Source: an uncultured virus (IMG/VR IMGVR_UViG_3300032047_003368)
Lineage: Duplodnaviria > Heunggongvirae > Uroviricota > Caudoviricetes
Virus record (IMG/VR): IMGVR_UViG_3300032047_003368
Reading direction: 5' to 3' (one strand)
DNA length: 64,000 nt
Part shown: positions 1-64,000 of the stretch, in pieces
Layout: every line of letters starts with the position of its first letter
How positions within the stretch are numbered: position 1 is the stretch's first letter
Program-made: the position numbers and the translations under genes
The notes under the pieces: generated by a model
The model's input: the letters and a program-made list of their open reading frames with translations, nothing else
Databases searched by the model: none
Told to the model about the DNA's origin: nothing

Positions 1-1497
1 TGGGCATATAAAAAATTTATATTGAGATAATTTTTGATAATATTCTCTTGGATCAACCTTAAATGTATCTACATAGTCTGTATTTTCAATAAAATCAATC
101 AATGTATATCTTTGTTTTATTTGTTTTGTAAGATGTTTATATCTGTAACTAAACGAACTTGCTACTAATTTATTTTTTTTAAAATTGTTATAATCTAAAT
201 TTATTATATCCAAAATATTGTTTTGTGGTAGTTTATTTAAACCATTGGGTGCAACACCACCTCCTAATATATTTGTTATTAGATATAAAATATTCCCACC
301 CTTTGGAAATGCTTTTACAAAGTCACACTTTATATCTTTTGCTTCATAATAAATTTGTTGAAAATTCTGCGATAATTCGTATAACTCGTTCAGATACAAA
401 CTTAACAAATGATCATCTCCTGCAATTAATATTTTTGAAGATTTATTCTTAAATTGCTCAAATACACCATCTTTAAATGCTTTTAAAAAAACTTTTGTAC
501 CACAAAAAATATGAGTGTTATTTACTTGATTATTTAATCTTAAATAATAACCATGTTCACTGCCATCAGATATTATATTTATCTTAAATAAATCTAACGC
601 AGGCGATGGATTTTTAATATATTGACAAGTAGATTTCCATTTCCAAAACCTCTGTTTTTTCCATTCACCATTATATCGTGCTTTGTGTGGATCGTGCCTA
701 AACCAATTTATATTTTTTATATCGTTAAAGATCACCGAATCTAACTTTTTATTTACACAATAATTTTTTGCATATTTCAAATAGTCTTTATATCTAAGTT
801 CAGCACCAATTTTACTTAGATAACTTGATCGTTTTTGACTTGCGATGTTTTCGTATTTTTTTGCCTTACCTTTACCTTTTCGTTTCCATGATTCCTGTCC
901 TAAATGATTTACTAATAGTTCATCGTGTACACCAATCTTCCAGTTCATGTCTTCACAAGCAAATCCACTCATAAAACAAATTCCGTATCCCAATCCCAAG
1001 TCAGCATCAAATTGTTTTATATGCTCAATGAAGTTTCTATGAATTAATGGACATTGAAAATCAATCCAATCAACGACCCTACAACCACCGGTCTGCCAGT
1101 TTCCCATCTGAGCAAATGTCACACTCTTGGGTTGATCTTTCTTGAAATCTTCAACAATACTAGGAGATACGATCATAAAATCGTTATCAAACAATTGCTC
1201 TCTTAATTTTTTTACAAAGTTTTTTCCGTTTAATGTTAAATCACTATTCAGAAAAAGCAAACTATCATATTCATCGTGTTCAAGAACATAATTGAATGCC
1301 CAATTCAGACCACCACCCCAATAAAGGTTCTCTCCTGTTTGAATTGTTGGATACTTTGAACGTTTAGATTCATCGGAATTGTTATCAAGAACCATTACAT
1401 CATATAAATCACCTGCATACGGACTCAACGACTCGTATAGTGCATCTGTCAAATCTGGAGTATTGTAATTTAATATAAATGCAATTGTTTTTTTCAT
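1..1497 (-). CDS. GT2-like glycosyltransferase fused to a C-terminal exostosin/GT47-like domain (runs off the left edge)
   Basis: Not in the ORF track because no stop falls in the window. ATG at 1497 gives MKKTIAFILNYNTPDLT...VLDNNS...LLFLNSD (GT-A). The same frame ends YYQKLSQYKFFICP, similar to YWEKLSEYQFFVSP in 26871-27761. Confidence 0.65.
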   Translation of the reverse strand, partial: MKKTIAFILNYNTPDLTDALYESLSPYAGDLYDVMVLDNNSDESKRSKYPTIQTGENLYWGGGLNWAFNYVLEHDEYDSLLFLNSDLTLNGKNFVKKLREQLFDNDFMIVSPSIVEDFKKDQPKSVTFAQMGNWQTGGCRVVDWIDFQCPLIHRNFIEHIKQFDADLGLGYGICFMSGFACEDMNWKIGVHDELLVNHLGQESWKRKGKGKAKKYENIASQKRSSYLSKIGAELRYKDYLKYAKNYCVNKKLDSVIFNDIKNINWFRHDPHKARYNGEWKKQRFWKWKSTCQYIKNPSPALDLFKINIISDGSEHGYYLRLNNQVNNTHIFCGTKVFLKAFKDGVFEQFKNKSSKILIAGDDHLLSLYLNELYELSQNFQQIYYEAKDIKCDFVKAFPKGGNILYLITNILGGGVAPNGLNKLPQNNILDIINLDYNNFKKNKLVASSFSYRYKHLTKQIKQRYTLIDFIENTDYVDTFKVDPREYYQKLSQYKFFICP

Positions 1498-1547
1498 CTA
1501 AAATCATCTAGTTGTAGTGTAATTTTTAAAATATCTAATGTCTTTAT

Positions 1548-2261
1548 TTACGTGCGTTGAATTACTACAAGGGAATTACACCTATTTTTTCTATGTACTT
1601 TTGAAGTAAATGGCATTTGATACAAATTTACATTTAAGTCGGTGTATCTTCCACTTTTTTGGTAATTTAAAAAAATATTACACATATGTTGAAATGGGTG
1701 TCCGTGCTTAAAATCTTCAATTACATAAAACCCCCCACTCTTCACTTTATGAATGCTATTTTCAAAAAAACAAATTTGTGCTCTTGGTTTGTGAAGTCCA
1801 TCTTCAATGATTATATCAAACTCCAAATCCTTAAGTTCTTCGTTGTTCCACATTTTATCAATACTACTTTTTTTTGTTTGATCACACTGAAATGTTTTTA
1901 TTCTATCTGTTTCGTATAATATCCTTTCGTCTATATCCGCACCGTACAAAATCGCATTGGGAAAAAATTCAGACCAACCTTCCAAAGATGCTCCCGGAGT
2001 TCCATTTACACCCATACTTGATGCAATATCGGTATTGTTAGTTCCAAGACCAAGTTCAAAAAAATTAAATTTTTTATTTTTTAATTCACTAAATAAACGA
2101 TGGTATAAAGTGGTATAATTATGACTCTTTGAAAGATTTTGGTTTCCTTTATCAGAACCGTACCTTCCCATTATTTCACACAAATCTGTTGATTGAAACG
2201 GCCAAGTTTCTTTTTCTAAATCATTGCTTAAGTTTATTTTTACATTCATTTTATTACCCAT
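1548..2261 (-). CDS. class I SAM-dependent methyltransferase (sugar O-methyltransferase-like)
   Basis: FFELGLG, YGADID and FDIIIEDGLH motifs, plus GGFYVIED. Confidence 0.7.
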   Translation of the reverse strand: MGNKMNVKINLSNDLEKETWPFQSTDLCEIMGRYGSDKGNQNLSKSHNYTTLYHRLFSELKNKKFNFFELGLGTNNTDIASSMGVNGTPGASLEGWSEFFPNAILYGADIDERILYETDRIKTFQCDQTKKSSIDKMWNNEELKDLEFDIIIEDGLHKPRAQICFFENSIHKVKSGGFYVIEDFKHGHPFQHMCNIFLNYQKSGRYTDLNVNLYQMPFTSKVHRKNRCNSLVVIQRT

Positions 2262-2962
2262 AGTTTTCTTCGTTTTAATTGTGTTTCACAATCTGCTTGC
2301 TTCTTCATCAACGGATGACAAACATATGCATTTTCGTCATAATCACTTCGTTTTACAATGTTTTCATTCAACACACATAATTTTGCACCATCTATTTGAA
2401 ATTTCTTATTACCACCCATCGTTATATAAATATTTCTTATATCGACTTTATCAGAAATGTAATTATTAAACTCGCATTGATCATCAAAGTTTTTTTTGTT
2501 TTTTAAAATGCTTTCAAATAAATTTAAAGTAGCATTTGTAGAAGCATAATACATCCAACCCATACACATTGTAAAATTCCATTTTTCGTATGTTTCGGGT
2601 GGAAATCCTCCGGTGTCCGTTGAAGCAATTATATCGTACTTATTATCAATTATGTCCAACGGATTTTTCAACCAAACTGCATCTAAATCTGAGTGAATTA
2701 CATTATATCCACTTTTGACAAATTCGTATGTTTGTTGAAATCTCCATCTCCATCCTTTTCCTGATCGTTTTGGAATTTCACCTTTTATTAGTTTTGTGTT
2801 TACATTATGATCTTTTAGAAATATTTCAGTTTCTGAATCAAGTGCAACAATGAGATAGTTGTTGATGTTTAGTTTTTTTAAATACTCAACCCAATTCAAT
2901 GCGACTTTGACATAATCAAAGTTACAGAATGATAATATAAGTGTTGAGTTTTCATTTTTCAT
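2246..2962 (-). CDS. nucleotide-diphospho-sugar transferase (GT77/PF03407-like)
   Basis: NW..L...N YLIVALD, VIHSDLDAVWLKNP and DDQ..FN motifs. Start chosen at the ATG overlapping the upstream stop (track start 2974). Confidence 0.7.
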   Translation of the reverse strand: MKNENSTLILSFCNFDYVKVALNWVEYLKKLNINNYLIVALDSETEIFLKDHNVNTKLIKGEIPKRSGKGWRWRFQQTYEFVKSGYNVIHSDLDAVWLKNPLDIIDNKYDIIASTDTGGFPPETYEKWNFTMCMGWMYYASTNATLNLFESILKNKKNFDDQCEFNNYISDKVDIRNIYITMGGNKKFQIDGAKLCVLNENIVKRSDYDENAYVCHPLMKKQADCETQLKRRKLWVIK

Positions 2963-4236
2963 TTTATGAACCAATGATTATTTGCTTGCATTGCATTTAC
3001 TTTATCCCATCCATTTCCAATTCCTTTGTAGTGAATCATATAAGGTAGTTCATCGTCTTTGTGGTTTTCCCAATAATCTAAACCACAAAATTCCTTTTCT
3101 GATAATTCTTTTATTTTGATGTCGGTGCAATTTTCAAGCACCTCATTCAAATATTGGTACTCTGATTTTTTGCTTCGTTTAAAGTCAAATAATTCAATCA
3201 TTTTCTCAGTCGGGTTTACTAAATAAAATCCAGTATCGTATGTTCCGTCAGATTTTTTCGGAATAATAATATCATATTTTTCCATATCTGTTATAATAAA
3301 GTCCCACGGATTTTTTAAATACACAACATCAATATCAGACATAATACAAACTTTTCCTTTTGAAATTAAGTCATGTACTTTTGTAAGTTTTTCTCGGGTG
3401 ACCTTATTAAACATATTTTCATTTTCTTCACGATTTATAGTTCTTTGTCCCAATTCTATGATATTCATAAATCCTTCCGATGCAATCATGCCTGTTTTAT
3501 CTAAAGATGCCACTACATTTCGTGATAAAACTCGTTGCCCTCTATCTCGACGATTCGCCACTGCAACAAATTCTATTTTCTTTTTGTATTTATCTACTAT
3601 TGGCTCTATTAGTTTTCTCCACATAATTGCGGAGTAATTTTTTCTTGTTTGAATATTTTCGTCTTCCTGTATTACAAACCTTGGATGTGTCGCATATGAG
3701 TCAAATGATAATCCAAATTTTCTTCCACGTTTGTATACTTGATCTATTGCTATTTTATTTTCTAATAATTTGTCTGATACTTCTTTGCAATATTTCCCAT
3801 TAATTGCATATGCGTGTGCCTGACACATTGATGTATTTATTAAATGTTCATTCACAACTTTATATACATTGTGTGGGATTCCTCCTAAGTAAAAAAGTTT
3901 CCAATCAACTCCGTTTAATGAATTTATTGACTTTGATAGTTGTTCTAAATTCGTTTCAATAAAGTGAATATCACTTTCAAAAATAAATATATTATTTAAA
4001 TTCTGTTTGTGTGCATCCGAGATTATTTTATAGTGGCAATAGTCTGTTTTACTCCACTCCGATGTTGCATCGTAAGTTTCTTTCAACCAATTAGAATCTA
4101 TGACTTCATCAAATCTTTCTACTCTGTCGAGTATGCCAATTTTATCAAACTCTTTTTGAACTTGTATCCACCTTTCAGGTTCATGTTGTCCACAAATGCA
4201 AACAATTTTGTCAAAATAATCAAATGGATTGTTCAT
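2959..4236 (-). CDS. two-domain glycosyltransferase (GT25-like N-terminus + GT77-like C-terminus)
   Basis: N-terminus: FDKIVCI...IFIFESD...AHAYAIN...AID. C-terminus: MSDIDVVYLKNP...TGFY...EYQYLN. Confidence 0.65.
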   Translation of the reverse strand: MNNPFDYFDKIVCICGQHEPERWIQVQKEFDKIGILDRVERFDEVIDSNWLKETYDATSEWSKTDYCHYKIISDAHKQNLNNIFIFESDIHFIETNLEQLSKSINSLNGVDWKLFYLGGIPHNVYKVVNEHLINTSMCQAHAYAINGKYCKEVSDKLLENKIAIDQVYKRGRKFGLSFDSYATHPRFVIQEDENIQTRKNYSAIMWRKLIEPIVDKYKKKIEFVAVANRRDRGQRVLSRNVVASLDKTGMIASEGFMNIIELGQRTINREENENMFNKVTREKLTKVHDLISKGKVCIMSDIDVVYLKNPWDFIITDMEKYDIIIPKKSDGTYDTGFYLVNPTEKMIELFDFKRSKKSEYQYLNEVLENCTDIKIKELSEKEFCGLDYWENHKDDELPYMIHYKGIGNGWDKVNAMQANNHWFIK

Positions 4237-4242
4237 AATTTT

Positions 4243-5022
4243 CTACCCATAAATATGTTCAAATATTAAATCTGTAACGGAGCTCATATGCTTGTTTGTT
4301 GGAACATGAAGAATACACGGAAAGGTATTTGTTTTTTCATTGCGAAGTCTACCGTTTTTAAAATTATTTGGTAAGTAATTATCAGTCATTTTTACTTTTA
4401 ATTCTTTTACGTGCAGTTCCCACTTTTTATCACTTACAGGCCAATTTGGTTTGTCGCAAAAAATGTCAGTCCAAATAAGTTCTTTTTTAAAATCAAGTTT
4501 GATTGGTTCTTTTTTATTTGCGTATCTTTTTGATACATAACCTTGATCATTTGACCATTTCCATTTTGGAATATTTTTTACATCATAAATTAAATTTTTG
4601 TACATTTTTTTTAAATCAGAAACATACCCAATCACAACTCCTGAATTCAGATACTTATATGTTTCATTCTTAGCAAGTTTCATAATTTTTTTATGGTCAG
4701 GTGAGTTGTATCTTAGTCCGGCCAAATGTGTCTCCGCACCAAATAAAATTCTTGTATTTAATGATTTAAATTTTTTTAAAATTTCACCTTCGGATGCTAA
4801 GTAAATTACATCAAATGCGTCAGTACACATAATAATTTCATTTTCATTTAGTTCTTGTAGTTTTTCATATAACCAAATATTTTTTCCACAAAGTTTACCA
4901 TCCTCATTTATATCACGACCATGCCCTATTATTTCTACAGTTATGTTATTAATACGAGCAGATTTAATTAATCTTGCAAGTCGTTCATCATTTTCGTTGT
5001 TGCTCCATGTATAAAATTTCAT
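4243..5022 (-). CDS. PLOD/LH3-type glycosyltransferase domain protein
   Basis: IMCTDAFDVI, ILFGAE, YKYLNSGVVIG, NDQ and PCILH motifs. Confidence 0.65.
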   Translation of the reverse strand: MKFYTWSNNENDERLARLIKSARINNITVEIIGHGRDINEDGKLCGKNIWLYEKLQELNENEIIMCTDAFDVIYLASEGEILKKFKSLNTRILFGAETHLAGLRYNSPDHKKIMKLAKNETYKYLNSGVVIGYVSDLKKMYKNLIYDVKNIPKWKWSNDQGYVSKRYANKKEPIKLDFKKELIWTDIFCDKPNWPVSDKKWELHVKELKVKMTDNYLPNNFKNGRLRNEKTNTFPCILHVPTNKHMSSVTDLIFEHIYG

Positions 5023-5023
5023 T

Positions 5024-5947
5024 TTAATTTAACTCCTTTTCAAAAAAATCATAAAACTGATCCATTATACAATTTTCTTGGTATTTATTTTCAGCCTCAG
5101 AAAACCAATGATATGCGAATGCTCCTTTGTAGAAGTTATCAAAGTTGTATAGTTTATTTGTTTTTAAAAACGGGTTTAACCAAGATTGATTTTTGTCAAA
5201 AGTAATATCAGGATTACATCCCATCCATTGTGGATTGAACCAGTAACACGGAAGTACAAGAAAATCAATTGGAAGATCATATGTTAAGTATGCTTCTTGA
5301 AATCCCCACCCTTTATTTTTTTCAATAATATACTTTATCATTTTTTTCAATTCAGGATGTCTTTTTTTCATTGTAAAAAATATTGCACCATTTGGATAAG
5401 GATGTGGTTTAAGAGGCGGTGGACCGATTCTCTTAAAAGGCTGCCATGCGTATACACAAACATTATCAGAAAAGTTGCTTAACAACGGACTGCAATTTTT
5501 CAGAAACAATACATCTAGATCAAAATAAAAACCACCATAACAATATAAAATACAATATCTTACTAAATCAGAATAAAATGATTGATCATGTTTATTCACA
5601 TAACTAGTAAAAATATTCATTTTAAAGTCCGATTTAAATTGATTTATATCCCATTTTTTAACATCTGCGAATTTCTTTATCTTTGTATAATATTCATTTT
5701 CTTCGAATTTTTCACCTGTCCATAAAATTATTTTTCTATTTTTGTAATTTCTTACATTGAAATAATAACAAGACATTATTGAAAGCAAATGAAATTTATT
5801 TAGTTGCCCACTCCAATAACAATGAAATATAACTTCGTTGGTGTAATCTTCTTTGAGTTTGCTTCCTTGTTCAATTATGTAATCGTAAGTTTTTTTGGTA
5901 CAACTATATTTTTTTCTTAGAAACTCTTCTTTGTGTAGGATTTTCAT
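5024..5947 (-). CDS. GT32-like DXD glycosyltransferase
   Basis: FHCYW, SDLVRYCILYCYGGFYFDLDV and AYHW motifs. Confidence 0.7.
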   Translation of the reverse strand: MKILHKEEFLRKKYSCTKKTYDYIIEQGSKLKEDYTNEVIFHCYWSGQLNKFHLLSIMSCYYFNVRNYKNRKIILWTGEKFEENEYYTKIKKFADVKKWDINQFKSDFKMNIFTSYVNKHDQSFYSDLVRYCILYCYGGFYFDLDVLFLKNCSPLLSNFSDNVCVYAWQPFKRIGPPPLKPHPYPNGAIFFTMKKRHPELKKMIKYIIEKNKGWGFQEAYLTYDLPIDFLVLPCYWFNPQWMGCNPDITFDKNQSWLNPFLKTNKLYNFDNFYKGAFAYHWFSEAENKYQENCIMDQFYDFFEKELN

Positions 5948-6753
5948 AATTTGATATATCTACATTTTTCGTAGTTTTTTGCTATTCTATCAAGATTCTT
6001 ACCTAAGTGAGATGCTAAACGAATTCCACTTCTTCTACTTGCCATCGCATTACATTTATACTTTACTGATAAGTTTGTCAAAATTGATTGTTCCCATCTG
6101 TGTCTTCCACCAGGATCTTTATCTGCGTTTACATCGTGTGCAACTACATTTTCCTGTAAACACCAGTTTAACCACTCTGACACGAACTCTACTGTTTTTG
6201 GAGTTTTTTTCCAAATTGACCACGTTGCTTGTATTTGCTTACAGCCGTGCTTTGTATACTTTTTATCAGTGCATCCCATTAAATCAAAACACTCAGGTTT
6301 TGTCCACCTCGGTTGAACCAATCCAAATTGTTGTAATCCAACAAGCATTTCGTAGTTTTCGTCTACATAAGTTAGAAAAGGTTTAAACGAACAAGTAAAG
6401 TATGGGTATATGGGATTGCAATCCCAATAAACAACCATGTCATTTTCGTTTATGTTTTGTAATAAATCATATATTATATAAGGTTTCCAAGCATAGTAGC
6501 CGTGGTTGTAACGGTCAAACCAATCTTTTCGTTCTTTGTAAAATTCTGTGTCAATTATATTTCTATCTTGTTTTTTATCATCAAACCCCCATTGAACGAT
6601 TTCGTCCATTTCTGTTAACTCAAATAATTTTTTACGCAAACATTGTACTTCAGTATATGATGAAACTTTTGCTTCTTGTGCAGACTTCTCTGCTTTATAT
6701 CTCCAGTTCTCTCCGTTATCGTTACGAGTGTAATCTAAATAATATGTTTTCAT
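5944..6753 (-). CDS. putative glycosyltransferase (GT-A-like)
   Basis: GYYAWKPYII, VVYWD and HRWEQSILT motifs; island context. Confidence 0.5.
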   Translation of the reverse strand: MKTYYLDYTRNDNGENWRYKAEKSAQEAKVSSYTEVQCLRKKLFELTEMDEIVQWGFDDKKQDRNIIDTEFYKERKDWFDRYNHGYYAWKPYIIYDLLQNINENDMVVYWDCNPIYPYFTCSFKPFLTYVDENYEMLVGLQQFGLVQPRWTKPECFDLMGCTDKKYTKHGCKQIQATWSIWKKTPKTVEFVSEWLNWCLQENVVAHDVNADKDPGGRHRWEQSILTNLSVKYKCNAMASRRSGIRLASHLGKNLDRIAKNYEKCRYIKL

Positions 6754-7406
6754 GATATATCACTTTCAAATGAACTATCTGGTTTAAATAATTTTGGATT
6801 TACAAAATATTTTTTTATTTGACGATTTCTTGCATAGTATTTGTCTACATGACCTTGCCTACCAAAAGTTTTCCAATTAAAAGGATCAATGTTTTTTATT
6901 AGTTTATCGTATATCGTGTGATTATAGGCAAGTGCCAATGTACGGTGAATTCCTCGTTTTCTATTTGATTTACACTTACATAAGTTTTTGCCTACCGGCA
7001 CTATCAAATTTTCTGCTTTGTGCAAAGTATATCCCAAATAGAAAATATCGTAATGTTCTAAATCCGAAATCGCCGATGATAAATTATCTTTCCAATTATC
7101 TTCAATAGTAAAATCGTCTTCAAATACCATTACATTTTTATACTTATTTTCTTTTGCTATTTTAATTATTGCTTTGTGACTTTCTGCACAACCAACTGCT
7201 CCTGTCAATGGATACCTTGCTGAATTTTTCCAAAGAGTTGGACGATCCCATCTACTATCCTTAATAGGTTTTATTGCTGAAAATCTTTGAACTCTTTCGG
7301 AAATACTAAGCACACCGAATTGTTTTTGGGAATGCTCCCATCTATCCGGTCTTTCATCTAAATTTATGCAGTAAATTGCATCAAAAAAATCAAATGGATT
7401 TTTCAT
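6750..7406 (-). CDS. GT25-family glycosyltransferase
   Basis: IYCINLDERPDRW, GAVGCAESH and VFEDD motifs. Confidence 0.8.
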   Translation of the reverse strand: MKNPFDFFDAIYCINLDERPDRWEHSQKQFGVLSISERVQRFSAIKPIKDSRWDRPTLWKNSARYPLTGAVGCAESHKAIIKIAKENKYKNVMVFEDDFTIEDNWKDNLSSAISDLEHYDIFYLGYTLHKAENLIVPVGKNLCKCKSNRKRGIHRTLALAYNHTIYDKLIKNIDPFNWKTFGRQGHVDKYYARNRQIKKYFVNPKLFKPDSSFESDIS

Positions 7407-8131
7407 TTAATTACCTCCTCAAAATGTTTTTCTAAATATCCCCATTGCTTTAATTTTTGACACAACTTTGAATGTAGTCTTATTGTGTTGTGTACTCTGA
7501 AATCGATTGCATCGTTTTTTGTAAAATCTCCATCGTCTTTATTTTCACGATAAGTTTTACAAAATTCTGAAATATGATTTACATATCTTTCATCTCTCCA
7601 ACTTCTGCTCCAATGATAATGAATTACACCCGTAAAATTATTATAGTTTAATTCAGTTAAATCAAAATATCTGTCTTGATCATTTTTTGATGCGTGACGA
7701 TATGCCCAATTTCTTAAATGAGGTCTATCATTTGATCCATAAACTGAATGTTTTTTGATAAAAGTTTGAGCACTATATGGCATGACATAATTAACGTTTA
7801 ATAATACTCCAAATAAAACCGAAGCATATCCACCAAGAGAAGAACCAGTAAAAACAACATTTTCACAGTTTGACTCCGATATAATTCTTTTGAAAAGTTC
7901 TACATGAGAATCGATTCCATTTGATATAGCATTGTTTTCATCGTCAAACAGTGTTCCCATGTAATATGCTTTTTGTACATCTCGTACAGATACTAACTTG
8001 ACTGGACGATCTTTAAAAAAATTTACCCATTCATACCCCACAACTCCAGCAGAACCTTGTCCTGCGAATGAGAACACAATTGTTTTGGCTGAATCGTTTT
8101 CAAAACCTATCTTTTGGAGACTTCCACCCAT
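7403..8131 (-). CDS. alpha/beta-hydrolase-fold protein (putative esterase)
   Basis: TGSSLGGY nucleophile elbow; paralogous to 12853-13626. Confidence 0.6.
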   Translation of the reverse strand: MGGSLQKIGFENDSAKTIVFSFAGQGSAGVVGYEWVNFFKDRPVKLVSVRDVQKAYYMGTLFDDENNAISNGIDSHVELFKRIISESNCENVVFTGSSLGGYASVLFGVLLNVNYVMPYSAQTFIKKHSVYGSNDRPHLRNWAYRHASKNDQDRYFDLTELNYNNFTGVIHYHWSRSWRDERYVNHISEFCKTYRENKDDGDFTKNDAIDFRVHNTIRLHSKLCQKLKQWGYLEKHFEEVIK

Positions 8132-8757
8132 TATTGATTCCCTACAAAATTTTCTAAAATAAAATTAGAAATATTTTCACCTAAAAGTTTTCGTCCGTGT
8201 TCTTCAAAATGGCAATTGTTTTCTGCCCGTGGGTGTAAATATAGACGAGGATAATCTTCTTGTGCTTTTACAAACCCATACAAATCATTATGTGGAACAT
8301 CATATTTTTCCATGACACGTTTTGCTATTTCATTTAAAATAACAACATCTTCATCTTTTCTCATACCAGCATTTTTCGGATTTGGTGTTGTGTTTGAAAA
8401 TAAGACGTGACGGTCGTAGCTTCTTAATACCTCTATGTGCTTAATAAGTTCTTCCTCGTATATTTCAAAACTTTTTTCAGGTGCTCTTTGTACATCCGGA
8501 TCGTGTCCTTTTGCAGGTAATTTTATACTATGCAAACCAAAATTGAAATGAACAGTTTTTGCTTTAAGTTTTCTTCCATTGTAGCATCTTTTCATTACAA
8601 ACGCACCGTCAATATATCGTTGTTGCTTCCATTGACAAGAAACAAATTTTTCTGGTATTACTGCTTCTATCTCTTTTTCTAGAAGTTTGCTTTCTAAGTA
8701 AGGAAAGTAATGTCTTGCGATTGAATCACCTAGTATTAATACTTTTTCATTCTCCAT
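8131..8757 (-). CDS. SGNH/GDSL hydrolase
   Basis: LILGDSI, HFNFGLH and C-terminal NCHF; GGAGA RBS upstream. Confidence 0.7.
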   Translation of the reverse strand: MENEKVLILGDSIARHYFPYLESKLLEKEIEAVIPEKFVSCQWKQQRYIDGAFVMKRCYNGRKLKAKTVHFNFGLHSIKLPAKGHDPDVQRAPEKSFEIYEEELIKHIEVLRSYDRHVLFSNTTPNPKNAGMRKDEDVVILNEIAKRVMEKYDVPHNDLYGFVKAQEDYPRLYLHPRAENNCHFEEHGRKLLGENISNFILENFVGNQ

Positions 8758-8776
8758 ATTTTTAATTCTCCGTAAT

Positions 8777-9466
8777 TTATTTATTTTTATATAATGATAT
8801 TCTTAAACGAGTATTAGTGTGTGTTGGACTTAAATCACTAGTTATGTCGTATTGTGATGTTAACGATGGTACACTAGCAAATGTTTGAGGACACAATATA
8901 AATTGATAATATTTATCAGCACCTCCTGTTCTTTTACCAAATTTTTTAGTTAAAGCATCCCATAAACCATCGTGATAATCTTCGTAGATTTTATCATATA
9001 TGGTATTATTTACAGCATAAGATTGAGCCCAACCAACAGAATTTGCTTTCATTGTGTAACTATGTTTTTCATCGAAATCACCTTTAAAATCATTTCTCAA
9101 TCTCTCATACACTTTTCTTGGTTTGATTCTACGTTCCAATCCACCCAAATAATAAAATTCCCAATAATTATCTTTTAAAGTATCTATTGAATTTTTTATT
9201 TTTCGTTCATCGTAACAAGGAAGAAAAACAACATCATCTTCAAATATTAGAATATTTTTTAACTTATTTTTTCGAGCATTTAGTATACATTGAATGTGAC
9301 TCTCGAAACAACCTTTTTGTCCATCTACATTTTCAACTGCACTGAATCTTCGCACACGATCTAAAATGTTTATTTTATCAAACTCTTTTTGCATGAGCTC
9401 CCATCTATCGGTTCGTCTGTCAAGATTTATACAAACAATTTCTTCAAAGTAATCAAAAGCACTCAT
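8777..9466 (-). CDS. GT25-family glycosyltransferase
   Basis: VCINLDRRTDRW, GCFESH and IFEDD motifs; start at MSAFDYF. Confidence 0.8.
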   Translation of the reverse strand: MSAFDYFEEIVCINLDRRTDRWELMQKEFDKINILDRVRRFSAVENVDGQKGCFESHIQCILNARKNKLKNILIFEDDVVFLPCYDERKIKNSIDTLKDNYWEFYYLGGLERRIKPRKVYERLRNDFKGDFDEKHSYTMKANSVGWAQSYAVNNTIYDKIYEDYHDGLWDALTKKFGKRTGGADKYYQFILCPQTFASVPSLTSQYDITSDLSPTHTNTRLRISLYKNK

Positions 9467-10191
9467 TTTTTTACAAAATTCTCCCATATTTTAAAATAAT
9501 TAGCACAATGTTTTACGAATTTAGTACGATAATCACGGAAACCTTTCCAACTTGAGACGGCTCTTGATCTTTTGTTTTCACGACCTTGTATTGGATTTAT
9601 ATTTCCTAAGCCTCTGATTGCCAAATTATCAACTTTATAGTGAAATCTCGCAACCGCAGACAGAAATATATCTTCTCCATTCCAAAACGGAATTCCTTCT
9701 TTTAATATTTCTGATACAATCGGAGCATACTTAAAGAATTCATTTGCAAGTTTTTTTTCAAACATCACACACTTCGTTAGCAACACACAAACGGAGCCGT
9801 AACGACTATGTAAATTATATCTTCCATGTTTGAAATTCTGACCAAAAGGACCAATCAATCTTTTTGGATTTTTAACATGGATTTTGTGCATTTTTTTTAC
9901 TGCATCTTCAGTCGGATACTCGTCATCGTCAATCATTAGAATTATTTCGTTTTTTGCGCCTAAAGATGCAAGAAATCTACGACTCAATCCGTAATATTCG
10001 TTTATTTCACCCCAATCTTTCCGATTCACAATCTTTGGGTGGTCAAATTCAAAATATGTATCCTTACGACCATGTGAAATAATAATTTCGTCAAGCAATT
10101 CATATTTCGTCATGACAGGAAGAATATCATTTTGCAAAACTTCAGGGCGAAGCCAGTTCATAACAACCATTGATACTTTTTTACCACTCAT
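9463..10191 (-). CDS. GT64 (EXTL2/exostosin C-terminal-like) glycosyltransferase
   Basis: SRRF...ILMIDDD, VLLTK and NGEDIFLS motifs. Confidence 0.65.
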   Translation of the reverse strand: MSGKKVSMVVMNWLRPEVLQNDILPVMTKYELLDEIIISHGRKDTYFEFDHPKIVNRKDWGEINEYYGLSRRFLASLGAKNEIILMIDDDEYPTEDAVKKMHKIHVKNPKRLIGPFGQNFKHGRYNLHSRYGSVCVLLTKCVMFEKKLANEFFKYAPIVSEILKEGIPFWNGEDIFLSAVARFHYKVDNLAIRGLGNINPIQGRENKRSRAVSSWKGFRDYRTKFVKHCANYFKIWENFVKK

Positions 10192-10219
10192 CTTTTATAA
10201 ATATCAATTATTATATTTT

Positions 10220-10828
10220 CTATTCCCCAAATTTGTAATTAAAATACTCAATGTCTTTTGCGTATTTTTCCGCAACTATTTGACGTGTTTCATCGTCATA
10301 GTATTCAGTATAGTGTTTGTGTTTGCTTTTGTTTTTGTGTGGAAGTTGTTGATGCGGAATTCCAATTTTGTCGCAAATGATGTCAAAGTCTTTTTGGAGA
10401 TTTTCAAATCTGCCTATGAAATCTGTCACAATTTCTCCGTCTTTATTTTTTATCCATCCTAATTGTGTTGACAGTACTCTAAGTTGAAGTTTATTTGTAA
10501 CATTGTAATAAATAGGATCTTTTTCGTGTATTCGTTTTGCCCACTCTTTAAAAGAAATAGGATTGTTTTTAAGATTTGTTTGATTTGTTTTTATTCGGTA
10601 TTTGTACAAAGATAAGAATCTGTCCCAACTATTTCTTACAAATGCAAATTTGAAATAATGTTTTGTTTCTTCATTAAGCATATCATTTATACTTTTATGT
10701 TGGTCCACACATTTTCGTTTTCTTCTTGCAATATACGATTCCACAAATGGTTTTAATGAGTTAACAACAGATGTTCCTGCGGTTTTATTTATGTGAATAA
10801 AAATGAAATTATGTCGATGACTTATCAT
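10220..10828 (-). CDS. sulfotransferase family 2 (PF03567-like)
   Basis: FIHINKTAGTS (5'-PSB), FAFVRNSWDRFLS (3'-PB) and DFIGRFENL. Confidence 0.85.
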   Translation of the reverse strand: MISHRHNFIFIHINKTAGTSVVNSLKPFVESYIARRKRKCVDQHKSINDMLNEETKHYFKFAFVRNSWDRFLSLYKYRIKTNQTNLKNNPISFKEWAKRIHEKDPIYYNVTNKLQLRVLSTQLGWIKNKDGEIVTDFIGRFENLQKDFDIICDKIGIPHQQLPHKNKSKHKHYTEYYDDETRQIVAEKYAKDIEYFNYKFGE

Positions 10829-10831
10829 TTC

Positions 10832-11422
10832 TCATTCCCCAAATTCATACCCGAAATATTCGATGTCTTTTTTGTACTTCTCCGCAACAAGTTCCCTCGT
10901 TTCGTCATCGTAGTGTTCGGTGTAGTGTTTGTGTTTGCTTTTGTTTATATGTGGAAGTTGTTGTTGCGGAATTCCAATTTTATCGCAGATTATATTAAAG
11001 TCTTCTTGGAAGTTTTCAAATTTTCCGATATAGTCTAGTTCTATTTTTTCATTTATACTCAGAAAATCAAAATAAGTCATTACTCTTGGATCATTGAAAA
11101 AATTATTGCAAACCCAAGATTTAAAATTACTGTTTTTATATTTTTTAGACATAAATCGTTCTGTTCTTCCCAACTCTCCATTTATCATTTTCATTCTGAA
11201 AATATAATAAGAAACTAAAAAATCAAAAGGATTGCGAACAAATGAAAACTTAAAATATGAATTCCATTCATTTACATTTTCTCTTTGATAATCGTTAGAT
11301 GTAAAATGCTTTTTGTTTTCTTTTTTTGTTACATTGTTGTTTTTTGTAAAAAGGTATTGAATACTTGTTCCACCGGTTTTTGGAATATGAACAAATATAA
11401 ATTTATGTTTATGATTTATCAT
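10832..11422 (-). CDS. sulfotransferase family 2
   Basis: FVHIPKTGGTS and FSFVRNPFD motifs. Confidence 0.85.
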   Translation of the reverse strand: MINHKHKFIFVHIPKTGGTSIQYLFTKNNNVTKKENKKHFTSNDYQRENVNEWNSYFKFSFVRNPFDFLVSYYIFRMKMINGELGRTERFMSKKYKNSNFKSWVCNNFFNDPRVMTYFDFLSINEKIELDYIGKFENFQEDFNIICDKIGIPQQQLPHINKSKHKHYTEHYDDETRELVAEKYKKDIEYFGYEFGE

Positions 11423-11429
11423 TTTTACA

Positions 11430-12128
11430 TCAATTCCAAACTTCAGTCCAACGATGAACTCCGTAAGAGTCTGGCCAGTCTTCTTTAGTTGTTTGCATTG
11501 CTTCCTTCATAACTCGTTTTACCTTGCGTCTACCACTAATATTCTTGTAGTGCTTCCATGTATATGGAAAAAACCAATTCGAAGGCATCATCTGTAAATC
11601 ATCTATTTCACCATAACTTTCCATTGCTTCGGTTAGCATCTCAGGACCAGTCGTAGATAAAACTATATTTAGTTCTTTTTTAGACAACATTACCTCAAAA
11701 ACGTGTTCCCAAAATTTATGCTTTTTATTGGACATCATTAAAGAATTTGCAACGCATCTCCAAGTTATAGATTTTGAATTTTTTAAATGGTCATGTTCAC
11801 GACTGAGCATCAAATTATAGTTTTGTTCTGCAAGTTTATCTATATTTTTAAAGCACTCAAAATCCATATCTGCGTACAACCCACCGTGTTCGTACAAAGC
11901 AAAATAACGAAAAGCATCTGCTCTTTGAATATTCTTTGGATATTCGTCAAATCTTTTTAAAAACCAAGGAAATTTACGTTCTATTAAATTTCTTATATCT
12001 TCGTCTGTCCACATTTTATATTCCCAATTAGGATTTAGTTGCGTCCACGAATCAATCCACTCTTTTTTAAAAGTATTATATGGAATATTTTCGTTCTTCC
12101 ATGTTTGATGTATTATTTTAGGAATCAT
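11430..12128 (-). CDS. GT32 (OCH1-like) glycosyltransferase
   Basis: MIPKIIHQTWK, RADAFRY...GGLYADMD and TTGP motifs. Confidence 0.85.
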   Translation of the reverse strand: MIPKIIHQTWKNENIPYNTFKKEWIDSWTQLNPNWEYKMWTDEDIRNLIERKFPWFLKRFDEYPKNIQRADAFRYFALYEHGGLYADMDFECFKNIDKLAEQNYNLMLSREHDHLKNSKSITWRCVANSLMMSNKKHKFWEHVFEVMLSKKELNIVLSTTGPEMLTEAMESYGEIDDLQMMPSNWFFPYTWKHYKNISGRRKVKRVMKEAMQTTKEDWPDSYGVHRWTEVWN

Positions 12129-12868
12129 TTTACCAAATCTCTGAATTTTCCTAGCCATAAGTTATAAATTGAAAGAAACGGTAGGTGATTGTCTACATTT
12201 CTACCGAAAGTATATTTTTCGTCTATTAATTGAGTTTCATTATTAATTATTAAATTAGATATATCAATGAATTTACTACCAATATCATCTGAAAGAATTT
12301 TTAATTTAGCATTTAGATATAATGTAAGTTCCGTTCGCATTTTTATATCCGGTACTTGAATATCGTAAAAAGGTCGTACTAATCCATTTTTATTAAAATA
12401 TTTATTTGAATCGTGTATTGAAGGTAAAGTGGGGCATATTATAATTATTTGCTTATTGATATAAAATTTTGTCACATTTTCTAATATAAATTGTTTTAAG
12501 TTTTGCACAGAAGTGTCTATTATCTCTTTAACTTTTTTATTCTTTTTGTGTGCTAAAATCCACGATGTATAATTACAATCAATTTCTCCGATGTGAATTC
12601 CAAAATAATTACTTCTATTTTGTTTTGTTTTTTTTAAAAATTTTGAATACCAATAGTTTGCTTTTGTTTTTGAATTTGGATTATTTATAGAATACATAGT
12701 TGCTCCTCGCATAGAGCAGGTATTAAAGAAAAATTCACTTTGTAATTTATTAAGTGTAGTTTCCCTTGACTCGGTGTCTGTTGATAAGAACTCGTCAGAA
12801 AAGTATTTTCTTACATGAGAATCCCCAATTATGTCGACATTTATTTTATCGTTCATTTTTTTAAGCAC
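12125..12868 (-). CDS. SGNH-hydrolase-like protein
   Basis: IIGDSH, GEIDC and DNH motifs; start may be 12856. Confidence 0.55.
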   Translation of the reverse strand: MLKKMNDKINVDIIGDSHVRKYFSDEFLSTDTESRETTLNKLQSEFFFNTCSMRGATMYSINNPNSKTKANYWYSKFLKKTKQNRSNYFGIHIGEIDCNYTSWILAHKKNKKVKEIIDTSVQNLKQFILENVTKFYINKQIIIICPTLPSIHDSNKYFNKNGLVRPFYDIQVPDIKMRTELTLYLNAKLKILSDDIGSKFIDISNLIINNETQLIDEKYTFGRNVDNHLPFLSIYNLWLGKFRDLVK

Positions 12869-13626
12869 TCTGTTATTTTTTCTATAAAGTTTGAGTAATA
12901 TACATCTGAATCAAATTTTTCTAGTAATTTACAATGACTTATATTTTCTAAATGATGTGTAGAATGCATAATCCATCCGTTGCGACCTCCCATTGCTTTA
13001 TTTCCTAGATATGATTTTGATCCCGAGTAGTAAACCTTGTATATTGATGTTTCGTTTAAATGTGGAGCAAGATTTGCATATTTATCCCAAGTTTTTGGAC
13101 ATTCTTTTTTTCGTTTTTCCAATTGACTTATTTTTCTTTTACCATTATTTCGTGAATTGGTATTTTTAATTACATACTCTAAATCGGTTTGTGCATTTCC
13201 CGCAATTATATAATTTGCGTTTAAAATACTTCCAAATAATATACTTGCATAACCACCCATACTACTACCAGTACATATTATATTTTCGTATTTTTTGAAT
13301 ATTTTCTTTAAAAAAGATATTGTATGATTTATATTTTTACCAATTACCGAAAGTCCACCAAGATACCAATTACCAACGAGCATTTTTCTACGATGACTAC
13401 CCCGTCCTACGTAGTGAAAATCCATATTCCTCAGATATAAAATATCAACATTTTTAAATTCAGTTTTCAACTTACACAATGATGATTTTCTGTCAAACCC
13501 ACCGTGTGGATTTGCACTTCCGAATGAAACTATTAAATTCTTAGAATCAGTATCAATATACGAAAATGATTGTCCATTATCTTCATCACTCTGTACCATC
13601 TTGTGGTATTTTTCATATTCATTCAT
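12853..13626 (-). CDS. alpha/beta-hydrolase-fold protein
   Basis: TGSSMGGYASILFG motif; paralog of 7403-8131. Confidence 0.6.
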   Translation of the reverse strand: MNEYEKYHKMVQSDEDNGQSFSYIDTDSKNLIVSFGSANPHGGFDRKSSLCKLKTEFKNVDILYLRNMDFHYVGRGSHRRKMLVGNWYLGGLSVIGKNINHTISFLKKIFKKYENIICTGSSMGGYASILFGSILNANYIIAGNAQTDLEYVIKNTNSRNNGKRKISQLEKRKKECPKTWDKYANLAPHLNETSIYKVYYSGSKSYLGNKAMGGRNGWIMHSTHHLENISHCKLLEKFDSDVYYSNFIEKITECLKK

Positions 13627-14563
13627 ATGCAACTTTCTCAAATATAGTTTTTAATTTTTCTGTATAATTTTCTAATCCAAATTTATTATTGATGTATTTT
13701 TTTCTTACTACACTTGATTTTCTGCTTAATTCATTTTTATCAGATAATGCATTTAAAATTACATCAATAATTTTATTGTTACCCATTTTATTATCAATGT
13801 GAACATAATCGTTTCCATAAATATATTTTGCTTCGGTTGGCATTGTTCCTAAAACAGTTGTATTAGACAATGAAGTTTCTCCATACTTTTTATACCAATA
13901 ATCAAACGGATTGTTTCTTTTGTTGTATGGACCATGCGACTCAGATGTACAAAAACTCAACCAACTTTGAGAAATCATCTTTGAAAGTTCTTTGCCCCTC
14001 ACTGAATTCTTGACGGAATTATCTCCGTATCCAGGATGAGGCAAAACTTTTACATTTATTTTTGAAGATAACTCGCGTTTAATAAACTTGAACATTTTCC
14101 ACCTCCACGGATACAATTTTCTCCACGCAAATCCATATACAAATAAATCATATTGCTTTTCCAATTTATGATCTGAAAATAAATTCAAATCATAATGATG
14201 TGGCACATAGTACTTTTTTACACTTTTACAAAATAATCCGTTTACGGTTTTTTCATCCTTATACCTGTTTACCACAAAATCATACTGGCCTCCAATGTTT
14301 CTTTGACCGGAATCGTATATTTGCCACAAATCTTCATAAAATTTACCAACCTTTATTTTATTACCTTTTTTATTTACAAAATTTCCATGAAAGTTTGTCC
14401 AATCGTCATTGAATATAATATCATAATCTTGTATTTCATTTTGATTAAAATTGGTTTCATCGATTACATCGTACACTTTCGCAACTTCATTCATAATCAA
14501 TGAATGATTTTGACTCATGCGATTTTCGTATTTGCATTTAGAAGTTATGTACAAGACTTTCAT
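13619..14563 (-). CDS. putative GT-B glycosyltransferase
   Basis: KQYDLFVYG...LYPWR...HPGY...KYGE pattern; island context. Confidence 0.45.
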   Translation of the reverse strand: MKVLYITSKCKYENRMSQNHSLIMNEVAKVYDVIDETNFNQNEIQDYDIIFNDDWTNFHGNFVNKKGNKIKVGKFYEDLWQIYDSGQRNIGGQYDFVVNRYKDEKTVNGLFCKSVKKYYVPHHYDLNLFSDHKLEKQYDLFVYGFAWRKLYPWRWKMFKFIKRELSSKINVKVLPHPGYGDNSVKNSVRGKELSKMISQSWLSFCTSESHGPYNKRNNPFDYWYKKYGETSLSNTTVLGTMPTEAKYIYGNDYVHIDNKMGNNKIIDVILNALSDKNELSRKSSVVRKKYINNKFGLENYTEKLKTIFEKVAYE

Positions 14564-14564
14564 T

Positions 14565-15317
14565 TTACAAAATTTTTAGTGTTCCGTTTGGTATATTACA
14601 AGTCGACTGAAATATTTTACACTGATGGTCAACCTGAATTCTTGGAAAATACTTTTTATATATCTGTTGAAATATTCCTTGATCTCCCGGCCATGATCCT
14701 TTGTGTGTTAGTTTTTTTGTATTAATAATATCAGCATAAATTTCTTTGTAAAATTCTGTTTTTGCAATCCACAATCCAGAATTAAGAAATTTAAATATTG
14801 AATTATTTACTTGAGAAGTGTAATCGTTCCAATTTTCGTATATTTCATTTGCTTCTACTGGATAGCAAACTGGTTCACAATTAAATAACATTTCACAATC
14901 AAAATTTGTTGTAAACATTTCGACTATTTTATTTGGGGAGTCTATAAAAAAAGTATCACCAACATCCCATCCGATTATATACTTGGTATTTATCGTGTGA
15001 AGACTATCGTATAACATTCTTGGTTTTTTAATAAGTTGTCTTCTTCCGTGTAATCCTCCACCCGTATAGTAATCTGCTATATTTAACCAAGGAATACCCA
15101 TTTTATTTAAGGTTGATTCCATTATACATTCTTTATTATTTGCCCTACCCCACTTTGCAAAACATAAAGTCACTTTATCATAATCTGATGGTTTGCATTT
15201 TTGAAAGTTGTTTTTCACCGATTCGTAGACATCATATCCTTGTTTATTTAATTCTACATCTCCATTTAAATGAAATGCAATTGGATGAGTTTTAGTTATA
15301 GTATTGTAAATCTTCAT
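14565..15317 (-). CDS. PLOD-type glycosyltransferase-like protein
   Basis: MLFNCE, FKFLNSGLWI, GDQ and VDHQCKIFQ motifs; N-terminal FHLNG. Confidence 0.55.
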   Translation of the reverse strand: MKIYNTITKTHPIAFHLNGDVELNKQGYDVYESVKNNFQKCKPSDYDKVTLCFAKWGRANNKECIMESTLNKMGIPWLNIADYYTGGGLHGRRQLIKKPRMLYDSLHTINTKYIIGWDVGDTFFIDSPNKIVEMFTTNFDCEMLFNCEPVCYPVEANEIYENWNDYTSQVNNSIFKFLNSGLWIAKTEFYKEIYADIINTKKLTHKGSWPGDQGIFQQIYKKYFPRIQVDHQCKIFQSTCNIPNGTLKIL

Positions 15318-15325
15318 ATCAATAA

Positions 15326-15913
15326 TTACTCTCCAAATTTATATCCAAACTCATCAAAATCAACTTTGTAATAATCTTCAACGAAAGCAATTAGTTCTTC
15401 ATCATAATATTTGACATACGATCCATGAACTGATTTATTTCGTTTGCCAACAAAATCGTGTTTCAAATTTATTTTATTACAGACATATTCAAAGTCATTT
15501 TCTAAATTCTCAACTCTTCCTATAAAATCCATTTTGTTATTACCATTTTCGTCTATTACCCAATCCATCATGGTAAATTTCATTAAACAACTTTTAAAAC
15601 TTCTTTTGTCTTCTTTATTTAAGACCCACTCTTTAAAGGATTGATTCTGAACATCACTCTTTTTTTCACGAACCCGGTAAAAATAATTAGAAAGCAAACG
15701 ATCAAACGGATTTCTGACGAAAGTGAACTTATAATAATCATCAATTGGTGATTTGATGCATTTGAGTATACTACTGGCACTTGTATCTTTACTTAGTAAT
15801 TGGTGTTCATGCCATGCTAATTTTTTAATGTATCTTCTTAGTGAGTATATAACGGAAGAACTTGCACACTTATTAATTGCAATATAAATAAATTTATGTT
15901 TTTCGTTAATCAT
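15326..15913 (-). CDS. sulfotransferase family 2
   Basis: MINEKHKFIYIAINKCASSS and FTFVRNPFDRLLS motifs. Confidence 0.8.
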   Translation of the reverse strand: MINEKHKFIYIAINKCASSSVIYSLRRYIKKLAWHEHQLLSKDTSASSILKCIKSPIDDYYKFTFVRNPFDRLLSNYFYRVREKKSDVQNQSFKEWVLNKEDKRSFKSCLMKFTMMDWVIDENGNNKMDFIGRVENLENDFEYVCNKINLKHDFVGKRNKSVHGSYVKYYDEELIAFVEDYYKVDFDEFGYKFGE

Positions 15914-16586
15914 TATTAATATCGTATTTAAATTTTGATATGTCTTTGGCATAATTTTTACTTATATATTTTATTGAGTCTTTACTGAGATATTGAAGGT
16001 AATGTTTATTTGATTTTTTTTGATTCATTTTTAAAAAAACCTTTTCCGGTACTTCCATTCCAATTTTATCACAGACAAATTTAAAATCATTATCAAAATT
16101 TTCAACTTTTCCAACAAAGTCTACAAGTAAATCTCCGTTGCCTTGATCATCGGCTAAAAAAGAATATTGATACTTACTTTTACCTTTTATTCCTCTTCTT
16201 ACTGTTTGTAGAAAGTTAAAAATTTTCTCAAGATGTTTTGGTGTCAAAATATCTGGTTTATCTTCAAAGTTCCAAAAATACTGAGAAACAATCCAAGAGT
16301 AAGGATTTCTTACAAACGAAAACTTAAAGTACTCATCAAAGATTTTTCCTAGTTCTTCTCTCACTAAAAAGGGAGGTACGTGCTCTGTATTACATCCCCA
16401 TAAATTTTTAATATGTTTTTTATTATCAAGTTTTTTTTTACACCAAATGCCCTTTTTTCCATACCCCACGTCAACAACACGGATACGATCATCGTCATTA
16501 TATTTTACTAGTGCATTCTCGATTGTAGATGATGCACACTTGCCGTTTGCAAAGTAGATAAATTTATGTTTGTGTGAAATTATCAT
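15906..16586 (-). CDS. sulfotransferase family 2
   Basis: FIYFANGKCASST, FSFVRNPY and DFVGKVEN motifs. Confidence 0.8.
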   Translation of the reverse strand: MIISHKHKFIYFANGKCASSTIENALVKYNDDDRIRVVDVGYGKKGIWCKKKLDNKKHIKNLWGCNTEHVPPFLVREELGKIFDEYFKFSFVRNPYSWIVSQYFWNFEDKPDILTPKHLEKIFNFLQTVRRGIKGKSKYQYSFLADDQGNGDLLVDFVGKVENFDNDFKFVCDKIGMEVPEKVFLKMNQKKSNKHYLQYLSKDSIKYISKNYAKDISKFKYDINND

Positions 16587-16592
16587 TGTCGT

Positions 16593-17123
16593 TTACTTTT
16601 TTAATTCGTTTTTCCAATAATCATAACACTTGTTTGGTTGTATACCAGCATACCGATGCTTCAAGTAAAACTTGCAAGCAGGATACACGTATTTGAGTGT
16701 ATCCGACAACTCTATTGTGTCTGTATCATTATCATCCATCATCTGACGTATAAATATTGCCGATGATGCGTTTTGAATTGCTTTGATAAAGTCAACAGCA
16801 AGTTTTTCATACTTAGTTTTTGCTCCGTTGTATATCGTACTTAGTTTTTTTCCTATCGGCAAAACATCGTAGAACAATGTTCCATTTCTTTGATCCTTGA
16901 CAATCGTATACGGAGTTCCATTGACAATGTTTATTGCACCACCATATACCTTTATTTGATTTTCGGTAGGAAAAAAATTATTAAATTGTTGTGTCAGACA
17001 AAGTTTTAATGTATCAAAAGATAGATCCCCTACATTGTCAAAGATATTTGAATTTGTATTTAAATTACAATCTTTAAGAACCGAAGCAACAACTGGTTGC
17101 GAACCAAGAGAACAATAAAGCAT
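16593..17123 (-). CDS. hypothetical protein, weakly DUF1796 (putative papain-like peptidase)-like
   Basis: N-terminal CSLG...SNIFD resembles 22731-23510 but lacks the Cys after LGxx. Confidence 0.35.
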   Translation of the reverse strand: MLYCSLGSQPVVASVLKDCNLNTNSNIFDNVGDLSFDTLKLCLTQQFNNFFPTENQIKVYGGAINIVNGTPYTIVKDQRNGTLFYDVLPIGKKLSTIYNGAKTKYEKLAVDFIKAIQNASSAIFIRQMMDDNDTDTIELSDTLKYVYPACKFYLKHRYAGIQPNKCYDYWKNELKK

Positions 17124-17818
17124 TAGTTCTCTCCATATTTGTATCCAAGAACTTCAATATCATTTTTGTAAAACTTACGCACAATTTCAATACACTCGTC
17201 ATCATAAAAATCTGTATAATGTGGTCTGTCCTTTGCATTGTGCTTGTGTGGAAGAACGATGTCCTTATCCACATCAAGTTTTTCGCACAAAGTTTCAAGA
17301 TCATCTCTTAAATTTTCATAACGACCAATCCAGTCTACCAAAATCTTTTTCTCTTTTTCATCGTAGATTTCGTTGAATGCGTGTGTTAAAACAACTGCTT
17401 TATCACGATGACCTAGTTGTGGAACTCCACGAATTACCTTGCTCGGATTTTCCAACCAGTTCAACCAACCTTCCCATCTCCACTTCGTCCACTCTTTGAA
17501 ATCACGTTTTGAAACATCACGTTCACCTTTATTAGCTCTCCACTGATACTGAGATACAAGTCTGTCCCACGGATTTCTTACAAATGAAAACGTCAGATAA
17601 TCGTTCCAAGTGTCCATTCCAAACATCTTTTTTGCCTGCTGAACAGTAAAATGAATTTTCTTGGATTCTTTTGGATCTCTTTTTGAGTGTTCAAATCTTT
17701 CTCCGTCTTTTTTTCTTTGCGTTATTGCAGTTGCCAAACTACTTCCAGCAGTACGTGGAATGTGGATGAATATACATTTTAAATCGTGATCAATCATTCT
17801 TTTTTCCTTTTTATTCAA
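17123..17818 (-). CDS. sulfotransferase family 2
   Basis: FIHIPRTAGSS, FSFVRNPWDRLVS and WIGRYENL motifs. Confidence 0.85.
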   Translation of the reverse strand: MNKKEKRMIDHDLKCIFIHIPRTAGSSLATAITQRKKDGERFEHSKRDPKESKKIHFTVQQAKKMFGMDTWNDYLTFSFVRNPWDRLVSQYQWRANKGERDVSKRDFKEWTKWRWEGWLNWLENPSKVIRGVPQLGHRDKAVVLTHAFNEIYDEKEKKILVDWIGRYENLRDDLETLCEKLDVDKDIVLPHKHNAKDRPHYTDFYDDECIEIVRKFYKNDIEVLGYKYGEN

Positions 17819-19565
17819 ATAAATTTTTTGCTCTTAATTTTGCGTAACTTTGTTTGTAAAAGTCTGAAAGACTTTCATCAATTTCATTTTTGCTTGCAAG
17901 GGGATTTGCGTATCTTGTAAGTTCTCGTATAATTGATTCAGCAATATGAAGTGCAAGTCCAAGGTTATCTTCTGCATCTTTTATTGCATTAAACTTATAG
18001 TTTTCAGAATTAATATAAACACAAAAATTACTTTCCGTTTCAAACTCCGACATTATTTTTTCTTTACCTGAACCAAATGGTTTAATTTCATAACGAATTC
18101 CTTTTGAATCGTGTACAGTTCTTTCTACTCCATTTTCATCTTCAACGAACATTCCATTATCAACTTCTTTTAATTTAGCAGGTATACTTTCAGGAGTTTC
18201 TTTATATTTTTCAAGTAATGTTTTTTTCAACTCACGGATTCTTCTTCTTCTTCTTTTTTTATTTTTTGTTTTGTTTTCTATTTCTGCTTTGATTAATGTA
18301 CCTATTGTATCTTCAGCAACTTTAACTTTGAGCATTCTTCCTTCGGCTGTACTAAGTTCTTCTGTATTTATGCCCAAATCCACAAGCAATTTTTGATCAA
18401 TGTCAATTTCTTTGGCAATAAACTTTACTACATTATTCGCAAGTGTTCCAATGCGGTTTGTGTTTTGTTCTACATTCAACAATAAATATCCACGTAGCAA
18501 ATCAATGATTGTTTTGTAAACAACTTCATAAAAAGGACCCGTCACTGGATGATCTTCACGTAATGCGTGATGTGATAAATCCTTTGCAGGCATTCCTGTG
18601 TGATCAAGTACTTCACTTAATTCACTTGATACAATAAATCCACGAAGTTTTGAAAACAAATTTCTAACTGATTTTTGAGGAACAACATTTTTTCCGATTT
18701 CTTCGGAAATTTCTTCGTATATTTTTTTAATAAGTTCTTCTTTGTCTAATGTCAAACTGCAAACTTTTACATCAGATACAATGATCACAGAATCAAGTGG
18801 ACATACATCAATATCGTATTGATTTTGCATTAAACTTAAATTAAATTTAATGTTTCCTGTTTTAAGTTCGTCTTCGTGTTCAAAAGTAAATTCTTTGTTC
18901 ATTTCAGGAAACAAATATCCAGGTAAAGTATAATCAAATTGCAATGATTCACCGTTTAAGATTATATTAAATTCTTTTTCTCCGTTACGAACCAAATATC
19001 CAAAAAAGTCTTGAAGTTCTTTTCTTATTCTTGATAAATTCCATCCGTTTTTAAGAATCGGTGAATCTAAATTGCTGATTGTTACAATTGTTCCGTGGTC
19101 TGTTGTTACATTTGATTCTGATAACTCGGTGATACCCGGAGCATAATCATCAAGAAACTCAGTTTTACCAGGTTGATAAGTTACCAAAAATGATTTTCCT
19201 TTTTGATTTTTGGTTTCTATTGTCCATAATGTATTGTTGGTATCAGATAGTTTATCGTTGGCAATTTTACCTCCGATTCCCATATGACCTAAAGTAGGTC
19301 CAGAACCATTGCTCATATCGTATGAATTACCAAACACAAAATACTTTTCAAATCCAGTCATTCCGTTTTCGTCTGCTTCGTGGTCGAATCCAATTCCGTT
19401 GTCTATCACAACAACTGAATCTGCGTTTAATTTTATATCAACGAATGTAGCACCACTTTGCATACTATTTTTAACAAGTTCTGTGAATGCTTGTTCGTAA
19501 GTAACTGTTGATTGCAGAATATTACTTATTCTTGCACCTGTTTTAATTTGAATTGAATCTTCCAT
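17811..19565 (-). CDS. GHKL (Hsp90/MORC-like) ATPase
   Basis: ELVKNS, IDNGIG, GHMGIG and GTIVTI GHKL boxes; AGGAGA RBS before the ATG at 19565 (MEDSIQ). Confidence 0.75.
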   Translation of the reverse strand: MEDSIQIKTGARISNILQSTVTYEQAFTELVKNSMQSGATFVDIKLNADSVVVIDNGIGFDHEADENGMTGFEKYFVFGNSYDMSNGSGPTLGHMGIGGKIANDKLSDTNNTLWTIETKNQKGKSFLVTYQPGKTEFLDDYAPGITELSESNVTTDHGTIVTISNLDSPILKNGWNLSRIRKELQDFFGYLVRNGEKEFNIILNGESLQFDYTLPGYLFPEMNKEFTFEHEDELKTGNIKFNLSLMQNQYDIDVCPLDSVIIVSDVKVCSLTLDKEELIKKIYEEISEEIGKNVVPQKSVRNLFSKLRGFIVSSELSEVLDHTGMPAKDLSHHALREDHPVTGPFYEVVYKTIIDLLRGYLLLNVEQNTNRIGTLANNVVKFIAKEIDIDQKLLVDLGINTEELSTAEGRMLKVKVAEDTIGTLIKAEIENKTKNKKRRRRRIRELKKTLLEKYKETPESIPAKLKEVDNGMFVEDENGVERTVHDSKGIRYEIKPFGSGKEKIMSEFETESNFCVYINSENYKFNAIKDAEDNLGLALHIAESIIRELTRYANPLASKNEIDESLSDFYKQSYAKLRAKNLFE

Positions 19566-19626
19566 ATATCTCCTGTTTGTAAAAGTTATTCCATCTATAA
19601 ATATATTATATATTGCTATTTGTTGG

Positions 19627-20649
19627 TTATTCCACAGATTTCTTTGCAGTTGCTTCTGCTTCTGCTTTTTCTTGTGCTTCACGTTTTTTTCTTGCCCTGC
19701 GACCTTCACCCCTAGGTCCTCTGCGACCACGATTTGCTCGTTTTTCTGCACGATATGCTTCGGTAAGTGGTCCAGGTCCCATTTCAACAATTTCATCAGG
19801 TTTGCTCATTCCTTCTGGTATATCTCCTAGCCACATATCGTGACGAAGCATATTCCATACTTTGCGTTGATGATAATCAAAGTTCTCAAGAGCATTGGCG
19901 TGCATTTCATCAATGTTACTCCAACCAACTGTACAATTAAAGTGTACAATAAAAGCATCATTTTCTGATCGTTCACGACCACGATTTTTAATGTTTCGTT
20001 CCCAATGAACTCCTTGTGGATAACCATCTGCACTTAATTGCACATAACTAATATCATCGGGTTCAATAGCACGATGCAAACGAAGATTAAGAAGCATCAT
20101 ATCTTCCTTAAACTTACGTTGTTTGATTTCTCCGTCTTCGTTTGTTTCAATGTATCCTCGTTTGAAATCTTCACGATCAATGTTAAACAAATGAATTGTT
20201 TTGGGATTGCTTTTAGCATAAAAGAAACCAGGACAAATACTTTCACCACCTGCAACTTGAATTGCAGTATCGTATCCACCTTCTTCGCATAAGTTTTCAA
20301 GGTCTTCCAACGGATTCTTCAAAAAGCAAATATCGGTATCAGCATAAAGAACGTTGTATCCGTCTGACAACAGCTGATGTGTTGCTTCCATTTTGTTCCA
20401 CATCAACGCATCCCACCCTTTGCTATGAAACTCTGATGTTGATTCTATGTGAAACAACTCGCTGTTCCATCGTTTTGCTTCAATGTCGGTTTCTTGCGAC
20501 ATTCTTTCGTAAGATGCATCGTCTAAACAATACACAATAGACATATGTTGCATATCCAACTTTCTAATATACTCTAACCAATTAACGGCAAAGTCTAAAT
20601 AGCCCTCATTCACATAGGACAATAACTTTGTCCCCTTCACATCACCCAT
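19627..20649 (-). CDS. nucleotide-diphospho-sugar transferase (GT77-like) with a basic C-terminal tail
   Basis: VLYADTDICFLKNP, CPGFFY and IVHFN motifs; GGAGA RBS. Confidence 0.75.
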   Translation of the reverse strand: MGDVKGTKLLSYVNEGYLDFAVNWLEYIRKLDMQHMSIVYCLDDASYERMSQETDIEAKRWNSELFHIESTSEFHSKGWDALMWNKMEATHQLLSDGYNVLYADTDICFLKNPLEDLENLCEEGGYDTAIQVAGGESICPGFFYAKSNPKTIHLFNIDREDFKRGYIETNEDGEIKQRKFKEDMMLLNLRLHRAIEPDDISYVQLSADGYPQGVHWERNIKNRGRERSENDAFIVHFNCTVGWSNIDEMHANALENFDYHQRKVWNMLRHDMWLGDIPEGMSKPDEIVEMGPGPLTEAYRAEKRANRGRRGPRGEGRRARKKREAQEKAEAEATAKKSVE

Positions 20650-20679
20650 TTTCAATCTCCAATTTTTATTTAATATTAT

Positions 20680-21705
20680 TTACACACATGCTTCTTCGGA
20701 ATAGTTCAAACTTGCGTCTTGTTTTCCTTGTTTGATTTCATTGTAAATCCAAGCATATGTTTTTTCCAAACCTTCTTGTAATCCTACACTAGGCTCCCAA
20801 CCGGTGACTTCTTTGATTAAAGTGTTGTCAGAATTTCTTCCACGAACACCTTGAGGTTTTGTTAAATCGTATTTTCTTTCAACTTTGATGTCTGCTAGTT
20901 TTTCAATCATATCAATAAGTTGATTGATGCTGACCATTTCACTACTTCCAAGATTCAAAGGTTTAGTATAATCACTTTCCCACATTTTATCCATTCCTGT
21001 GATGCAGTCATCAATGTACATAAACGAACGAGTTTGTTCTCCGTCACCCCACACTTCAATTTCGTGATTTCCACTTAATTTTGCTTCAATGATTTTACGA
21101 CACAACGCAGCCGGTGCTTTCTCTCTACCACCTTGCCAAGTTCCATAAGGACCATAAACATTGTGATAACGAGGAATGCGAACATTCATATCGTAATCTG
21201 ATTCGTAGAAATTGGTAAGAATTTCGTTGAATAACTTTTCCCATCCATATCCACTTTCGGGATCAGCAGGATAAGCATCAGGTTCTGCCAATGCTTGGTC
21301 TTCTGCACTTAAAATCTCCGTTTGCTTGAAGGTGGGGTATGCACACGCAGAAGAACTGTAAAGGAAATCCTTGATGCCATGCTCTTTGGCTGCTACAAGC
21401 ATATGTACGTTAATAAGAACACTGAGCATACACAATGCGTGGTTGTTTTCAATGAAACCCATTCCACCCATGTTGCAAGCAAGATTATATACCATGTCCA
21501 TTCCTTCGGCTGCTTTCATGCAGTTTTCACGCAATTCAAGGTCAAGAACAAGTTGCTCTGTTCCTTCAACCGGTTGATACCATTGATTAAGTGGTTTCTT
21601 GTCAACCACCCTTACGTTATGACCTTGCTCTTGAAGGTCTTTGGCCAAATGTCCGGCAATGAATCCACCACCACCACATACAAGTATATTTCGTTTTGTT
21701 GTCAT
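20680..21705 (-). CDS. GDP-mannose 3,5-epimerase-like extended SDR
   Basis: GGGGFIA, MGGMGFI, SSACAY, YGWEK, GGREKAPAALCRK and GVRGRNSDN, all characteristic of GME. Confidence 0.85.
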   Translation of the reverse strand: MTTKRNILVCGGGGFIAGHLAKDLQEQGHNVRVVDKKPLNQWYQPVEGTEQLVLDLELRENCMKAAEGMDMVYNLACNMGGMGFIENNHALCMLSVLINVHMLVAAKEHGIKDFLYSSSACAYPTFKQTEILSAEDQALAEPDAYPADPESGYGWEKLFNEILTNFYESDYDMNVRIPRYHNVYGPYGTWQGGREKAPAALCRKIIEAKLSGNHEIEVWGDGEQTRSFMYIDDCITGMDKMWESDYTKPLNLGSSEMVSINQLIDMIEKLADIKVERKYDLTKPQGVRGRNSDNTLIKEVTGWEPSVGLQEGLEKTYAWIYNEIKQGKQDASLNYSEEACV

Positions 21706-21741
21706 AATAATATATAGTTAATTTAATAAGTTTTTGGGTTA

Positions 21742-22722
21742 CTACAATGATTTATATACCAATGAATTAACCACAGAATGTAAAAAATTTTTTAATTTAA
21801 ATTTTTCTTTAAATGGGTGTTTTTTTAAATATGAATGTGCATTGAAAATTAATTCAGTATTATTCAAATCCGACTCCATATCGTTGATAGAAGATTTCAT
21901 ATAAAACGGATAGTCGTTTCCAAGATATTCAACTACAACATCACACGGATTGACATATATTGGGATATTTCTTTCTATACACTCAAGTATATAATTGCTT
22001 GCAGTTGGCTTCCACAACTCGGCATAATGAACATTGTTTCTGAGCATTTTATAGTATGTTTTATTATCATAATACCTATCGTATCTACTAACCCCTCCTG
22101 CTCTTAGCGCAACATCTCGTCTTTTAGCTTGCCTGGGGCCTCTCCAGTGATCTTTTTGAAATAAACAAACTGTTCTAGGCATAGTAGTATTGAGATTTGA
22201 AAATTTATCGAACATCCTACAATGGTCACCGACCGATACAACCGTTCCTGTTGGGTAATTTCCGGTCTGAGAAGATTTAAGTAAACATTTAGTATTAAAT
22301 TTCAACGAACTTGCGTAAACTGGATGATATAAAACCGAGACTGGTATATTTTTCAATTTATCAATTTTCACATAACATTGTCGTTGTTTCTCCGATAGCA
22401 CAAATATACCTTGGCATCGTGATATAGCCTTTTCGTTTTTAGTATTATTAATAATGCTTTCCATTCTACAAAATGCACGTGGATCGTCCGGATGATGATG
22501 AGCAAATGCAACCCACGGATTTTTTTCATAGTATAATATTTTAGTAAGATTTTTTTTTCTATACTGAGCAAATGTATATTCAAGTGCAGGTTCGAGTACG
22601 ACAGATGCTTTTTTGTTTTTTGCAGAAAATCTTTTTATATAGTTTATTATACCAGGCCAACCATATGCATGGTGATCCCATACATCAAATTTTTCTATAT
22701 ATAATTTACTAAGTAATGCCAT
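21742..22722 (-). CDS. hypothetical protein, possible GT-B fold; paralog of 23596-24585
   Basis: Shared HHxxGW, LYHP and TASNxxLECI...VVEYLGxDYP motifs. Confidence 0.5.
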   Translation of the reverse strand: MALLSKLYIEKFDVWDHHAYGWPGIINYIKRFSAKNKKASVVLEPALEYTFAQYRKKNLTKILYYEKNPWVAFAHHHPDDPRAFCRMESIINNTKNEKAISRCQGIFVLSEKQRQCYVKIDKLKNIPVSVLYHPVYASSLKFNTKCLLKSSQTGNYPTGTVVSVGDHCRMFDKFSNLNTTMPRTVCLFQKDHWRGPRQAKRRDVALRAGGVSRYDRYYDNKTYYKMLRNNVHYAELWKPTASNYILECIERNIPIYVNPCDVVVEYLGNDYPFYMKSSINDMESDLNNTELIFNAHSYLKKHPFKEKFKLKNFLHSVVNSLVYKSL

Positions 22723-22730
22723 TCTCTAGT

Positions 22731-23510
22731 TTACTCGGTGTCACTACAAACTTTGTCAAAATCTATTTCAAGCATTTCTTCACGTGGTGAAACTTTAAGT
22801 TTCTTTAATCTTTCAATTGAATACTCGTCTTCTTTTACATCAACTGGTATCAATTCAGTGTGAACATATTCTGATGAACTTAGATTTCTTTCAAACTTAG
22901 CATTATTGCAATAAAAATATAACAGCCCTATTTCAGTTTGGGGATACGCAGCTTTTAATCTAGAGATAAAATAATTTATATCTTCATCTTGATTTGTTCC
23001 ATGCGCCCGTTTGAGTTGTCTCTTTTCATCTGCTCTAAAAAATAATATTTTATTTTTGCTTCTGAGTTGTGATGCTAATCTTTGTTGACGATTTTCAAAC
23101 ACACGAACAAAATCATCCCAAATCGGATCAATCGTTAATTCTTCTCCGAGTTTCCAATCGTGCAATTCGTTTTTGCTTAATGTACCCCTGAACCACACAT
23201 CTGCAAAGTGTGGATAATATACTTTTGGAGTATTTTTATGAGATACAATTTTATTACGGATTTCAGTGCTTCTTGGTGCATATTCATTTACTACTTCCCA
23301 ATCTTCTTTGTTTGCAAAGTAATTTTCAAATCCGTCTGCCATTAAATTAGCACAATCAGTAAGACCTTCCACCGTATCCATATTATCAAATGGACTTGAG
23401 TAGTAGCGAACGTTCGCGGAACGAGAAATTCCCAACGTATTGCATTTAATTCCCAAATTTACGACTAAATTCCAGTCGATATCAAATATTTTAGATTCAC
23501 CGTTTTTCAT
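22731..23510 (-). CDS. DUF1796-like putative cysteine peptidase
   Basis: VNLGIKC...SSPFD...YPH...R..RL...LFFR pattern. Confidence 0.45.
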   Translation of the reverse strand: MKNGESKIFDIDWNLVVNLGIKCNTLGISRSANVRYYSSPFDNMDTVEGLTDCANLMADGFENYFANKEDWEVVNEYAPRSTEIRNKIVSHKNTPKVYYPHFADVWFRGTLSKNELHDWKLGEELTIDPIWDDFVRVFENRQQRLASQLRSKNKILFFRADEKRQLKRAHGTNQDEDINYFISRLKAAYPQTEIGLLYFYCNNAKFERNLSSSEYVHTELIPVDVKEDEYSIERLKKLKVSPREEMLEIDFDKVCSDTE

Positions 23511-23595
23511 ACAATATAAATATAAGTAAATGAATTTTTATAATTTAGTTTTATTTGGTAAATTTATATTCAAAATTATAAATGTATGTTCTTTT

Positions 23596-24585
23596 TCAAA
23601 TACTTTTATACACATCTGATTCAAAAAAACTATTTACAAAATAGTCCGGACTAATTTTATCTTGGGCAAGTGTTTCTTTCAAATATTCATGTGCATCTTT
23701 TAAAAGTGGCAATCCACCCTGCTTCAGTTTACGAGCAAATTTTCTTATATTGGTATAATACAAAGGATAATCCTTTCCAAGATACTCAACTACTGAAGGG
23801 TGGGGGTTGATACAAACGGGGGTACTTCGTGCAATACACTCTAACAAGAGATTGCTTGCAGTTGGATTTACAAGTTCAACGAATTGTATATTTTGACACA
23901 TAATTTTATCATATTCTTGATTACTGATTCTTTCTGTGTGTTTTGTAATATTGTGATTTGCAAACCACCAATCTCTTCTCGTCGCCCGACCTGCCCAGTC
24001 ATCTTCAGTTGCTAATAACACGGACTTTGTGTAATGTGTCCGAAACCTTGAAAATTTTTTATGAAGTCTTAAATGATCACCTATCATCATAAGATTCCCA
24101 CACGGTAATTTCGTTGGGTGTTTACACGAAAATAACTCAAAATCAAACTTACTTACATTCACATCAGTTGGATGATACAACTTGGAAATCGGAATATTTG
24201 CTAACTCAGGAATTTCACTATATGCTATTCTTTGCTCTTCACATAATACAAAAATTCCTACAAGATTTTGTAAAGCTTTTTGGAACTCTGAATTTTTATT
24301 TACCAGGTCGTATATATGATGCCAACTCCTCCAATCATTATGAGCATGATGAAACACCGCAACCCATTTGTTTTCTTGATACAATTTAATTCTCTCCGTA
24401 TCACGTGTATGTATATTTACAAAAGTTGCTTCCACGGCCGGTTCGAATAAGACTGCATCGGATGCATACGAAAAAATTTTGTCTCTCAAAAATTTAATTG
24501 TGGTTTTCCAACCGAAGTAGTGATGTTCCCATAAATTAAATGGTTCTATTTTTATTTTACAATTTTCCATATTATTCCCATGCAA
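23596..24585 (-). CDS. hypothetical protein, possible GT-B fold; paralog of 21742-22722
   Basis: Same motifs as its paralog; start may be 24570. Confidence 0.5.
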   Translation of the reverse strand: MHGNNMENCKIKIEPFNLWEHHYFGWKTTIKFLRDKIFSYASDAVLFEPAVEATFVNIHTRDTERIKLYQENKWVAVFHHAHNDWRSWHHIYDLVNKNSEFQKALQNLVGIFVLCEEQRIAYSEIPELANIPISKLYHPTDVNVSKFDFELFSCKHPTKLPCGNLMMIGDHLRLHKKFSRFRTHYTKSVLLATEDDWAGRATRRDWWFANHNITKHTERISNQEYDKIMCQNIQFVELVNPTASNLLLECIARSTPVCINPHPSVVEYLGKDYPLYYTNIRKFARKLKQGGLPLLKDAHEYLKETLAQDKISPDYFVNSFFESDVYKSI

Positions 24586-26263
24586 GTTTCATGTCTATGA
24601 GTTCAAAGAGTTTTTGATTATATTTCCCATAAAATTTTTTGAGTTTATTGTTAACATCTGCTTTAACTTTAAAATTCACATCTTCATTTACTATATTAAA
24701 ATTTTGAGAACCATCAGATTCTACACCCAAAAAATTAAATATATCGTTAAACTCTGATTTTGGGTTATCTATCAGTCTACCACTTTCCACCACTTTCAAT
24801 CTACTCTCGTCCAATTTAAGTTCTTTTTTGAAATAATTCAAAAAATAAAAATAACAACCACCTTTAAGCAAATTACCTACATCGGTAGACTCAAACCACA
24901 CATCCTCGTTTGTTTTGTTATATATTTCAAGTTCAAGTTCAATATTTTCCTCAAAGGTTTTACCAGGTGCCAAGCATCCCCAATTATATGAAGCAGGGAA
25001 ATGTTTCATATTATGATAATATTCTTGCTTTGCTCTTTGAATTGGGTCTTTAACCATTACTAAGAAAACAGGTGGAATAAAATTCTTCCATATGTGATCA
25101 ACTAGCACTTCTTTCATTCTTTGCACTACAACCTTCCACCCACATCCAAATGACAATGGAGCAAAATCACCCCACACCGTACCATCTCTTTGAAAAAATT
25201 TCATATACCAACGAACATCATCTTTCCAGGAAGACGATGTATAATTCTGATTATAAAAATAGTTTGGTTCTGTAGTAGGAGACATACCAAAATTTATCGC
25301 ATAATGTTTTGACAATTCATTTTTAAGTTGTTGTTCTTCAACATACCTAAATCCAGGAATTAAAAAGTGAGGAAAATTATTTTTCCATGTAGTATTTTGC
25401 AGTTGATTAGCAAAAAGTTTAGAACGCAATTTGAATTTTATTGTATTAAGAGAGCAATCCACATCAATTTCATTTTTTTTAGTAACTGAAATTAAACCTT
25501 CGTCAGTTTTATCAAATACAAAACTATCCTCCTTTTTTCCAGACCAATTCATACCACACAAACCCAGATGTGATACCGTGATTTCATTTATCATGGATAG
25601 GTTTTTAAATTGTCGTTTATAGTCATCGTCTACAAAATAACAATCCATAGTTCGTTTGCATAATTTTGTCGCATCATATAAAGAAATTTGTATGAATCCC
25701 GCACCTAGCATTTGTTTAAAAGGATACGCATTCTTATTTGATTTAAAATCACTATAAAATGCAAAATCTCTGCGGAGTGTTCCATACATAGTATTAGTCT
25801 CAAATTTACACTTTTTGAGTTCTTGTTTAAAATTTTTTGGTAAAACTATATCCGAATCAAGCAATATAACTAAGTCATTTCCATCTGGTTCTTCGTTCGG
25901 AAGTATATATTTTTGAACCGTTCGTATAGCCCCACCTTTGTCAAAAATTGGGTCTCCCCACGATTCATATTCTTTCTTCTTCTCACTTGATGTCCAAGGA
26001 CACATTATTATATCCAAGTCTTCGTTGGCCAAAATACTTTTTGAATCCTCAGGTTTTGATAACTTACTATTTAGTGGGTAATAAACTAATTCAACATTTT
26101 GATGATTAAAATCACTTACTAATTTTATAGTTTCTATGTCATCCTCCTGAGTCACTATATACCACTTATCAAAAAAGTCCGAGTTGTGTTCAAGTAAAAC
26201 CGACAATTCTTGCGTATAATTTTTAGATACCGTAATTGCAAAAAATTTACCAGGTATGCTCAT
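24572..26263 (-). CDS. fusion: GT-A glycosyltransferase + heparan-sulfate-sulfotransferase-like domain
   Basis: N-terminus: FDKGGAI...ILLDSDIVLP...GFIQ. C-terminus: FPHFLIPG, EPNYF, KDPIQRA and LKKFY..YNQKL..L. Confidence 0.6.
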   Translation of the reverse strand: MSIPGKFFAITVSKNYTQELSVLLEHNSDFFDKWYIVTQEDDIETIKLVSDFNHQNVELVYYPLNSKLSKPEDSKSILANEDLDIIMCPWTSSEKKKEYESWGDPIFDKGGAIRTVQKYILPNEEPDGNDLVILLDSDIVLPKNFKQELKKCKFETNTMYGTLRRDFAFYSDFKSNKNAYPFKQMLGAGFIQISLYDATKLCKRTMDCYFVDDDYKRQFKNLSMINEITVSHLGLCGMNWSGKKEDSFVFDKTDEGLISVTKKNEIDVDCSLNTIKFKLRSKLFANQLQNTTWKNNFPHFLIPGFRYVEEQQLKNELSKHYAINFGMSPTTEPNYFYNQNYTSSSWKDDVRWYMKFFQRDGTVWGDFAPLSFGCGWKVVVQRMKEVLVDHIWKNFIPPVFLVMVKDPIQRAKQEYYHNMKHFPASYNWGCLAPGKTFEENIELELEIYNKTNEDVWFESTDVGNLLKGGCYFYFLNYFKKELKLDESRLKVVESGRLIDNPKSEFNDIFNFLGVESDGSQNFNIVNEDVNFKVKADVNNKLKKFYGKYNQKLFELIDMKLAWE

Positions 26264-26265
26264 GC

Positions 26266-26874
26266 TTATTTGCCTTCAAATGAATATCCAAGTGTCTCAA
26301 TGTCGTTTGCGTATTTTTCTTCAACTAATAATCTAGATTTTTCGTTATAATACGATGTATAGTGCTTATGTTGTGTAGAATTTGAATGATAATTATTTTG
26401 GTATTCACATACCCTCAGTCTCTGCAATACAAACTTCATATCTGAGTCAAAATTTTCGACTTTTCCTATAAAGTCTAATTCTGTCTCAAAGTTATCAATT
26501 AACAGTTCACATTGTGGTTGCCAATGTGAGTTTGTTCCCCAAAAATCAGATGTAACCATCACCACAAACTCAGAAAAACTAAAATCACGGTCTCTCATGT
26601 ACTGTATTTCGTCACCTTGAGGCTTCTGTGTATTTTCAACTATTTTGTCTCGCCAACACGAAACAAGACGTTCAAACGGATTTCTTACGAATGTAAATTT
26701 AAAATAAGATTTATAGTTTTGTGGATAATATTCGATGGAACTCCAGGGTTCTTTGGTGTGTGAATCTACAATTGTATACTTCTCTAAAAAGTTTCTTATA
26801 GAGCAACTTGCCGACTTTGGAAGTTGAAACCAAATATATTTTTGTTGTTCACTTGTTGTAATTGCGTATTTCAT
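26266..26874 (-). CDS. sulfotransferase family 2
   Basis: LPKSASCS, FTFVRNPFERLVS and HWQPQ motifs. Confidence 0.85.
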   Translation of the reverse strand: MKYAITTSEQQKYIWFQLPKSASCSIRNFLEKYTIVDSHTKEPWSSIEYYPQNYKSYFKFTFVRNPFERLVSCWRDKIVENTQKPQGDEIQYMRDRDFSFSEFVVMVTSDFWGTNSHWQPQCELLIDNFETELDFIGKVENFDSDMKFVLQRLRVCEYQNNYHSNSTQHKHYTSYYNEKSRLLVEEKYANDIETLGYSFEGK

Positions 26875-27761
26875 ATTTTACATTTCAAAATTTGTTTAGA
26901 AAATCCATTAATTGTAAATAGTTGTTTGGTTGAAGTCCAGTCATAATTTTTAAATTCACCATCAAGTGCATGGAATAACATAGTTTCGTTTATGTCATTC
27001 CAACTATCAACAAGCAGTATAGGAAAATTATACTTAGATTTTAGTTCGTAATTAGTGAATGTGTTCATTGCAATAACAATTGTATTTGTCAAAATTGCTT
27101 CGTACATTTTTGTACATTGATTTCCTATACCTTCAGGTGATACGAAAAATTGATATTCAGATAATTTTTCCCAATATTCTTTCCAATCACAATAAAAATT
27201 TTCTATTAAATTGAATTTATCACAAATCTTTCTTAGGTGTACACGATTTTTATTAAATGAATTTTGTCTTTTTGAAAAAGCACCGAACGCAGTGCCAATT
27301 AATTTAGTTTTTTTTATGGGATTATTTATTATATTAACAATTTTTTTACAATTATTTTTAGTCATATATTTTTTGTTCAAGCAGTTTGGTAGTATATGTA
27401 TGAAGTCACACTCAATGTTCTTCCCCTCAAAATATATTTTATTAAAATATTTTTTAACTCTTAAAAAGTTAGATAAGTTAGAATGTTTACTTAACTTATG
27501 ATCACCCCCACCAACAAGCAAAACACTATTTTCGTTATCAATATCAAACTCATTTATATTTTCTACTAAATGTAATAATTGGTTGACTTGACAATAAACA
27601 TGATCACTTCCGATGTGTTCAACTACCTCCCATTTGCTTAATGAGTATTTTATATATTTAGATAAGTCGGCTCCGATTCTTGCGTTACCAAATCCACCAG
27701 AACGAATCGCAAGTAGTTCGGATGTGTTTTTAATACTAAATTTAAAACGACTTTCTTTCAT
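26871..27761 (-). CDS. exostosin/GT47-like protein
   Basis: YQFFVSPEGIG...KMYEAI...FPILLVDSW pattern. Confidence 0.5.
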   Translation of the reverse strand: MKESRFKFSIKNTSELLAIRSGGFGNARIGADLSKYIKYSLSKWEVVEHIGSDHVYCQVNQLLHLVENINEFDIDNENSVLLVGGGDHKLSKHSNLSNFLRVKKYFNKIYFEGKNIECDFIHILPNCLNKKYMTKNNCKKIVNIINNPIKKTKLIGTAFGAFSKRQNSFNKNRVHLRKICDKFNLIENFYCDWKEYWEKLSEYQFFVSPEGIGNQCTKMYEAILTNTIVIAMNTFTNYELKSKYNFPILLVDSWNDINETMLFHALDGEFKNYDWTSTKQLFTINGFSKQILKCKI

Positions 27762-27764
27762 TTC

Positions 27765-28376
27765 TCATTCTCCAAATTTATAATTAAAATACTCAATGTC
27801 TTTTGCGTATTTTTCTGCAACGATTGAACGAGTTTCATCATCGTAGTATTCTGTGTAAGATTTGTGTTTGCTTTTGTTTGCATGATGAAGTTGTTTTTGG
27901 GGAATTCCAATTTTGTCGCAGACGATATTGAAATCTTTTTGCAGGTTCTCAAATTTTCCAATAAAATCAAGTTTATTTAAAGGTAACAAATTTATCTGAG
28001 AGTTAAAATGTTCGTTTAATTCTTCAAGTTTTGCTGATTTGATAAATTGTACCATCTTGTTAAATGTATTATATTTTTGCTTATATTTTTTTAATTGATT
28101 TCCCAGTGACACCGAATCTCCTTGTATTTTGTCTGCATATGCCGACACGAGTCTTTCCCACGGATTTCTTACAAATGCAAACTTTATCAAGTCATTCCAT
28201 CTTTCATCATAACGAATATTTCGGCCGGTATTTAGTTTTGTATATCTTGGAAATCCAAACTCAATTTGAGTGTGTTGATGCAAGTAATATAAAATTGTTC
28301 TAGTAGCACATTTTGGTACACGAAAATATACATAACTTTTTGATTTCGTAATCAAATATTTTTTATTATAATTCAT
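27765..28376 (-). CDS. sulfotransferase family 2
   Basis: RVPKCATRT and FAFVRNPWERLVS motifs. Confidence 0.85.
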   Translation of the reverse strand: MNYNKKYLITKSKSYVYFRVPKCATRTILYYLHQHTQIEFGFPRYTKLNTGRNIRYDERWNDLIKFAFVRNPWERLVSAYADKIQGDSVSLGNQLKKYKQKYNTFNKMVQFIKSAKLEELNEHFNSQINLLPLNKLDFIGKFENLQKDFNIVCDKIGIPQKQLHHANKSKHKSYTEYYDDETRSIVAEKYAKDIEYFNYKFGE

Positions 28377-28599
28377 TAATTAAAAACTTTGGTTTTGTGG
28401 GAAAATAACCAATCGGATTATCATAAATGATACAATCACCTTTATCAATTAATGTAACAAAATCCTGATCAAACAAACTCACTTTATCCATCATTCTTGC
28501 TACGCAATATAATCTAATTCCATACAATGCTTCGTCTTTTGTTTTATACACACCAACAACCTGATCACCAAATGTATCAACTACTTCATATTCCATCAT
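28366..28599 (-). CDS. small hypothetical protein
   Basis: AAGGAGA RBS before the ATG; tightly packed between neighbours. Confidence 0.55.
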   Translation of the reverse strand: MMEYEVVDTFGDQVVGVYKTKDEALYGIRLYCVARMMDKVSLFDQDFVTLIDKGDCIIYDNPIGYFPTKPKFLINEL

Positions 28600-28609
28600 C
28601 AACTCTCCT

Positions 28610-29215
28610 TTACAATAAATCACTATCAATAACAATTTTTAAATTTTTCGCATGATATAATCCCACAGGACTGATATAGTCACGTCCTAAACCCACAAAG
28701 TCTTCTAAATTTGCTTCTATCAAATTGTTTTCATACGATACATAAATCAACTCACTACAATACAATTCTTTTATTCCCAATGAAAACTCTGCATCATAAG
28801 TTGCATCTTCCAAAGACTTACACTTTTCAATTGCGTTTGTTAATTGCTCTTCTGTGATTTTTCTGCAACGCATTATCACAACACGATCTGATTCTTTGCA
28901 TATATCAAAAAAGCAACTCTTGGTATAATCCGAGTGAGTCATTTCACTAACTTCCCATTTTTTATTCAGACTTACACACATAGCCGCATGAGAAAATTCT
29001 CCGGGTATCAACAATGTCGTAAGTTTCTTTTTATCAATTGTAAGAATTACGTCACCCGGAATAAGTTGCTGATATAAAGCATGATATTTTTTTCCACGAA
29101 GATTTGTATAATAAGTTGTAAAACGAATATACGGAATTGCGTGTTTCAGTAAATACCGATACATCTTTGTCTGCATAATATAGCCGACAACTCTTCTGTA
29201 AAGTTTATTCATCAT
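28610..29215 (-). CDS. permuted papain-like NlpC/P60 (YiiX/YebB-like) enzyme
   Basis: PGDVIL, FSHAAM, YD and LYCSELI motifs. Confidence 0.75.
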   Translation of the reverse strand: MMNKLYRRVVGYIMQTKMYRYLLKHAIPYIRFTTYYTNLRGKKYHALYQQLIPGDVILTIDKKKLTTLLIPGEFSHAAMCVSLNKKWEVSEMTHSDYTKSCFFDICKESDRVVIMRCRKITEEQLTNAIEKCKSLEDATYDAEFSLGIKELYCSELIYVSYENNLIEANLEDFVGLGRDYISPVGLYHAKNLKIVIDSDLL

Positions 29216-29257
29216 CTCCCTTATATAAATAGAAAGAAGATGAGTTTTTATAAAAAC

Positions 29258-30349
29258 TTAAATAGCAGAAAACGGAAGATTGTGCGTATTTGCAACTGCT
29301 TCACAAATTAATTTACCATCGTGTGTATTCACACCCAATTTCAATGCATCTGTGTATTTGTCGGGGGAAATTCCACTTGCAATTTCAAGACCATAACGAA
29401 GGGTCTGATTATTCAATGCAACGGTACTTGTTTGTGGAACAACACCTGGCATATTTGCTACACAATAATGAACAATTCCATCAACATCATAAATAGGTTT
29501 ATCGTGTGTTGTTGCTTTGCTTGTTTCAAAACATCCACCTTGATCAATTGCAACATCAACCAATACTGCACCTTTCTTCATGCTTTTTAAATGATGCTTG
29601 CGAATCAACTTGGGTGCAGATGCTCCGTGAACATAAACACTTCCGATTACAACATCTGCGTCTGCTATTTCCGATTCAATGTTTGCATCATTGCTGAACA
29701 ATGTTTGAACAGACGAACCAAATACATCATCAAGATACGCAAGACGTTCTTGTGATATATCAAGAATCGTAGTGGATGCTCCAATTCCACTTGCAATTTT
29801 AGCTGCATTGAATCCAACTACACCACCTCCTAAAATTACCACCTTTCCTCGTTTAACACCCGGTATTCCACCAAGAAGGATACCTGCTCCTCCGAACGGA
29901 GTTTCCAAGTATTTAGCACCTTCTTGGACACTTAAACGACCAGCAATCTCACTCATTGGAGTAAGACACGGATGACTACGATTCGGCAACTGAATTGTTT
30001 CGTATGCGATTGAAGTTAATCCAATGTCCATAAGTTTCTGTGTCAAATCTTTGTCGGCAGCCAAATGCAGATAAGTAAAAAGTGTTTGGTCTCGGCGAAA
30101 CTTTGGTAATTCTGAAATTTGTGGTTCTTTTACTTTGATAATCATGTCTGCGTTAGCAAACGTATCATCAACATTACAAATACTAGCACCTGCTTGAATA
30201 TAATCATCGTCTGTAAATCCCGTTCCTAGTCCGGCACTTGATTCCACAAAAAGTTGATGCCCTTCTGCAACATACTTGCTAACCGCACTGGGTGTAAGAC
30301 CGACACGATATTCGTGTTTTTTAATTTCTTTCGGTACACCAATTCTCAT
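29258..30349 (-). CDS. ald: alanine dehydrogenase
   Basis: MRIGVPKEIK, KVKEP, FTYLHLAA, GGGVVG, DVAIDQGGCFET and YCVANMPG motifs. Confidence 0.95.
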   Translation of the reverse strand: MRIGVPKEIKKHEYRVGLTPSAVSKYVAEGHQLFVESSAGLGTGFTDDDYIQAGASICNVDDTFANADMIIKVKEPQISELPKFRRDQTLFTYLHLAADKDLTQKLMDIGLTSIAYETIQLPNRSHPCLTPMSEIAGRLSVQEGAKYLETPFGGAGILLGGIPGVKRGKVVILGGGVVGFNAAKIASGIGASTTILDISQERLAYLDDVFGSSVQTLFSNDANIESEIADADVVIGSVYVHGASAPKLIRKHHLKSMKKGAVLVDVAIDQGGCFETSKATTHDKPIYDVDGIVHYCVANMPGVVPQTSTVALNNQTLRYGLEIASGISPDKYTDALKLGVNTHDGKLICEAVANTHNLPFSAI

Positions 30350-30399
30350 ACAATATAAATATGATAGTTTTTATAATTTGTCAAATCAAATCTCTGTTG

Positions 30400-30421
30400 G
30401 AAGTAGTTTTTCAACTACCTT
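30400..30421 (-). terminator. GAAA-tetraloop hairpin downstream of the tmRNA
   Basis: Minus strand reads AGGTAGTT-GAAA-AACTACTT; there is no strong U-tract. Confidence 0.35.
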
Positions 30422-30454
30422 CAGTAATCTTCCAATATTAAATTAAAAGACTTC

Positions 30455-30863
30455 TGGAGGTAGCGGGATTTGAACCCGCGTCTTTCTATTCTTCTTTCCA
30501 AACGTCTACACGTTTATTTTGTCGTAAATTTCAAAAAGTTACCCAACAAACAAGTCTACCTTTTCTATTCGTTTTATTGTTATACAGAGTTTCCAACGAA
30601 AAAACAATCTCTGGTTCCACGATTGTTGACGCCAACACCAAACTAGTCGTGTGATCATTTGGGTGACGGGGTGGGCTTATTTATGCCACCAACACAGCTT
30701 CCGCTTCTTCTAAAACAGAAAATTCTGCTTTAGCGTCTGCGATAAGGTCTGCAACGAATGTATTTTCGCCATTTAAACAATTTAATACATTTTGAGAAGG
30801 CCGTGTATTATCCTTCACGTGCAGTTTGGATATCTAAATACAAATCGAATCCAGAATACCCCC
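30455..30863 (-). ncRNA. ssrA: tmRNA, 409 nt, no encoded CCA; tag reading frame 30770-30681 = GENTFVADLIADAKAEFSVLEEAEAVLVA*
   Basis: 5' GGGGGTA pairs with 3' TACCTCC(A), including the G3:U wobble. 5' GGATTCGA, T-arm GCGGGTTCAAATCCCGC, TAAAT before the GGC resume codon and an LVA-stop tag end. Confidence 0.92.
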
Positions 30864-30901
30864 AACAGAAATTTGACTATCAATGAACAAGTAAGAATAT
30901 A

Positions 30902-30930
30902 AATATAGTATATTGTTCTGAAAATGTCAA
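30902..30930 (-). promoter_or_regulatory. sigma70-like promoter for the tmRNA, overlapping a TATTTATA motif
   Basis: TTGACA (30930-30925), 17-nt spacer, TATATT (30907-30902). Confidence 0.6.
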
Positions 30931-30937
30931 GTGGTTT

Positions 30938-31048
30938 TTATAATTTTCTTTTGATGTAGTTGTAAGTTATTTCTGTAATTTTACCTGCGATACCAAGAAA
31001 ATGTTCCACAAACATACCCACAACGATATACAATAATATAATATCCAT
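30938..31048 (-). CDS. small membrane protein (36 aa)
   Basis: GGGAG RBS; MDIILLYIVVGMFVEHFLGIAGKITEITYNYIKRKL; below the ORF-track cutoff. Confidence 0.5.
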   Translation of the reverse strand: MDIILLYIVVGMFVEHFLGIAGKITEITYNYIKRKL

Positions 31049-31098
31049 ATCAATCTCCCAAAAAAGTTTTTATCAGTTATTTTACTGATTGTTAATCG

Positions 31099-31233
31099 TC
31101 AGTCTTTATATTCCTCTGCGAACAAGTTTCTCAAAAAGTCCATAAACTTTTCTTGAATACACTTTGCCCAAGGTGGTTGTGGGAAATTCCAACCAATAAA
31201 CATTCCCAATAATATGAATAATATCGTTTCCAT
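31099..31233 (-). CDS. small membrane protein (44 aa)
   Basis: METILFILLGMFIGWNFPQPPWAKCIQEKFMDFLRNLFAEEYKD; hydrophobic N-terminus followed by GWNFPQP. Confidence 0.55.
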   Translation of the reverse strand: METILFILLGMFIGWNFPQPPWAKCIQEKFMDFLRNLFAEEYKD

Positions 31234-31261
31234 GCTATAATCAACTTAACTAAGTGGGAGT

Positions 31262-31951
31262 TTATGACTCCAATACACCTAGTTTATATCTAGCCAAATA
31301 CTCATCATGAAGTTTTGGGTGTTCAGCCTGAAACCACTCCTCAAGTAATTGTTTGGTTTCGTCATCCAATTCTTTTTGATGAAATTTAAAATCTGATTTT
31401 CCCTGTGTGAGTGAAGGAGCTCCTTTTGTTTGTGAGCCCACTTTTTCACTTCCACCGGTCTCATATAATTTTACCGAAAGTTCACGATGTTCGTCTATGT
31501 CAACATTCTCCCAATCATTCGGAGCATCCACGAAATCAAGAAACTGCTTCATATATGTTTTTGGGTCAGCAACAAAATCTTCGTAATACATTATCATTTT
31601 TTCTCCCTGAAATGAATCGTATGTGTACATATTGTCGGTAAAGTCTTTCATTCGACCGACACGTCTCGCAAACTTTTTTCCAACGCAATGACGAACAAAG
31701 CACTCACGATAATCTCTTACAATTAAAACTAACTTTTGAATTTCACGACCATCAATATCTTCTTGAGATAACTTGTGACGTTTATATAAAGTTGCAGTTG
31801 TATCGGTTGTGCGTTCCATCCCCCAATGATTTTTTTCCACAAGAACATTTCTCTCACTTGTGTTTTCGTTTGAAAAATATTCGAACCAATAACGAACCCA
31901 ATTTGAACCACACCGAGGCAATGATAACATACTATACTTAAATTTTTTCAT
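31262..31951 (-). CDS. sulfotransferase-domain protein (P-loop PAPS type)
   Basis: LSLPRCGSNWVR, LIVRDYRE and MYYEDF motifs; AGGAGA RBS. Confidence 0.65.
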   Translation of the reverse strand: MKKFKYSMLSLPRCGSNWVRYWFEYFSNENTSERNVLVEKNHWGMERTTDTTATLYKRHKLSQEDIDGREIQKLVLIVRDYRECFVRHCVGKKFARRVGRMKDFTDNMYTYDSFQGEKMIMYYEDFVADPKTYMKQFLDFVDAPNDWENVDIDEHRELSVKLYETGGSEKVGSQTKGAPSLTQGKSDFKFHQKELDDETKQLLEEWFQAEHPKLHDEYLARYKLGVLES

Positions 31952-31968
31952 TATATCTCCTTTTTTAT

Positions 31969-32799
31969 TTAATCTAAATCTGAAACGATGAATTTTTTTC
32001 CACCAAACCATGCACCAAAACGACCAAAACTACTTCCGTGGCATCCATACACTTTTTGGGTGTTACCCAAAAGCAACATATCAGCAAGACCTTCTGATAA
32101 AGGTCCATGACGATGACGATGGCCTCCTGGATAAGCTTCACCTCCTTCTAAGTTTTCTTCAAAGGTTCTGTTTGCTTTAACCATTATATCACCATATTTC
32201 ATCATAAATTTCTCTTCTGTCCATTTGTTGTCAGTTGCAAGAAAAAAACGAGCATTAGAATTTTTCTTTAACTCAGTTTGAATATTTTGATCAAACCAAG
32301 TATCTGGACTTTTATGTTGCTCTTTTAAATCAGTTCTACGGATATGTAAACCAATAGTATTTTCTAAATCAAGTTCGGTGGTATGTTTATTTATATCATT
32401 CTGAATGTGAGGAAGTGGTTTAATGTGCCTACGTTGATTGTTTACATATTCTTGAAATCCGTCCGTGGTCAGATCATAATTTCCTTCAATGAATCTTCCG
32501 TGAAAATTATTATTAGGATAATTTTTCTTGATCCATAATGTAGTTGAATCAGGTTGATATCTACGACCTGTTTCGTATTGCATATTATCAGGAATTTCAA
32601 ATAAATCCTCAAACATTGTTTTTTTACACGCATCATCAGGACGCCATTTCATAATAAATGGAACATCCAAATATTCTGCAAATGCAGAATTCGTTACCCA
32701 TGCCCTCATTCTATTAGCAAGTCCACTCATAAATGAATGGTAAAACACCGACTCTACCTTTTTAGGTAGCACATTTTCTTGTATTATATCATCTTCCAT
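31969..32799 (-). CDS. fucosyltransferase-like GT-B enzyme (GT11/GT23/O-FucT clan)
   Basis: GLANRM, GLHIRRTD, FFLATDN and DMLLL...SSFG GDP-fucose-binding motifs. Confidence 0.75.
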   Translation of the reverse strand: MEDDIIQENVLPKKVESVFYHSFMSGLANRMRAWVTNSAFAEYLDVPFIMKWRPDDACKKTMFEDLFEIPDNMQYETGRRYQPDSTTLWIKKNYPNNNFHGRFIEGNYDLTTDGFQEYVNNQRRHIKPLPHIQNDINKHTTELDLENTIGLHIRRTDLKEQHKSPDTWFDQNIQTELKKNSNARFFLATDNKWTEEKFMMKYGDIMVKANRTFEENLEGGEAYPGGHRHRHGPLSEGLADMLLLGNTQKVYGCHGSSFGRFGAWFGGKKFIVSDLD

Positions 32800-32841
32800 T
32801 GTTCAAGGATAAATATAATAACTATTAGTTTTTACACTAAA

Positions 32842-33960
32842 TTAAAGGTTTTCTTCTCCAGAATATGCACCATCGAATACTACTTTATTAGCACCAATAT
32901 TATGATAAATATCAATTGGAAGTCTACACGCCTCAGGATACTCTTCTCTTACGCAATTAAAACAATCCACAGTTTCACATTTGCCTTCAATTAACCATTT
33001 ATAGAAAATTAAAAAATCTTTCCAATCTACTTCATCTTCTTCACCGACACAATCTTGCTCTGAACCGATACAATCAACTTCGGTATTATTTGGGCAAATC
33101 GGTGAATGTTTGGGAAAAAACTTAAAGCCTGGATGTGCATTTCTATAATAATAATTTACAGTGCTTTCACTTTCTTCTTTTTTATTCCACTCGGTCAGTG
33201 AACTCCACGCATAATAAATCAATGAATCACTTGAATTGACCGTTCCGTCTTCTTCAAAATCACCACAACCAACAGTAGGTAAGTGTTTGGGTTGAAATTT
33301 AAATCCACTTGGTGCAACTTGATTGTAATAATCGATAGGCAACACATCACTTGGTTTACTACTCCAATCAATTAATGAGGTAAACGCATAGTGTATCAAC
33401 GCATCTTTTGATGACAACACTCCGTCTTCATCGTAATCATCGTCACAACAATTACCAGATGGACATGTATAATTTGCAGTAACTAAACTCGGTAAATCTT
33501 CGGTTTTTGGATACGTTAGTCTATTTAAATTGTATTCATCAATAGCAGAAGGTTTACCCTGTAACAAATAAGAAGCAAGAATATCTCTATCCAACTCATC
33601 TACATCACCATCTTTGTTCCAATCTGAAGAATACTCGGTATAAAGTTCTTCATCGGAATGGTCTTGTATGTTTGAATTTTTATCAAAGTAATTTGGTATA
33701 TATGAAGCCTCTGGTGCAAGGTCACGTTGCTTATTATATATCTTTATATTGCTAGGTGAACCTTGGTGAATCCAATTTATTATTATTTGATAATCTTTTA
33801 TTGAAATTTCACCGTCTCCGTCAAAATCACCAATCAGAGGATTGTCCATAATACGTTGGCCGTAAGTTTCTTTTACAAACTCGGAAACTTTTATTTTAGG
33901 ATTATTTTGTAAAAGTTTACGAAACTCTCCGGCATGATTTAATAAATTGGTATCACTCAT
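32842..33960 (-). CDS. protein with repeated dockerin/EF-hand-like Ca-binding loops
   Basis: GDFDGDGEISIKD, DWNKDGDVDELD, DYDEDGVLSSKD, DFEEDGTVNSSD and DEVDWKD. Confidence 0.6.
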   Translation of the reverse strand: MSDTNLLNHAGEFRKLLQNNPKIKVSEFVKETYGQRIMDNPLIGDFDGDGEISIKDYQIIINWIHQGSPSNIKIYNKQRDLAPEASYIPNYFDKNSNIQDHSDEELYTEYSSDWNKDGDVDELDRDILASYLLQGKPSAIDEYNLNRLTYPKTEDLPSLVTANYTCPSGNCCDDDYDEDGVLSSKDALIHYAFTSLIDWSSKPSDVLPIDYYNQVAPSGFKFQPKHLPTVGCGDFEEDGTVNSSDSLIYYAWSSLTEWNKKEESESTVNYYYRNAHPGFKFFPKHSPICPNNTEVDCIGSEQDCVGEEDEVDWKDFLIFYKWLIEGKCETVDCFNCVREEYPEACRLPIDIYHNIGANKVVFDGAYSGEENL

Positions 33961-33981
33961 TATCAAATATAAATATTTCTA

Positions 33982-36900
33982 TTAGAAATCTTTATTATAA
34001 AATATTTGAATATAAGAAATTTTTTGATTCAATCTACCAGCTGGGTCTGGATCTGGATCATATGTTAACCAAATCCTATCTTCAATATAGTCAGACTCAG
34101 TTGTTTCGTAGTATATTTGCTTTTGTGTAAACATAAAATCAATAACTTCGTCTCTATTTTCAATTGCATGACTCTTGATTACATGCATTGGAGCAGTTAA
34201 AAATTCTGTATGTACCACAATAAAATCACCAAATTCATCGGATGACTTATTTACAATTTGAGTTGGGTAGTTTTTGTGTCCAGAAAACAGAACCATGTCA
34301 TTAACTTCAAAATCACCAACATCACAATAAACACGAACTCCACTTTTAATTTTTACATCAGATGTAATGTCATCGTAATCATCAAAGTCCGCATGAATAT
34401 TCAAATCAACTACAAATGCCGTGTCCGTAAGAATGTCAGAGACAGAATATGTTCCATTTAAATTCACAAACGAAGAATTTGAAAACTCAACAACATCATT
34501 CACACCAATGTTTATTGAAGTTGCAACTATACATACCAATTTCTGTAACTTGCTTGACCAATACGTAGTTACCACCCGTATGGTTCTTTCGTTATCAACC
34601 AATTTTGTTACAAGTTTCTTTTGAATACCTGATTTATAACCTATTCTAATATAATGTTGTTGCATTGGTATTGCAAATTCCTTTGGAACTTTTATATAAC
34701 CAGGACTCGTTCGTTCATGTGTCGACCTTCCAACTGATTCATCAATATAAATTCTATACTCATTTTTTCCAAGTGATTCCACCAAAAGATCATTCTTGTT
34801 GATACTATGCTCAAGCATCACATTTGAATTTCCTGATTCGACTAAGGAAAAATTAAAACTCAGTTCGTCTGGTTCTTCTTCATCATGATCATCAGATGGT
34901 GGTGGTGGTGGTAATGTATCTACACAACTAAATAAATTATCAAACTTGTATCCGATGTCGTAAGCATCCACAGACTTGAGTGGTTCGTAATAATTTACAG
35001 GGTATCTTTGTACTTCATAGCAACTGGTTTCTGTAGTATAAGTTATTTTTAAAATTTTATTATATGTAAATTTAAAAGTATTTTCCGAAAAAACAAATTC
35101 ATCATTCGTTAATTTAGAAAATATAGAATCACTCAAAGTTAGTTTCATATTATCAAGCAATGTGTTAAAATTTTTTGTTGACAACTTACAATCCTCACAT
35201 TCTTCCAATACCACCTCAGTTGGAATCTTTACTTTATTAATAACCGAGAATGCATCTGAAATACTTGTAGCAAAATTACCCCATTCCAAATTAGAATTTT
35301 CTACATTTTCTATGTTAGTTAAAAACTTTAAGTTAAAAACATAATGAAACGCAAACAACTTATACCAGTTATAAAATGCAGATTCAACTTCTGTGTTTAA
35401 TACATAAGAAAACAATTTCTTAACGATGGATAAAACGGGTTCTCTTATATTTTTATTTATAATTCTTCCCAGAGTTTCGTCTAAAAACTCATCTCCGTTA
35501 AATAATACAAGTCTATTTTTCAAAAAACGATTTGCCAATATTTTTTTAAATTTATTGTAGTGACCGAGTTTGTTTGATATGTTTAACATTGCGTCTGTTA
35601 AAATTTGTATTTTGTGAAGTTTAAAATACGATGCGTCTCCATCAATGATATTTTGTACTATATTATCTACGCAGATATCTTGTTCTGACTTGAACTCAAG
35701 TGACCTTGAAAACATTTCATTTATCTGTACTATATCAAAATTATCTTCATCGTATAATGTAGAAACCAGTGTGGTAAGTGCATTTAATTGTGTAGAACCA
35801 ACGGGAGATTCATATTTTAAGTTATTTTGTATACCAGTAACCTGATCTACACCCGACTCGGACACTACTGAATAAATATCAGGTTTGGACTGCATAATAA
35901 TTTCACCTAAGTTATTGGTATTACCAAAACCCACATCATCGTTTGTTGTTATTTCAAGGTTTGCGTCTAATAAAGAACTAGCGGATGAAGCATTTCCGTA
36001 AAAATGATTATTCATTACACTTACCGTAATAACTCTATCGTTTCTATGACGAGTCCTAAGTAATAATCGAGGGGGTGTTTGATTATTTGGAGTGAAAGTA
36101 AAATCAGAATTTATCGTAAATACAGGAGATTCAGTTTGTTCATCCGAATATAATTCGTAATTTATATCAAGTAGTTCAAACGAAGCTCGGTCATGTAATG
36201 CCGAAAAGCAATAGGTTTCTCCACGATACAGAATTATATTATGTATTTTTTTTAGATTACAGATATATTCCCCGTCTAAGTCTGGACTATGGCGAGGTTT
36301 AAAGTCAAATTCAAAAGACTTTGTAAAATCTGATTTGGTTGAAGGTGTTGGTGTATCTTCTAACGAGCTTATTTGACTTATTTTTACTACATTTTCAACA
36401 AATAAATTATCTTTATGAGTATCTGAAATCAATTTAGTTGTTGTTGCTAATTTTGTTGTATCAAATGTTATTGAGTTTGCATTGGTTAAGAGTTCTTCAT
36501 CAATAACTGCGACTTTATCAAATCTTACTTCTAACCAAGCATCATCTTCTTGAAATAAAATGCTTCCACTGTGTTGGTACTTTTCATAATTACTTTTTAC
36601 AAAAGAAACTTCATAACCCTCGTCTGGTTGAATTTGCAATTCAATCAAAGTATTTTTATTTATAGGGTACATACGTGTTCCCTGACTGTTATGAGAAAAA
36701 CTCTGAGTGTGACCATTGAAATTCACGACACCACCTTCGTTTGTGCTGACACGGATATAAATGAGTTCACGAGATATATTTTTTAGTTTTTGTCTAAATA
36801 TAGGGGTCACTTCCAATTCACTGTTCACTTTAATGTAGTGACATATAGAGTTATTATTCATTGAAAAATTAGTAGAGTTTACCACCTCGACTAATTCATA

Positions 36901-37719
36901 TTTGTCTGATTTTGGAGTACATATTAATTCAATCTCAGTTTCGTTTTCAAAATCAAAGGTCTGAGTTTCTGTGATAGAAACTTTTTCAGTTTCAGTTCTC
37001 AACATTATATCACCAAAATCGTGATCTACAATTATCGTAACAGAAAACTTATCAGGTACAGATGTACCATCAAACGACTGAACAACTTGTTCAACTTGGT
37101 ATTCTACTTCTTGTTGTTTGCTCAAGTTAACATCCGAAGGTACATGTTGTAATTCCGAAACTTCTGTATTTTTAGTTTCCCCAAACTTCACCTCCATCGT
37201 GACGTCATCTTCTTGAAATAAAATGCTTCCATTGTGTTGGTACTTTTCATAATTACTTTTTACAAAAGAAACTTCATAACCATCGTCTGGTTGAATTTGC
37301 AATTCAATCAAAGTATTTTTATTTATAGGATACACACGGGTTCCTTGGTTAGTATGATAAAAATTTTGATGGTTACCCTCAAGATTTACAGCACCACCTT
37401 CGTTTGTACAAAGACGCAAAAATCCAATTCCTGTAGTTATGCTTTTTGGTTTTTGTCTGAATATAGGAGTTACCTCCAATTCACCATCTACTTTAATATG
37501 GTGGTACACAGAACCAGTTTTTATTGAAAAGTTAAGTGAGTTTGTTACCTCTACCAGTTCACATTCACTTAATGGTGTGCATACCAGTTCAACTTCAGTT
37601 TCGTTTTCAAAATAAAAAGTTTTGGTTTTTTCAACAACAACTTCACCTTCATCGGTTCTTAAGATTAAATTTCCAAAAGACAAACTTTTCTCGCAATAAA
37701 TTTTTAATTGATGCATCAT
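33982..37719 (-). CDS. large hypothetical (putative structural) protein with an internal duplication
   Basis: 1245-aa ORF; two copies of an approximately 175-aa beta-rich unit. Confidence 0.6.
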   Translation of the reverse strand: MMHQLKIYCEKSLSFGNLILRTDEGEVVVEKTKTFYFENETEVELVCTPLSECELVEVTNSLNFSIKTGSVYHHIKVDGELEVTPIFRQKPKSITTGIGFLRLCTNEGGAVNLEGNHQNFYHTNQGTRVYPINKNTLIELQIQPDDGYEVSFVKSNYEKYQHNGSILFQEDDVTMEVKFGETKNTEVSELQHVPSDVNLSKQQEVEYQVEQVVQSFDGTSVPDKFSVTIIVDHDFGDIMLRTETEKVSITETQTFDFENETEIELICTPKSDKYELVEVVNSTNFSMNNNSICHYIKVNSELEVTPIFRQKLKNISRELIYIRVSTNEGGVVNFNGHTQSFSHNSQGTRMYPINKNTLIELQIQPDEGYEVSFVKSNYEKYQHSGSILFQEDDAWLEVRFDKVAVIDEELLTNANSITFDTTKLATTTKLISDTHKDNLFVENVVKISQISSLEDTPTPSTKSDFTKSFEFDFKPRHSPDLDGEYICNLKKIHNIILYRGETYCFSALHDRASFELLDINYELYSDEQTESPVFTINSDFTFTPNNQTPPRLLLRTRHRNDRVITVSVMNNHFYGNASSASSLLDANLEITTNDDVGFGNTNNLGEIIMQSKPDIYSVVSESGVDQVTGIQNNLKYESPVGSTQLNALTTLVSTLYDEDNFDIVQINEMFSRSLEFKSEQDICVDNIVQNIIDGDASYFKLHKIQILTDAMLNISNKLGHYNKFKKILANRFLKNRLVLFNGDEFLDETLGRIINKNIREPVLSIVKKLFSYVLNTEVESAFYNWYKLFAFHYVFNLKFLTNIENVENSNLEWGNFATSISDAFSVINKVKIPTEVVLEECEDCKLSTKNFNTLLDNMKLTLSDSIFSKLTNDEFVFSENTFKFTYNKILKITYTTETSCYEVQRYPVNYYEPLKSVDAYDIGYKFDNLFSCVDTLPPPPPSDDHDEEEPDELSFNFSLVESGNSNVMLEHSINKNDLLVESLGKNEYRIYIDESVGRSTHERTSPGYIKVPKEFAIPMQQHYIRIGYKSGIQKKLVTKLVDNERTIRVVTTYWSSKLQKLVCIVATSINIGVNDVVEFSNSSFVNLNGTYSVSDILTDTAFVVDLNIHADFDDYDDITSDVKIKSGVRVYCDVGDFEVNDMVLFSGHKNYPTQIVNKSSDEFGDFIVVHTEFLTAPMHVIKSHAIENRDEVIDFMFTQKQIYYETTESDYIEDRIWLTYDPDPDPAGRLNQKISYIQIFYNKDF
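36542..37329. repeat. direct repeat, 125 bp (36542-36666 and 37205-37329), 2 mismatches
   Basis: Read by eye; the 663-nt offset is in frame. Confidence 0.85.
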
Positions 37720-39488
37720 TGGAAGTGCCTATTGAATAGTTGATGTTTAAATTCTATATATTCAATTATATATCGGTTCAACTCAGGTTCTTTAGGATGA
37801 TTTGTCCAACTGGCACCCACGCCAGTAGTTACCCAATATTTGTATTCATCAGTTGTCTGAAATCCAGGGGACACCATATAGTTATGAGTATTAAGCAAAA
37901 ACGATGGAACGTCAATCGCAATATACTTTCCAGACAAATTACTAAACGTTCCATCTATGATAAATGTATCATTATCTGTTTTATCGGTGATTGTATAAAA
38001 TTCACCACTTCCTATGACAGGCAGAACTACTCTAGTTCCAATATCAATTTTCCACGCCGGATGTGAACTTTCCACTTGAATTTGCGTTCCTCGTTCATAC
38101 AAAAGCACCCCAATTGTAGGGCCGTTCGTTGTAATTTGATTTTTATCTGCGTCAGTTAATAACCAAGATTGATTTATTTTTTGTAAATAAAAAGGCTGTC
38201 CGGAAACACTAACTTTTGTTGGACTTGAAAAATCGTCAGATAAACTATCAACCGAGTCAAAATTAACAAACCAGCCTATTGAATTAAATGCACCTGATAC
38301 TATATTTGCCATTGAACTTATTTTTTGAGAGCTTGTAATCTTATTTACTATTGTGTTTTCAGTTTCGTTGTAGTTAGCACCAAGAACTATATTTTCAGTC
38401 ATAGAATCACTTTCTTCATCTGGCAATGCTACCCAATCAACTTTACCAGTTTCTGTTCCAGGAGTCAGTTGTTCATTTATGTAAATTCTTACTACTCCAT
38501 TTCCTAAATTCAATATCGGTAGATTTTCAATTGAAAAACTTGAAGGACCCAATAACCAAGTTGGATTTTCCACAACACCTCCTGTTTTGTTTTCACGGAC
38601 TCCCAACGAAAACTCAGTAGGTGAAATAAAATCTGTAAATGTTGGTGTTGGTGTATATTCTGACTCTACATCAACTACTACGATATTATTTGCTTCCGCA
38701 TCTACTAATTGTGTATTTTTTTCATCAATTATATTATCAGAATCCACTTTTGAGATAAATGGAACAAATGGGTTCAGTTTGACCTTAATATAAATTTCTT
38801 CATGTGCTTGTATGGGTGAATTAAATTTAAGTTTGTTTGAACCGATTATTGTTGCATTTAATTCATCAAAGTTTTCGATTAATATTTGATCAGAAGTAGG
38901 AACACCACTTGTAATTATTTCAAATACTGTATCAGTTGATAGCAAAAAACTTGAAGTTGACGATGTAATTATTTTCTTAAAAAATTGATGCACTTCGTCA
39001 CCCGTGGATGGCGTATTACCTTCATTTGAAACTACAATGTCAAATGTGCCTTCTTCGTATTCTGGTTGTTTTTCAACCCGTACAGTCAAGTCTATAAACG
39101 ATTCTACAGTTAATGTAGGTGTAAGTGGTAGTGTAAAACAATTATCTGTTATCAATCCGGATGATGACATATCATCGTGTGTGTAAACAAAATTTGGAAT
39201 ATCAATATACTGAGAGGATTCCGACGTATTTTTTTTCATTATTATTTTGTAGGAATACCCACATCTTAATTCTGTAAAATCTTGATAATTTGGAATATTA
39301 TCAAAAAACGAAGGAACGGTTGCATCAAACCTAACATAATTTTTATGATCTGGTGTTGTTTGCCAGACTTTCCATATTTTATCTCGTATGTCAGATTCCT
39401 TTAGTGAAAAATTCTCACATTCATCGCACAGACCATACCAACCCATGTATATCACTATCTGCGTGGAATTTTGATGTAACCGTGTCAT
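37716..39488 (-). CDS. WYG-C-domain protein (putative virion surface protein)
   Basis: MGWYGLCDEC...DFTELRCGYSY N-terminal domain. Confidence 0.6.
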   Translation of the reverse strand: MTRLHQNSTQIVIYMGWYGLCDECENFSLKESDIRDKIWKVWQTTPDHKNYVRFDATVPSFFDNIPNYQDFTELRCGYSYKIIMKKNTSESSQYIDIPNFVYTHDDMSSSGLITDNCFTLPLTPTLTVESFIDLTVRVEKQPEYEEGTFDIVVSNEGNTPSTGDEVHQFFKKIITSSTSSFLLSTDTVFEIITSGVPTSDQILIENFDELNATIIGSNKLKFNSPIQAHEEIYIKVKLNPFVPFISKVDSDNIIDEKNTQLVDAEANNIVVVDVESEYTPTPTFTDFISPTEFSLGVRENKTGGVVENPTWLLGPSSFSIENLPILNLGNGVVRIYINEQLTPGTETGKVDWVALPDEESDSMTENIVLGANYNETENTIVNKITSSQKISSMANIVSGAFNSIGWFVNFDSVDSLSDDFSSPTKVSVSGQPFYLQKINQSWLLTDADKNQITTNGPTIGVLLYERGTQIQVESSHPAWKIDIGTRVVLPVIGSGEFYTITDKTDNDTFIIDGTFSNLSGKYIAIDVPSFLLNTHNYMVSPGFQTTDEYKYWVTTGVGASWTNHPKEPELNRYIIEYIEFKHQLFNRHFQ

Positions 39489-39502
39489 TTTAAAAGTTTT
39501 TG

Positions 39503-42112
39503 TTAACTTTCACATTCTATACTTACAAAAATTACAACTTTTCCGTGTGTATTTCCGTTACCTGCATCTCCTCTTAATTCATTATATAAATTTCGTGTTT
39601 CAGATAGTATACCGTTGTAATTAAATATGGGTGAAAGAGGTGTAGTTGTAGTTTTATCATATTTACCTTCTGTTCCTACAATCATGTATCCTGCAGTAGA
39701 TTCTCTTCGGTTTATATATCCCGATCCGCCTCCACCAGAACCATCATAATTTACGGTTGCATTGCCTCCCGCACCACCGTAGTATCCAGCACCACCACCA
39801 CCACCACTTGAATTATCACGTGTTCCACCAGTACCACCACCACCAAGTGATCCCGATGAACCAAATCCAGCTGGATGCTCTATTGCAGGTTGCCCACCAC
39901 TATTCGCAGTTCCTCCCCCTCCACCTTTAAGATCACCATATGCTTCTCTCAATTCACCATTCGAATACTTTTTAATTGAAAATCTGCTACCAGAAGTTCC
40001 CATGAAACCACCACCTGCACCTCCTCCACTATAGTCACTTGTGTGTGTACCTGCACCACCTCCACCACCGGCAATTGCTATTACATTGCTTATGTGAGTA
40101 TTACTTCGGTATATACCACTCATTCCACCACCTGAACCTGCACACGCGAGATGACCACTTCCTCCGTATCCCGCAGTTTTATTACCAGGAGAATAACCAG
40201 GAATATTAAAAGAATCAAATGAAGTACCAATTGATGTTTGTCCTACACCGATTGCAAGTTTTTCTCCAGGAATAACTGGTATCACCACTTCAGTAAATCC
40301 TCCGGACCCTCCTGAATTAATATGACATCCGTCTGAACCACCTGCTCCCCATAAAAGTGCCTTTATGTGCGTGATACCACCTGGCACAGTATATATTTGA
40401 TCCTCACCAGTTGCATTAAATTCAGTTACATTATTTTCATCAAAAACTAATTCCGTGCAATCTTTTTCTTGATAGCATTCATTTGCAGAAACATACAATG
40501 TTTTAATATGGTCTCTGTAAGTTGAGTTTGGAGTTGACCAAGTTGCAAATTGTGGACACGCAGACTTGCTTGTCCATGCATATACATCAATTGGAAATTG
40601 GGATGGGCTGTTTTCCGAAAATGCCCACATATCCGTTACATAATTTATATCATCAACTTTTTTGATAACACGTAGATATCTGTTTTTAACGCAGTTTAGT
40701 TCGTAATCAAGATGATCTACAGAAAAGGATGTGCCGTGATCCATTGAACCCCCGAACCCACTCATTCGGAGTCTGTAATATCTGTATAAATTTTCAGATT
40801 CTGAATTAGTATCAGAAAATACCCAATCCATTGTATACTCAGGGTGTTGCCAAGTTTCCAACTTGATCCAGTTTACATCATCATCACTTGCTTCTAAGAT
40901 AATTTTACCCCATGTTAATGTTGCAGAATTATTTTCTTTGGTTGTGTACATGGAAACCGATTTCATATAAAACCTACTAAGATGCGATTGTGTGTGTGCA
41001 TCAAGATGAAATACAACAAAATATCTATCAACCCAAGGCATTCTCTTTGTTGACCAAACACCACCAGAACCACTCGTTTTTAACAAATCAAGATTTCCAT
41101 TGGAATTTGTAAGTGCGTTTGGTGCGGTTAGTGTAGGTTTGATTGAACACTCTGATAAACCCCCGACTGATGTTTCCCAATAAGGTTCTTTTCTGTAATC
41201 AAGGCCTGCATAAAAATAACTATTGTTATAGTCCACACCAACTTCACGAAGACCTGACACGCAAAATACATCTGAACAACCTGATATATTTAACTCACTA
41301 TCTGAATTGATGCATAAATTATTATTGCCACCATCTATACTCCACCCATCTGGGAAAATTGCAGATGATACACATACCTCATCACCATCTAGTATATTAG
41401 AATGTAAGTCGGATAGTTCATCACTTACAATTTGTGTGTTTGTTGCGAGTGCAAGTCTCCACCTTTGCTCAGATGTAAAAATTAATATTACATGAGTTCC
41501 TAAATCAAAGGTGGGATGTTGTTCGTTTAATTTTACATAAACTGGTAGATTTTTTGAAGACGATGTATCTATTGAAAAATCTTCTGATCTTAAAGTTGAT
41601 TTTGTGTATATTCCAAATATGTCAGATACATCTGTGTATGTGCTTCTATTTCTGACAGCAGGACCGGTTATACACACCGTGGATTGGCAGTTGAATTCCG
41701 TGAAATTGTCTGTGTTTGTGTGAGTAACGGATGGAGTTACCTCTGGTATTTCTTCAAAATACTCGCAATTAATATCCTTGGAAATTCTACCTAAATCATC
41801 AGACGATAATTCTGTGTGAGTAAATCCATCTACCGGAAACGATTCTGTTCCTGGTTTTAATATTATTATATATGATTTTCCACACGACAATTCGGTGAAG
41901 TCTTGAAAGTTTGGAATTGTATCAAAGTTTTTATCAACCGTTGCATCAAATCTGACATACGACTGATTGTCATCCGTGAGTTGCCATACTTTGTACAGTT
42001 TACTTCTTACATTATCAGTTTTTAGGTCAAAATTTGTACAACTTTTTTCACAAGTTCCGTACCATCCAAAGTAAATAAGTATTTTTTTCTCATTTTGCTT
42101 TAACACACTCAT
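39503..42112 (-). CDS. WYG-C-domain protein with a discoidin-like segment and a C-terminal glycine-rich domain
   Basis: [10 protein letters not shown]...LSCGKSY; LEASDD..NW...YRYYRL; YTVPGG...WGAGG...GGSGG. Confidence 0.65.
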
Positions 42113-44244
42113 GTTATCTCCGTAAGAAATGTAATACCAGATGTACCCGCTACAAGTTCACCCTCAAAACACACACCATCGGGTGATTGATAAACTATTT
42201 TATTTCTATCTGTGGAAGGAGGACCCCCTGCATAAAATATACCTATCGTTTTCTGCATAGAAAATTGCTCTTCAGATGGAAGGGCATTTATCGTAGGTCC
42301 TTGTAACTGAAGAGTCCATGTGTGACTTTCCCCACGGTTCCACCCAGGAAGTTCTGTAGTTCCATTTGGATAATCATAGCAAAGTTTACCACTAGGTTCT
42401 AATCCAGCAACTCGCACACCCCAGTCGTTTGTATCGTCTCCTTGATTTTTTCCATGTGTCATCCAGGTCTTTGGATGAACGTGACCAAGTCCACTGCAAC
42501 AATCTGTCGGTTCTGGTGTCGGTGTTGGAGTTTTCGCAGGAGTAGGAGTCGGTGTAGGAGTCTTCTCGGGAGTAGGAGTAGGTGTAGGAGTTTTCGCAGG
42601 AGTAGGAGTCGGAGTAGGAGTTTTCGCAGGAGTAGGAGTCGGAGTAAGAGTTTTATCGGGAGTCGGAGTCGGAGTAGGAGTTTTCTCGGGAGTCGGAGTC
42701 GGAGTAGGAGTTTTCTCGGAAGTAGGAGTCGGAGTAGGAGTTTTCTCGGGAGTCGGAGTCGGAGTAGGAGTTTTCTCGGAAGTAGGAGTCGGAGTAGGAG
42801 TTTTCTCGGGAGTCGGAGTCGGAGTCGGAGTTTTCTCGGGAGTCGGAGTCGGAGTCGGAGTTTTCTCGGGAGTCGGAGTAGGAGTAGGAGTTTTCTCGGG
42901 AGTCGGAGTAGGAGTAGGAGTTTTCTCGGGAACGGGAGTCGGTGTAGGTTGCATTGCTTCACAACTATCATTTGTATAAATGATGATTCTTCCATGAGCA
43001 TTGCCCTGCCCAGCCAGGCCACGATTGGGGGTTTCAAATGGAAGTATCGCATCACCCCCCTGGTTAGTAGTTGCAAATCCACGTGAGCCCATCTCTAATA
43101 CACTATGTTTTTCATCTATACCAATTACAAAATTAGGATTTAAATAGCCAGAGCCACCACCACCCGGTGAATCTTCGTTAGCAATAGCTGCACCTGCACC
43201 ACCCCCAAACCACCCTGCACCACCACCGCCACCAGACGAAGAAGCATTTGACTTACCACTACCTCCGTTAAATTGTGTTCCAGATTGGCCACCGTCTCCA
43301 CCTGTATTGGGATTTCCGAATCCACCTGAAAGGTGAGTTCCAGGACGGCCTCCGTCAGGTATAGAAGCATCCGAATAACGAAATCCACCTGTTCCGAATT
43401 TTCCACCACCTGCTCCTCCACCAGCACCAGGTTCGGTCCAATCTCCACCGGCTCCTCCACCACCACCCGCAATAGCAATTACAGTTTCCACAGAAATTGT
43501 ATCTCTAAATAGTCCACTCATTCCACCACCTGCTCCACCACACTTGGTACTTCCGTCACCACTTTGACCTCCAGAACCACCTGGACTATATCCAGGTATA
43601 CCCCGTGTCTCATCTGTGGTTCCCGTAGAAGTTTGACCGACTCCAACAATAATTTTTTCACCAGGTGTAACACCGAAAATGACCTTCGCAAAACCACCAG
43701 AACCACCGGAGTTTCTATAACATCCGTCACTCCCTCCTGCTCCCCATATCTCCGCAGTTAATTGTGTTATTCCGTCAGGCACTATTAAAAATTGATCGTC
43801 TCCTGTTGTATCGTATATCATTTTAAAACAAGCTTGTGATATCTTTGTTGGAGTTTCGGTTGGGGTTGGAGTTTTGATCGGAGTTGGAGTCGGAACTACA
43901 TCACAACACTTATCTGTTATCCGTTTGGGTGTCGTGTGTAAGATAGTATCATCTGCATAAGAACTAACTGATAGATTGGGTATCTCAACTGACTTCACTC
44001 CATCTTTTAGCTTAATAATATATGCGTTTCCACATATTAATTTATTAAAATCATTTATGCCGGGCACATTTGCCATATCAGAGGACCAACACTTCCACCC
44101 ACCATCCACACCAAACACCTGGAAAACATAATCAATGGTGGCATCGTAATCATCCAAACTCAACTCAGAGCAATCTGATTCGCAATTACCATACCACACT
44201 ATGTTGTAGTTTTTTCCCAATATATCTGGTTCGTTTGTTTCCAT
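42109..44244 (-). CDS. WYG-C-domain protein with a glycine-rich domain, a long Pro/Thr linker and a C-terminal CC domain
   Basis: [10 protein letters not shown]...[12 protein letters not shown]...WGAGG; 14 copies of [10 protein letters not shown]. Confidence 0.65.
42505..42948 (-). repeat. 30-nt coding tandem repeat, about 14 copies ([10 protein letters not shown])
   Basis: ggagtcggagt(c/a)ggagtaggagttttc(t/g)c units on the + strand. Confidence 0.95.
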
Positions 44245-44249
44245 TTTGG

Positions 44250-45167
44250 TTAAATTTTTTCTAAGTTACATATGCCGTTGTTAATTCGGCCATATAAACA
44301 AATTCCGTTGTATTCTTCATATCCATGTAATTTTGCAAAGTTAGAGTCTTCAATACTTAAATATATAAGTGAATCAGAATTCACACCACCATAAAATATA
44401 ATTGTTCCTAAGTTTTTATTTTCAGGTGAAATTACAACAACAGGGGTTAATAAATTATTACAATAATCAAGAGTGGGACTTGGTAAACAAACTATACCAG
44501 AATAGATAAATTTATTAATTGTCAACCCAACTTCTGATTGTATATTTGTGTCTGTATCAGGACCCACTGGAAACTCAAGTGAATCGTCTCCACAACACAC
44601 GATTGGGGTGGTTGGTGTTGGTGTAATCTTTGGTGTGGGTGTGGGTGTAATTTCACAATCGCATATTTTTCTCCAGTGAATAGATTTACCAGGTTCGTCA
44701 TTTGCGTCAGTTCCTTCCCATTCAAATGCTTCCCACACAGAATTATTCCAATTGACGATTTCAAACGAATCATATTTCATCGTTTCCCAAGTTGGGTAGT
44801 CTTTACACCGACAAACTTCATTTTCAGGAGTGGGTGTATAAATACACGGATCATCATCAACGGTTGGTGTAGGAGTCGGAGTGGGAGTCGGAGTGGGAGT
44901 CGGTGTTGGTGTTGGTGTTGGTATAGGTGGACACTCGCATACGTGCAACCAATGAACCGATTGACCCGGTATATCGTCAGACTCACATCCCTCGGTACTA
45001 GCTGCTATATAAACATTATCTTGATGTACTACAACATCATCTGTATTATATAAAGGTTTAGTTGAATCCCACTCTGTGTGTAGTTCACAATCACATACTG
45101 CAAGACCCCTACCTTTACTTGCAAGGGAACGCAATAGATTATTAAACAATCTCTTGGCCGGACTCAT
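44250..45167 (-). CDS. protein with two CBM5/12-like modules, PT linkers and a C-terminal CC domain
   Basis: Two copies of W....Y...D.V......(Y/W).A........PG.S.HW. Confidence 0.55.
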
Positions 45168-45216
45168 ATATATAAATATTCAAAATAAACTTAATTTACC
45201 ACATTATTTCAAGATA

Positions 45217-48200
45217 TTAGCATATACCCAACTCGGTGCAATCGGATGAAAAATCATCTCCGTAGTGAACCAGTCCGTTTTCCACAGTTGAGGCCGTACC
45301 AAATGATATTGATATACCGGTGAACTGCAATCCAACCGGGCAGTACAGAGAACTACCCTCCGCAAACGCACATAACTTTCCATCTGTGTATGATTCGTTA
45401 AAATTTACAGATTGTTCACCGTTGTCATCTGCATATACATACAACTCCCACCTTGATTTAGTTTCCGACCAACGAATTTCAGAAAAAACATATCCAGAAC
45501 CAAATTCAACAGTTCCATCTAATAACAAGAAACCGTCTGTGAACTTTCTAGAAGTTCTATACACATATTTTTTATCGTGATAAGCATATCCTATACTATT
45601 TGCAGCTGATGTTGTGGAGTAATAAATCAATCCATAATTACCATTCATAAAATCACAATTGAATCCGTCTATAGTTATACGAGGGCAATCGGCATATCTC
45701 TGAAGTTCTGTTGTGTTTATGTTTAGTGTGAAGTTTTTCTCAACAAATCCAACTCCCGTGGCACTTTCTGCGTATACACTTATTTTTGCAGAGCTACCTA
45801 TATTAGAAATATCACCAGTTACCACTAAATTGACATTTTGTAAATTATTAAATGGATCAGAACCCACAAGTTCAAATAAATTGTTGTGAATACCAAAAGA
45901 ATTATTATTAAAATTATATTTTATATTTTTATTCACATGAGTCCCCACAAATACACCTACAATCGTACCCACATCTGATGTTGATTCAAGTGTGGGTGAA
46001 TTCTCATAAATTAAGTTAAAATCACTCGGTGGGCATGATAAAACATCAGCAACTACCAAATCTTTACTTAACTTAATTATACAATTCTCTTCTTTGCACA
46101 AGAAATACTGTCTACCAGATGAAATAAACTCAGTTGTTTGATGGGTGGACTCGGTTGAAATCTGCTTTCCTATGACGAGATTACCAGTCCAGTAAAATTT
46201 TATTATATTTAGTTCTTCAGTTGCACACGCAACATCTGGCCAATCATATCCTATAATCTGCTCAGTTGTTTCGTGTTTAATCTTTGAAATGTAGTTAAAA
46301 TTGGCCGAATTATCATGCTCAGGGAAAATTTTAGTTTTACAACTGATTAATGTAGCAGTTGTTACAAATGTCTTTGTTTCTGTCTTATTATATGCAAATG
46401 TAACTTTAAATTTTAAAACACTGCCCTCATCAAATGTATGTGTGCTAATATGTCGTGTATCACTCACAACCACATCATTCACCGACCATTCATAGTAAAT
46501 TGCATCCACTATACCTTCATATTTATAGTTTCCGTATAAAGTGTTCCCAACACACAAATCACCGACAATCTCTGTAAAACCTTCGTATAATTTTGGGGGT
46601 TGTGTAGCTGTTTGCTTCACCACTTGTTTGATTTGCCTATCTACAATGTAACTAATCTCAGATGCACAGCACGGTTCTGATTCTCTACCCTCTAGTCTTA
46701 AAGCATGAATCAACAAACCCTGTTTATTATCAAAAAATTCAATCGGTGATTCCAACTCTGTATCATAATCGTAGTTACCCACAAACAAACGAACCGCAAC
46801 AACAGACTTCTCAACTATATCCAACCCGTCTAAAGGAGGATTTTCGGCACTATAGTAATCATTTTTTACATTCGTAACAATTTGCTGATTCTGTGTAAAA
46901 TGATGTACTGTCTCGATGTGTATCCACTTTTGTTTTTCAAGTGAGTATACTTGTAAATCAAAATGACCGTTTGTATTCATTACGGTCATTATTTTTAAAT
47001 TAACTAAGTCAACCGGATTTGTTAGAGGAAATTCAATTTTATGTAAAATATCCCCACCGGTTTCTGTTTTTTCGAAATATTGACCAACACCCACACCAAC
47101 AGGATTGGTACTAAGTTTATTTATATTAAAATAACCACGGAACGATTGTTGGTATACATTGGACTTGGTCGGTGGAAGTCCAGACCCCCTTTGCAAGACT
47201 TTGATAAAGTCGTTTTTTGACTCCACTATATCTACCTGATTTGTTAAATTCTTTTCAAATACATTCACATACTCATCAGGAGTGTTTAAATCAAACCACC
47301 CCTGTATTGTTGCGTCTTTCAAGTCGCATCTCAGTTCACTACAACTCACCTCCGGACACGTCTTAGTTAACTTCACAATATTAGAATTGAATGGGATTAC
47401 GGGTATCCATGTAGAGTTTAACGGTGGGCACGATTTACTTTCATCGAAATCTATATTATAATATAAAATTTCATGGCCATTTACTAAAGCCCATATATTT
47501 CTTTTTATAGAAGTATTTCTTGGGTCAGTTGCAGATAAAAACAAAATTTCCAGAAGATTGTTAGTCGATATCCACTTGGTCTTGTGTGAACTTTCATCCT
47601 GTGAATAATAATATCTATCACTAATAGGTGAATTAACCACTCCTGCTGTTTCGTTTGTGCCCGTCACACATATATAGGATTCACGTGTAAACTCACGGCC
47701 ACACCATTCTGCTTCGTCTTCGGAATTAGAATTAGTAAAGCTGCACTCATATATACCCACCACTTGACGGTTTTTTATTTTTATGAACTTACCGTTTGCG
47801 TACACATACTCACCAATAGATGATATAGTAAAATATTCCGACAGTTCGGAGTTTTTTTCTGTAGTTAATGTTGTTCCTACTTCAAGTTCATTTTCAAAAT
47901 CGTGATATAGTATCTGTGAATCTGTTACTTTTAAAATATTTATATTTTTTTCGCACGCCGAAATGACCTCATCTTCACTCCAACCAGTGAATTTTTTTTC
48001 TTTGTAGTCTATATGCTTAAACAGAGCAACAATTGGAACTGGACATTTATCCGAGTTACACACTCTTGATTGTGTCAAACTTCCACAATCATATTCAGTA
48101 TATTCTGAGTTCAGTGGAAATCTATTCGAATATTGTATACCCCCTCCACATGATTTGGAACATTCACCCCAAGGACCCCACTCCGATGCTTCGCATATTT

Positions 48201-48222
48201 CAATTTCGTTTATATCTGTCAT
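45217..48222 (-). CDS. large modular Cys-rich protein with one N-terminal thrombospondin-1 repeat
   Basis: SEWGPWGECSKSCGGGIQYSNR...QSRVCNSDKCP. Confidence 0.7.
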   Translation of the reverse strand: MTDINEIEICEASEWGPWGECSKSCGGGIQYSNRFPLNSEYTEYDCGSLTQSRVCNSDKCPVPIVALFKHIDYKEKKFTGWSEDEVISACEKNINILKVTDSQILYHDFENELEVGTTLTTEKNSELSEYFTISSIGEYVYANGKFIKIKNRQVVGIYECSFTNSNSEDEAEWCGREFTRESYICVTGTNETAGVVNSPISDRYYYSQDESSHKTKWISTNNLLEILFLSATDPRNTSIKRNIWALVNGHEILYYNIDFDESKSCPPLNSTWIPVIPFNSNIVKLTKTCPEVSCSELRCDLKDATIQGWFDLNTPDEYVNVFEKNLTNQVDIVESKNDFIKVLQRGSGLPPTKSNVYQQSFRGYFNINKLSTNPVGVGVGQYFEKTETGGDILHKIEFPLTNPVDLVNLKIMTVMNTNGHFDLQVYSLEKQKWIHIETVHHFTQNQQIVTNVKNDYYSAENPPLDGLDIVEKSVVAVRLFVGNYDYDTELESPIEFFDNKQGLLIHALRLEGRESEPCCASEISYIVDRQIKQVVKQTATQPPKLYEGFTEIVGDLCVGNTLYGNYKYEGIVDAIYYEWSVNDVVVSDTRHISTHTFDEGSVLKFKVTFAYNKTETKTFVTTATLISCKTKIFPEHDNSANFNYISKIKHETTEQIIGYDWPDVACATEELNIIKFYWTGNLVIGKQISTESTHQTTEFISSGRQYFLCKEENCIIKLSKDLVVADVLSCPPSDFNLIYENSPTLESTSDVGTIVGVFVGTHVNKNIKYNFNNNSFGIHNNLFELVGSDPFNNLQNVNLVVTGDISNIGSSAKISVYAESATGVGFVEKNFTLNINTTELQRYADCPRITIDGFNCDFMNGNYGLIYYSTTSAANSIGYAYHDKKYVYRTSRKFTDGFLLLDGTVEFGSGYVFSEIRWSETKSRWELYVYADDNGEQSVNFNESYTDGKLCAFAEGSSLYCPVGLQFTGISISFGTASTVENGLVHYGDDFSSDCTELGIC

Positions 48223-48231
48223 TATATTAAA

Positions 48232-51200
48232 TTACTCTACTACATTATATTCCACACTCGAACCCCAACCACTGGCACGTGTGGCCACAAGACCACTTCC
48301 CCAACTGAGATCTTTTACTTTTTCAATTTTTCCAAATATGTTTGCGAATCCAAGATTTGTATAACTTTCTGGATATCTATTCAAATAATCAGGATTCCGA
48401 TTGAGACCGAATTTATAGTTTCTTGCCATTAATGTTTCACCCGCAGTCGGCATTGGTGAATTTACTCCAGGAATGTTATTTAAATCAAGTTGATAACTCC
48501 AACCACACATTGAATAGATTGCCCAATTCGTAGCAGGCATATACGAAAATCCAAAACTTGCTTCTTTTTTCCACATCTTAGTAAGTATCCACCCATATTG
48601 ATCTCGGATATCACGATATGAGCCATCAAAGTTTTGGATTTGCCAATCTCTGTATCCTGTAATCCCCCCGTTCCAAATTTGATTATATGCACCTACTCGT
48701 CCTGCACTATACCCCCACCTCAATGTATAATAATATTTGTAGATGCTTCCACCAAAAACATCGGTTCTAAAACTATATTTTCTATTACCACGACACGGAG
48801 TATCACCACCAGATGTGTCAGCATACGACTGACAACTATACGCATACCAACCATTTGCAGGACCTTTGATTATTTTGTTAGCAGAATTATTAGGATTTAA
48901 ATCAGGTACATTAGATCCACGACCGTTACCTGCCCACAACACAGGATATAATACTAAGTTTTCTAGTTCGGTTCCGGTAGTTCCACCAAATCCTGTGATT
49001 TTATATGACGCAACTGGTCCACCTGTGCAATCTTTACCCGTTTCATATCTAGTTTTACCTATATGTTGCGATCCATTGCATTTACCTCCACATTCCGCAG
49101 GTGTTGTAATTTGAAATGTTGATTTTATATACTGAATGTTATCTTTTGGATTCATGTTGCCCTCGGATGTACATGGACCATCAACCCATTCAGCTGTGCA
49201 ATTTTTAGGACAACACCCACATACACTTTCACCTGGATTTCTATATTCAGTTTTTCCGTTGTAATGATCACAAGTTCCTCCACATGATTGTGGTACGGTG
49301 GTTACCCATTTACGAGTTTGTTGACCCGTTTCACACTTACTACATCTTCCAACCACATTGTTGAAGCCCCACTCAGTCCAATAACCTTCACAATCTTGCT
49401 TACAACATTGAGTATTACAATTTTTAGATTCAGTTTTTCCACGAAGTACACAAGTACCACCGTTAAGTTCGTCTACATCAACTATATATTCTCTCGTTTG
49501 AATCCCAGAACCACATGATTTGCTACAGGAACTCCACGATGACCATCTGCCTTGACAGTTTGTCGGGCAGGCCTGGCTATTACAGGTCCTGGATTCAGTC
49601 TTACCCTTATCAGGACATACTCCACCCCATCGTTCTACATTTCTCACTATATAGTTTCTAGTTTGAACACCACCTCCACAAGTTTTACTACACGAACTCC
49701 ATGAATTCCAATACCCTTCACAATCCACTGGACAACTTTGAGTATTACACAGAGTAGATTGAACCCTGCCACGTTCATGGCAACTTCCACCATCGGTTTC
49801 TGCTTCATCCACTATGAATGTTCGTGTTTTAATTCCAGAACCACACTCTTTACTACACACTCCATATTCAGACCAATGACCTACACAATTTTTAGGACAA
49901 TTCTGTTCATTGCAATTTTGAGTTAAAACTTTTCCACGATTTTCACAAGTACCACCGTTAAGTTCATCAGTCTGTACCACAAATGTGCGAGTCTGTGTGC
50001 CCCCATCACACGAAGACGAACAATCTGTCCAACTATCAAAGTATCCCGAGCAGTTACGTGGACATCCATGTGTATTGCAATCCCGTGTTTCTATTTTATT
50101 TTTATTTGGACAGACCCCACCATCCCTTTCAATTTCAGATACAATAAATGATCTAGTTTGCTTTCCACCGTCACATGATGCAGTACATGATGACCACTCT
50201 GACCAAGCCCCCACACAGTCTACCGGACAACCTTGTACATTACAATCATCTTGCCGTGTTTTTCCTAGATCTGGACATAATCCTGTGCCAAGAGCTGGAT
50301 CTGTAACTTGATATGCCATTGTTTTAGTTCCACCCCCACACGGTTTACTGCAATCTGTTACTGCAATCCAAGACCCCACACAATCTTTTGGACACACATG
50401 AGTGTTACAAGGTCGTGAAATAGATAGATCAGACGGACACGCAACTCCACCAAATTGTGCAGGTTGTAATATGGTACGTATAGCCGTTTCTGTTCCACCA
50501 CCACACTCCTTAGAGCAGGTGCCACTCCAATTCCAACCAGAAACTTCGCAGTCAATCGGACATCGTTCTTCACCACAAGTTTGTATAATAGTAGTACCAG
50601 GACACTCTAGCCCACCATTTATTGGTTCGGATATAACTGTAGTTGTTCGTGTTTGAATTCCTGGACCACTTCCGTCTGGATCACATGGTTGGGAACATAT
50701 ACCCCAAGATGTTTGGGTATAAACGCAATCTACAGGTGTCGGTATTTCTTCATTTAGTTCAGGTGGTGACTCAAAAACACAAGTTTGGCCAAGAAGATTT
50801 GGTTTTGTACGTGAATACTGTGTATGCATTGGTGAAGATACAGCAATGATTACTTTATTGTTAAATAACGTAAAATCAAGAGCTGTACCAAAGTTATCAT
50901 CGTGGGTTTTTCCTAAAAGTGTAGTGCCAAACTGAACCCAACCATTATCTTCGAGTTGATATACCAAAACCGCACCTGGTCTAAGAACATCCAGTGTATC
51001 CGTAAGTGCATCAATTGTATAATTTATATCAGAGTATGCAAGTGTAGTTCCCTCGTCACTTAATTTCAAAGATGTAACATCTCCGATTAATGTAGTTCCA
51101 AGTTGTGACCAGTTACTGATTCCGTTGTATTGGTATATCAGGATATATCCAGATGCAGAATTCTCATCAGGATTTTCATCGGTTATATTGGGAATTCCTA

Positions 51201-53928
51201 TAGCGATTCTATCTCCGTGTTTTGCAATAGAGATTGAAGAAGGTGAGTTTATGGAATTGTAGGTTCCTGCTACGGTTGTATTACTCGGTAACTCAATTCT
51301 AAGACCTTTTTTAATGAATTCATCTTTTTCGTGATTATAACGATAAACCTCACCTATTTTGTCACCTGCAGCTGCAATTGTTACATCAGTTTTTGTTGAA
51401 AGTGAAGATATACAGGTAGCAGTTCCGAACCCAGAATTATATTCTCCGTATATTGTTTGTCCTAATTGGTTCCAGTTCCCATTTTCAAAATTATAAACTT
51501 CTACTGCTCCAGTTGGTATATGTGAATCACTTGATGCAACCGAGGTTTCTTTTATATCATCAGAGAAATTTTCATTGGTTTGAATTGTAGTTTCGTCTGA
51601 TTGACATTCCACAAATTCAAGATTTCTCATATAATGAAAGTTGGGATACTCTTCAATTGTATATTTTGATGGTAGGTCGAATATATTGAGACCAGGCCAC
51701 GTATCATCAGAATCCGTGTCAAGTGTCCACACCGGGTGTTTATAAAAAGAACTATCAGTTATAGTTTCACCCGAACTTTTAATTTTATGTGCTTGTTGTT
51801 GTGTAACTGAAGTGTGCAACGGACTTACTGAAACCCACTTACCCCAAGACACACCAGGGGTTGTGCGAGTATTTCCTATCGGGAACGCAACGAGTGTATC
51901 TTGTGCTTTTGGACCGAAATTATTGGTAGTAATATGAGTCCACCATAAACTATACTCATAAACTCTACAATTATTAAAATAATTCTTGGTAGTTTCATCT
52001 AAATATGTAATTGGTTGACAAAGTAAAACTAAATAACTAGGACCCTCAGAATTCCTAATACCCTCGGGTAGTTCGTCAAATTCGTCTTGATACATAGGTT
52101 CTTTTGATCTGTAGAAAAGATTTTCACCACCAAGAAGATCTGCTTGTGTGAAATTATGCCACTGACCCATGAATAAATCATCAATGGCAGTATTATCAAG
52201 AATCAACTCTGTGTTATTCCATTTAGAATATTCAGTAAGTCCATCAGGAATGTTGACATAACCACCTCCATCTGGAGTTATGTATCGATACCCGTCAACA
52301 AATCCATCTTCTATACGTATGCAATCAGGAATTGGATCCTGTGTGCAGTCAAACCCAGACGGCATTTCTTCATTGAAAGTTGTATTCTCCGTGGCCGCAG
52401 ACGAACCAACCACCAATACATCTCCAGTTGGATTCAATTGACATGAAATTCCAAAACGAGCCCCTTGTGTATTTCCATATAAAACATTTCCGTGGGAATC
52501 CCACGCATTTGTTGTAACGTTCCACTTGAATATCCTAACTTCTCCTATATTTTTGTCGGTAGATTCTTCTTGAAACGGACTTCTTGATGCATTGTATGCA
52601 CCAATTGCAAGAATACTTCCGTCTTCGTTTAATGATAATGCATGACCAGAGAAGTTTCCTACCCCACCACCATCAATATCATCTCCCATTTGTGACCATT
52701 CCAACGACTCATATCTGTAAACTCTTACATGACCCGCAAACTGACCTGTATCTGAATTTAATTTCGCACCAACTGCCAGTATAGTACCGTCATTATTTAT
52801 TGCAACCGAATCACCCGCTTTCATATTAGGTCTCTCACCATCCACACACCCTCGTTTAATCCAAAACTCGTCAGTTTCTTCACAAGTTCCTCTTACCAAT
52901 GTGTGATAATAGTTTGCGTTTGATTCCCAGGATACATCATAAGGTCCCGCTTCTCCTGTGGTATCCGCGTAACGACCATACTTTCCACCAAGTTGATTTG
53001 ATATCATCCACCTCACACCGGAAACCCCCACCGGGTTTTCATAATATGCATACATATTAGAGTCAGTCTTCCATACCGGTCGGTTGTTGTGTTCATTTGG
53101 TTGCAGACGATAAGTTCCATTATTTTTCTCTACACTACTATATCTAATACAAAAGTTCTCAATTGGTGGGTCAAGAATTAAAGTTGGAGTGGGAGTTCTT
53201 TTTATATCATCACAATCAACAACCTCAATAATAGTTCGGTCATTTATCAAATAAATTTTGTTATCAGAAAAAATATACTGATTATCAATTGCAAAATTGT
53301 CGGTTATATAATTTCCTTCGTTAAATTGCTCATTTGCGATTTTTTCTGCCAAATATAATTTAGTGCCCACATCAGGAGTTGTTGTATCAATAACCATATC
53401 ATACACCAACCCACCTTGGTTATCAAAACAAGCGACTTGTGGATCATCCCATCCTTCATAACTTTCACCACCTGTGTCAAAGTTTTTAAAAATAAATGGT
53501 ATTTTTTTGCAATCACACTCTTGTTCACCCTCACAGGTTGGACATGGATTTACAAGTCTATGCGTTGTATTTTCATTTATATTTGCAGAAAATAAACCAT
53601 CTATACTCACCTCCGTGCCTTCATCTATCTCAACTATATAAGCACGACCACATTCAAATTTGTCGAAACTTTGGCCGTTTTTTAAAAACTCAGAACCTAA
53701 AGTATTTTTGACTAAGTCAGGTAGAGTTTCATATTCCTTTTCGTTTTTAAGATGAACATCACGCGACCAACCACTATAAACATAACCTCCTGATTTTACG
53801 TCAATAACACTAACCACCTTGTTAAATTCACCGGTAATACTATTACCGGAGTAAAATGAATAGTCTTGACACGAATCACACGAATCTCCGAACCAAACAA
53901 AGTTAATATTTTTATTCAAAGTTCCCAT
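48232..53928 (-). CDS. giant WYG-C-domain protein with an FG-GAP-like propeller and about 10 thrombospondin-1 repeats
   Basis: VWFGDSCDSC...FECGRAY; G.S(V/L)A(I/L)N.DG.ILA(V/I)GA repeats; DCxGxWxxWxxCSxxCGxGxQTR repeats. Start at MGTLNKN. Confidence 0.75.
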   Translation of the reverse strand: MGTLNKNINFVWFGDSCDSCQDYSFYSGNSITGEFNKVVSVIDVKSGGYVYSGWSRDVHLKNEKEYETLPDLVKNTLGSEFLKNGQSFDKFECGRAYIVEIDEGTEVSIDGLFSANINENTTHRLVNPCPTCEGEQECDCKKIPFIFKNFDTGGESYEGWDDPQVACFDNQGGLVYDMVIDTTTPDVGTKLYLAEKIANEQFNEGNYITDNFAIDNQYIFSDNKIYLINDRTIIEVVDCDDIKRTPTPTLILDPPIENFCIRYSSVEKNNGTYRLQPNEHNNRPVWKTDSNMYAYYENPVGVSGVRWMISNQLGGKYGRYADTTGEAGPYDVSWESNANYYHTLVRGTCEETDEFWIKRGCVDGERPNMKAGDSVAINNDGTILAVGAKLNSDTGQFAGHVRVYRYESLEWSQMGDDIDGGGVGNFSGHALSLNEDGSILAIGAYNASRSPFQEESTDKNIGEVRIFKWNVTTNAWDSHGNVLYGNTQGARFGISCQLNPTGDVLVVGSSAATENTTFNEEMPSGFDCTQDPIPDCIRIEDGFVDGYRYITPDGGGYVNIPDGLTEYSKWNNTELILDNTAIDDLFMGQWHNFTQADLLGGENLFYRSKEPMYQDEFDELPEGIRNSEGPSYLVLLCQPITYLDETTKNYFNNCRVYEYSLWWTHITTNNFGPKAQDTLVAFPIGNTRTTPGVSWGKWVSVSPLHTSVTQQQAHKIKSSGETITDSSFYKHPVWTLDTDSDDTWPGLNIFDLPSKYTIEEYPNFHYMRNLEFVECQSDETTIQTNENFSDDIKETSVASSDSHIPTGAVEVYNFENGNWNQLGQTIYGEYNSGFGTATCISSLSTKTDVTIAAAGDKIGEVYRYNHEKDEFIKKGLRIELPSNTTVAGTYNSINSPSSISIAKHGDRIAIGIPNITDENPDENSASGYILIYQYNGISNWSQLGTTLIGDVTSLKLSDEGTTLAYSDINYTIDALTDTLDVLRPGAVLVYQLEDNGWVQFGTTLLGKTHDDNFGTALDFTLFNNKVIIAVSSPMHTQYSRTKPNLLGQTCVFESPPELNEEIPTPVDCVYTQTSWGICSQPCDPDGSGPGIQTRTTTVISEPINGGLECPGTTIIQTCGEERCPIDCEVSGWNWSGTCSKECGGGTETAIRTILQPAQFGGVACPSDLSISRPCNTHVCPKDCVGSWIAVTDCSKPCGGGTKTMAYQVTDPALGTGLCPDLGKTRQDDCNVQGCPVDCVGAWSEWSSCTASCDGGKQTRSFIVSEIERDGGVCPNKNKIETRDCNTHGCPRNCSGYFDSWTDCSSSCDGGTQTRTFVVQTDELNGGTCENRGKVLTQNCNEQNCPKNCVGHWSEYGVCSKECGSGIKTRTFIVDEAETDGGSCHERGRVQSTLCNTQSCPVDCEGYWNSWSSCSKTCGGGVQTRNYIVRNVERWGGVCPDKGKTESRTCNSQACPTNCQGRWSSWSSCSKSCGSGIQTREYIVDVDELNGGTCVLRGKTESKNCNTQCCKQDCEGYWTEWGFNNVVGRCSKCETGQQTRKWVTTVPQSCGGTCDHYNGKTEYRNPGESVCGCCPKNCTAEWVDGPCTSEGNMNPKDNIQYIKSTFQITTPAECGGKCNGSQHIGKTRYETGKDCTGGPVASYKITGFGGTTGTELENLVLYPVLWAGNGRGSNVPDLNPNNSANKIIKGPANGWYAYSCQSYADTSGGDTPCRGNRKYSFRTDVFGGSIYKYYYTLRWGYSAGRVGAYNQIWNGGITGYRDWQIQNFDGSYRDIRDQYGWILTKMWKKEASFGFSYMPATNWAIYSMCGWSYQLDLNNIPGVNSPMPTAGETLMARNYKFGLNRNPDYLNRYPESYTNLGFANIFGKIEKVKDLSWGSGLVATRASGWGSSVEYNVVE
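49030..50740 (-). repeat. tandem spondin-type TSP1 repeat array (8 clear, 2 degenerate)
   Basis: Approximately 55-aa, six-Cys periodicity in the translation; boundaries approximate. Confidence 0.85.
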
Positions 53929-53929
53929 T

Positions 53930-54355
53930 TTATTCGCATACACACGGAGGAAATGTTGGACAATCAAAACACTCAATAACTCTACCCAGACCCGAACCTG
54001 ACTTGCTTGATAATGTAAATCCAGGAATCGTAATCTCAGTTCCCTCTTGTATTTCTACGACATACGGTGTACCACATACTAACTTAGTAATACTCTGTCC
54101 ACTTTTTATATAACTTAACTTATCTACTACATCATGTACACTTGATGGCAGTGCTTCCCATGATGAAATTTGCTTTTGGTGCTGAGATTGAGTCCATGTT
54201 TTATATACAAACCCCCGATCAGCCACTTGCATCACCATAATTAAATTCTCGTATTGAGGTTTAATAATAGACTCTGTTGTATATAAGTCCAAATCACTAC
54301 ACGACTCACATCCACCGTACCAACCTATATTAATATTATTTTTTAACAAACCCAT
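53930..54355 (-). CDS. stand-alone WYG-C-domain protein
   Basis: IGWYGGCESC...KLVCGTPY; closely similar to the N-terminus of the next gene. Confidence 0.65.
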   Translation of the reverse strand: MGLLKNNINIGWYGGCESCSDLDLYTTESIIKPQYENLIMVMQVADRGFVYKTWTQSQHQKQISSWEALPSSVHDVVDKLSYIKSGQSITKLVCGTPYVVEIQEGTEITIPGFTLSSKSGSGLGRVIECFDCPTFPPCVCE

Positions 54356-54379
54356 GTGTCGGTATATCCTATAAAAAGT

Positions 54380-55378
54380 TTATCCACCACAACTACAATT
54401 TCCAAGTTCACCAAGTGGTACTAAATTTACTTCAGATAATTGTGGACAGACACATCCTTCATAGCAATCATCGTTGGCCAAAGTGACTTGAATTTTTCCC
54501 TGATACTGACGACCAAATGCCATCTCCCCATGCTTGAAAGTAAAGTCAGATTGATTAAAAAACCCGTCATTTTCAAAATTTTGCATAGATTGTAAATCCA
54601 TAGGTGGCATTGGGTCTGATGCAGTTGCTCCATTGTGGCACATTTTTGCAATATTTAATTCAGGTTTTATTTCTGAAAACGGTCCTTTTGATTTTTGCAA
54701 CTCAACATAACCATATTCCTTTCCTGTTTGAAGTTTAGATGGATCAAAATTTTCACCAAGTTCTTCTTCGGATGTAGATTCCGTATGTGTATATGAAAAC
54801 TCACTACAGCAAGGAAGAGCAGGTTTATCAGGAGCAACGACTTCAAAAAATGAAGTTTCTTCATCTACATAATTACCGTTATCATCTGTGGCAAATACCG
54901 TAATTGTGTGCTTTCCAACAGGTGCGGTGAATGTAGTCTGAGTTAGTCCGATCACATTTTCTTTCTCTCCTCCATTTATACTATATGCCCACAAACTTGT
55001 ATTTTCCAGTGAAACATCAAGCACAATATTATTTACATCTTGCTGTAACACATCAATATTTTCAATAGAAATTTCAATATCAACTTCACAACATTTTGAT
55101 AAATTTTTTCCAGATGAACTGAGTGTATGAAAATTAGGTATGTCAAATGCTTCTACGGGACTTGTTTCATTTATCACCATATAAAATTTACCACATTTTA
55201 GTTTTGCAAATGGAAATGGCAATGTGTTAGGCATGGTATTATATGATCCACCTTCAGATGTTGTTTCCACGAACTTGACCTTTCCCAGTAAAGTCTGCCC
55301 TAGTTCACGTACCTGTACATCTGTACAGTCACAACCTCCGTACCACCCCATAGTATATCTGTTTGTAATTTGTGCCAT
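54380..55378 (-). CDS. WYG-C-domain protein with an Ig-like segment and a C-terminal CC domain
   Basis: MGWYGGCDC...KLKCGKFY; YSING...GKHTITVFATD; start at MAQITNR. Confidence 0.6.
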   Translation of the reverse strand: MAQITNRYTMGWYGGCDCTDVQVRELGQTLLGKVKFVETTSEGGSYNTMPNTLPFPFAKLKCGKFYMVINETSPVEAFDIPNFHTLSSSGKNLSKCCEVDIEISIENIDVLQQDVNNIVLDVSLENTSLWAYSINGGEKENVIGLTQTTFTAPVGKHTITVFATDDNGNYVDEETSFFEVVAPDKPALPCCSEFSYTHTESTSEEELGENFDPSKLQTGKEYGYVELQKSKGPFSEIKPELNIAKMCHNGATASDPMPPMDLQSMQNFENDGFFNQSDFTFKHGEMAFGRQYQGKIQVTLANDDCYEGCVCPQLSEVNLVPLGELGNCSCGG

Positions 55379-55434
55379 AATTACTATAAATATATACAAA
55401 TTATGGTTTTGTATAAAATGACCGATAAAATTTA

Positions 55435-55773
55435 CTAAGCAAGATGTTTAAGTTGATTTATAACACAATTAAGTGTCTCGGCAGATAGAGTTTGAACAGA
55501 AATATTACCACGGATACATGATATTAAAATTCCAGATTCCATACCTGGTTCTACAAAATCGTCAACAAAATCAAAAGCACCACGACTTTTCAACCAATAC
55601 CAATATAAGTCAAAATCTGATTTACTGCACTCGACAAGTATATTAAGTTTTAAAAAAACACTAGCATACATACTAACATCTCTAAACACCGAATGTTCTG
55701 AGGGTGGTTCTGTTAGTACCGCATCTACAATTAAATTCCTATTCATCTGAATTGGAGTCAGTGCTATCGCCAA
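55435..55773 (-). CDS. hypothetical protein
   Basis: ORF in the co-oriented array; start may be 55746. Confidence 0.55.
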   Translation of the reverse strand: MAIALTPIQMNRNLIVDAVLTEPPSEHSVFRDVSMYASVFLKLNILVECSKSDFDLYWYWLKSRGAFDFVDDFVEPGMESGILISCIRGNISVQTLSAETLNCVINQLKHLA

Positions 55774-56116
55774 GTTCCAAATTTAATTTATTTATAATAT
55801 ATGTTAGTAGATATGCCCAATCGTCTGGATCAGTAGTTTTTTTCATCATAAATTCAATAATAGCATATGCTAATTTATTAAGTTCAGGATCATCAGTTTG
55901 TTCAGCAGATATAGTATTGTTCGTTTCGTATCCAGGAATGTCAACTCCGTCGGAACTTAAAAGTTTAGAAATTTTTGCAAGTTCTTTTATGTCATCTGAT
56001 GAGTTGGCAACCGTTTGATAAGTATCCATAAAATCTTTTAAAGATGTTTGACTGACTACATCAAATTCGGGTAGTATACCGTATTTTTGCAGTAAATGTA
56101 CATTATCATCACTCAT
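55739..56116 (-). CDS. hypothetical acidic protein
   Basis: ORF preceded by the TATTTATA motif. Confidence 0.6.
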   Translation of the reverse strand: MSDDNVHLLQKYGILPEFDVVSQTSLKDFMDTYQTVANSSDDIKELAKISKLLSSDGVDIPGYETNNTISAEQTDDPELNKLAYAIIEFMMKKTTDPDDWAYLLTYIINKLNLELGDSTDSNSDE

Positions 56117-56139
56117 ACTGATTATAAATATGCAACCAT

Positions 56140-56610
56140 TTAAAATTTATTTACACCGAATAAATTTCCGTGGGTATTGTGGTAGCAATTATAGCAAACT
56201 ATTTCTAAATTTTCTAATATGTGATTACTTCGGTCACCGTCCTTGAACGCAAGTATCAGTGGAATTTTTCCATCGGTTATCCTTGGTTCATTGTATCCAC
56301 ACACTTCGCATATCTGTTGCTTAAGACTGGCTGCAAATATTTTTTTAAGTAGACGATGTGGGTGATATCCAGGATGCATCCCCATCAAAATTTCTTCCAA
56401 TGGATATTTTCCTTTGTATGGATTGTGTACTTTGGGACGACCCGTTGCATCTGTACATTTACACCGTTCCATTATGTCGTACATCTTGGCATACTTTTTG
56501 TAGGTATTGTAACTTACATTAAGTTTTCTTGCCGCCTCCGCGGCGGAATGACTTTCGTCTTGAGCTATTATCATCTCAGATTCTAGTAAAGGTCTGCTTA
56601 TACCGGGCAT
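56140..56610 (-). CDS. HTH + degenerate HNH/Zn-finger protein
   Basis: AAEAARKLNVSYNTY (HTH); CEVCG...FKDGDRSNHILENLEIVCYNC. Confidence 0.65.
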   Translation of the reverse strand: MPGISRPLLESEMIIAQDESHSAAEAARKLNVSYNTYKKYAKMYDIMERCKCTDATGRPKVHNPYKGKYPLEEILMGMHPGYHPHRLLKKIFAASLKQQICEVCGYNEPRITDGKIPLILAFKDGDRSNHILENLEIVCYNCYHNTHGNLFGVNKF

Positions 56611-56644
56611 ATATAAATATATATTGAATTACTGAAAATCGTGC

Positions 56645-57517
56645 CTACAATTTCTTATTTTTTTTAAATATTTCAAGAAAAACATTTTCTTTATTTTTAG
56701 AAATATCAATATTGACATTGTCCTGAAATATTGTAATCATTTTGATTAAAAGTTCGTACATCATTTGGACGTCTGCGTTCGCGGTATGCCAGTCCGTGGC
56801 ATCAATTTGCATTGCAGATGCAAGATCACCCAACCGTGAACTAAAATGAATTTTGTTTTTATGTCCCGGTCTATGTCGTGCTAAGCTAGATAAAATATCA
56901 GTTGCTTTTGAGTTTTTAGTCATAGTTTTTAAAGTTGGTATGAAAAAAAATCTGGAAATTTTTAAAGTATCAAGTATTTCTGCATCAGGAAGTTCCAATC
57001 CATATTTTTGACCACGGGTTAATATATAGTTTATATCAAATTCAGTATTGTGAGCAACTAAAACTGGATTTGGAGTTTTTTCAATAAATTTAAAAAATTC
57101 CGCGATTGCAAATTTCTCCACAACATATTCAGACGATTTTTTATAGTACTTGGTAAATTCAAGAATTTCAGAAGGTGTAGTGAATGCTGTTTTACCACGA
57201 CGTTTTTGTCGTCTTTCCCAATTGTATCGTTCAACTGAATCTGAGTCTTCAATTAAACTTTTTGCAGATTCTGATAAAATTATTTTATACTCAAGGTGGT
57301 CAGATGTTTTTAATGTATCACCGCACATTTTAGTGGATGCTATCTCAATAATTTGCTCATACTCAAATGTAGGATGAAATCCAAGTGTTTCTAGATCAAA
57401 GAAAATTAAATTTTTGTTTTTAAAATTAAGATATTCGTTTACTAAACTTGGTAATGTTATTTTTAAAATTTGTTTGGTTGCAGGTAGTATCTCATTCCAC
57501 TTTTTTTTGTATGGCAT
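56645..57517 (-). CDS. DEDDh 3'-5' exonuclease (DnaQ-like)
   Basis: FFDLETLG, VAHNTEFD, LDTL and HTANADV motifs. Confidence 0.85.
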   Translation of the reverse strand: MPYKKKWNEILPATKQILKITLPSLVNEYLNFKNKNLIFFDLETLGFHPTFEYEQIIEIASTKMCGDTLKTSDHLEYKIILSESAKSLIEDSDSVERYNWERRQKRRGKTAFTTPSEILEFTKYYKKSSEYVVEKFAIAEFFKFIEKTPNPVLVAHNTEFDINYILTRGQKYGLELPDAEILDTLKISRFFFIPTLKTMTKNSKATDILSSLARHRPGHKNKIHFSSRLGDLASAMQIDATDWHTANADVQMMYELLIKMITIFQDNVNIDISKNKENVFLEIFKKNKKL

Positions 57518-57529
57518 ATATATAAATAT

Positions 57530-58156
57530 ATGACAGACGATAATTTAGATGGCAACTGGATAAGAAACTACTTTAATAACATTTTTAATAGATTGTCTCC
57601 ACTTGAAAACAAAACAAACTCTTTTGAGCAAAAGATTACATCACTCGAAAATGTTGATGTTTCTCAAAATAACACACTAAACTCTTTGTTGGATAGAATG
57701 AACAAAGCGGAACAGAATATATCGGAAAATAAAAAACTCATAAATGAATTAAAACTATTAGATGACAAATGGAATTCGTCTACGGGTGGTAGTCACGATC
57801 CACAAATTCCTTATTATATTCATAGAAAAAATGAAAAATATGACTACTTTGTAAGAACCTTCATTGTTGCTGAAAAAAACATAAATAATCAATTAAATTA
57901 CTATGGTGGCCAGGGGTGGATGGTGATATCAATGGGAATGGTAAACGAAGAATCAGGAACATCTGAGCTAACCATGAAAAAACTCGAAGCTTCATCAGTA
58001 AAATTTAATTACATTTGCTTTAAGTATGAGGTAAAAGCTACTAAAAAATTTGCAAGTATATTAAACGAAAGCAACAAACAAGGGTATGATTATACTACCG
58101 ATGCAGTTTTTACAAAATCACATTCTTATTGCTTGATGACAAAAACAATTTATTGA
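57530..58156 (+). CDS. hypothetical protein with an N-terminal coiled coil
   Basis: Fills the gap between minus-strand genes; heptad-like N-terminus; LNYYGGQGW / LNESNKQGY repeat. Confidence 0.65.
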   Translation: MTDDNLDGNWIRNYFNNIFNRLSPLENKTNSFEQKITSLENVDVSQNNTLNSLLDRMNKAEQNISENKKLINELKLLDDKWNSSTGGSHDPQIPYYIHRKNEKYDYFVRTFIVAEKNINNQLNYYGGQGWMVISMGMVNEESGTSELTMKKLEASSVKFNYICFKYEVKATKKFASILNESNKQGYDYTTDAVFTKSHSYCLMTKTIY

Positions 58157-59595
58157 GGATGATCCACTAAATACTTTTCAAGTTTTGGATAAATCTTGCT
58201 GGCACTTACCCGTGGGTTCTCCAAATACTCGTCTTTTACAATTGCCAGTAAATCACCGATAATTCTACCAGGTTTTAATTTGAATTTCTTTTTGATATCA
58301 TCTCCATTGATTGGAAGTTTCAATTTTCCTTGTGGTATTCCAAGTGTATCAAGACGTTTACGAATTGCTTCAATTTGATTTGGCATATCAAATCCTGCTT
58401 CGTGTGCAATGTTATCTGCATGAATTAAATTAAGAACGTCTTCTATATGGTCACCCATATTTACTTTGAATTTCCGAAGTGTTTTGTCAGTTGCTCCAAA
58501 CGAATCGGGTCCTCCGTGTTTTAATTTCATATGACTTGCAACACCTGTTACTACTGCTTTGATAATATCATTTGGATATTTCAATCGTTTTAAAATCTTT
58601 TGAGTCATTTCCGCACCAATTTTTTCGTGACCATAAAAATGAATTTCCTTTCCGATAACTTCTTTGGTTGCTTCTTTGCCTATGTCGTGGAACAATGCCA
58701 TCAAACGAGTAACAAGGTTCTTGGGAGTGCCTTTAACAACTGTAAGAGTATGTTCCATTGCATCTTCTTTATGATACTTGTTTTGTTCAAGTTTAATAAG
58801 ACGATCCAGTTCAGGAAAAACATATTTGCTGAGTCCTGTAATCTGAAGAAGTTTAATCGCACGATCAGGAGAATCGGTCATCAGCATTTTGTTGAGTTCT
58901 TCTTGAACTCGTTCTACACTTATTTGCTTGAGTTTACTTGCGTTGTTTTTAAGTGCCTTGATCATAAACAAAGGCAACTTCCAATTGTATTTCATTGTAA
59001 AACGAATCGCACGAAGCATACGAAGTGGGTCTTCCGAGAAAATTACATTAGGATCAAGTGGTGTTCTTACTACACCGTCTTTGATGTCTTGCTTACCCAT
59101 ACCGGTTAAATCTAGTATTTCACCTGTGCTTAAATTTTTAAGCAAACTATTTGTTGTGAAGTCTCGGCGATCTACATCATCTTTAAGTGATCCCGAATCA
59201 ACTTTTGGTTTACGACTTCCTTCTTCGTATTCCTCAGTACGAGGCATAACACAATCAATATCCATATCATCAAGTTTAAATCCTTTGTGTTCTACTCCAA
59301 CTAAATTAAACTTCGCAGTTCCGTACGTTTCATAGGTTACAGGATTTGATCCTTTTTTATAGTTACCTATTTTCTTGGTTGCCCATTCTGCAAACTTTGC
59401 TCCTCCATCCTCAAGATTAATAACAAAGTCTAAATCGTTTGCATCAATTCCCATAAGTTCATCACGAACTGCGCCTCCTGCAAGAAATACTTTTCCTTCG
59501 TATGGACTTTTTCTAATAAGTTGTTTGAGGAAGTCAAGTGCAGCGTTTTCTTTTGCACCCTCCATCAATAAATTTTTTAATTTAATAATTGCCAT
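58150..59595 (-). CDS. cca: CCA-adding tRNA nucleotidyltransferase with an HD domain
   Basis: GGAVRD...DLD, DVDRRDFTTN, EDPLRMLRAIRF, SVERVQEE and H...LFHDIGK...GHE motifs. Confidence 0.88.
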   Translation of the reverse strand: MAIIKLKNLLMEGAKENAALDFLKQLIRKSPYEGKVFLAGGAVRDELMGIDANDLDFVINLEDGGAKFAEWATKKIGNYKKGSNPVTYETYGTAKFNLVGVEHKGFKLDDMDIDCVMPRTEEYEEGSRKPKVDSGSLKDDVDRRDFTTNSLLKNLSTGEILDLTGMGKQDIKDGVVRTPLDPNVIFSEDPLRMLRAIRFTMKYNWKLPLFMIKALKNNASKLKQISVERVQEELNKMLMTDSPDRAIKLLQITGLSKYVFPELDRLIKLEQNKYHKEDAMEHTLTVVKGTPKNLVTRLMALFHDIGKEATKEVIGKEIHFYGHEKIGAEMTQKILKRLKYPNDIIKAVVTGVASHMKLKHGGPDSFGATDKTLRKFKVNMGDHIEDVLNLIHADNIAHEAGFDMPNQIEAIRKRLDTLGIPQGKLKLPINGDDIKKKFKLKPGRIIGDLLAIVKDEYLENPRVSASKIYPKLEKYLVDHPQ

Positions 59596-59599
59596 TTTA

Positions 59600-60124
59600 T
59601 TATCCCACAAATTTCAATTTTACCTTATTTGTGTTCCAAATGCAACCACTACTTACATCCCAATCTTTTAACCACTTTGCTTCAGGCATTAGTTTCTTGG
59701 GAAACGGAAATACTTCTATTCCGTCATAATCTTTTGCAACGATACTCCAATCAACAAAAAAGGTATGAAATTCAGATTCTTTTGTTCCGTCAAATTTTGT
59801 GTATTGTTTGGTAAACTCAATAATATCTTTTTCTGAATTAAGTTTACGAAGTTTACAACCACTTACATCTACTTTGTAATACCAATTGTACTGTGATTCA
59901 AATCCACCACCGACACTATTTACATAATCTGTCCACTCGTTTCCAAATGCATACCAAAATCCGTTTGGTTTTTTATGAAGTTTCTGAGATGATGCTTTGT
60001 ATTTACGCAGAATTGTTTTAGAATCAATTTTGTTCATTTCCGCATGAACTCGTTCGGTTCTTGCGAATGATGGCTTATCAAATAATCCTTCTGGCAATAA
60101 ATTTCTAAGTTTTATGTTGGACAT
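59600..60124 (-). CDS. conserved hypothetical protein
   Basis: KPNGFWY, DWSIVAKDYDGIE and WDVSSGCIWN motifs; N-terminal IKLRNLLPE. Confidence 0.65.
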   Translation of the reverse strand: MSNIKLRNLLPEGLFDKPSFARTERVHAEMNKIDSKTILRKYKASSQKLHKKPNGFWYAFGNEWTDYVNSVGGGFESQYNWYYKVDVSGCKLRKLNSEKDIIEFTKQYTKFDGTKESEFHTFFVDWSIVAKDYDGIEVFPFPKKLMPEAKWLKDWDVSSGCIWNTNKVKLKFVG

Positions 60125-60151
60125 AAAACATAAATATATACAACTTTTTAT

Positions 60152-61378
60152 TTATGCCAACAACTTAAGAACTGAGATTAACTCTTTTATTTCTCGTTTT
60201 GTATTGTAATGAAGCATTCCAATTCTTAATAAACCATCTTTCTCTAGATTGTATTCACGAACCACATCCAAAGCATAAAAATGACCACTCCAAGCAAATA
60301 TTCCATGCTTTGCTAAATATTCCGCAACTTGGTGTGATGTTTTTCCGTTGATTGTTAATCCAAATGTAGGAGTTCGTTTTGCTACATCATTAACATCAGA
60401 TAATCCATACAACTTAACGTGCGTTAACACCGAAATTTTTTGCAGAAAGTAACGAGTCAACTCATTTTCATATTCAACGATACTCTGATAAGCAAGTTCC
60501 AAATTTTTTCGTGTTGGACTTGAATTATCTGACAATGAAATAATGTACTTGATTGTGCTTGGAATAGCTGCAATTGCAGAAAAGTCTGGGGTACCTGTTT
60601 CCCAACAATTTGGAATTTTATCAATTCCAGGTTCTACTTTATACGGAGAAAAGTTCTGCAAATGCTTTTTCTTTGCGAATACTGCACTTACATGAGGTCC
60701 AAAATACTTGTAGATACTTGTTACCAAAAAGTCACAATCCAAGTCTTGTACATCAATTAAACCATGAGGAGCATAATGAACTGCATCAACAAAGACCATT
60801 GCACCTTTCGTATGAGCAATTTTTGTAATTTCTTTAATTGGATTAATCGTACCTAACGCATTGCAAGCATAATTTACCGCAACAATTTTTGTTTTGGTAG
60901 TAATTGCTTTTTCAAAGTCATCTAAATTGTATTCACCTGTATTTGTATCAAAACCAATTGAAGTTACTTTACAATTTTTGTCTTTAGCAACTTCTACCCA
61001 CGGAGAAACATTTGCAAAATGATCTAATTTTGTAACTATGATTTCATCTTCAGATGTCCAATTTCTACACAACGCACGACTAAATTGAAATATACTCGTT
61101 GTTGCATTCGCACCCATTACGATCTCGGTGTCATCACAATTCATAAACAATGCGAGAGATGCTCTTGCTCGTTCAACTGCTTCATTTGTATTTACACTCG
61201 TTTCAAAGTATCCACCTGCGTTTGCTTTGTCGTTTAAAACATGATCAGTATAAGAACGATGAACTCGTTTAGGCATTTGAGACGCACCTGGTCCATCAAA
61301 GTAAATTGCAGGTTTTCCATTAAGTGCTTTTCGTTTCAACGCAGGAAACGAACTTCTTATTTGCCCTACATCCTTCAT
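60152..61378 (-). CDS. cysteine desulfurase-like class V PLP enzyme
   Basis: YFDGPGASQ, LDHFANVSPW, VDAVHYAPH, SIYKYFGPH and ETGT motifs. Confidence 0.85.
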   Translation of the reverse strand: MKDVGQIRSSFPALKRKALNGKPAIYFDGPGASQMPKRVHRSYTDHVLNDKANAGGYFETSVNTNEAVERARASLALFMNCDDTEIVMGANATTSIFQFSRALCRNWTSEDEIIVTKLDHFANVSPWVEVAKDKNCKVTSIGFDTNTGEYNLDDFEKAITTKTKIVAVNYACNALGTINPIKEITKIAHTKGAMVFVDAVHYAPHGLIDVQDLDCDFLVTSIYKYFGPHVSAVFAKKKHLQNFSPYKVEPGIDKIPNCWETGTPDFSAIAAIPSTIKYIISLSDNSSPTRKNLELAYQSIVEYENELTRYFLQKISVLTHVKLYGLSDVNDVAKRTPTFGLTINGKTSHQVAEYLAKHGIFAWSGHFYALDVVREYNLEKDGLLRIGMLHYNTKREIKELISVLKLLA

Positions 61379-62010
61379 GCAGTAAAAACGAATACATCTC
61401 TGTATCCGAGTTCCATATCCACCGGAGTTAATTTTGTTGCGTTGTGAAATACTTCACGATCATTCACCACAAGCAATTCATTTTCTTCAAGCATTTTTTC
61501 CAAAATTGCATCTTCATCTTCTTTACCAAGAAACAATTCACTTACACCACCATCTACTTTAATTCGTCTCGCACAAAAAATACCAATTACATCAAATCCA
61601 TCTTGATGCCTTCCTTCTGGAGCAGGTTCTCCTTTGATATATTCTGAACACAAAATACGCATTTGGTGAATTCCAATTTCTTGTATATAAGGATTAACTC
61701 CTGCGAGAGCTGCGAATCCTTCTACAATTTTTTGAAAGTCATCAGATAAAATAAGGTTCTCTTCAATTTCTTCATATTCTCTAACAACATCACCGAGCAA
61801 ATCATTTACATCTGCTGACTGAGTGAAAGTTTTATGTGGAAGAATCTCAAATTTTCCGTAATGATCTTTTTTAATAGACGAGAATCTTCGTTTTCTAAAA
61901 TTCCCCTTAACATACGGATCATATGGTAATTCTTCAAAGTATTTTTCAAACACACCGATATCAACCGATGTAAAGTTTCTAAGTTTATATTGCCAACTTA
62001 CTTGCTTCAT
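61375..62010 (-). CDS. 2OG-Fe(II) dioxygenase (PF10014-like)
   Basis: LPYDPY...R.RRFS, PEGRHQDG, H..T and RDV motifs; GGAGG RBS. Confidence 0.8.
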   Translation of the reverse strand: MKQVSWQYKLRNFTSVDIGVFEKYFEELPYDPYVKGNFRKRRFSSIKKDHYGKFEILPHKTFTQSADVNDLLGDVVREYEEIEENLILSDDFQKIVEGFAALAGVNPYIQEIGIHQMRILCSEYIKGEPAPEGRHQDGFDVIGIFCARRIKVDGGVSELFLGKEDEDAILEKMLEENELLVVNDREVFHNATKLTPVDMELGYRDVFVFTA

Positions 62011-62068
62011 TTTACACCTCCCATTTGTTTAATCATCTCTGATTATAAATAGTCAGATGTAATAGTTT

Positions 62069-62611
62069 TTATAATTTTGTATAACCTAGATTTTCAAAGT
62101 CATCTTCAAAGATGTAATTGATAAGCTCTATTGCGATTTTATCGTCATAGTGAGTTTCCCACTTTTTAACTACATCTGGATCCACATAGTACTTGATTGT
62201 ATTCAAACCTATATCTACGAGGTACTCATTTATAGTATGCCAACTTTTTAACAATTCTTCGTACTTAAAAATATCAATATCATCGTATGATTTTATATAA
62301 TCATGTTGTGAAGTAAAGTTATCATCGTTCACCGGATCACCCCACTTGTTTAAATTGTTCTCAAAGTACGTTGAAAAATTTTGAGATTTTAAATCATGTT
62401 CTTTTCTAAGTTGCATACCATTTTTATACAAAGATACAGCTCGTTGATACGGGTTTTGCACAATGCAGAGGTTATAATACTCAATTGAGTTATCTAACAA
62501 AACTCCGTCGTCTTTCAAATCACGATTAGATTCACGGAACGGATCGAGAAATAAATCACCACCACCAAAAGGAATTTCTATAAAGTTGAACCCGTGTTCA
62601 TTTGAAATCAT
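62069..62611 (-). CDS. degenerate sulfotransferase family 2-like protein
   Basis: MISNEHGFNFIEIP, VQNPYQRAVS and DDFENLGY; the PSB lysine is absent. Confidence 0.55.
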   Translation of the reverse strand: MISNEHGFNFIEIPFGGGDLFLDPFRESNRDLKDDGVLLDNSIEYYNLCIVQNPYQRAVSLYKNGMQLRKEHDLKSQNFSTYFENNLNKWGDPVNDDNFTSQHDYIKSYDDIDIFKYEELLKSWHTINEYLVDIGLNTIKYYVDPDVVKKWETHYDDKIAIELINYIFEDDFENLGYTKL

Positions 62612-62615
62612 TAAC

Positions 62616-63164
62616 TCACAACCCAAGTTCTTTAAGTTGAGAAATAGTTGAATTGGTGTTTCTATGCAAGATACCAATTCCACCTGATGAATTCCACTCT
62701 AAGATGTTTGACTTCAGATCATCAATCAATATAGAGTTTTTATTTGCAAACTCTCGTTTTTTATCTTTTGAACGAAAATGAATTTTTGGAGAACCGAGTT
62801 TTGCACACCACATTTTTTTTCCTTTGATACAAGTCTGTAAAACTCGTTTACTGGGAGCACTTAATATTTCTGTATCAAGTTTAGAAATGTAACTCCATAG
62901 TTTTTTACCCCCAGGGTTCCAAGACATATCAGACCAGAATTTCAAACCACCATCTTCTACAACTTTCCAAAATGCTTCTGTTCCATGAATTTTTTCGTAA
63001 CGAGCAGCTGCGTTGTTTGGTACATCATCTCGTTCAGATATATCTGTTTCACCAACCTGCTTGGCAAGTTTTATGAAGTCTCCACTGAAATCTGTGAGAA
63101 CTCCATCCATATCGCAATAGATTTTGTAGGAAGTTTTTTCTTTTATCAAACTTCTAAGTTTCAT
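62616..63164 (-). CDS. HAD-family 5'(3')-nucleotidase-like protein
   Basis: IYCDMDGVLTDF, ILSA, K..W and LIDD motifs. Confidence 0.8.
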   Translation of the reverse strand: MKLRSLIKEKTSYKIYCDMDGVLTDFSGDFIKLAKQVGETDISERDDVPNNAAARYEKIHGTEAFWKVVEDGGLKFWSDMSWNPGGKKLWSYISKLDTEILSAPSKRVLQTCIKGKKMWCAKLGSPKIHFRSKDKKREFANKNSILIDDLKSNILEWNSSGGIGILHRNTNSTISQLKELGL

Positions 63165-63185
63165 ACGCATAAATATACGTAAAAT

Positions 63186-64000
63186 TTATTTCTTATTGGT
63201 TTTTGCAGGTTCTTGCTTTTCTTTGGGACTAGAATCAGTTGTAGAATCGAAATAAACTTCGTTGTCTTTTAATTTCGCAACAAGTAAGGTTTTAGTTGAG
63301 TTTTGTATTTCTTCATTGAGAATTGCTTCTGCTAAAGTATCTTCTAGATGTTTTTCAACTGCACGACGTAAAGGTCTTGCACCCATTTTATCATCATAAC
63401 CTTCTTCTAGCAAAAATTCTTTTACTTGCTTTGAGATACGGATTTTATACCCCTTTGCTTTTACTCGTTCTCGTAACTTTTCTATTTCCAACTCAACAAT
63501 TTCTGCAATATGTTCTTTTGTAAGTTTTCTGAAAATTACCATGTCATCAAGACGATTCAAAAATTCAGGTTTAAACATTTTTTTTGATTCTTCTATAATT
63601 TTTGCCTTGGTTGCTTCGTAGTCATGCTCTCCGTCACCGGCTGCGGATGCAAAACCAAGAGACGTATTACGTTGTAAAATTTCTGCACCTACGTTTGAAG
63701 TCATAATAATAATTGTATTCCTAAAATCAATTCTGCGTCCAACATTGTCAGTTAAATGTCCATCTTCAAGAATTTGCAACAAAAGTTGACAGATATCAGG
63801 ATGTGCTTTTTCAATTTCATCAAACAATACAACCGAATACGGATTTCTACGAACTGCTTCAGTTAATTGTCCCGCATCTTCGTATCCAACATATCCAGGA
63901 GGAGAACCAATCAAACGAGACACCGAGTGCTTTTCCATATATTCACTCATATCAATTTGTAGAATATTGTCTTCGTTTCCAAAGATGTCTTCAGCAAGAG
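63186..64000 (-). CDS. clpC: Clp AAA+ ATPase, ClpC-type (C-terminal part; 5' end lies beyond the window)
   Basis: IDMSEYMEKHSVSRLIGSPPGYVG, LFDEIEKAH, TSNVG, SLGF ClpP-docking loop and GARPLRR. Confidence 0.85.
   Translation of the reverse strand, partial: LAEDIFGNEDNILQIDMSEYMEKHSVSRLIGSPPGYVGYEDAGQLTEAVRRNPYSVVLFDEIEKAHPDICQLLLQILEDGHLTDNVGRRIDFRNTIIIMTSNVGAEILQRNTSLGFASAAGDGEHDYEATKAKIIEESKKMFKPEFLNRLDDMVIFRKLTKEHIAEIVELEIEKLRERVKAKGYKIRISKQVKEFLLEEGYDDKMGARPLRRAVEKHLEDTLAEAILNEEIQNSTKTLLVAKLKDNEVYFDSTTDSSPKEKQEPAKTNKK

What the first reader, a model, noticed from the sequence alone, without database searches (positions are those of the whole stretch)
37716..55378. Six clustered proteins share an unrecognised N-terminal 'WYG-C' domain carrying interchangeable cargo modules
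Seen: ORFs starting at 55378, 54355, 53928, 44244, 42112 and 39488 all begin with hydrophobic-(G/V)W(Y/F)G-x1-2-C-x1-3-C ... L/F-x-CG-x2-Y ... (I/V)P/DxF, about 110-140 aa. One ORF (53930-54355) is the domain alone. The others append different cargo: Ig-like, propeller + TSP1, Gly-rich + PT linker, or discoidin-like. I do not recognise the domain. Inference: it is a common docking module that plugs diverse adhesins into a virion scaffold, a plug-and-play display system.
Basis: partly seen in the sequence, partly recalled or inferred. Interest (0 to 1): 0.85.

Follow-up and report, generated by a model that had tools for sequence, protein, structure and literature searches.

The report
Plug-and-socket chains of phage adhesins
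Marine bacterial viruses carry rows of genes whose proteins begin with one uncatalogued domain and often end with a second, and the gene order suggests that each protein's tail plugs into the head of the next, building chains of sticky modules, probably on the virus particle.

Summary
Observation confirmed: six ORFs share an N-terminal domain of about 100-140 aa (leave-one-out HMM E 4e-8 to 3e-25; best non-member 0.32). The family is large (265 clusters at 50% identity), nearly always N-terminal (176 of 183), folds confidently as a beta-rich domain and matches nothing in Pfam, PHROGs, NCBIfam or the PDB. In related contigs a gene ending in C is followed by a gene starting with N in 57 of 57 distinct pairs (control 17 of 41), arrays often open with a C-only 'root' gene and close with a C-less gene, and C co-diverges with the next gene's N (partial r 0.69), not its own (0.09). 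In 7 T4-like contigs the root lies at the end of the baseplate block. Best reading: N is a plug, C its socket, chaining adhesin-like proteins in gene order, as PKS docking domains do.

The parts
54380..55378 (-). 332-aa protein: N domain (about 55079-55378), Ig-like middle, probable divergent C domain (54383-54814)
   Evidence: C-like end only by profile-profile alignment, probability 41%, E 0.00028, 71 columns; not found by HMM
53930..54355 (-). 141-aa N-domain-only protein (cap or adaptor); long-insert subtype shared with 53928
   Evidence: 14 of 136 complete related ORFs are domain-only
48232..53928 (-). 1898-aa protein: N domain, FG-GAP-type propeller, eight TSP1 repeats
45217..48222 (-). 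1001-aa cargo protein without N domain; TSP1 at its start; residues 43-932 match the C-terminal half of N-bearing P0013/P0016
44250..45167 (-). 305-aa candidate chain root: conserved N-terminal peptide, PT linkers, terminal C domain (44253-44600), no N domain
   Evidence: C domain E 2.2e-5 among 590 segments; 11 related N-terminal peptides; homologues lie directly upstream of N genes
42109..44244 (-). 711-aa candidate chain link: N domain (43909-44244), Gly-rich ALK_LTK_GRD domain, long PT linker, terminal C domain (42112-42504)
   Evidence: C domain E 2e-10, 2.3e-8 with a model trained without window proteins
39503..42112 (-). 869-aa protein: N domain (41765-42112), Gly-rich ALK_LTK_GRD domain at the end, no C domain
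   Evidence: AlphaFold2 model of residues 1-120, pLDDT 89.1, pTM 0.81
37716..39488 (-). 590-aa protein: N domain (39135-39488; 51% identical to that of 42112), unassigned cargo, no C domain
33982..37719 (-). 1245-aa gene closing the array; neither N nor C domain; conserved after the 39488 orthologue in L152
32842..33960 (-). 372-aa protein with dockerin-like repeats; dockerin-like genes close or punctuate related arrays
   Evidence: Pfam Dockerin_1 E 8.1e-11 for the whole protein, no single stretch passing

Best explanation
The WYG-C (N) domain is the plug of a two-part protein connector. Its socket is a second domain of about 105 aa (C domain, CC...G-x-x-C...G-x-C-Y-x-G) at the extreme C-terminus of the protein encoded just upstream. 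A 'root' protein with C but no N is fixed to the particle by its own N-terminus (a baseplate-linked protein in T4-like phages; the 45167 family or dockerin-like proteins in this lineage); 'link' proteins N-cargo-C extend the chain in gene order; C-less or domain-only proteins end or cap it; extra internal C copies could give branches. In the window this reads 45167 -> 44244 -> 42112 and probably 55378 -> 54355; 55378, 53928 and 39488 need sockets from elsewhere. The product would be long, flexible (PT-linked), cysteine-rich appendages displaying adhesin-type modules. Shown: both families, their positions, the gene-order rule, the co-divergence, baseplate linkage in other phages. Inferred: direct C-N binding, chain order, virion location, adhesion.
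For: Gene ending in C followed by gene starting with N: 65 of 66 distinct pairs (60% clusters; the exception starts with a visibly divergent N) against 24 of 53 for N-bearing genes without terminal C and 18 of 104 for other genes; complete genes only, 35% clusters: 57 of 57 against 17 of 41 and 8 of 71, Fisher p 1.7e-10 for N-bearing genes alone. Tandem duplication of N...C genes predicts arrays ending in C; 0 of 24 array-ending N genes do. In 52 triplets C tracks the next gene's N (r 0.79) more than its own (0.53); partial r 0.69 against 0.09; bootstrap difference 0.15-0.39; genes of 320 aa or less 0.90 against 0.71. That is the signature reported for PKS docking pairs (PMC1994986, abstract). 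C is terminal in 137 of 143 ORFs, N within the first 30 aa in 176 of 183. Junctions fall in all three frames (43/20/32 of 95) and no in-frame C-N fusion occurs in 906 ORFs, so the link is not read-through. In 7 of 7 T4-like contigs the last gene of the baseplate block ends in C and the next starts with N (wedge, sheath, tube and terminase by PHROGs). AlphaFold2 on a natural N-linker-C protein gives both domains pLDDT mostly above 90 and pTM 0.61; by my arithmetic two unattached domains would give about 0.45, a weak hint of packing. No signal-peptide-like or membrane stretch in 149 of 150 homologues.
Against: C and the next N are also neighbours in DNA, so recombination in the PT linkers could produce the co-divergence without binding. 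Loci were fetched with an N-domain pattern and come from related phages, so pairs are not independent. Residue-level covariation between the paired domains was inconclusive (top z 5.2, shuffled maxima 4.0-4.2, phylogeny not removed). The window has six N domains but only two sure C domains; 17 of 41 C-less N genes are still followed by an N gene. In the window's own lineage the arrays lie among ClpB, SufS, HNH and glycosyltransferase genes, and 66 flanking proteins gave no capsid or tail gene. The root gene in T4-like contigs has no PHROG match itself; it is baseplate-linked by position only. Cysteine-rich, probably disulfide-bonded domains must fold without a secretion signal.
Confidence: 0.6

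Rival explanations
1. One reading: every N domain docks on one common hub (baseplate, capsid, 33982-37719 or the dockerin-like 32842-33960), as secondary tailspikes dock on a primary one; C is just another cargo (binding) domain.
For: N is N-terminal on diverse cargo; N domains outnumber C in the window; dockerin-like and 37719-like genes are conserved at array ends; C also occurs in up to five copies per protein, as adhesion repeats do.
Against: Does not explain why a terminal C is always followed by an N gene (57 of 57) or why C tracks the next gene's N rather than its own. Multi-copy C fits a branching hub equally well.
Confidence: 0.15
2. The connector is real but the assembly is not on the virion: it is a glycosylated matrix or surface layer made in the infected cell or released at lysis.
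For: In this lineage the arrays sit beside about 25 glycosyl- and sulfotransferase-type genes and housekeeping genes, not structural genes; TSP1, FG-GAP, reeler, LamG and dockerin-like domains are typical of extracellular proteins (established knowledge).
Against: No signal peptides or membrane anchors; in 7 T4-like contigs the root follows the baseplate genes, and in G001 C domains end a protein of the head-gene region.
Confidence: 0.12
3. N is a self-associating (for example trimerising) or glycan-binding head, and N-N contacts, not C-N, hold the proteins together.
For: Tandem N-N starts in 11 of 150 homologues; domain-only genes; best fold matches, all weak (Z up to 4.7), are jelly-roll-like beta domains.
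Against: A monomer model is confident without partners; gives no reason for the C-to-N rule. May still apply to N genes with no upstream C.
Confidence: 0.08
4. C-stop-N is a DNA cassette copied as a unit by recombination between PT-coding repeats, with no functional contact between the two domains.
For: The halves are usually within 20 bases of each other; PT-linker length varies between strains (219-base skip at 42504-42724 in run X12).
Against: The rule holds across T4-like phages and the window's lineage at 20-30% domain identity, with spacers in all frames; unselected adjacency should decay.
Confidence: 0.05

Closest known systems
Branched receptor-binding-protein systems: CBA120 TSP1-4, G7C, Klebsiella KP32 and phiKp24 (PMC8825819 passages; PMC13352976 abstract; PMC9700779 passages)
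   Same: A primary protein fixed at the baseplate offers docking sites; secondary proteins attach through an N-terminal element; higher tiers are possible; cargo determines what is bound.
   Different: There the docking sites are T4 gp10-like XD domains near the N-terminus of trimeric tailspikes with beta-helical enzyme bodies, 2-14 proteins in all. Here the proposed socket is C-terminal, both domains are uncatalogued and cysteine-containing, the cargo is TSP1, propeller, Ig, LamG, Gly-rich or peptidase modules on PT linkers, and the pairing follows gene order through arrays of 13 or more genes.
Docking domains of modular polyketide synthases and NRPS (PMC1994986 abstract; PMC8251938 search listing)
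   Same: C-terminal and N-terminal partners straddle adjacent genes, set the order of a multiprotein chain, and are inherited as one module while the rest of the proteins is shuffled.
   Different: PKS docking domains are short and mostly helical (recalled) and join enzyme assembly lines; these are 100-130-aa beta-rich domains on non-enzymatic or adhesin-like phage proteins. Analogy only, no homology claimed.
Cohesin-dockerin (cellulosome-type) systems
   Same: Modular plug and socket; multi-socket proteins could act as scaffolds; a dockerin-like protein is encoded beside the array.
   Different: Neither N nor C matches cohesin or dockerin in Pfam; no signal peptides; the dockerin-like repeats are on separate root or terminal proteins and their partner is unknown.

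Membership tests
Branched RBP system (T4 gp10-like docking) | Docking domains of the gp10 XD2/XD3 type | tested here: inconclusive
   No PDB sequence match for N or C profiles (one hit at E 0.0005 to chain 6d0t_A, labelled BB1, not examined further); gp10 and TSP4 not among the listed fold matches, best Z 4.2-4.7. C domain not folded alone.
Branched RBP system (T4 gp10-like docking) | Secondary proteins attach by an N-terminal element | tested here: inconclusive
   Position fits (176 of 183 N-terminal); attachment itself not shown.
Branched RBP system (T4 gp10-like docking) | Beta-helical depolymerase cargo | tested here: not met
   No such Pfam family in the six window proteins, in 58 of 150 homologues scanned or in 28 array proteins.
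Branched RBP system (T4 gp10-like docking) | Primary protein encoded with and anchored to the baseplate | tested here: inconclusive
   Gene linkage met in 7 T4-like contigs; not met in the window lineage; anchoring not testable.
Branched RBP system (T4 gp10-like docking) | Homotrimeric subunits | not testable with these tools
Cohesin-dockerin system | Dockerin domain present | tested here: met
   32842-33960 Dockerin_1 E 8.1e-11, 42.4 bits over cutoff 22.9, no single stretch passing; 2 of 28 related array proteins also hit.
Cohesin-dockerin system | N or C domain is a cohesin | tested here: inconclusive
   No cohesin Pfam hit in 97 N or 97 C members; no cohesin among listed fold matches.
Cohesin-dockerin system | Secreted components with signal peptides | tested here: not met
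   Hydrophobic N-terminal stretch in 1 of 150 homologues (simple hydropathy test).
PKS/NRPS docking-domain pairs (works-like comparison) | C-terminal partner followed by N-terminal partner on the next gene | tested here: met
   57 of 57 distinct complete pairs; 65 of 66.
PKS/NRPS docking-domain pairs (works-like comparison) | Straddling pair inherited as one module | tested here: met
   Partial r 0.69 against 0.09 in 52 triplets; DNA adjacency is a confounder.
PKS/NRPS docking-domain pairs (works-like comparison) | Direct, selective binding of the pair | not testable with these tools
PKS/NRPS docking-domain pairs (membership) | Attached to PKS or NRPS catalytic modules | tested here: not met
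   No such domains.

The most novel reading that the evidence does not exclude
Marine tailed phages of more than one lineage use an undescribed pair of domains as a gene-order-encoded docking code: C-terminal sockets and N-terminal plugs string up to a dozen or more different proteins into ordered, branched, probably glycosylated appendages, whose length and content change by adding or deleting genes in the array. This would be PKS-style colinear assembly applied to virion architecture, and a source of many orthogonal protein connectors.
Probability: 0.45. Interest if true: 0.9.

Novelty: new variant of a known kind. Interest (0 to 1): 0.8.

Why it matters
Known multi-fibre phages branch a few trimeric tailspikes from gp10-like hubs. 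If the C-N pair is a connector, phages also build appendages by chaining many separate gene products in gene order, which would explain how arrays at one syntenic site can hold six N genes in one genome and at least thirteen in a relative, and would predict particle architecture from gene order. Both domains are small, fold well in prediction and come as 95 natural candidate pairs, so the claim is directly testable without culturing the phage, and partner-specific pairs would be useful protein connectors.

Tried and rejected
Complex prediction of the C-N pair was not available, so binding is untested by structure. Family libraries: no consistent Pfam, NCBIfam or PHROGs match for N (at most 2 of 97 members per family apart from PT-linker hits) or Pfam match for C (1 of 97 per family). 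PDB sequence searches: nothing credible. Fold searches: Foldseek no E<=0.001 in PDB or BFVD, VIA best Z 4.2 and 4.7; this shows neither a new fold nor a different one, and C was barely tested. ESM Atlas: no usable hit; only unnamed clusters with a low recognition value. INPHARED tblastn with two queries: no match. LR756501.1, nearest phage record by the CCA enzyme, has no N domain and only a stop-containing weak C hit. The 10 GTDB pattern hits were all chance, none scoring with the HMM; the pattern is strict, so this is not proof of absence from cells. Peptide-seeded locus searches failed or could not be seeded. N and C are not homologous to each other (probability 0.7%). Read-through fusion rejected; P0033 and P0185, which look like mis-called or partial versions of 44244/42112, were not used as evidence. 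Two word-index searches with C alignments returned only 6 and 14 proteins (low sensitivity). RNA runs X19 and X20 hold small shares; X19 laid only as short pieces, so expression is not shown. One contig in run X12 keeps the 39488 N domain but its other 663 bases do not lay at 85%: divergence or swap, undecided. A recalled resemblance of N to an uncatalogued beta domain of secreted bacterial and archaeal proteins, and a recalled similarity of the lineage's ClpB/ClpC to Verrucomicrobia, were not tested. Literature searches that found no description of this system: (listings only) and term searches inside two huge-phage preprints; subscription papers and all supplements were not seen, and huge-phage protein catalogues in supplements may hold these families unnamed.
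Full report
Observation. The cargo labels hold for 53928 (FG-GAP-type propeller, TSP1) and 44244 (Gly-rich domain, PT linker); 42112 shares the Gly-rich domain; the discoidin label was not supported, and the Ig label only through an orthologue.

Setting. No genome is held for the window. It carries a tmRNA, ClpB, SufS, a CCA enzyme, an HNH nuclease and a DnaQ-type exonuclease, and its left half is a run of glycosyl- and sulfotransferase-type genes. No capsid or tail gene was found. Among phage records its CCA enzyme is closest (56%) to a 735-kb uncultured phage (bacteria were not searched). Leaving out three possible source runs, 15 studies hold 30% or more of the stretch's words: 14 marine, seawater, estuary or ballast-water metagenomes and one viral metagenome. 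I read it as a large marine phage; that is inference.

The N family. The six-sequence profile finds 265 clusters at 50% identity. Of the best 150, 135 have the motif in the first 30 residues, 8 internally, 7 were not placed; 11 of the 135 have two copies; 45 of 84 longer ones have a PT linker right after; 1 of 150 has a signal-like or membrane-like stretch. Pfam names cargo in 25 of the 58 scanned: FG-GAP, LamG, RCC1, TSP1, Calx-beta, Big, fn3, DUF6174, YHYH, peptidases. AlphaFold2 with 76 sequences gives a beta-rich domain, pLDDT 89.1, pTM 0.81, with no significant match in PDB or BFVD and no family match in Pfam, PHROGs or NCBIfam.

A second domain. Many homologues end in a recurring module of about 105 aa with a CC start and a G-x-C-Y-x-G end: 38 of 150, terminal in 33, up to five copies. 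A model trained without window proteins finds it at the end of 44244 (E 2.3e-8) and 45167 (E 0.0014; 2.2e-5 after adding metagenome members); 55378 probably ends in a divergent copy (41%). It has no Pfam match and is unrelated to N. In the window each C-ending gene is directly followed by an N gene: 45167-44244, 44244-42112 and, if the weak call is right, 55378-54355.

The rule in other genomes. Of 150 loci examined 134 hold the N domain; the 16 without include all 10 GTDB hits; many loci overlap, so pairs were dereplicated. A gene ending in C is followed by an N gene in 96 of 97 pairs at 90% clustering and 65 of 66 at 60%, the exception being a divergent N; N-bearing genes without terminal C are followed by N in 24 of 53, other genes in 18 of 104. 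With complete genes only and 35% clusters: 57 of 57, 17 of 41 and 8 of 71. Simple tandem duplication would leave arrays ending in C; none of 24 array-ending N genes has it, while 13 genes have C without N and lead into N genes. These roots include the 45167 family, with a conserved N-terminal peptide, proteins starting with dockerin-like loops (by eye), and, in 7 T4-like contigs, a 1,480-1,610-aa gene closing the block that follows the baseplate wedge genes (one of the seven is a fragment). A 206-kb tape-measure phage (G001, CheckV 100%) has two N genes behind a C-bearing gene and two C copies on a protein of its head-gene region. In 52 triplets C is more alike where the next gene's N is alike (r 0.79) than where its own N is (0.53); partial r 0.69 against 0.09. 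Thattai et al. report this straddling inheritance for PKS docking pairs (PMC1994986, abstract). DNA adjacency confounds it, and residue covariation was inconclusive. A natural N-linker-C protein folds with pTM 0.61, somewhat above my estimate of 0.45 for free domains; this is a hint only.

Plasticity. At the site flanked by the same two genes as the window (82% and 50% identical), a relative has 13 N genes and 18 C copies before its contig ends, against 6 and 2-3 here; further arrays lie upstream of ClpB in relatives. Cargo is shuffled over time: 48222 matches the second half of N-bearing P0013 and P0016, and 42112 and 39488 have 51% identical N domains on unrelated cargo. But at 55% N identity or more, 102 of 135 pairs keep their cargo and 12 do not; at 45-55%, 74 of 134 are unrelated (an earlier, cruder count gave 1 of 38; C-domain masking and truncated database proteins can inflate these). 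So cargo is exchanged, but not freely.

Mechanism. Most likely (0.6): N plugs into the upstream product's C, chaining root, link and terminal proteins in gene order into flexible adhesin-bearing appendages, with internal C copies as branch points and domain-only proteins as caps or adaptors. Against it: surplus N domains in the window, no structural genes nearby in this lineage, no direct binding evidence. Rivals: common hub (0.15), non-virion matrix (0.12), N self-association or glycan binding (0.08), functionless cassette (0.05). Glycosylation of the PT linkers by the neighbouring enzymes is speculation.

Comparison. It works like branched tailspike networks, where a baseplate-anchored primary protein carries gp10-like XD docking domains and secondary proteins attach by their N-termini (PMC8825819 and PMC9700779, passages; PMC13352976, abstract), and its gene logic is that of PKS docking domains. 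It is not filed in either: depolymerase cargo and PKS modules were tested and not found, XD or cohesin identity is inconclusive. The moraphage paper (PMC12619734, first of eight parts read) gave no link. Five literature searches found no description, within an open-access library and without supplements. Two earlier scan notes on other modular cysteine-rich appendage systems concern different domains and were not checked.

Verdict. A real, uncatalogued two-domain system; new variant of a known kind on present evidence, with a 0.45 chance of the stronger reading, a colinear docking code for virion appendages. Interest 0.8.

Noticed in passing
window 30455-30863 (-): tmRNA gene called by ARAGORN between the alanine dehydrogenase and sulfotransferase-like genes.
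   Followed up: no
window 1548-29215 (-): Dense run of roughly 25 glycosyltransferase, sulfotransferase, epimerase and GDSL-type genes, seven of them Sulfotransfer_2; could modify the PT-rich linkers or host glycans.
   Followed up: no
window 45078-45167 (-): Conserved, basic N-terminal peptide of the 45167 family (11 related versions), also on 1,160-1,290-aa LamG proteins; candidate separate anchor.
   Followed up: partly
window 32842-33960 (-); L214, L221, L200, L202: Dockerin-like repeats recur at array ends and at the start of some C-ending root proteins; no cohesin partner seen.
   Followed up: partly
window 33982-37719 (-): N-terminal part is internally duplicated (about 200-aa unit, visible); its C-terminal 290 aa match a separate 395-aa gene in L221.
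   Followed up: no
window 63186-64000 and beyond: ClpB gene is cut by the window end; in relatives (L197, L199, L178) a second N-domain array lies directly upstream of ClpB, so one may lie just outside the window.
   Followed up: partly
L061 1113-15805 (G001): Proteins with very long Thr/Gln/Glu repeat stalks (up to about 2,000 aa) between N and C domains in a 206-kb tape-measure phage.
   Followed up: partly
L128 5803-8757 (G001): Head-region protein with a TQ stalk and two C domains, far from the N genes: a possible second root.
   Followed up: partly
L184 9236-11374: N domain fused to a serine hydrolase (FSH1) at a third locus beside a DNA ligase; peptidase cargo (M6, M8, M10) occurs elsewhere, so some cargo is enzymatic.
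   Followed up: no
window 57530-58156 (+): The only sizeable plus-strand gene in the region; coiled-coil-like N-terminus, no family above weak PHROG hits.
   Followed up: no
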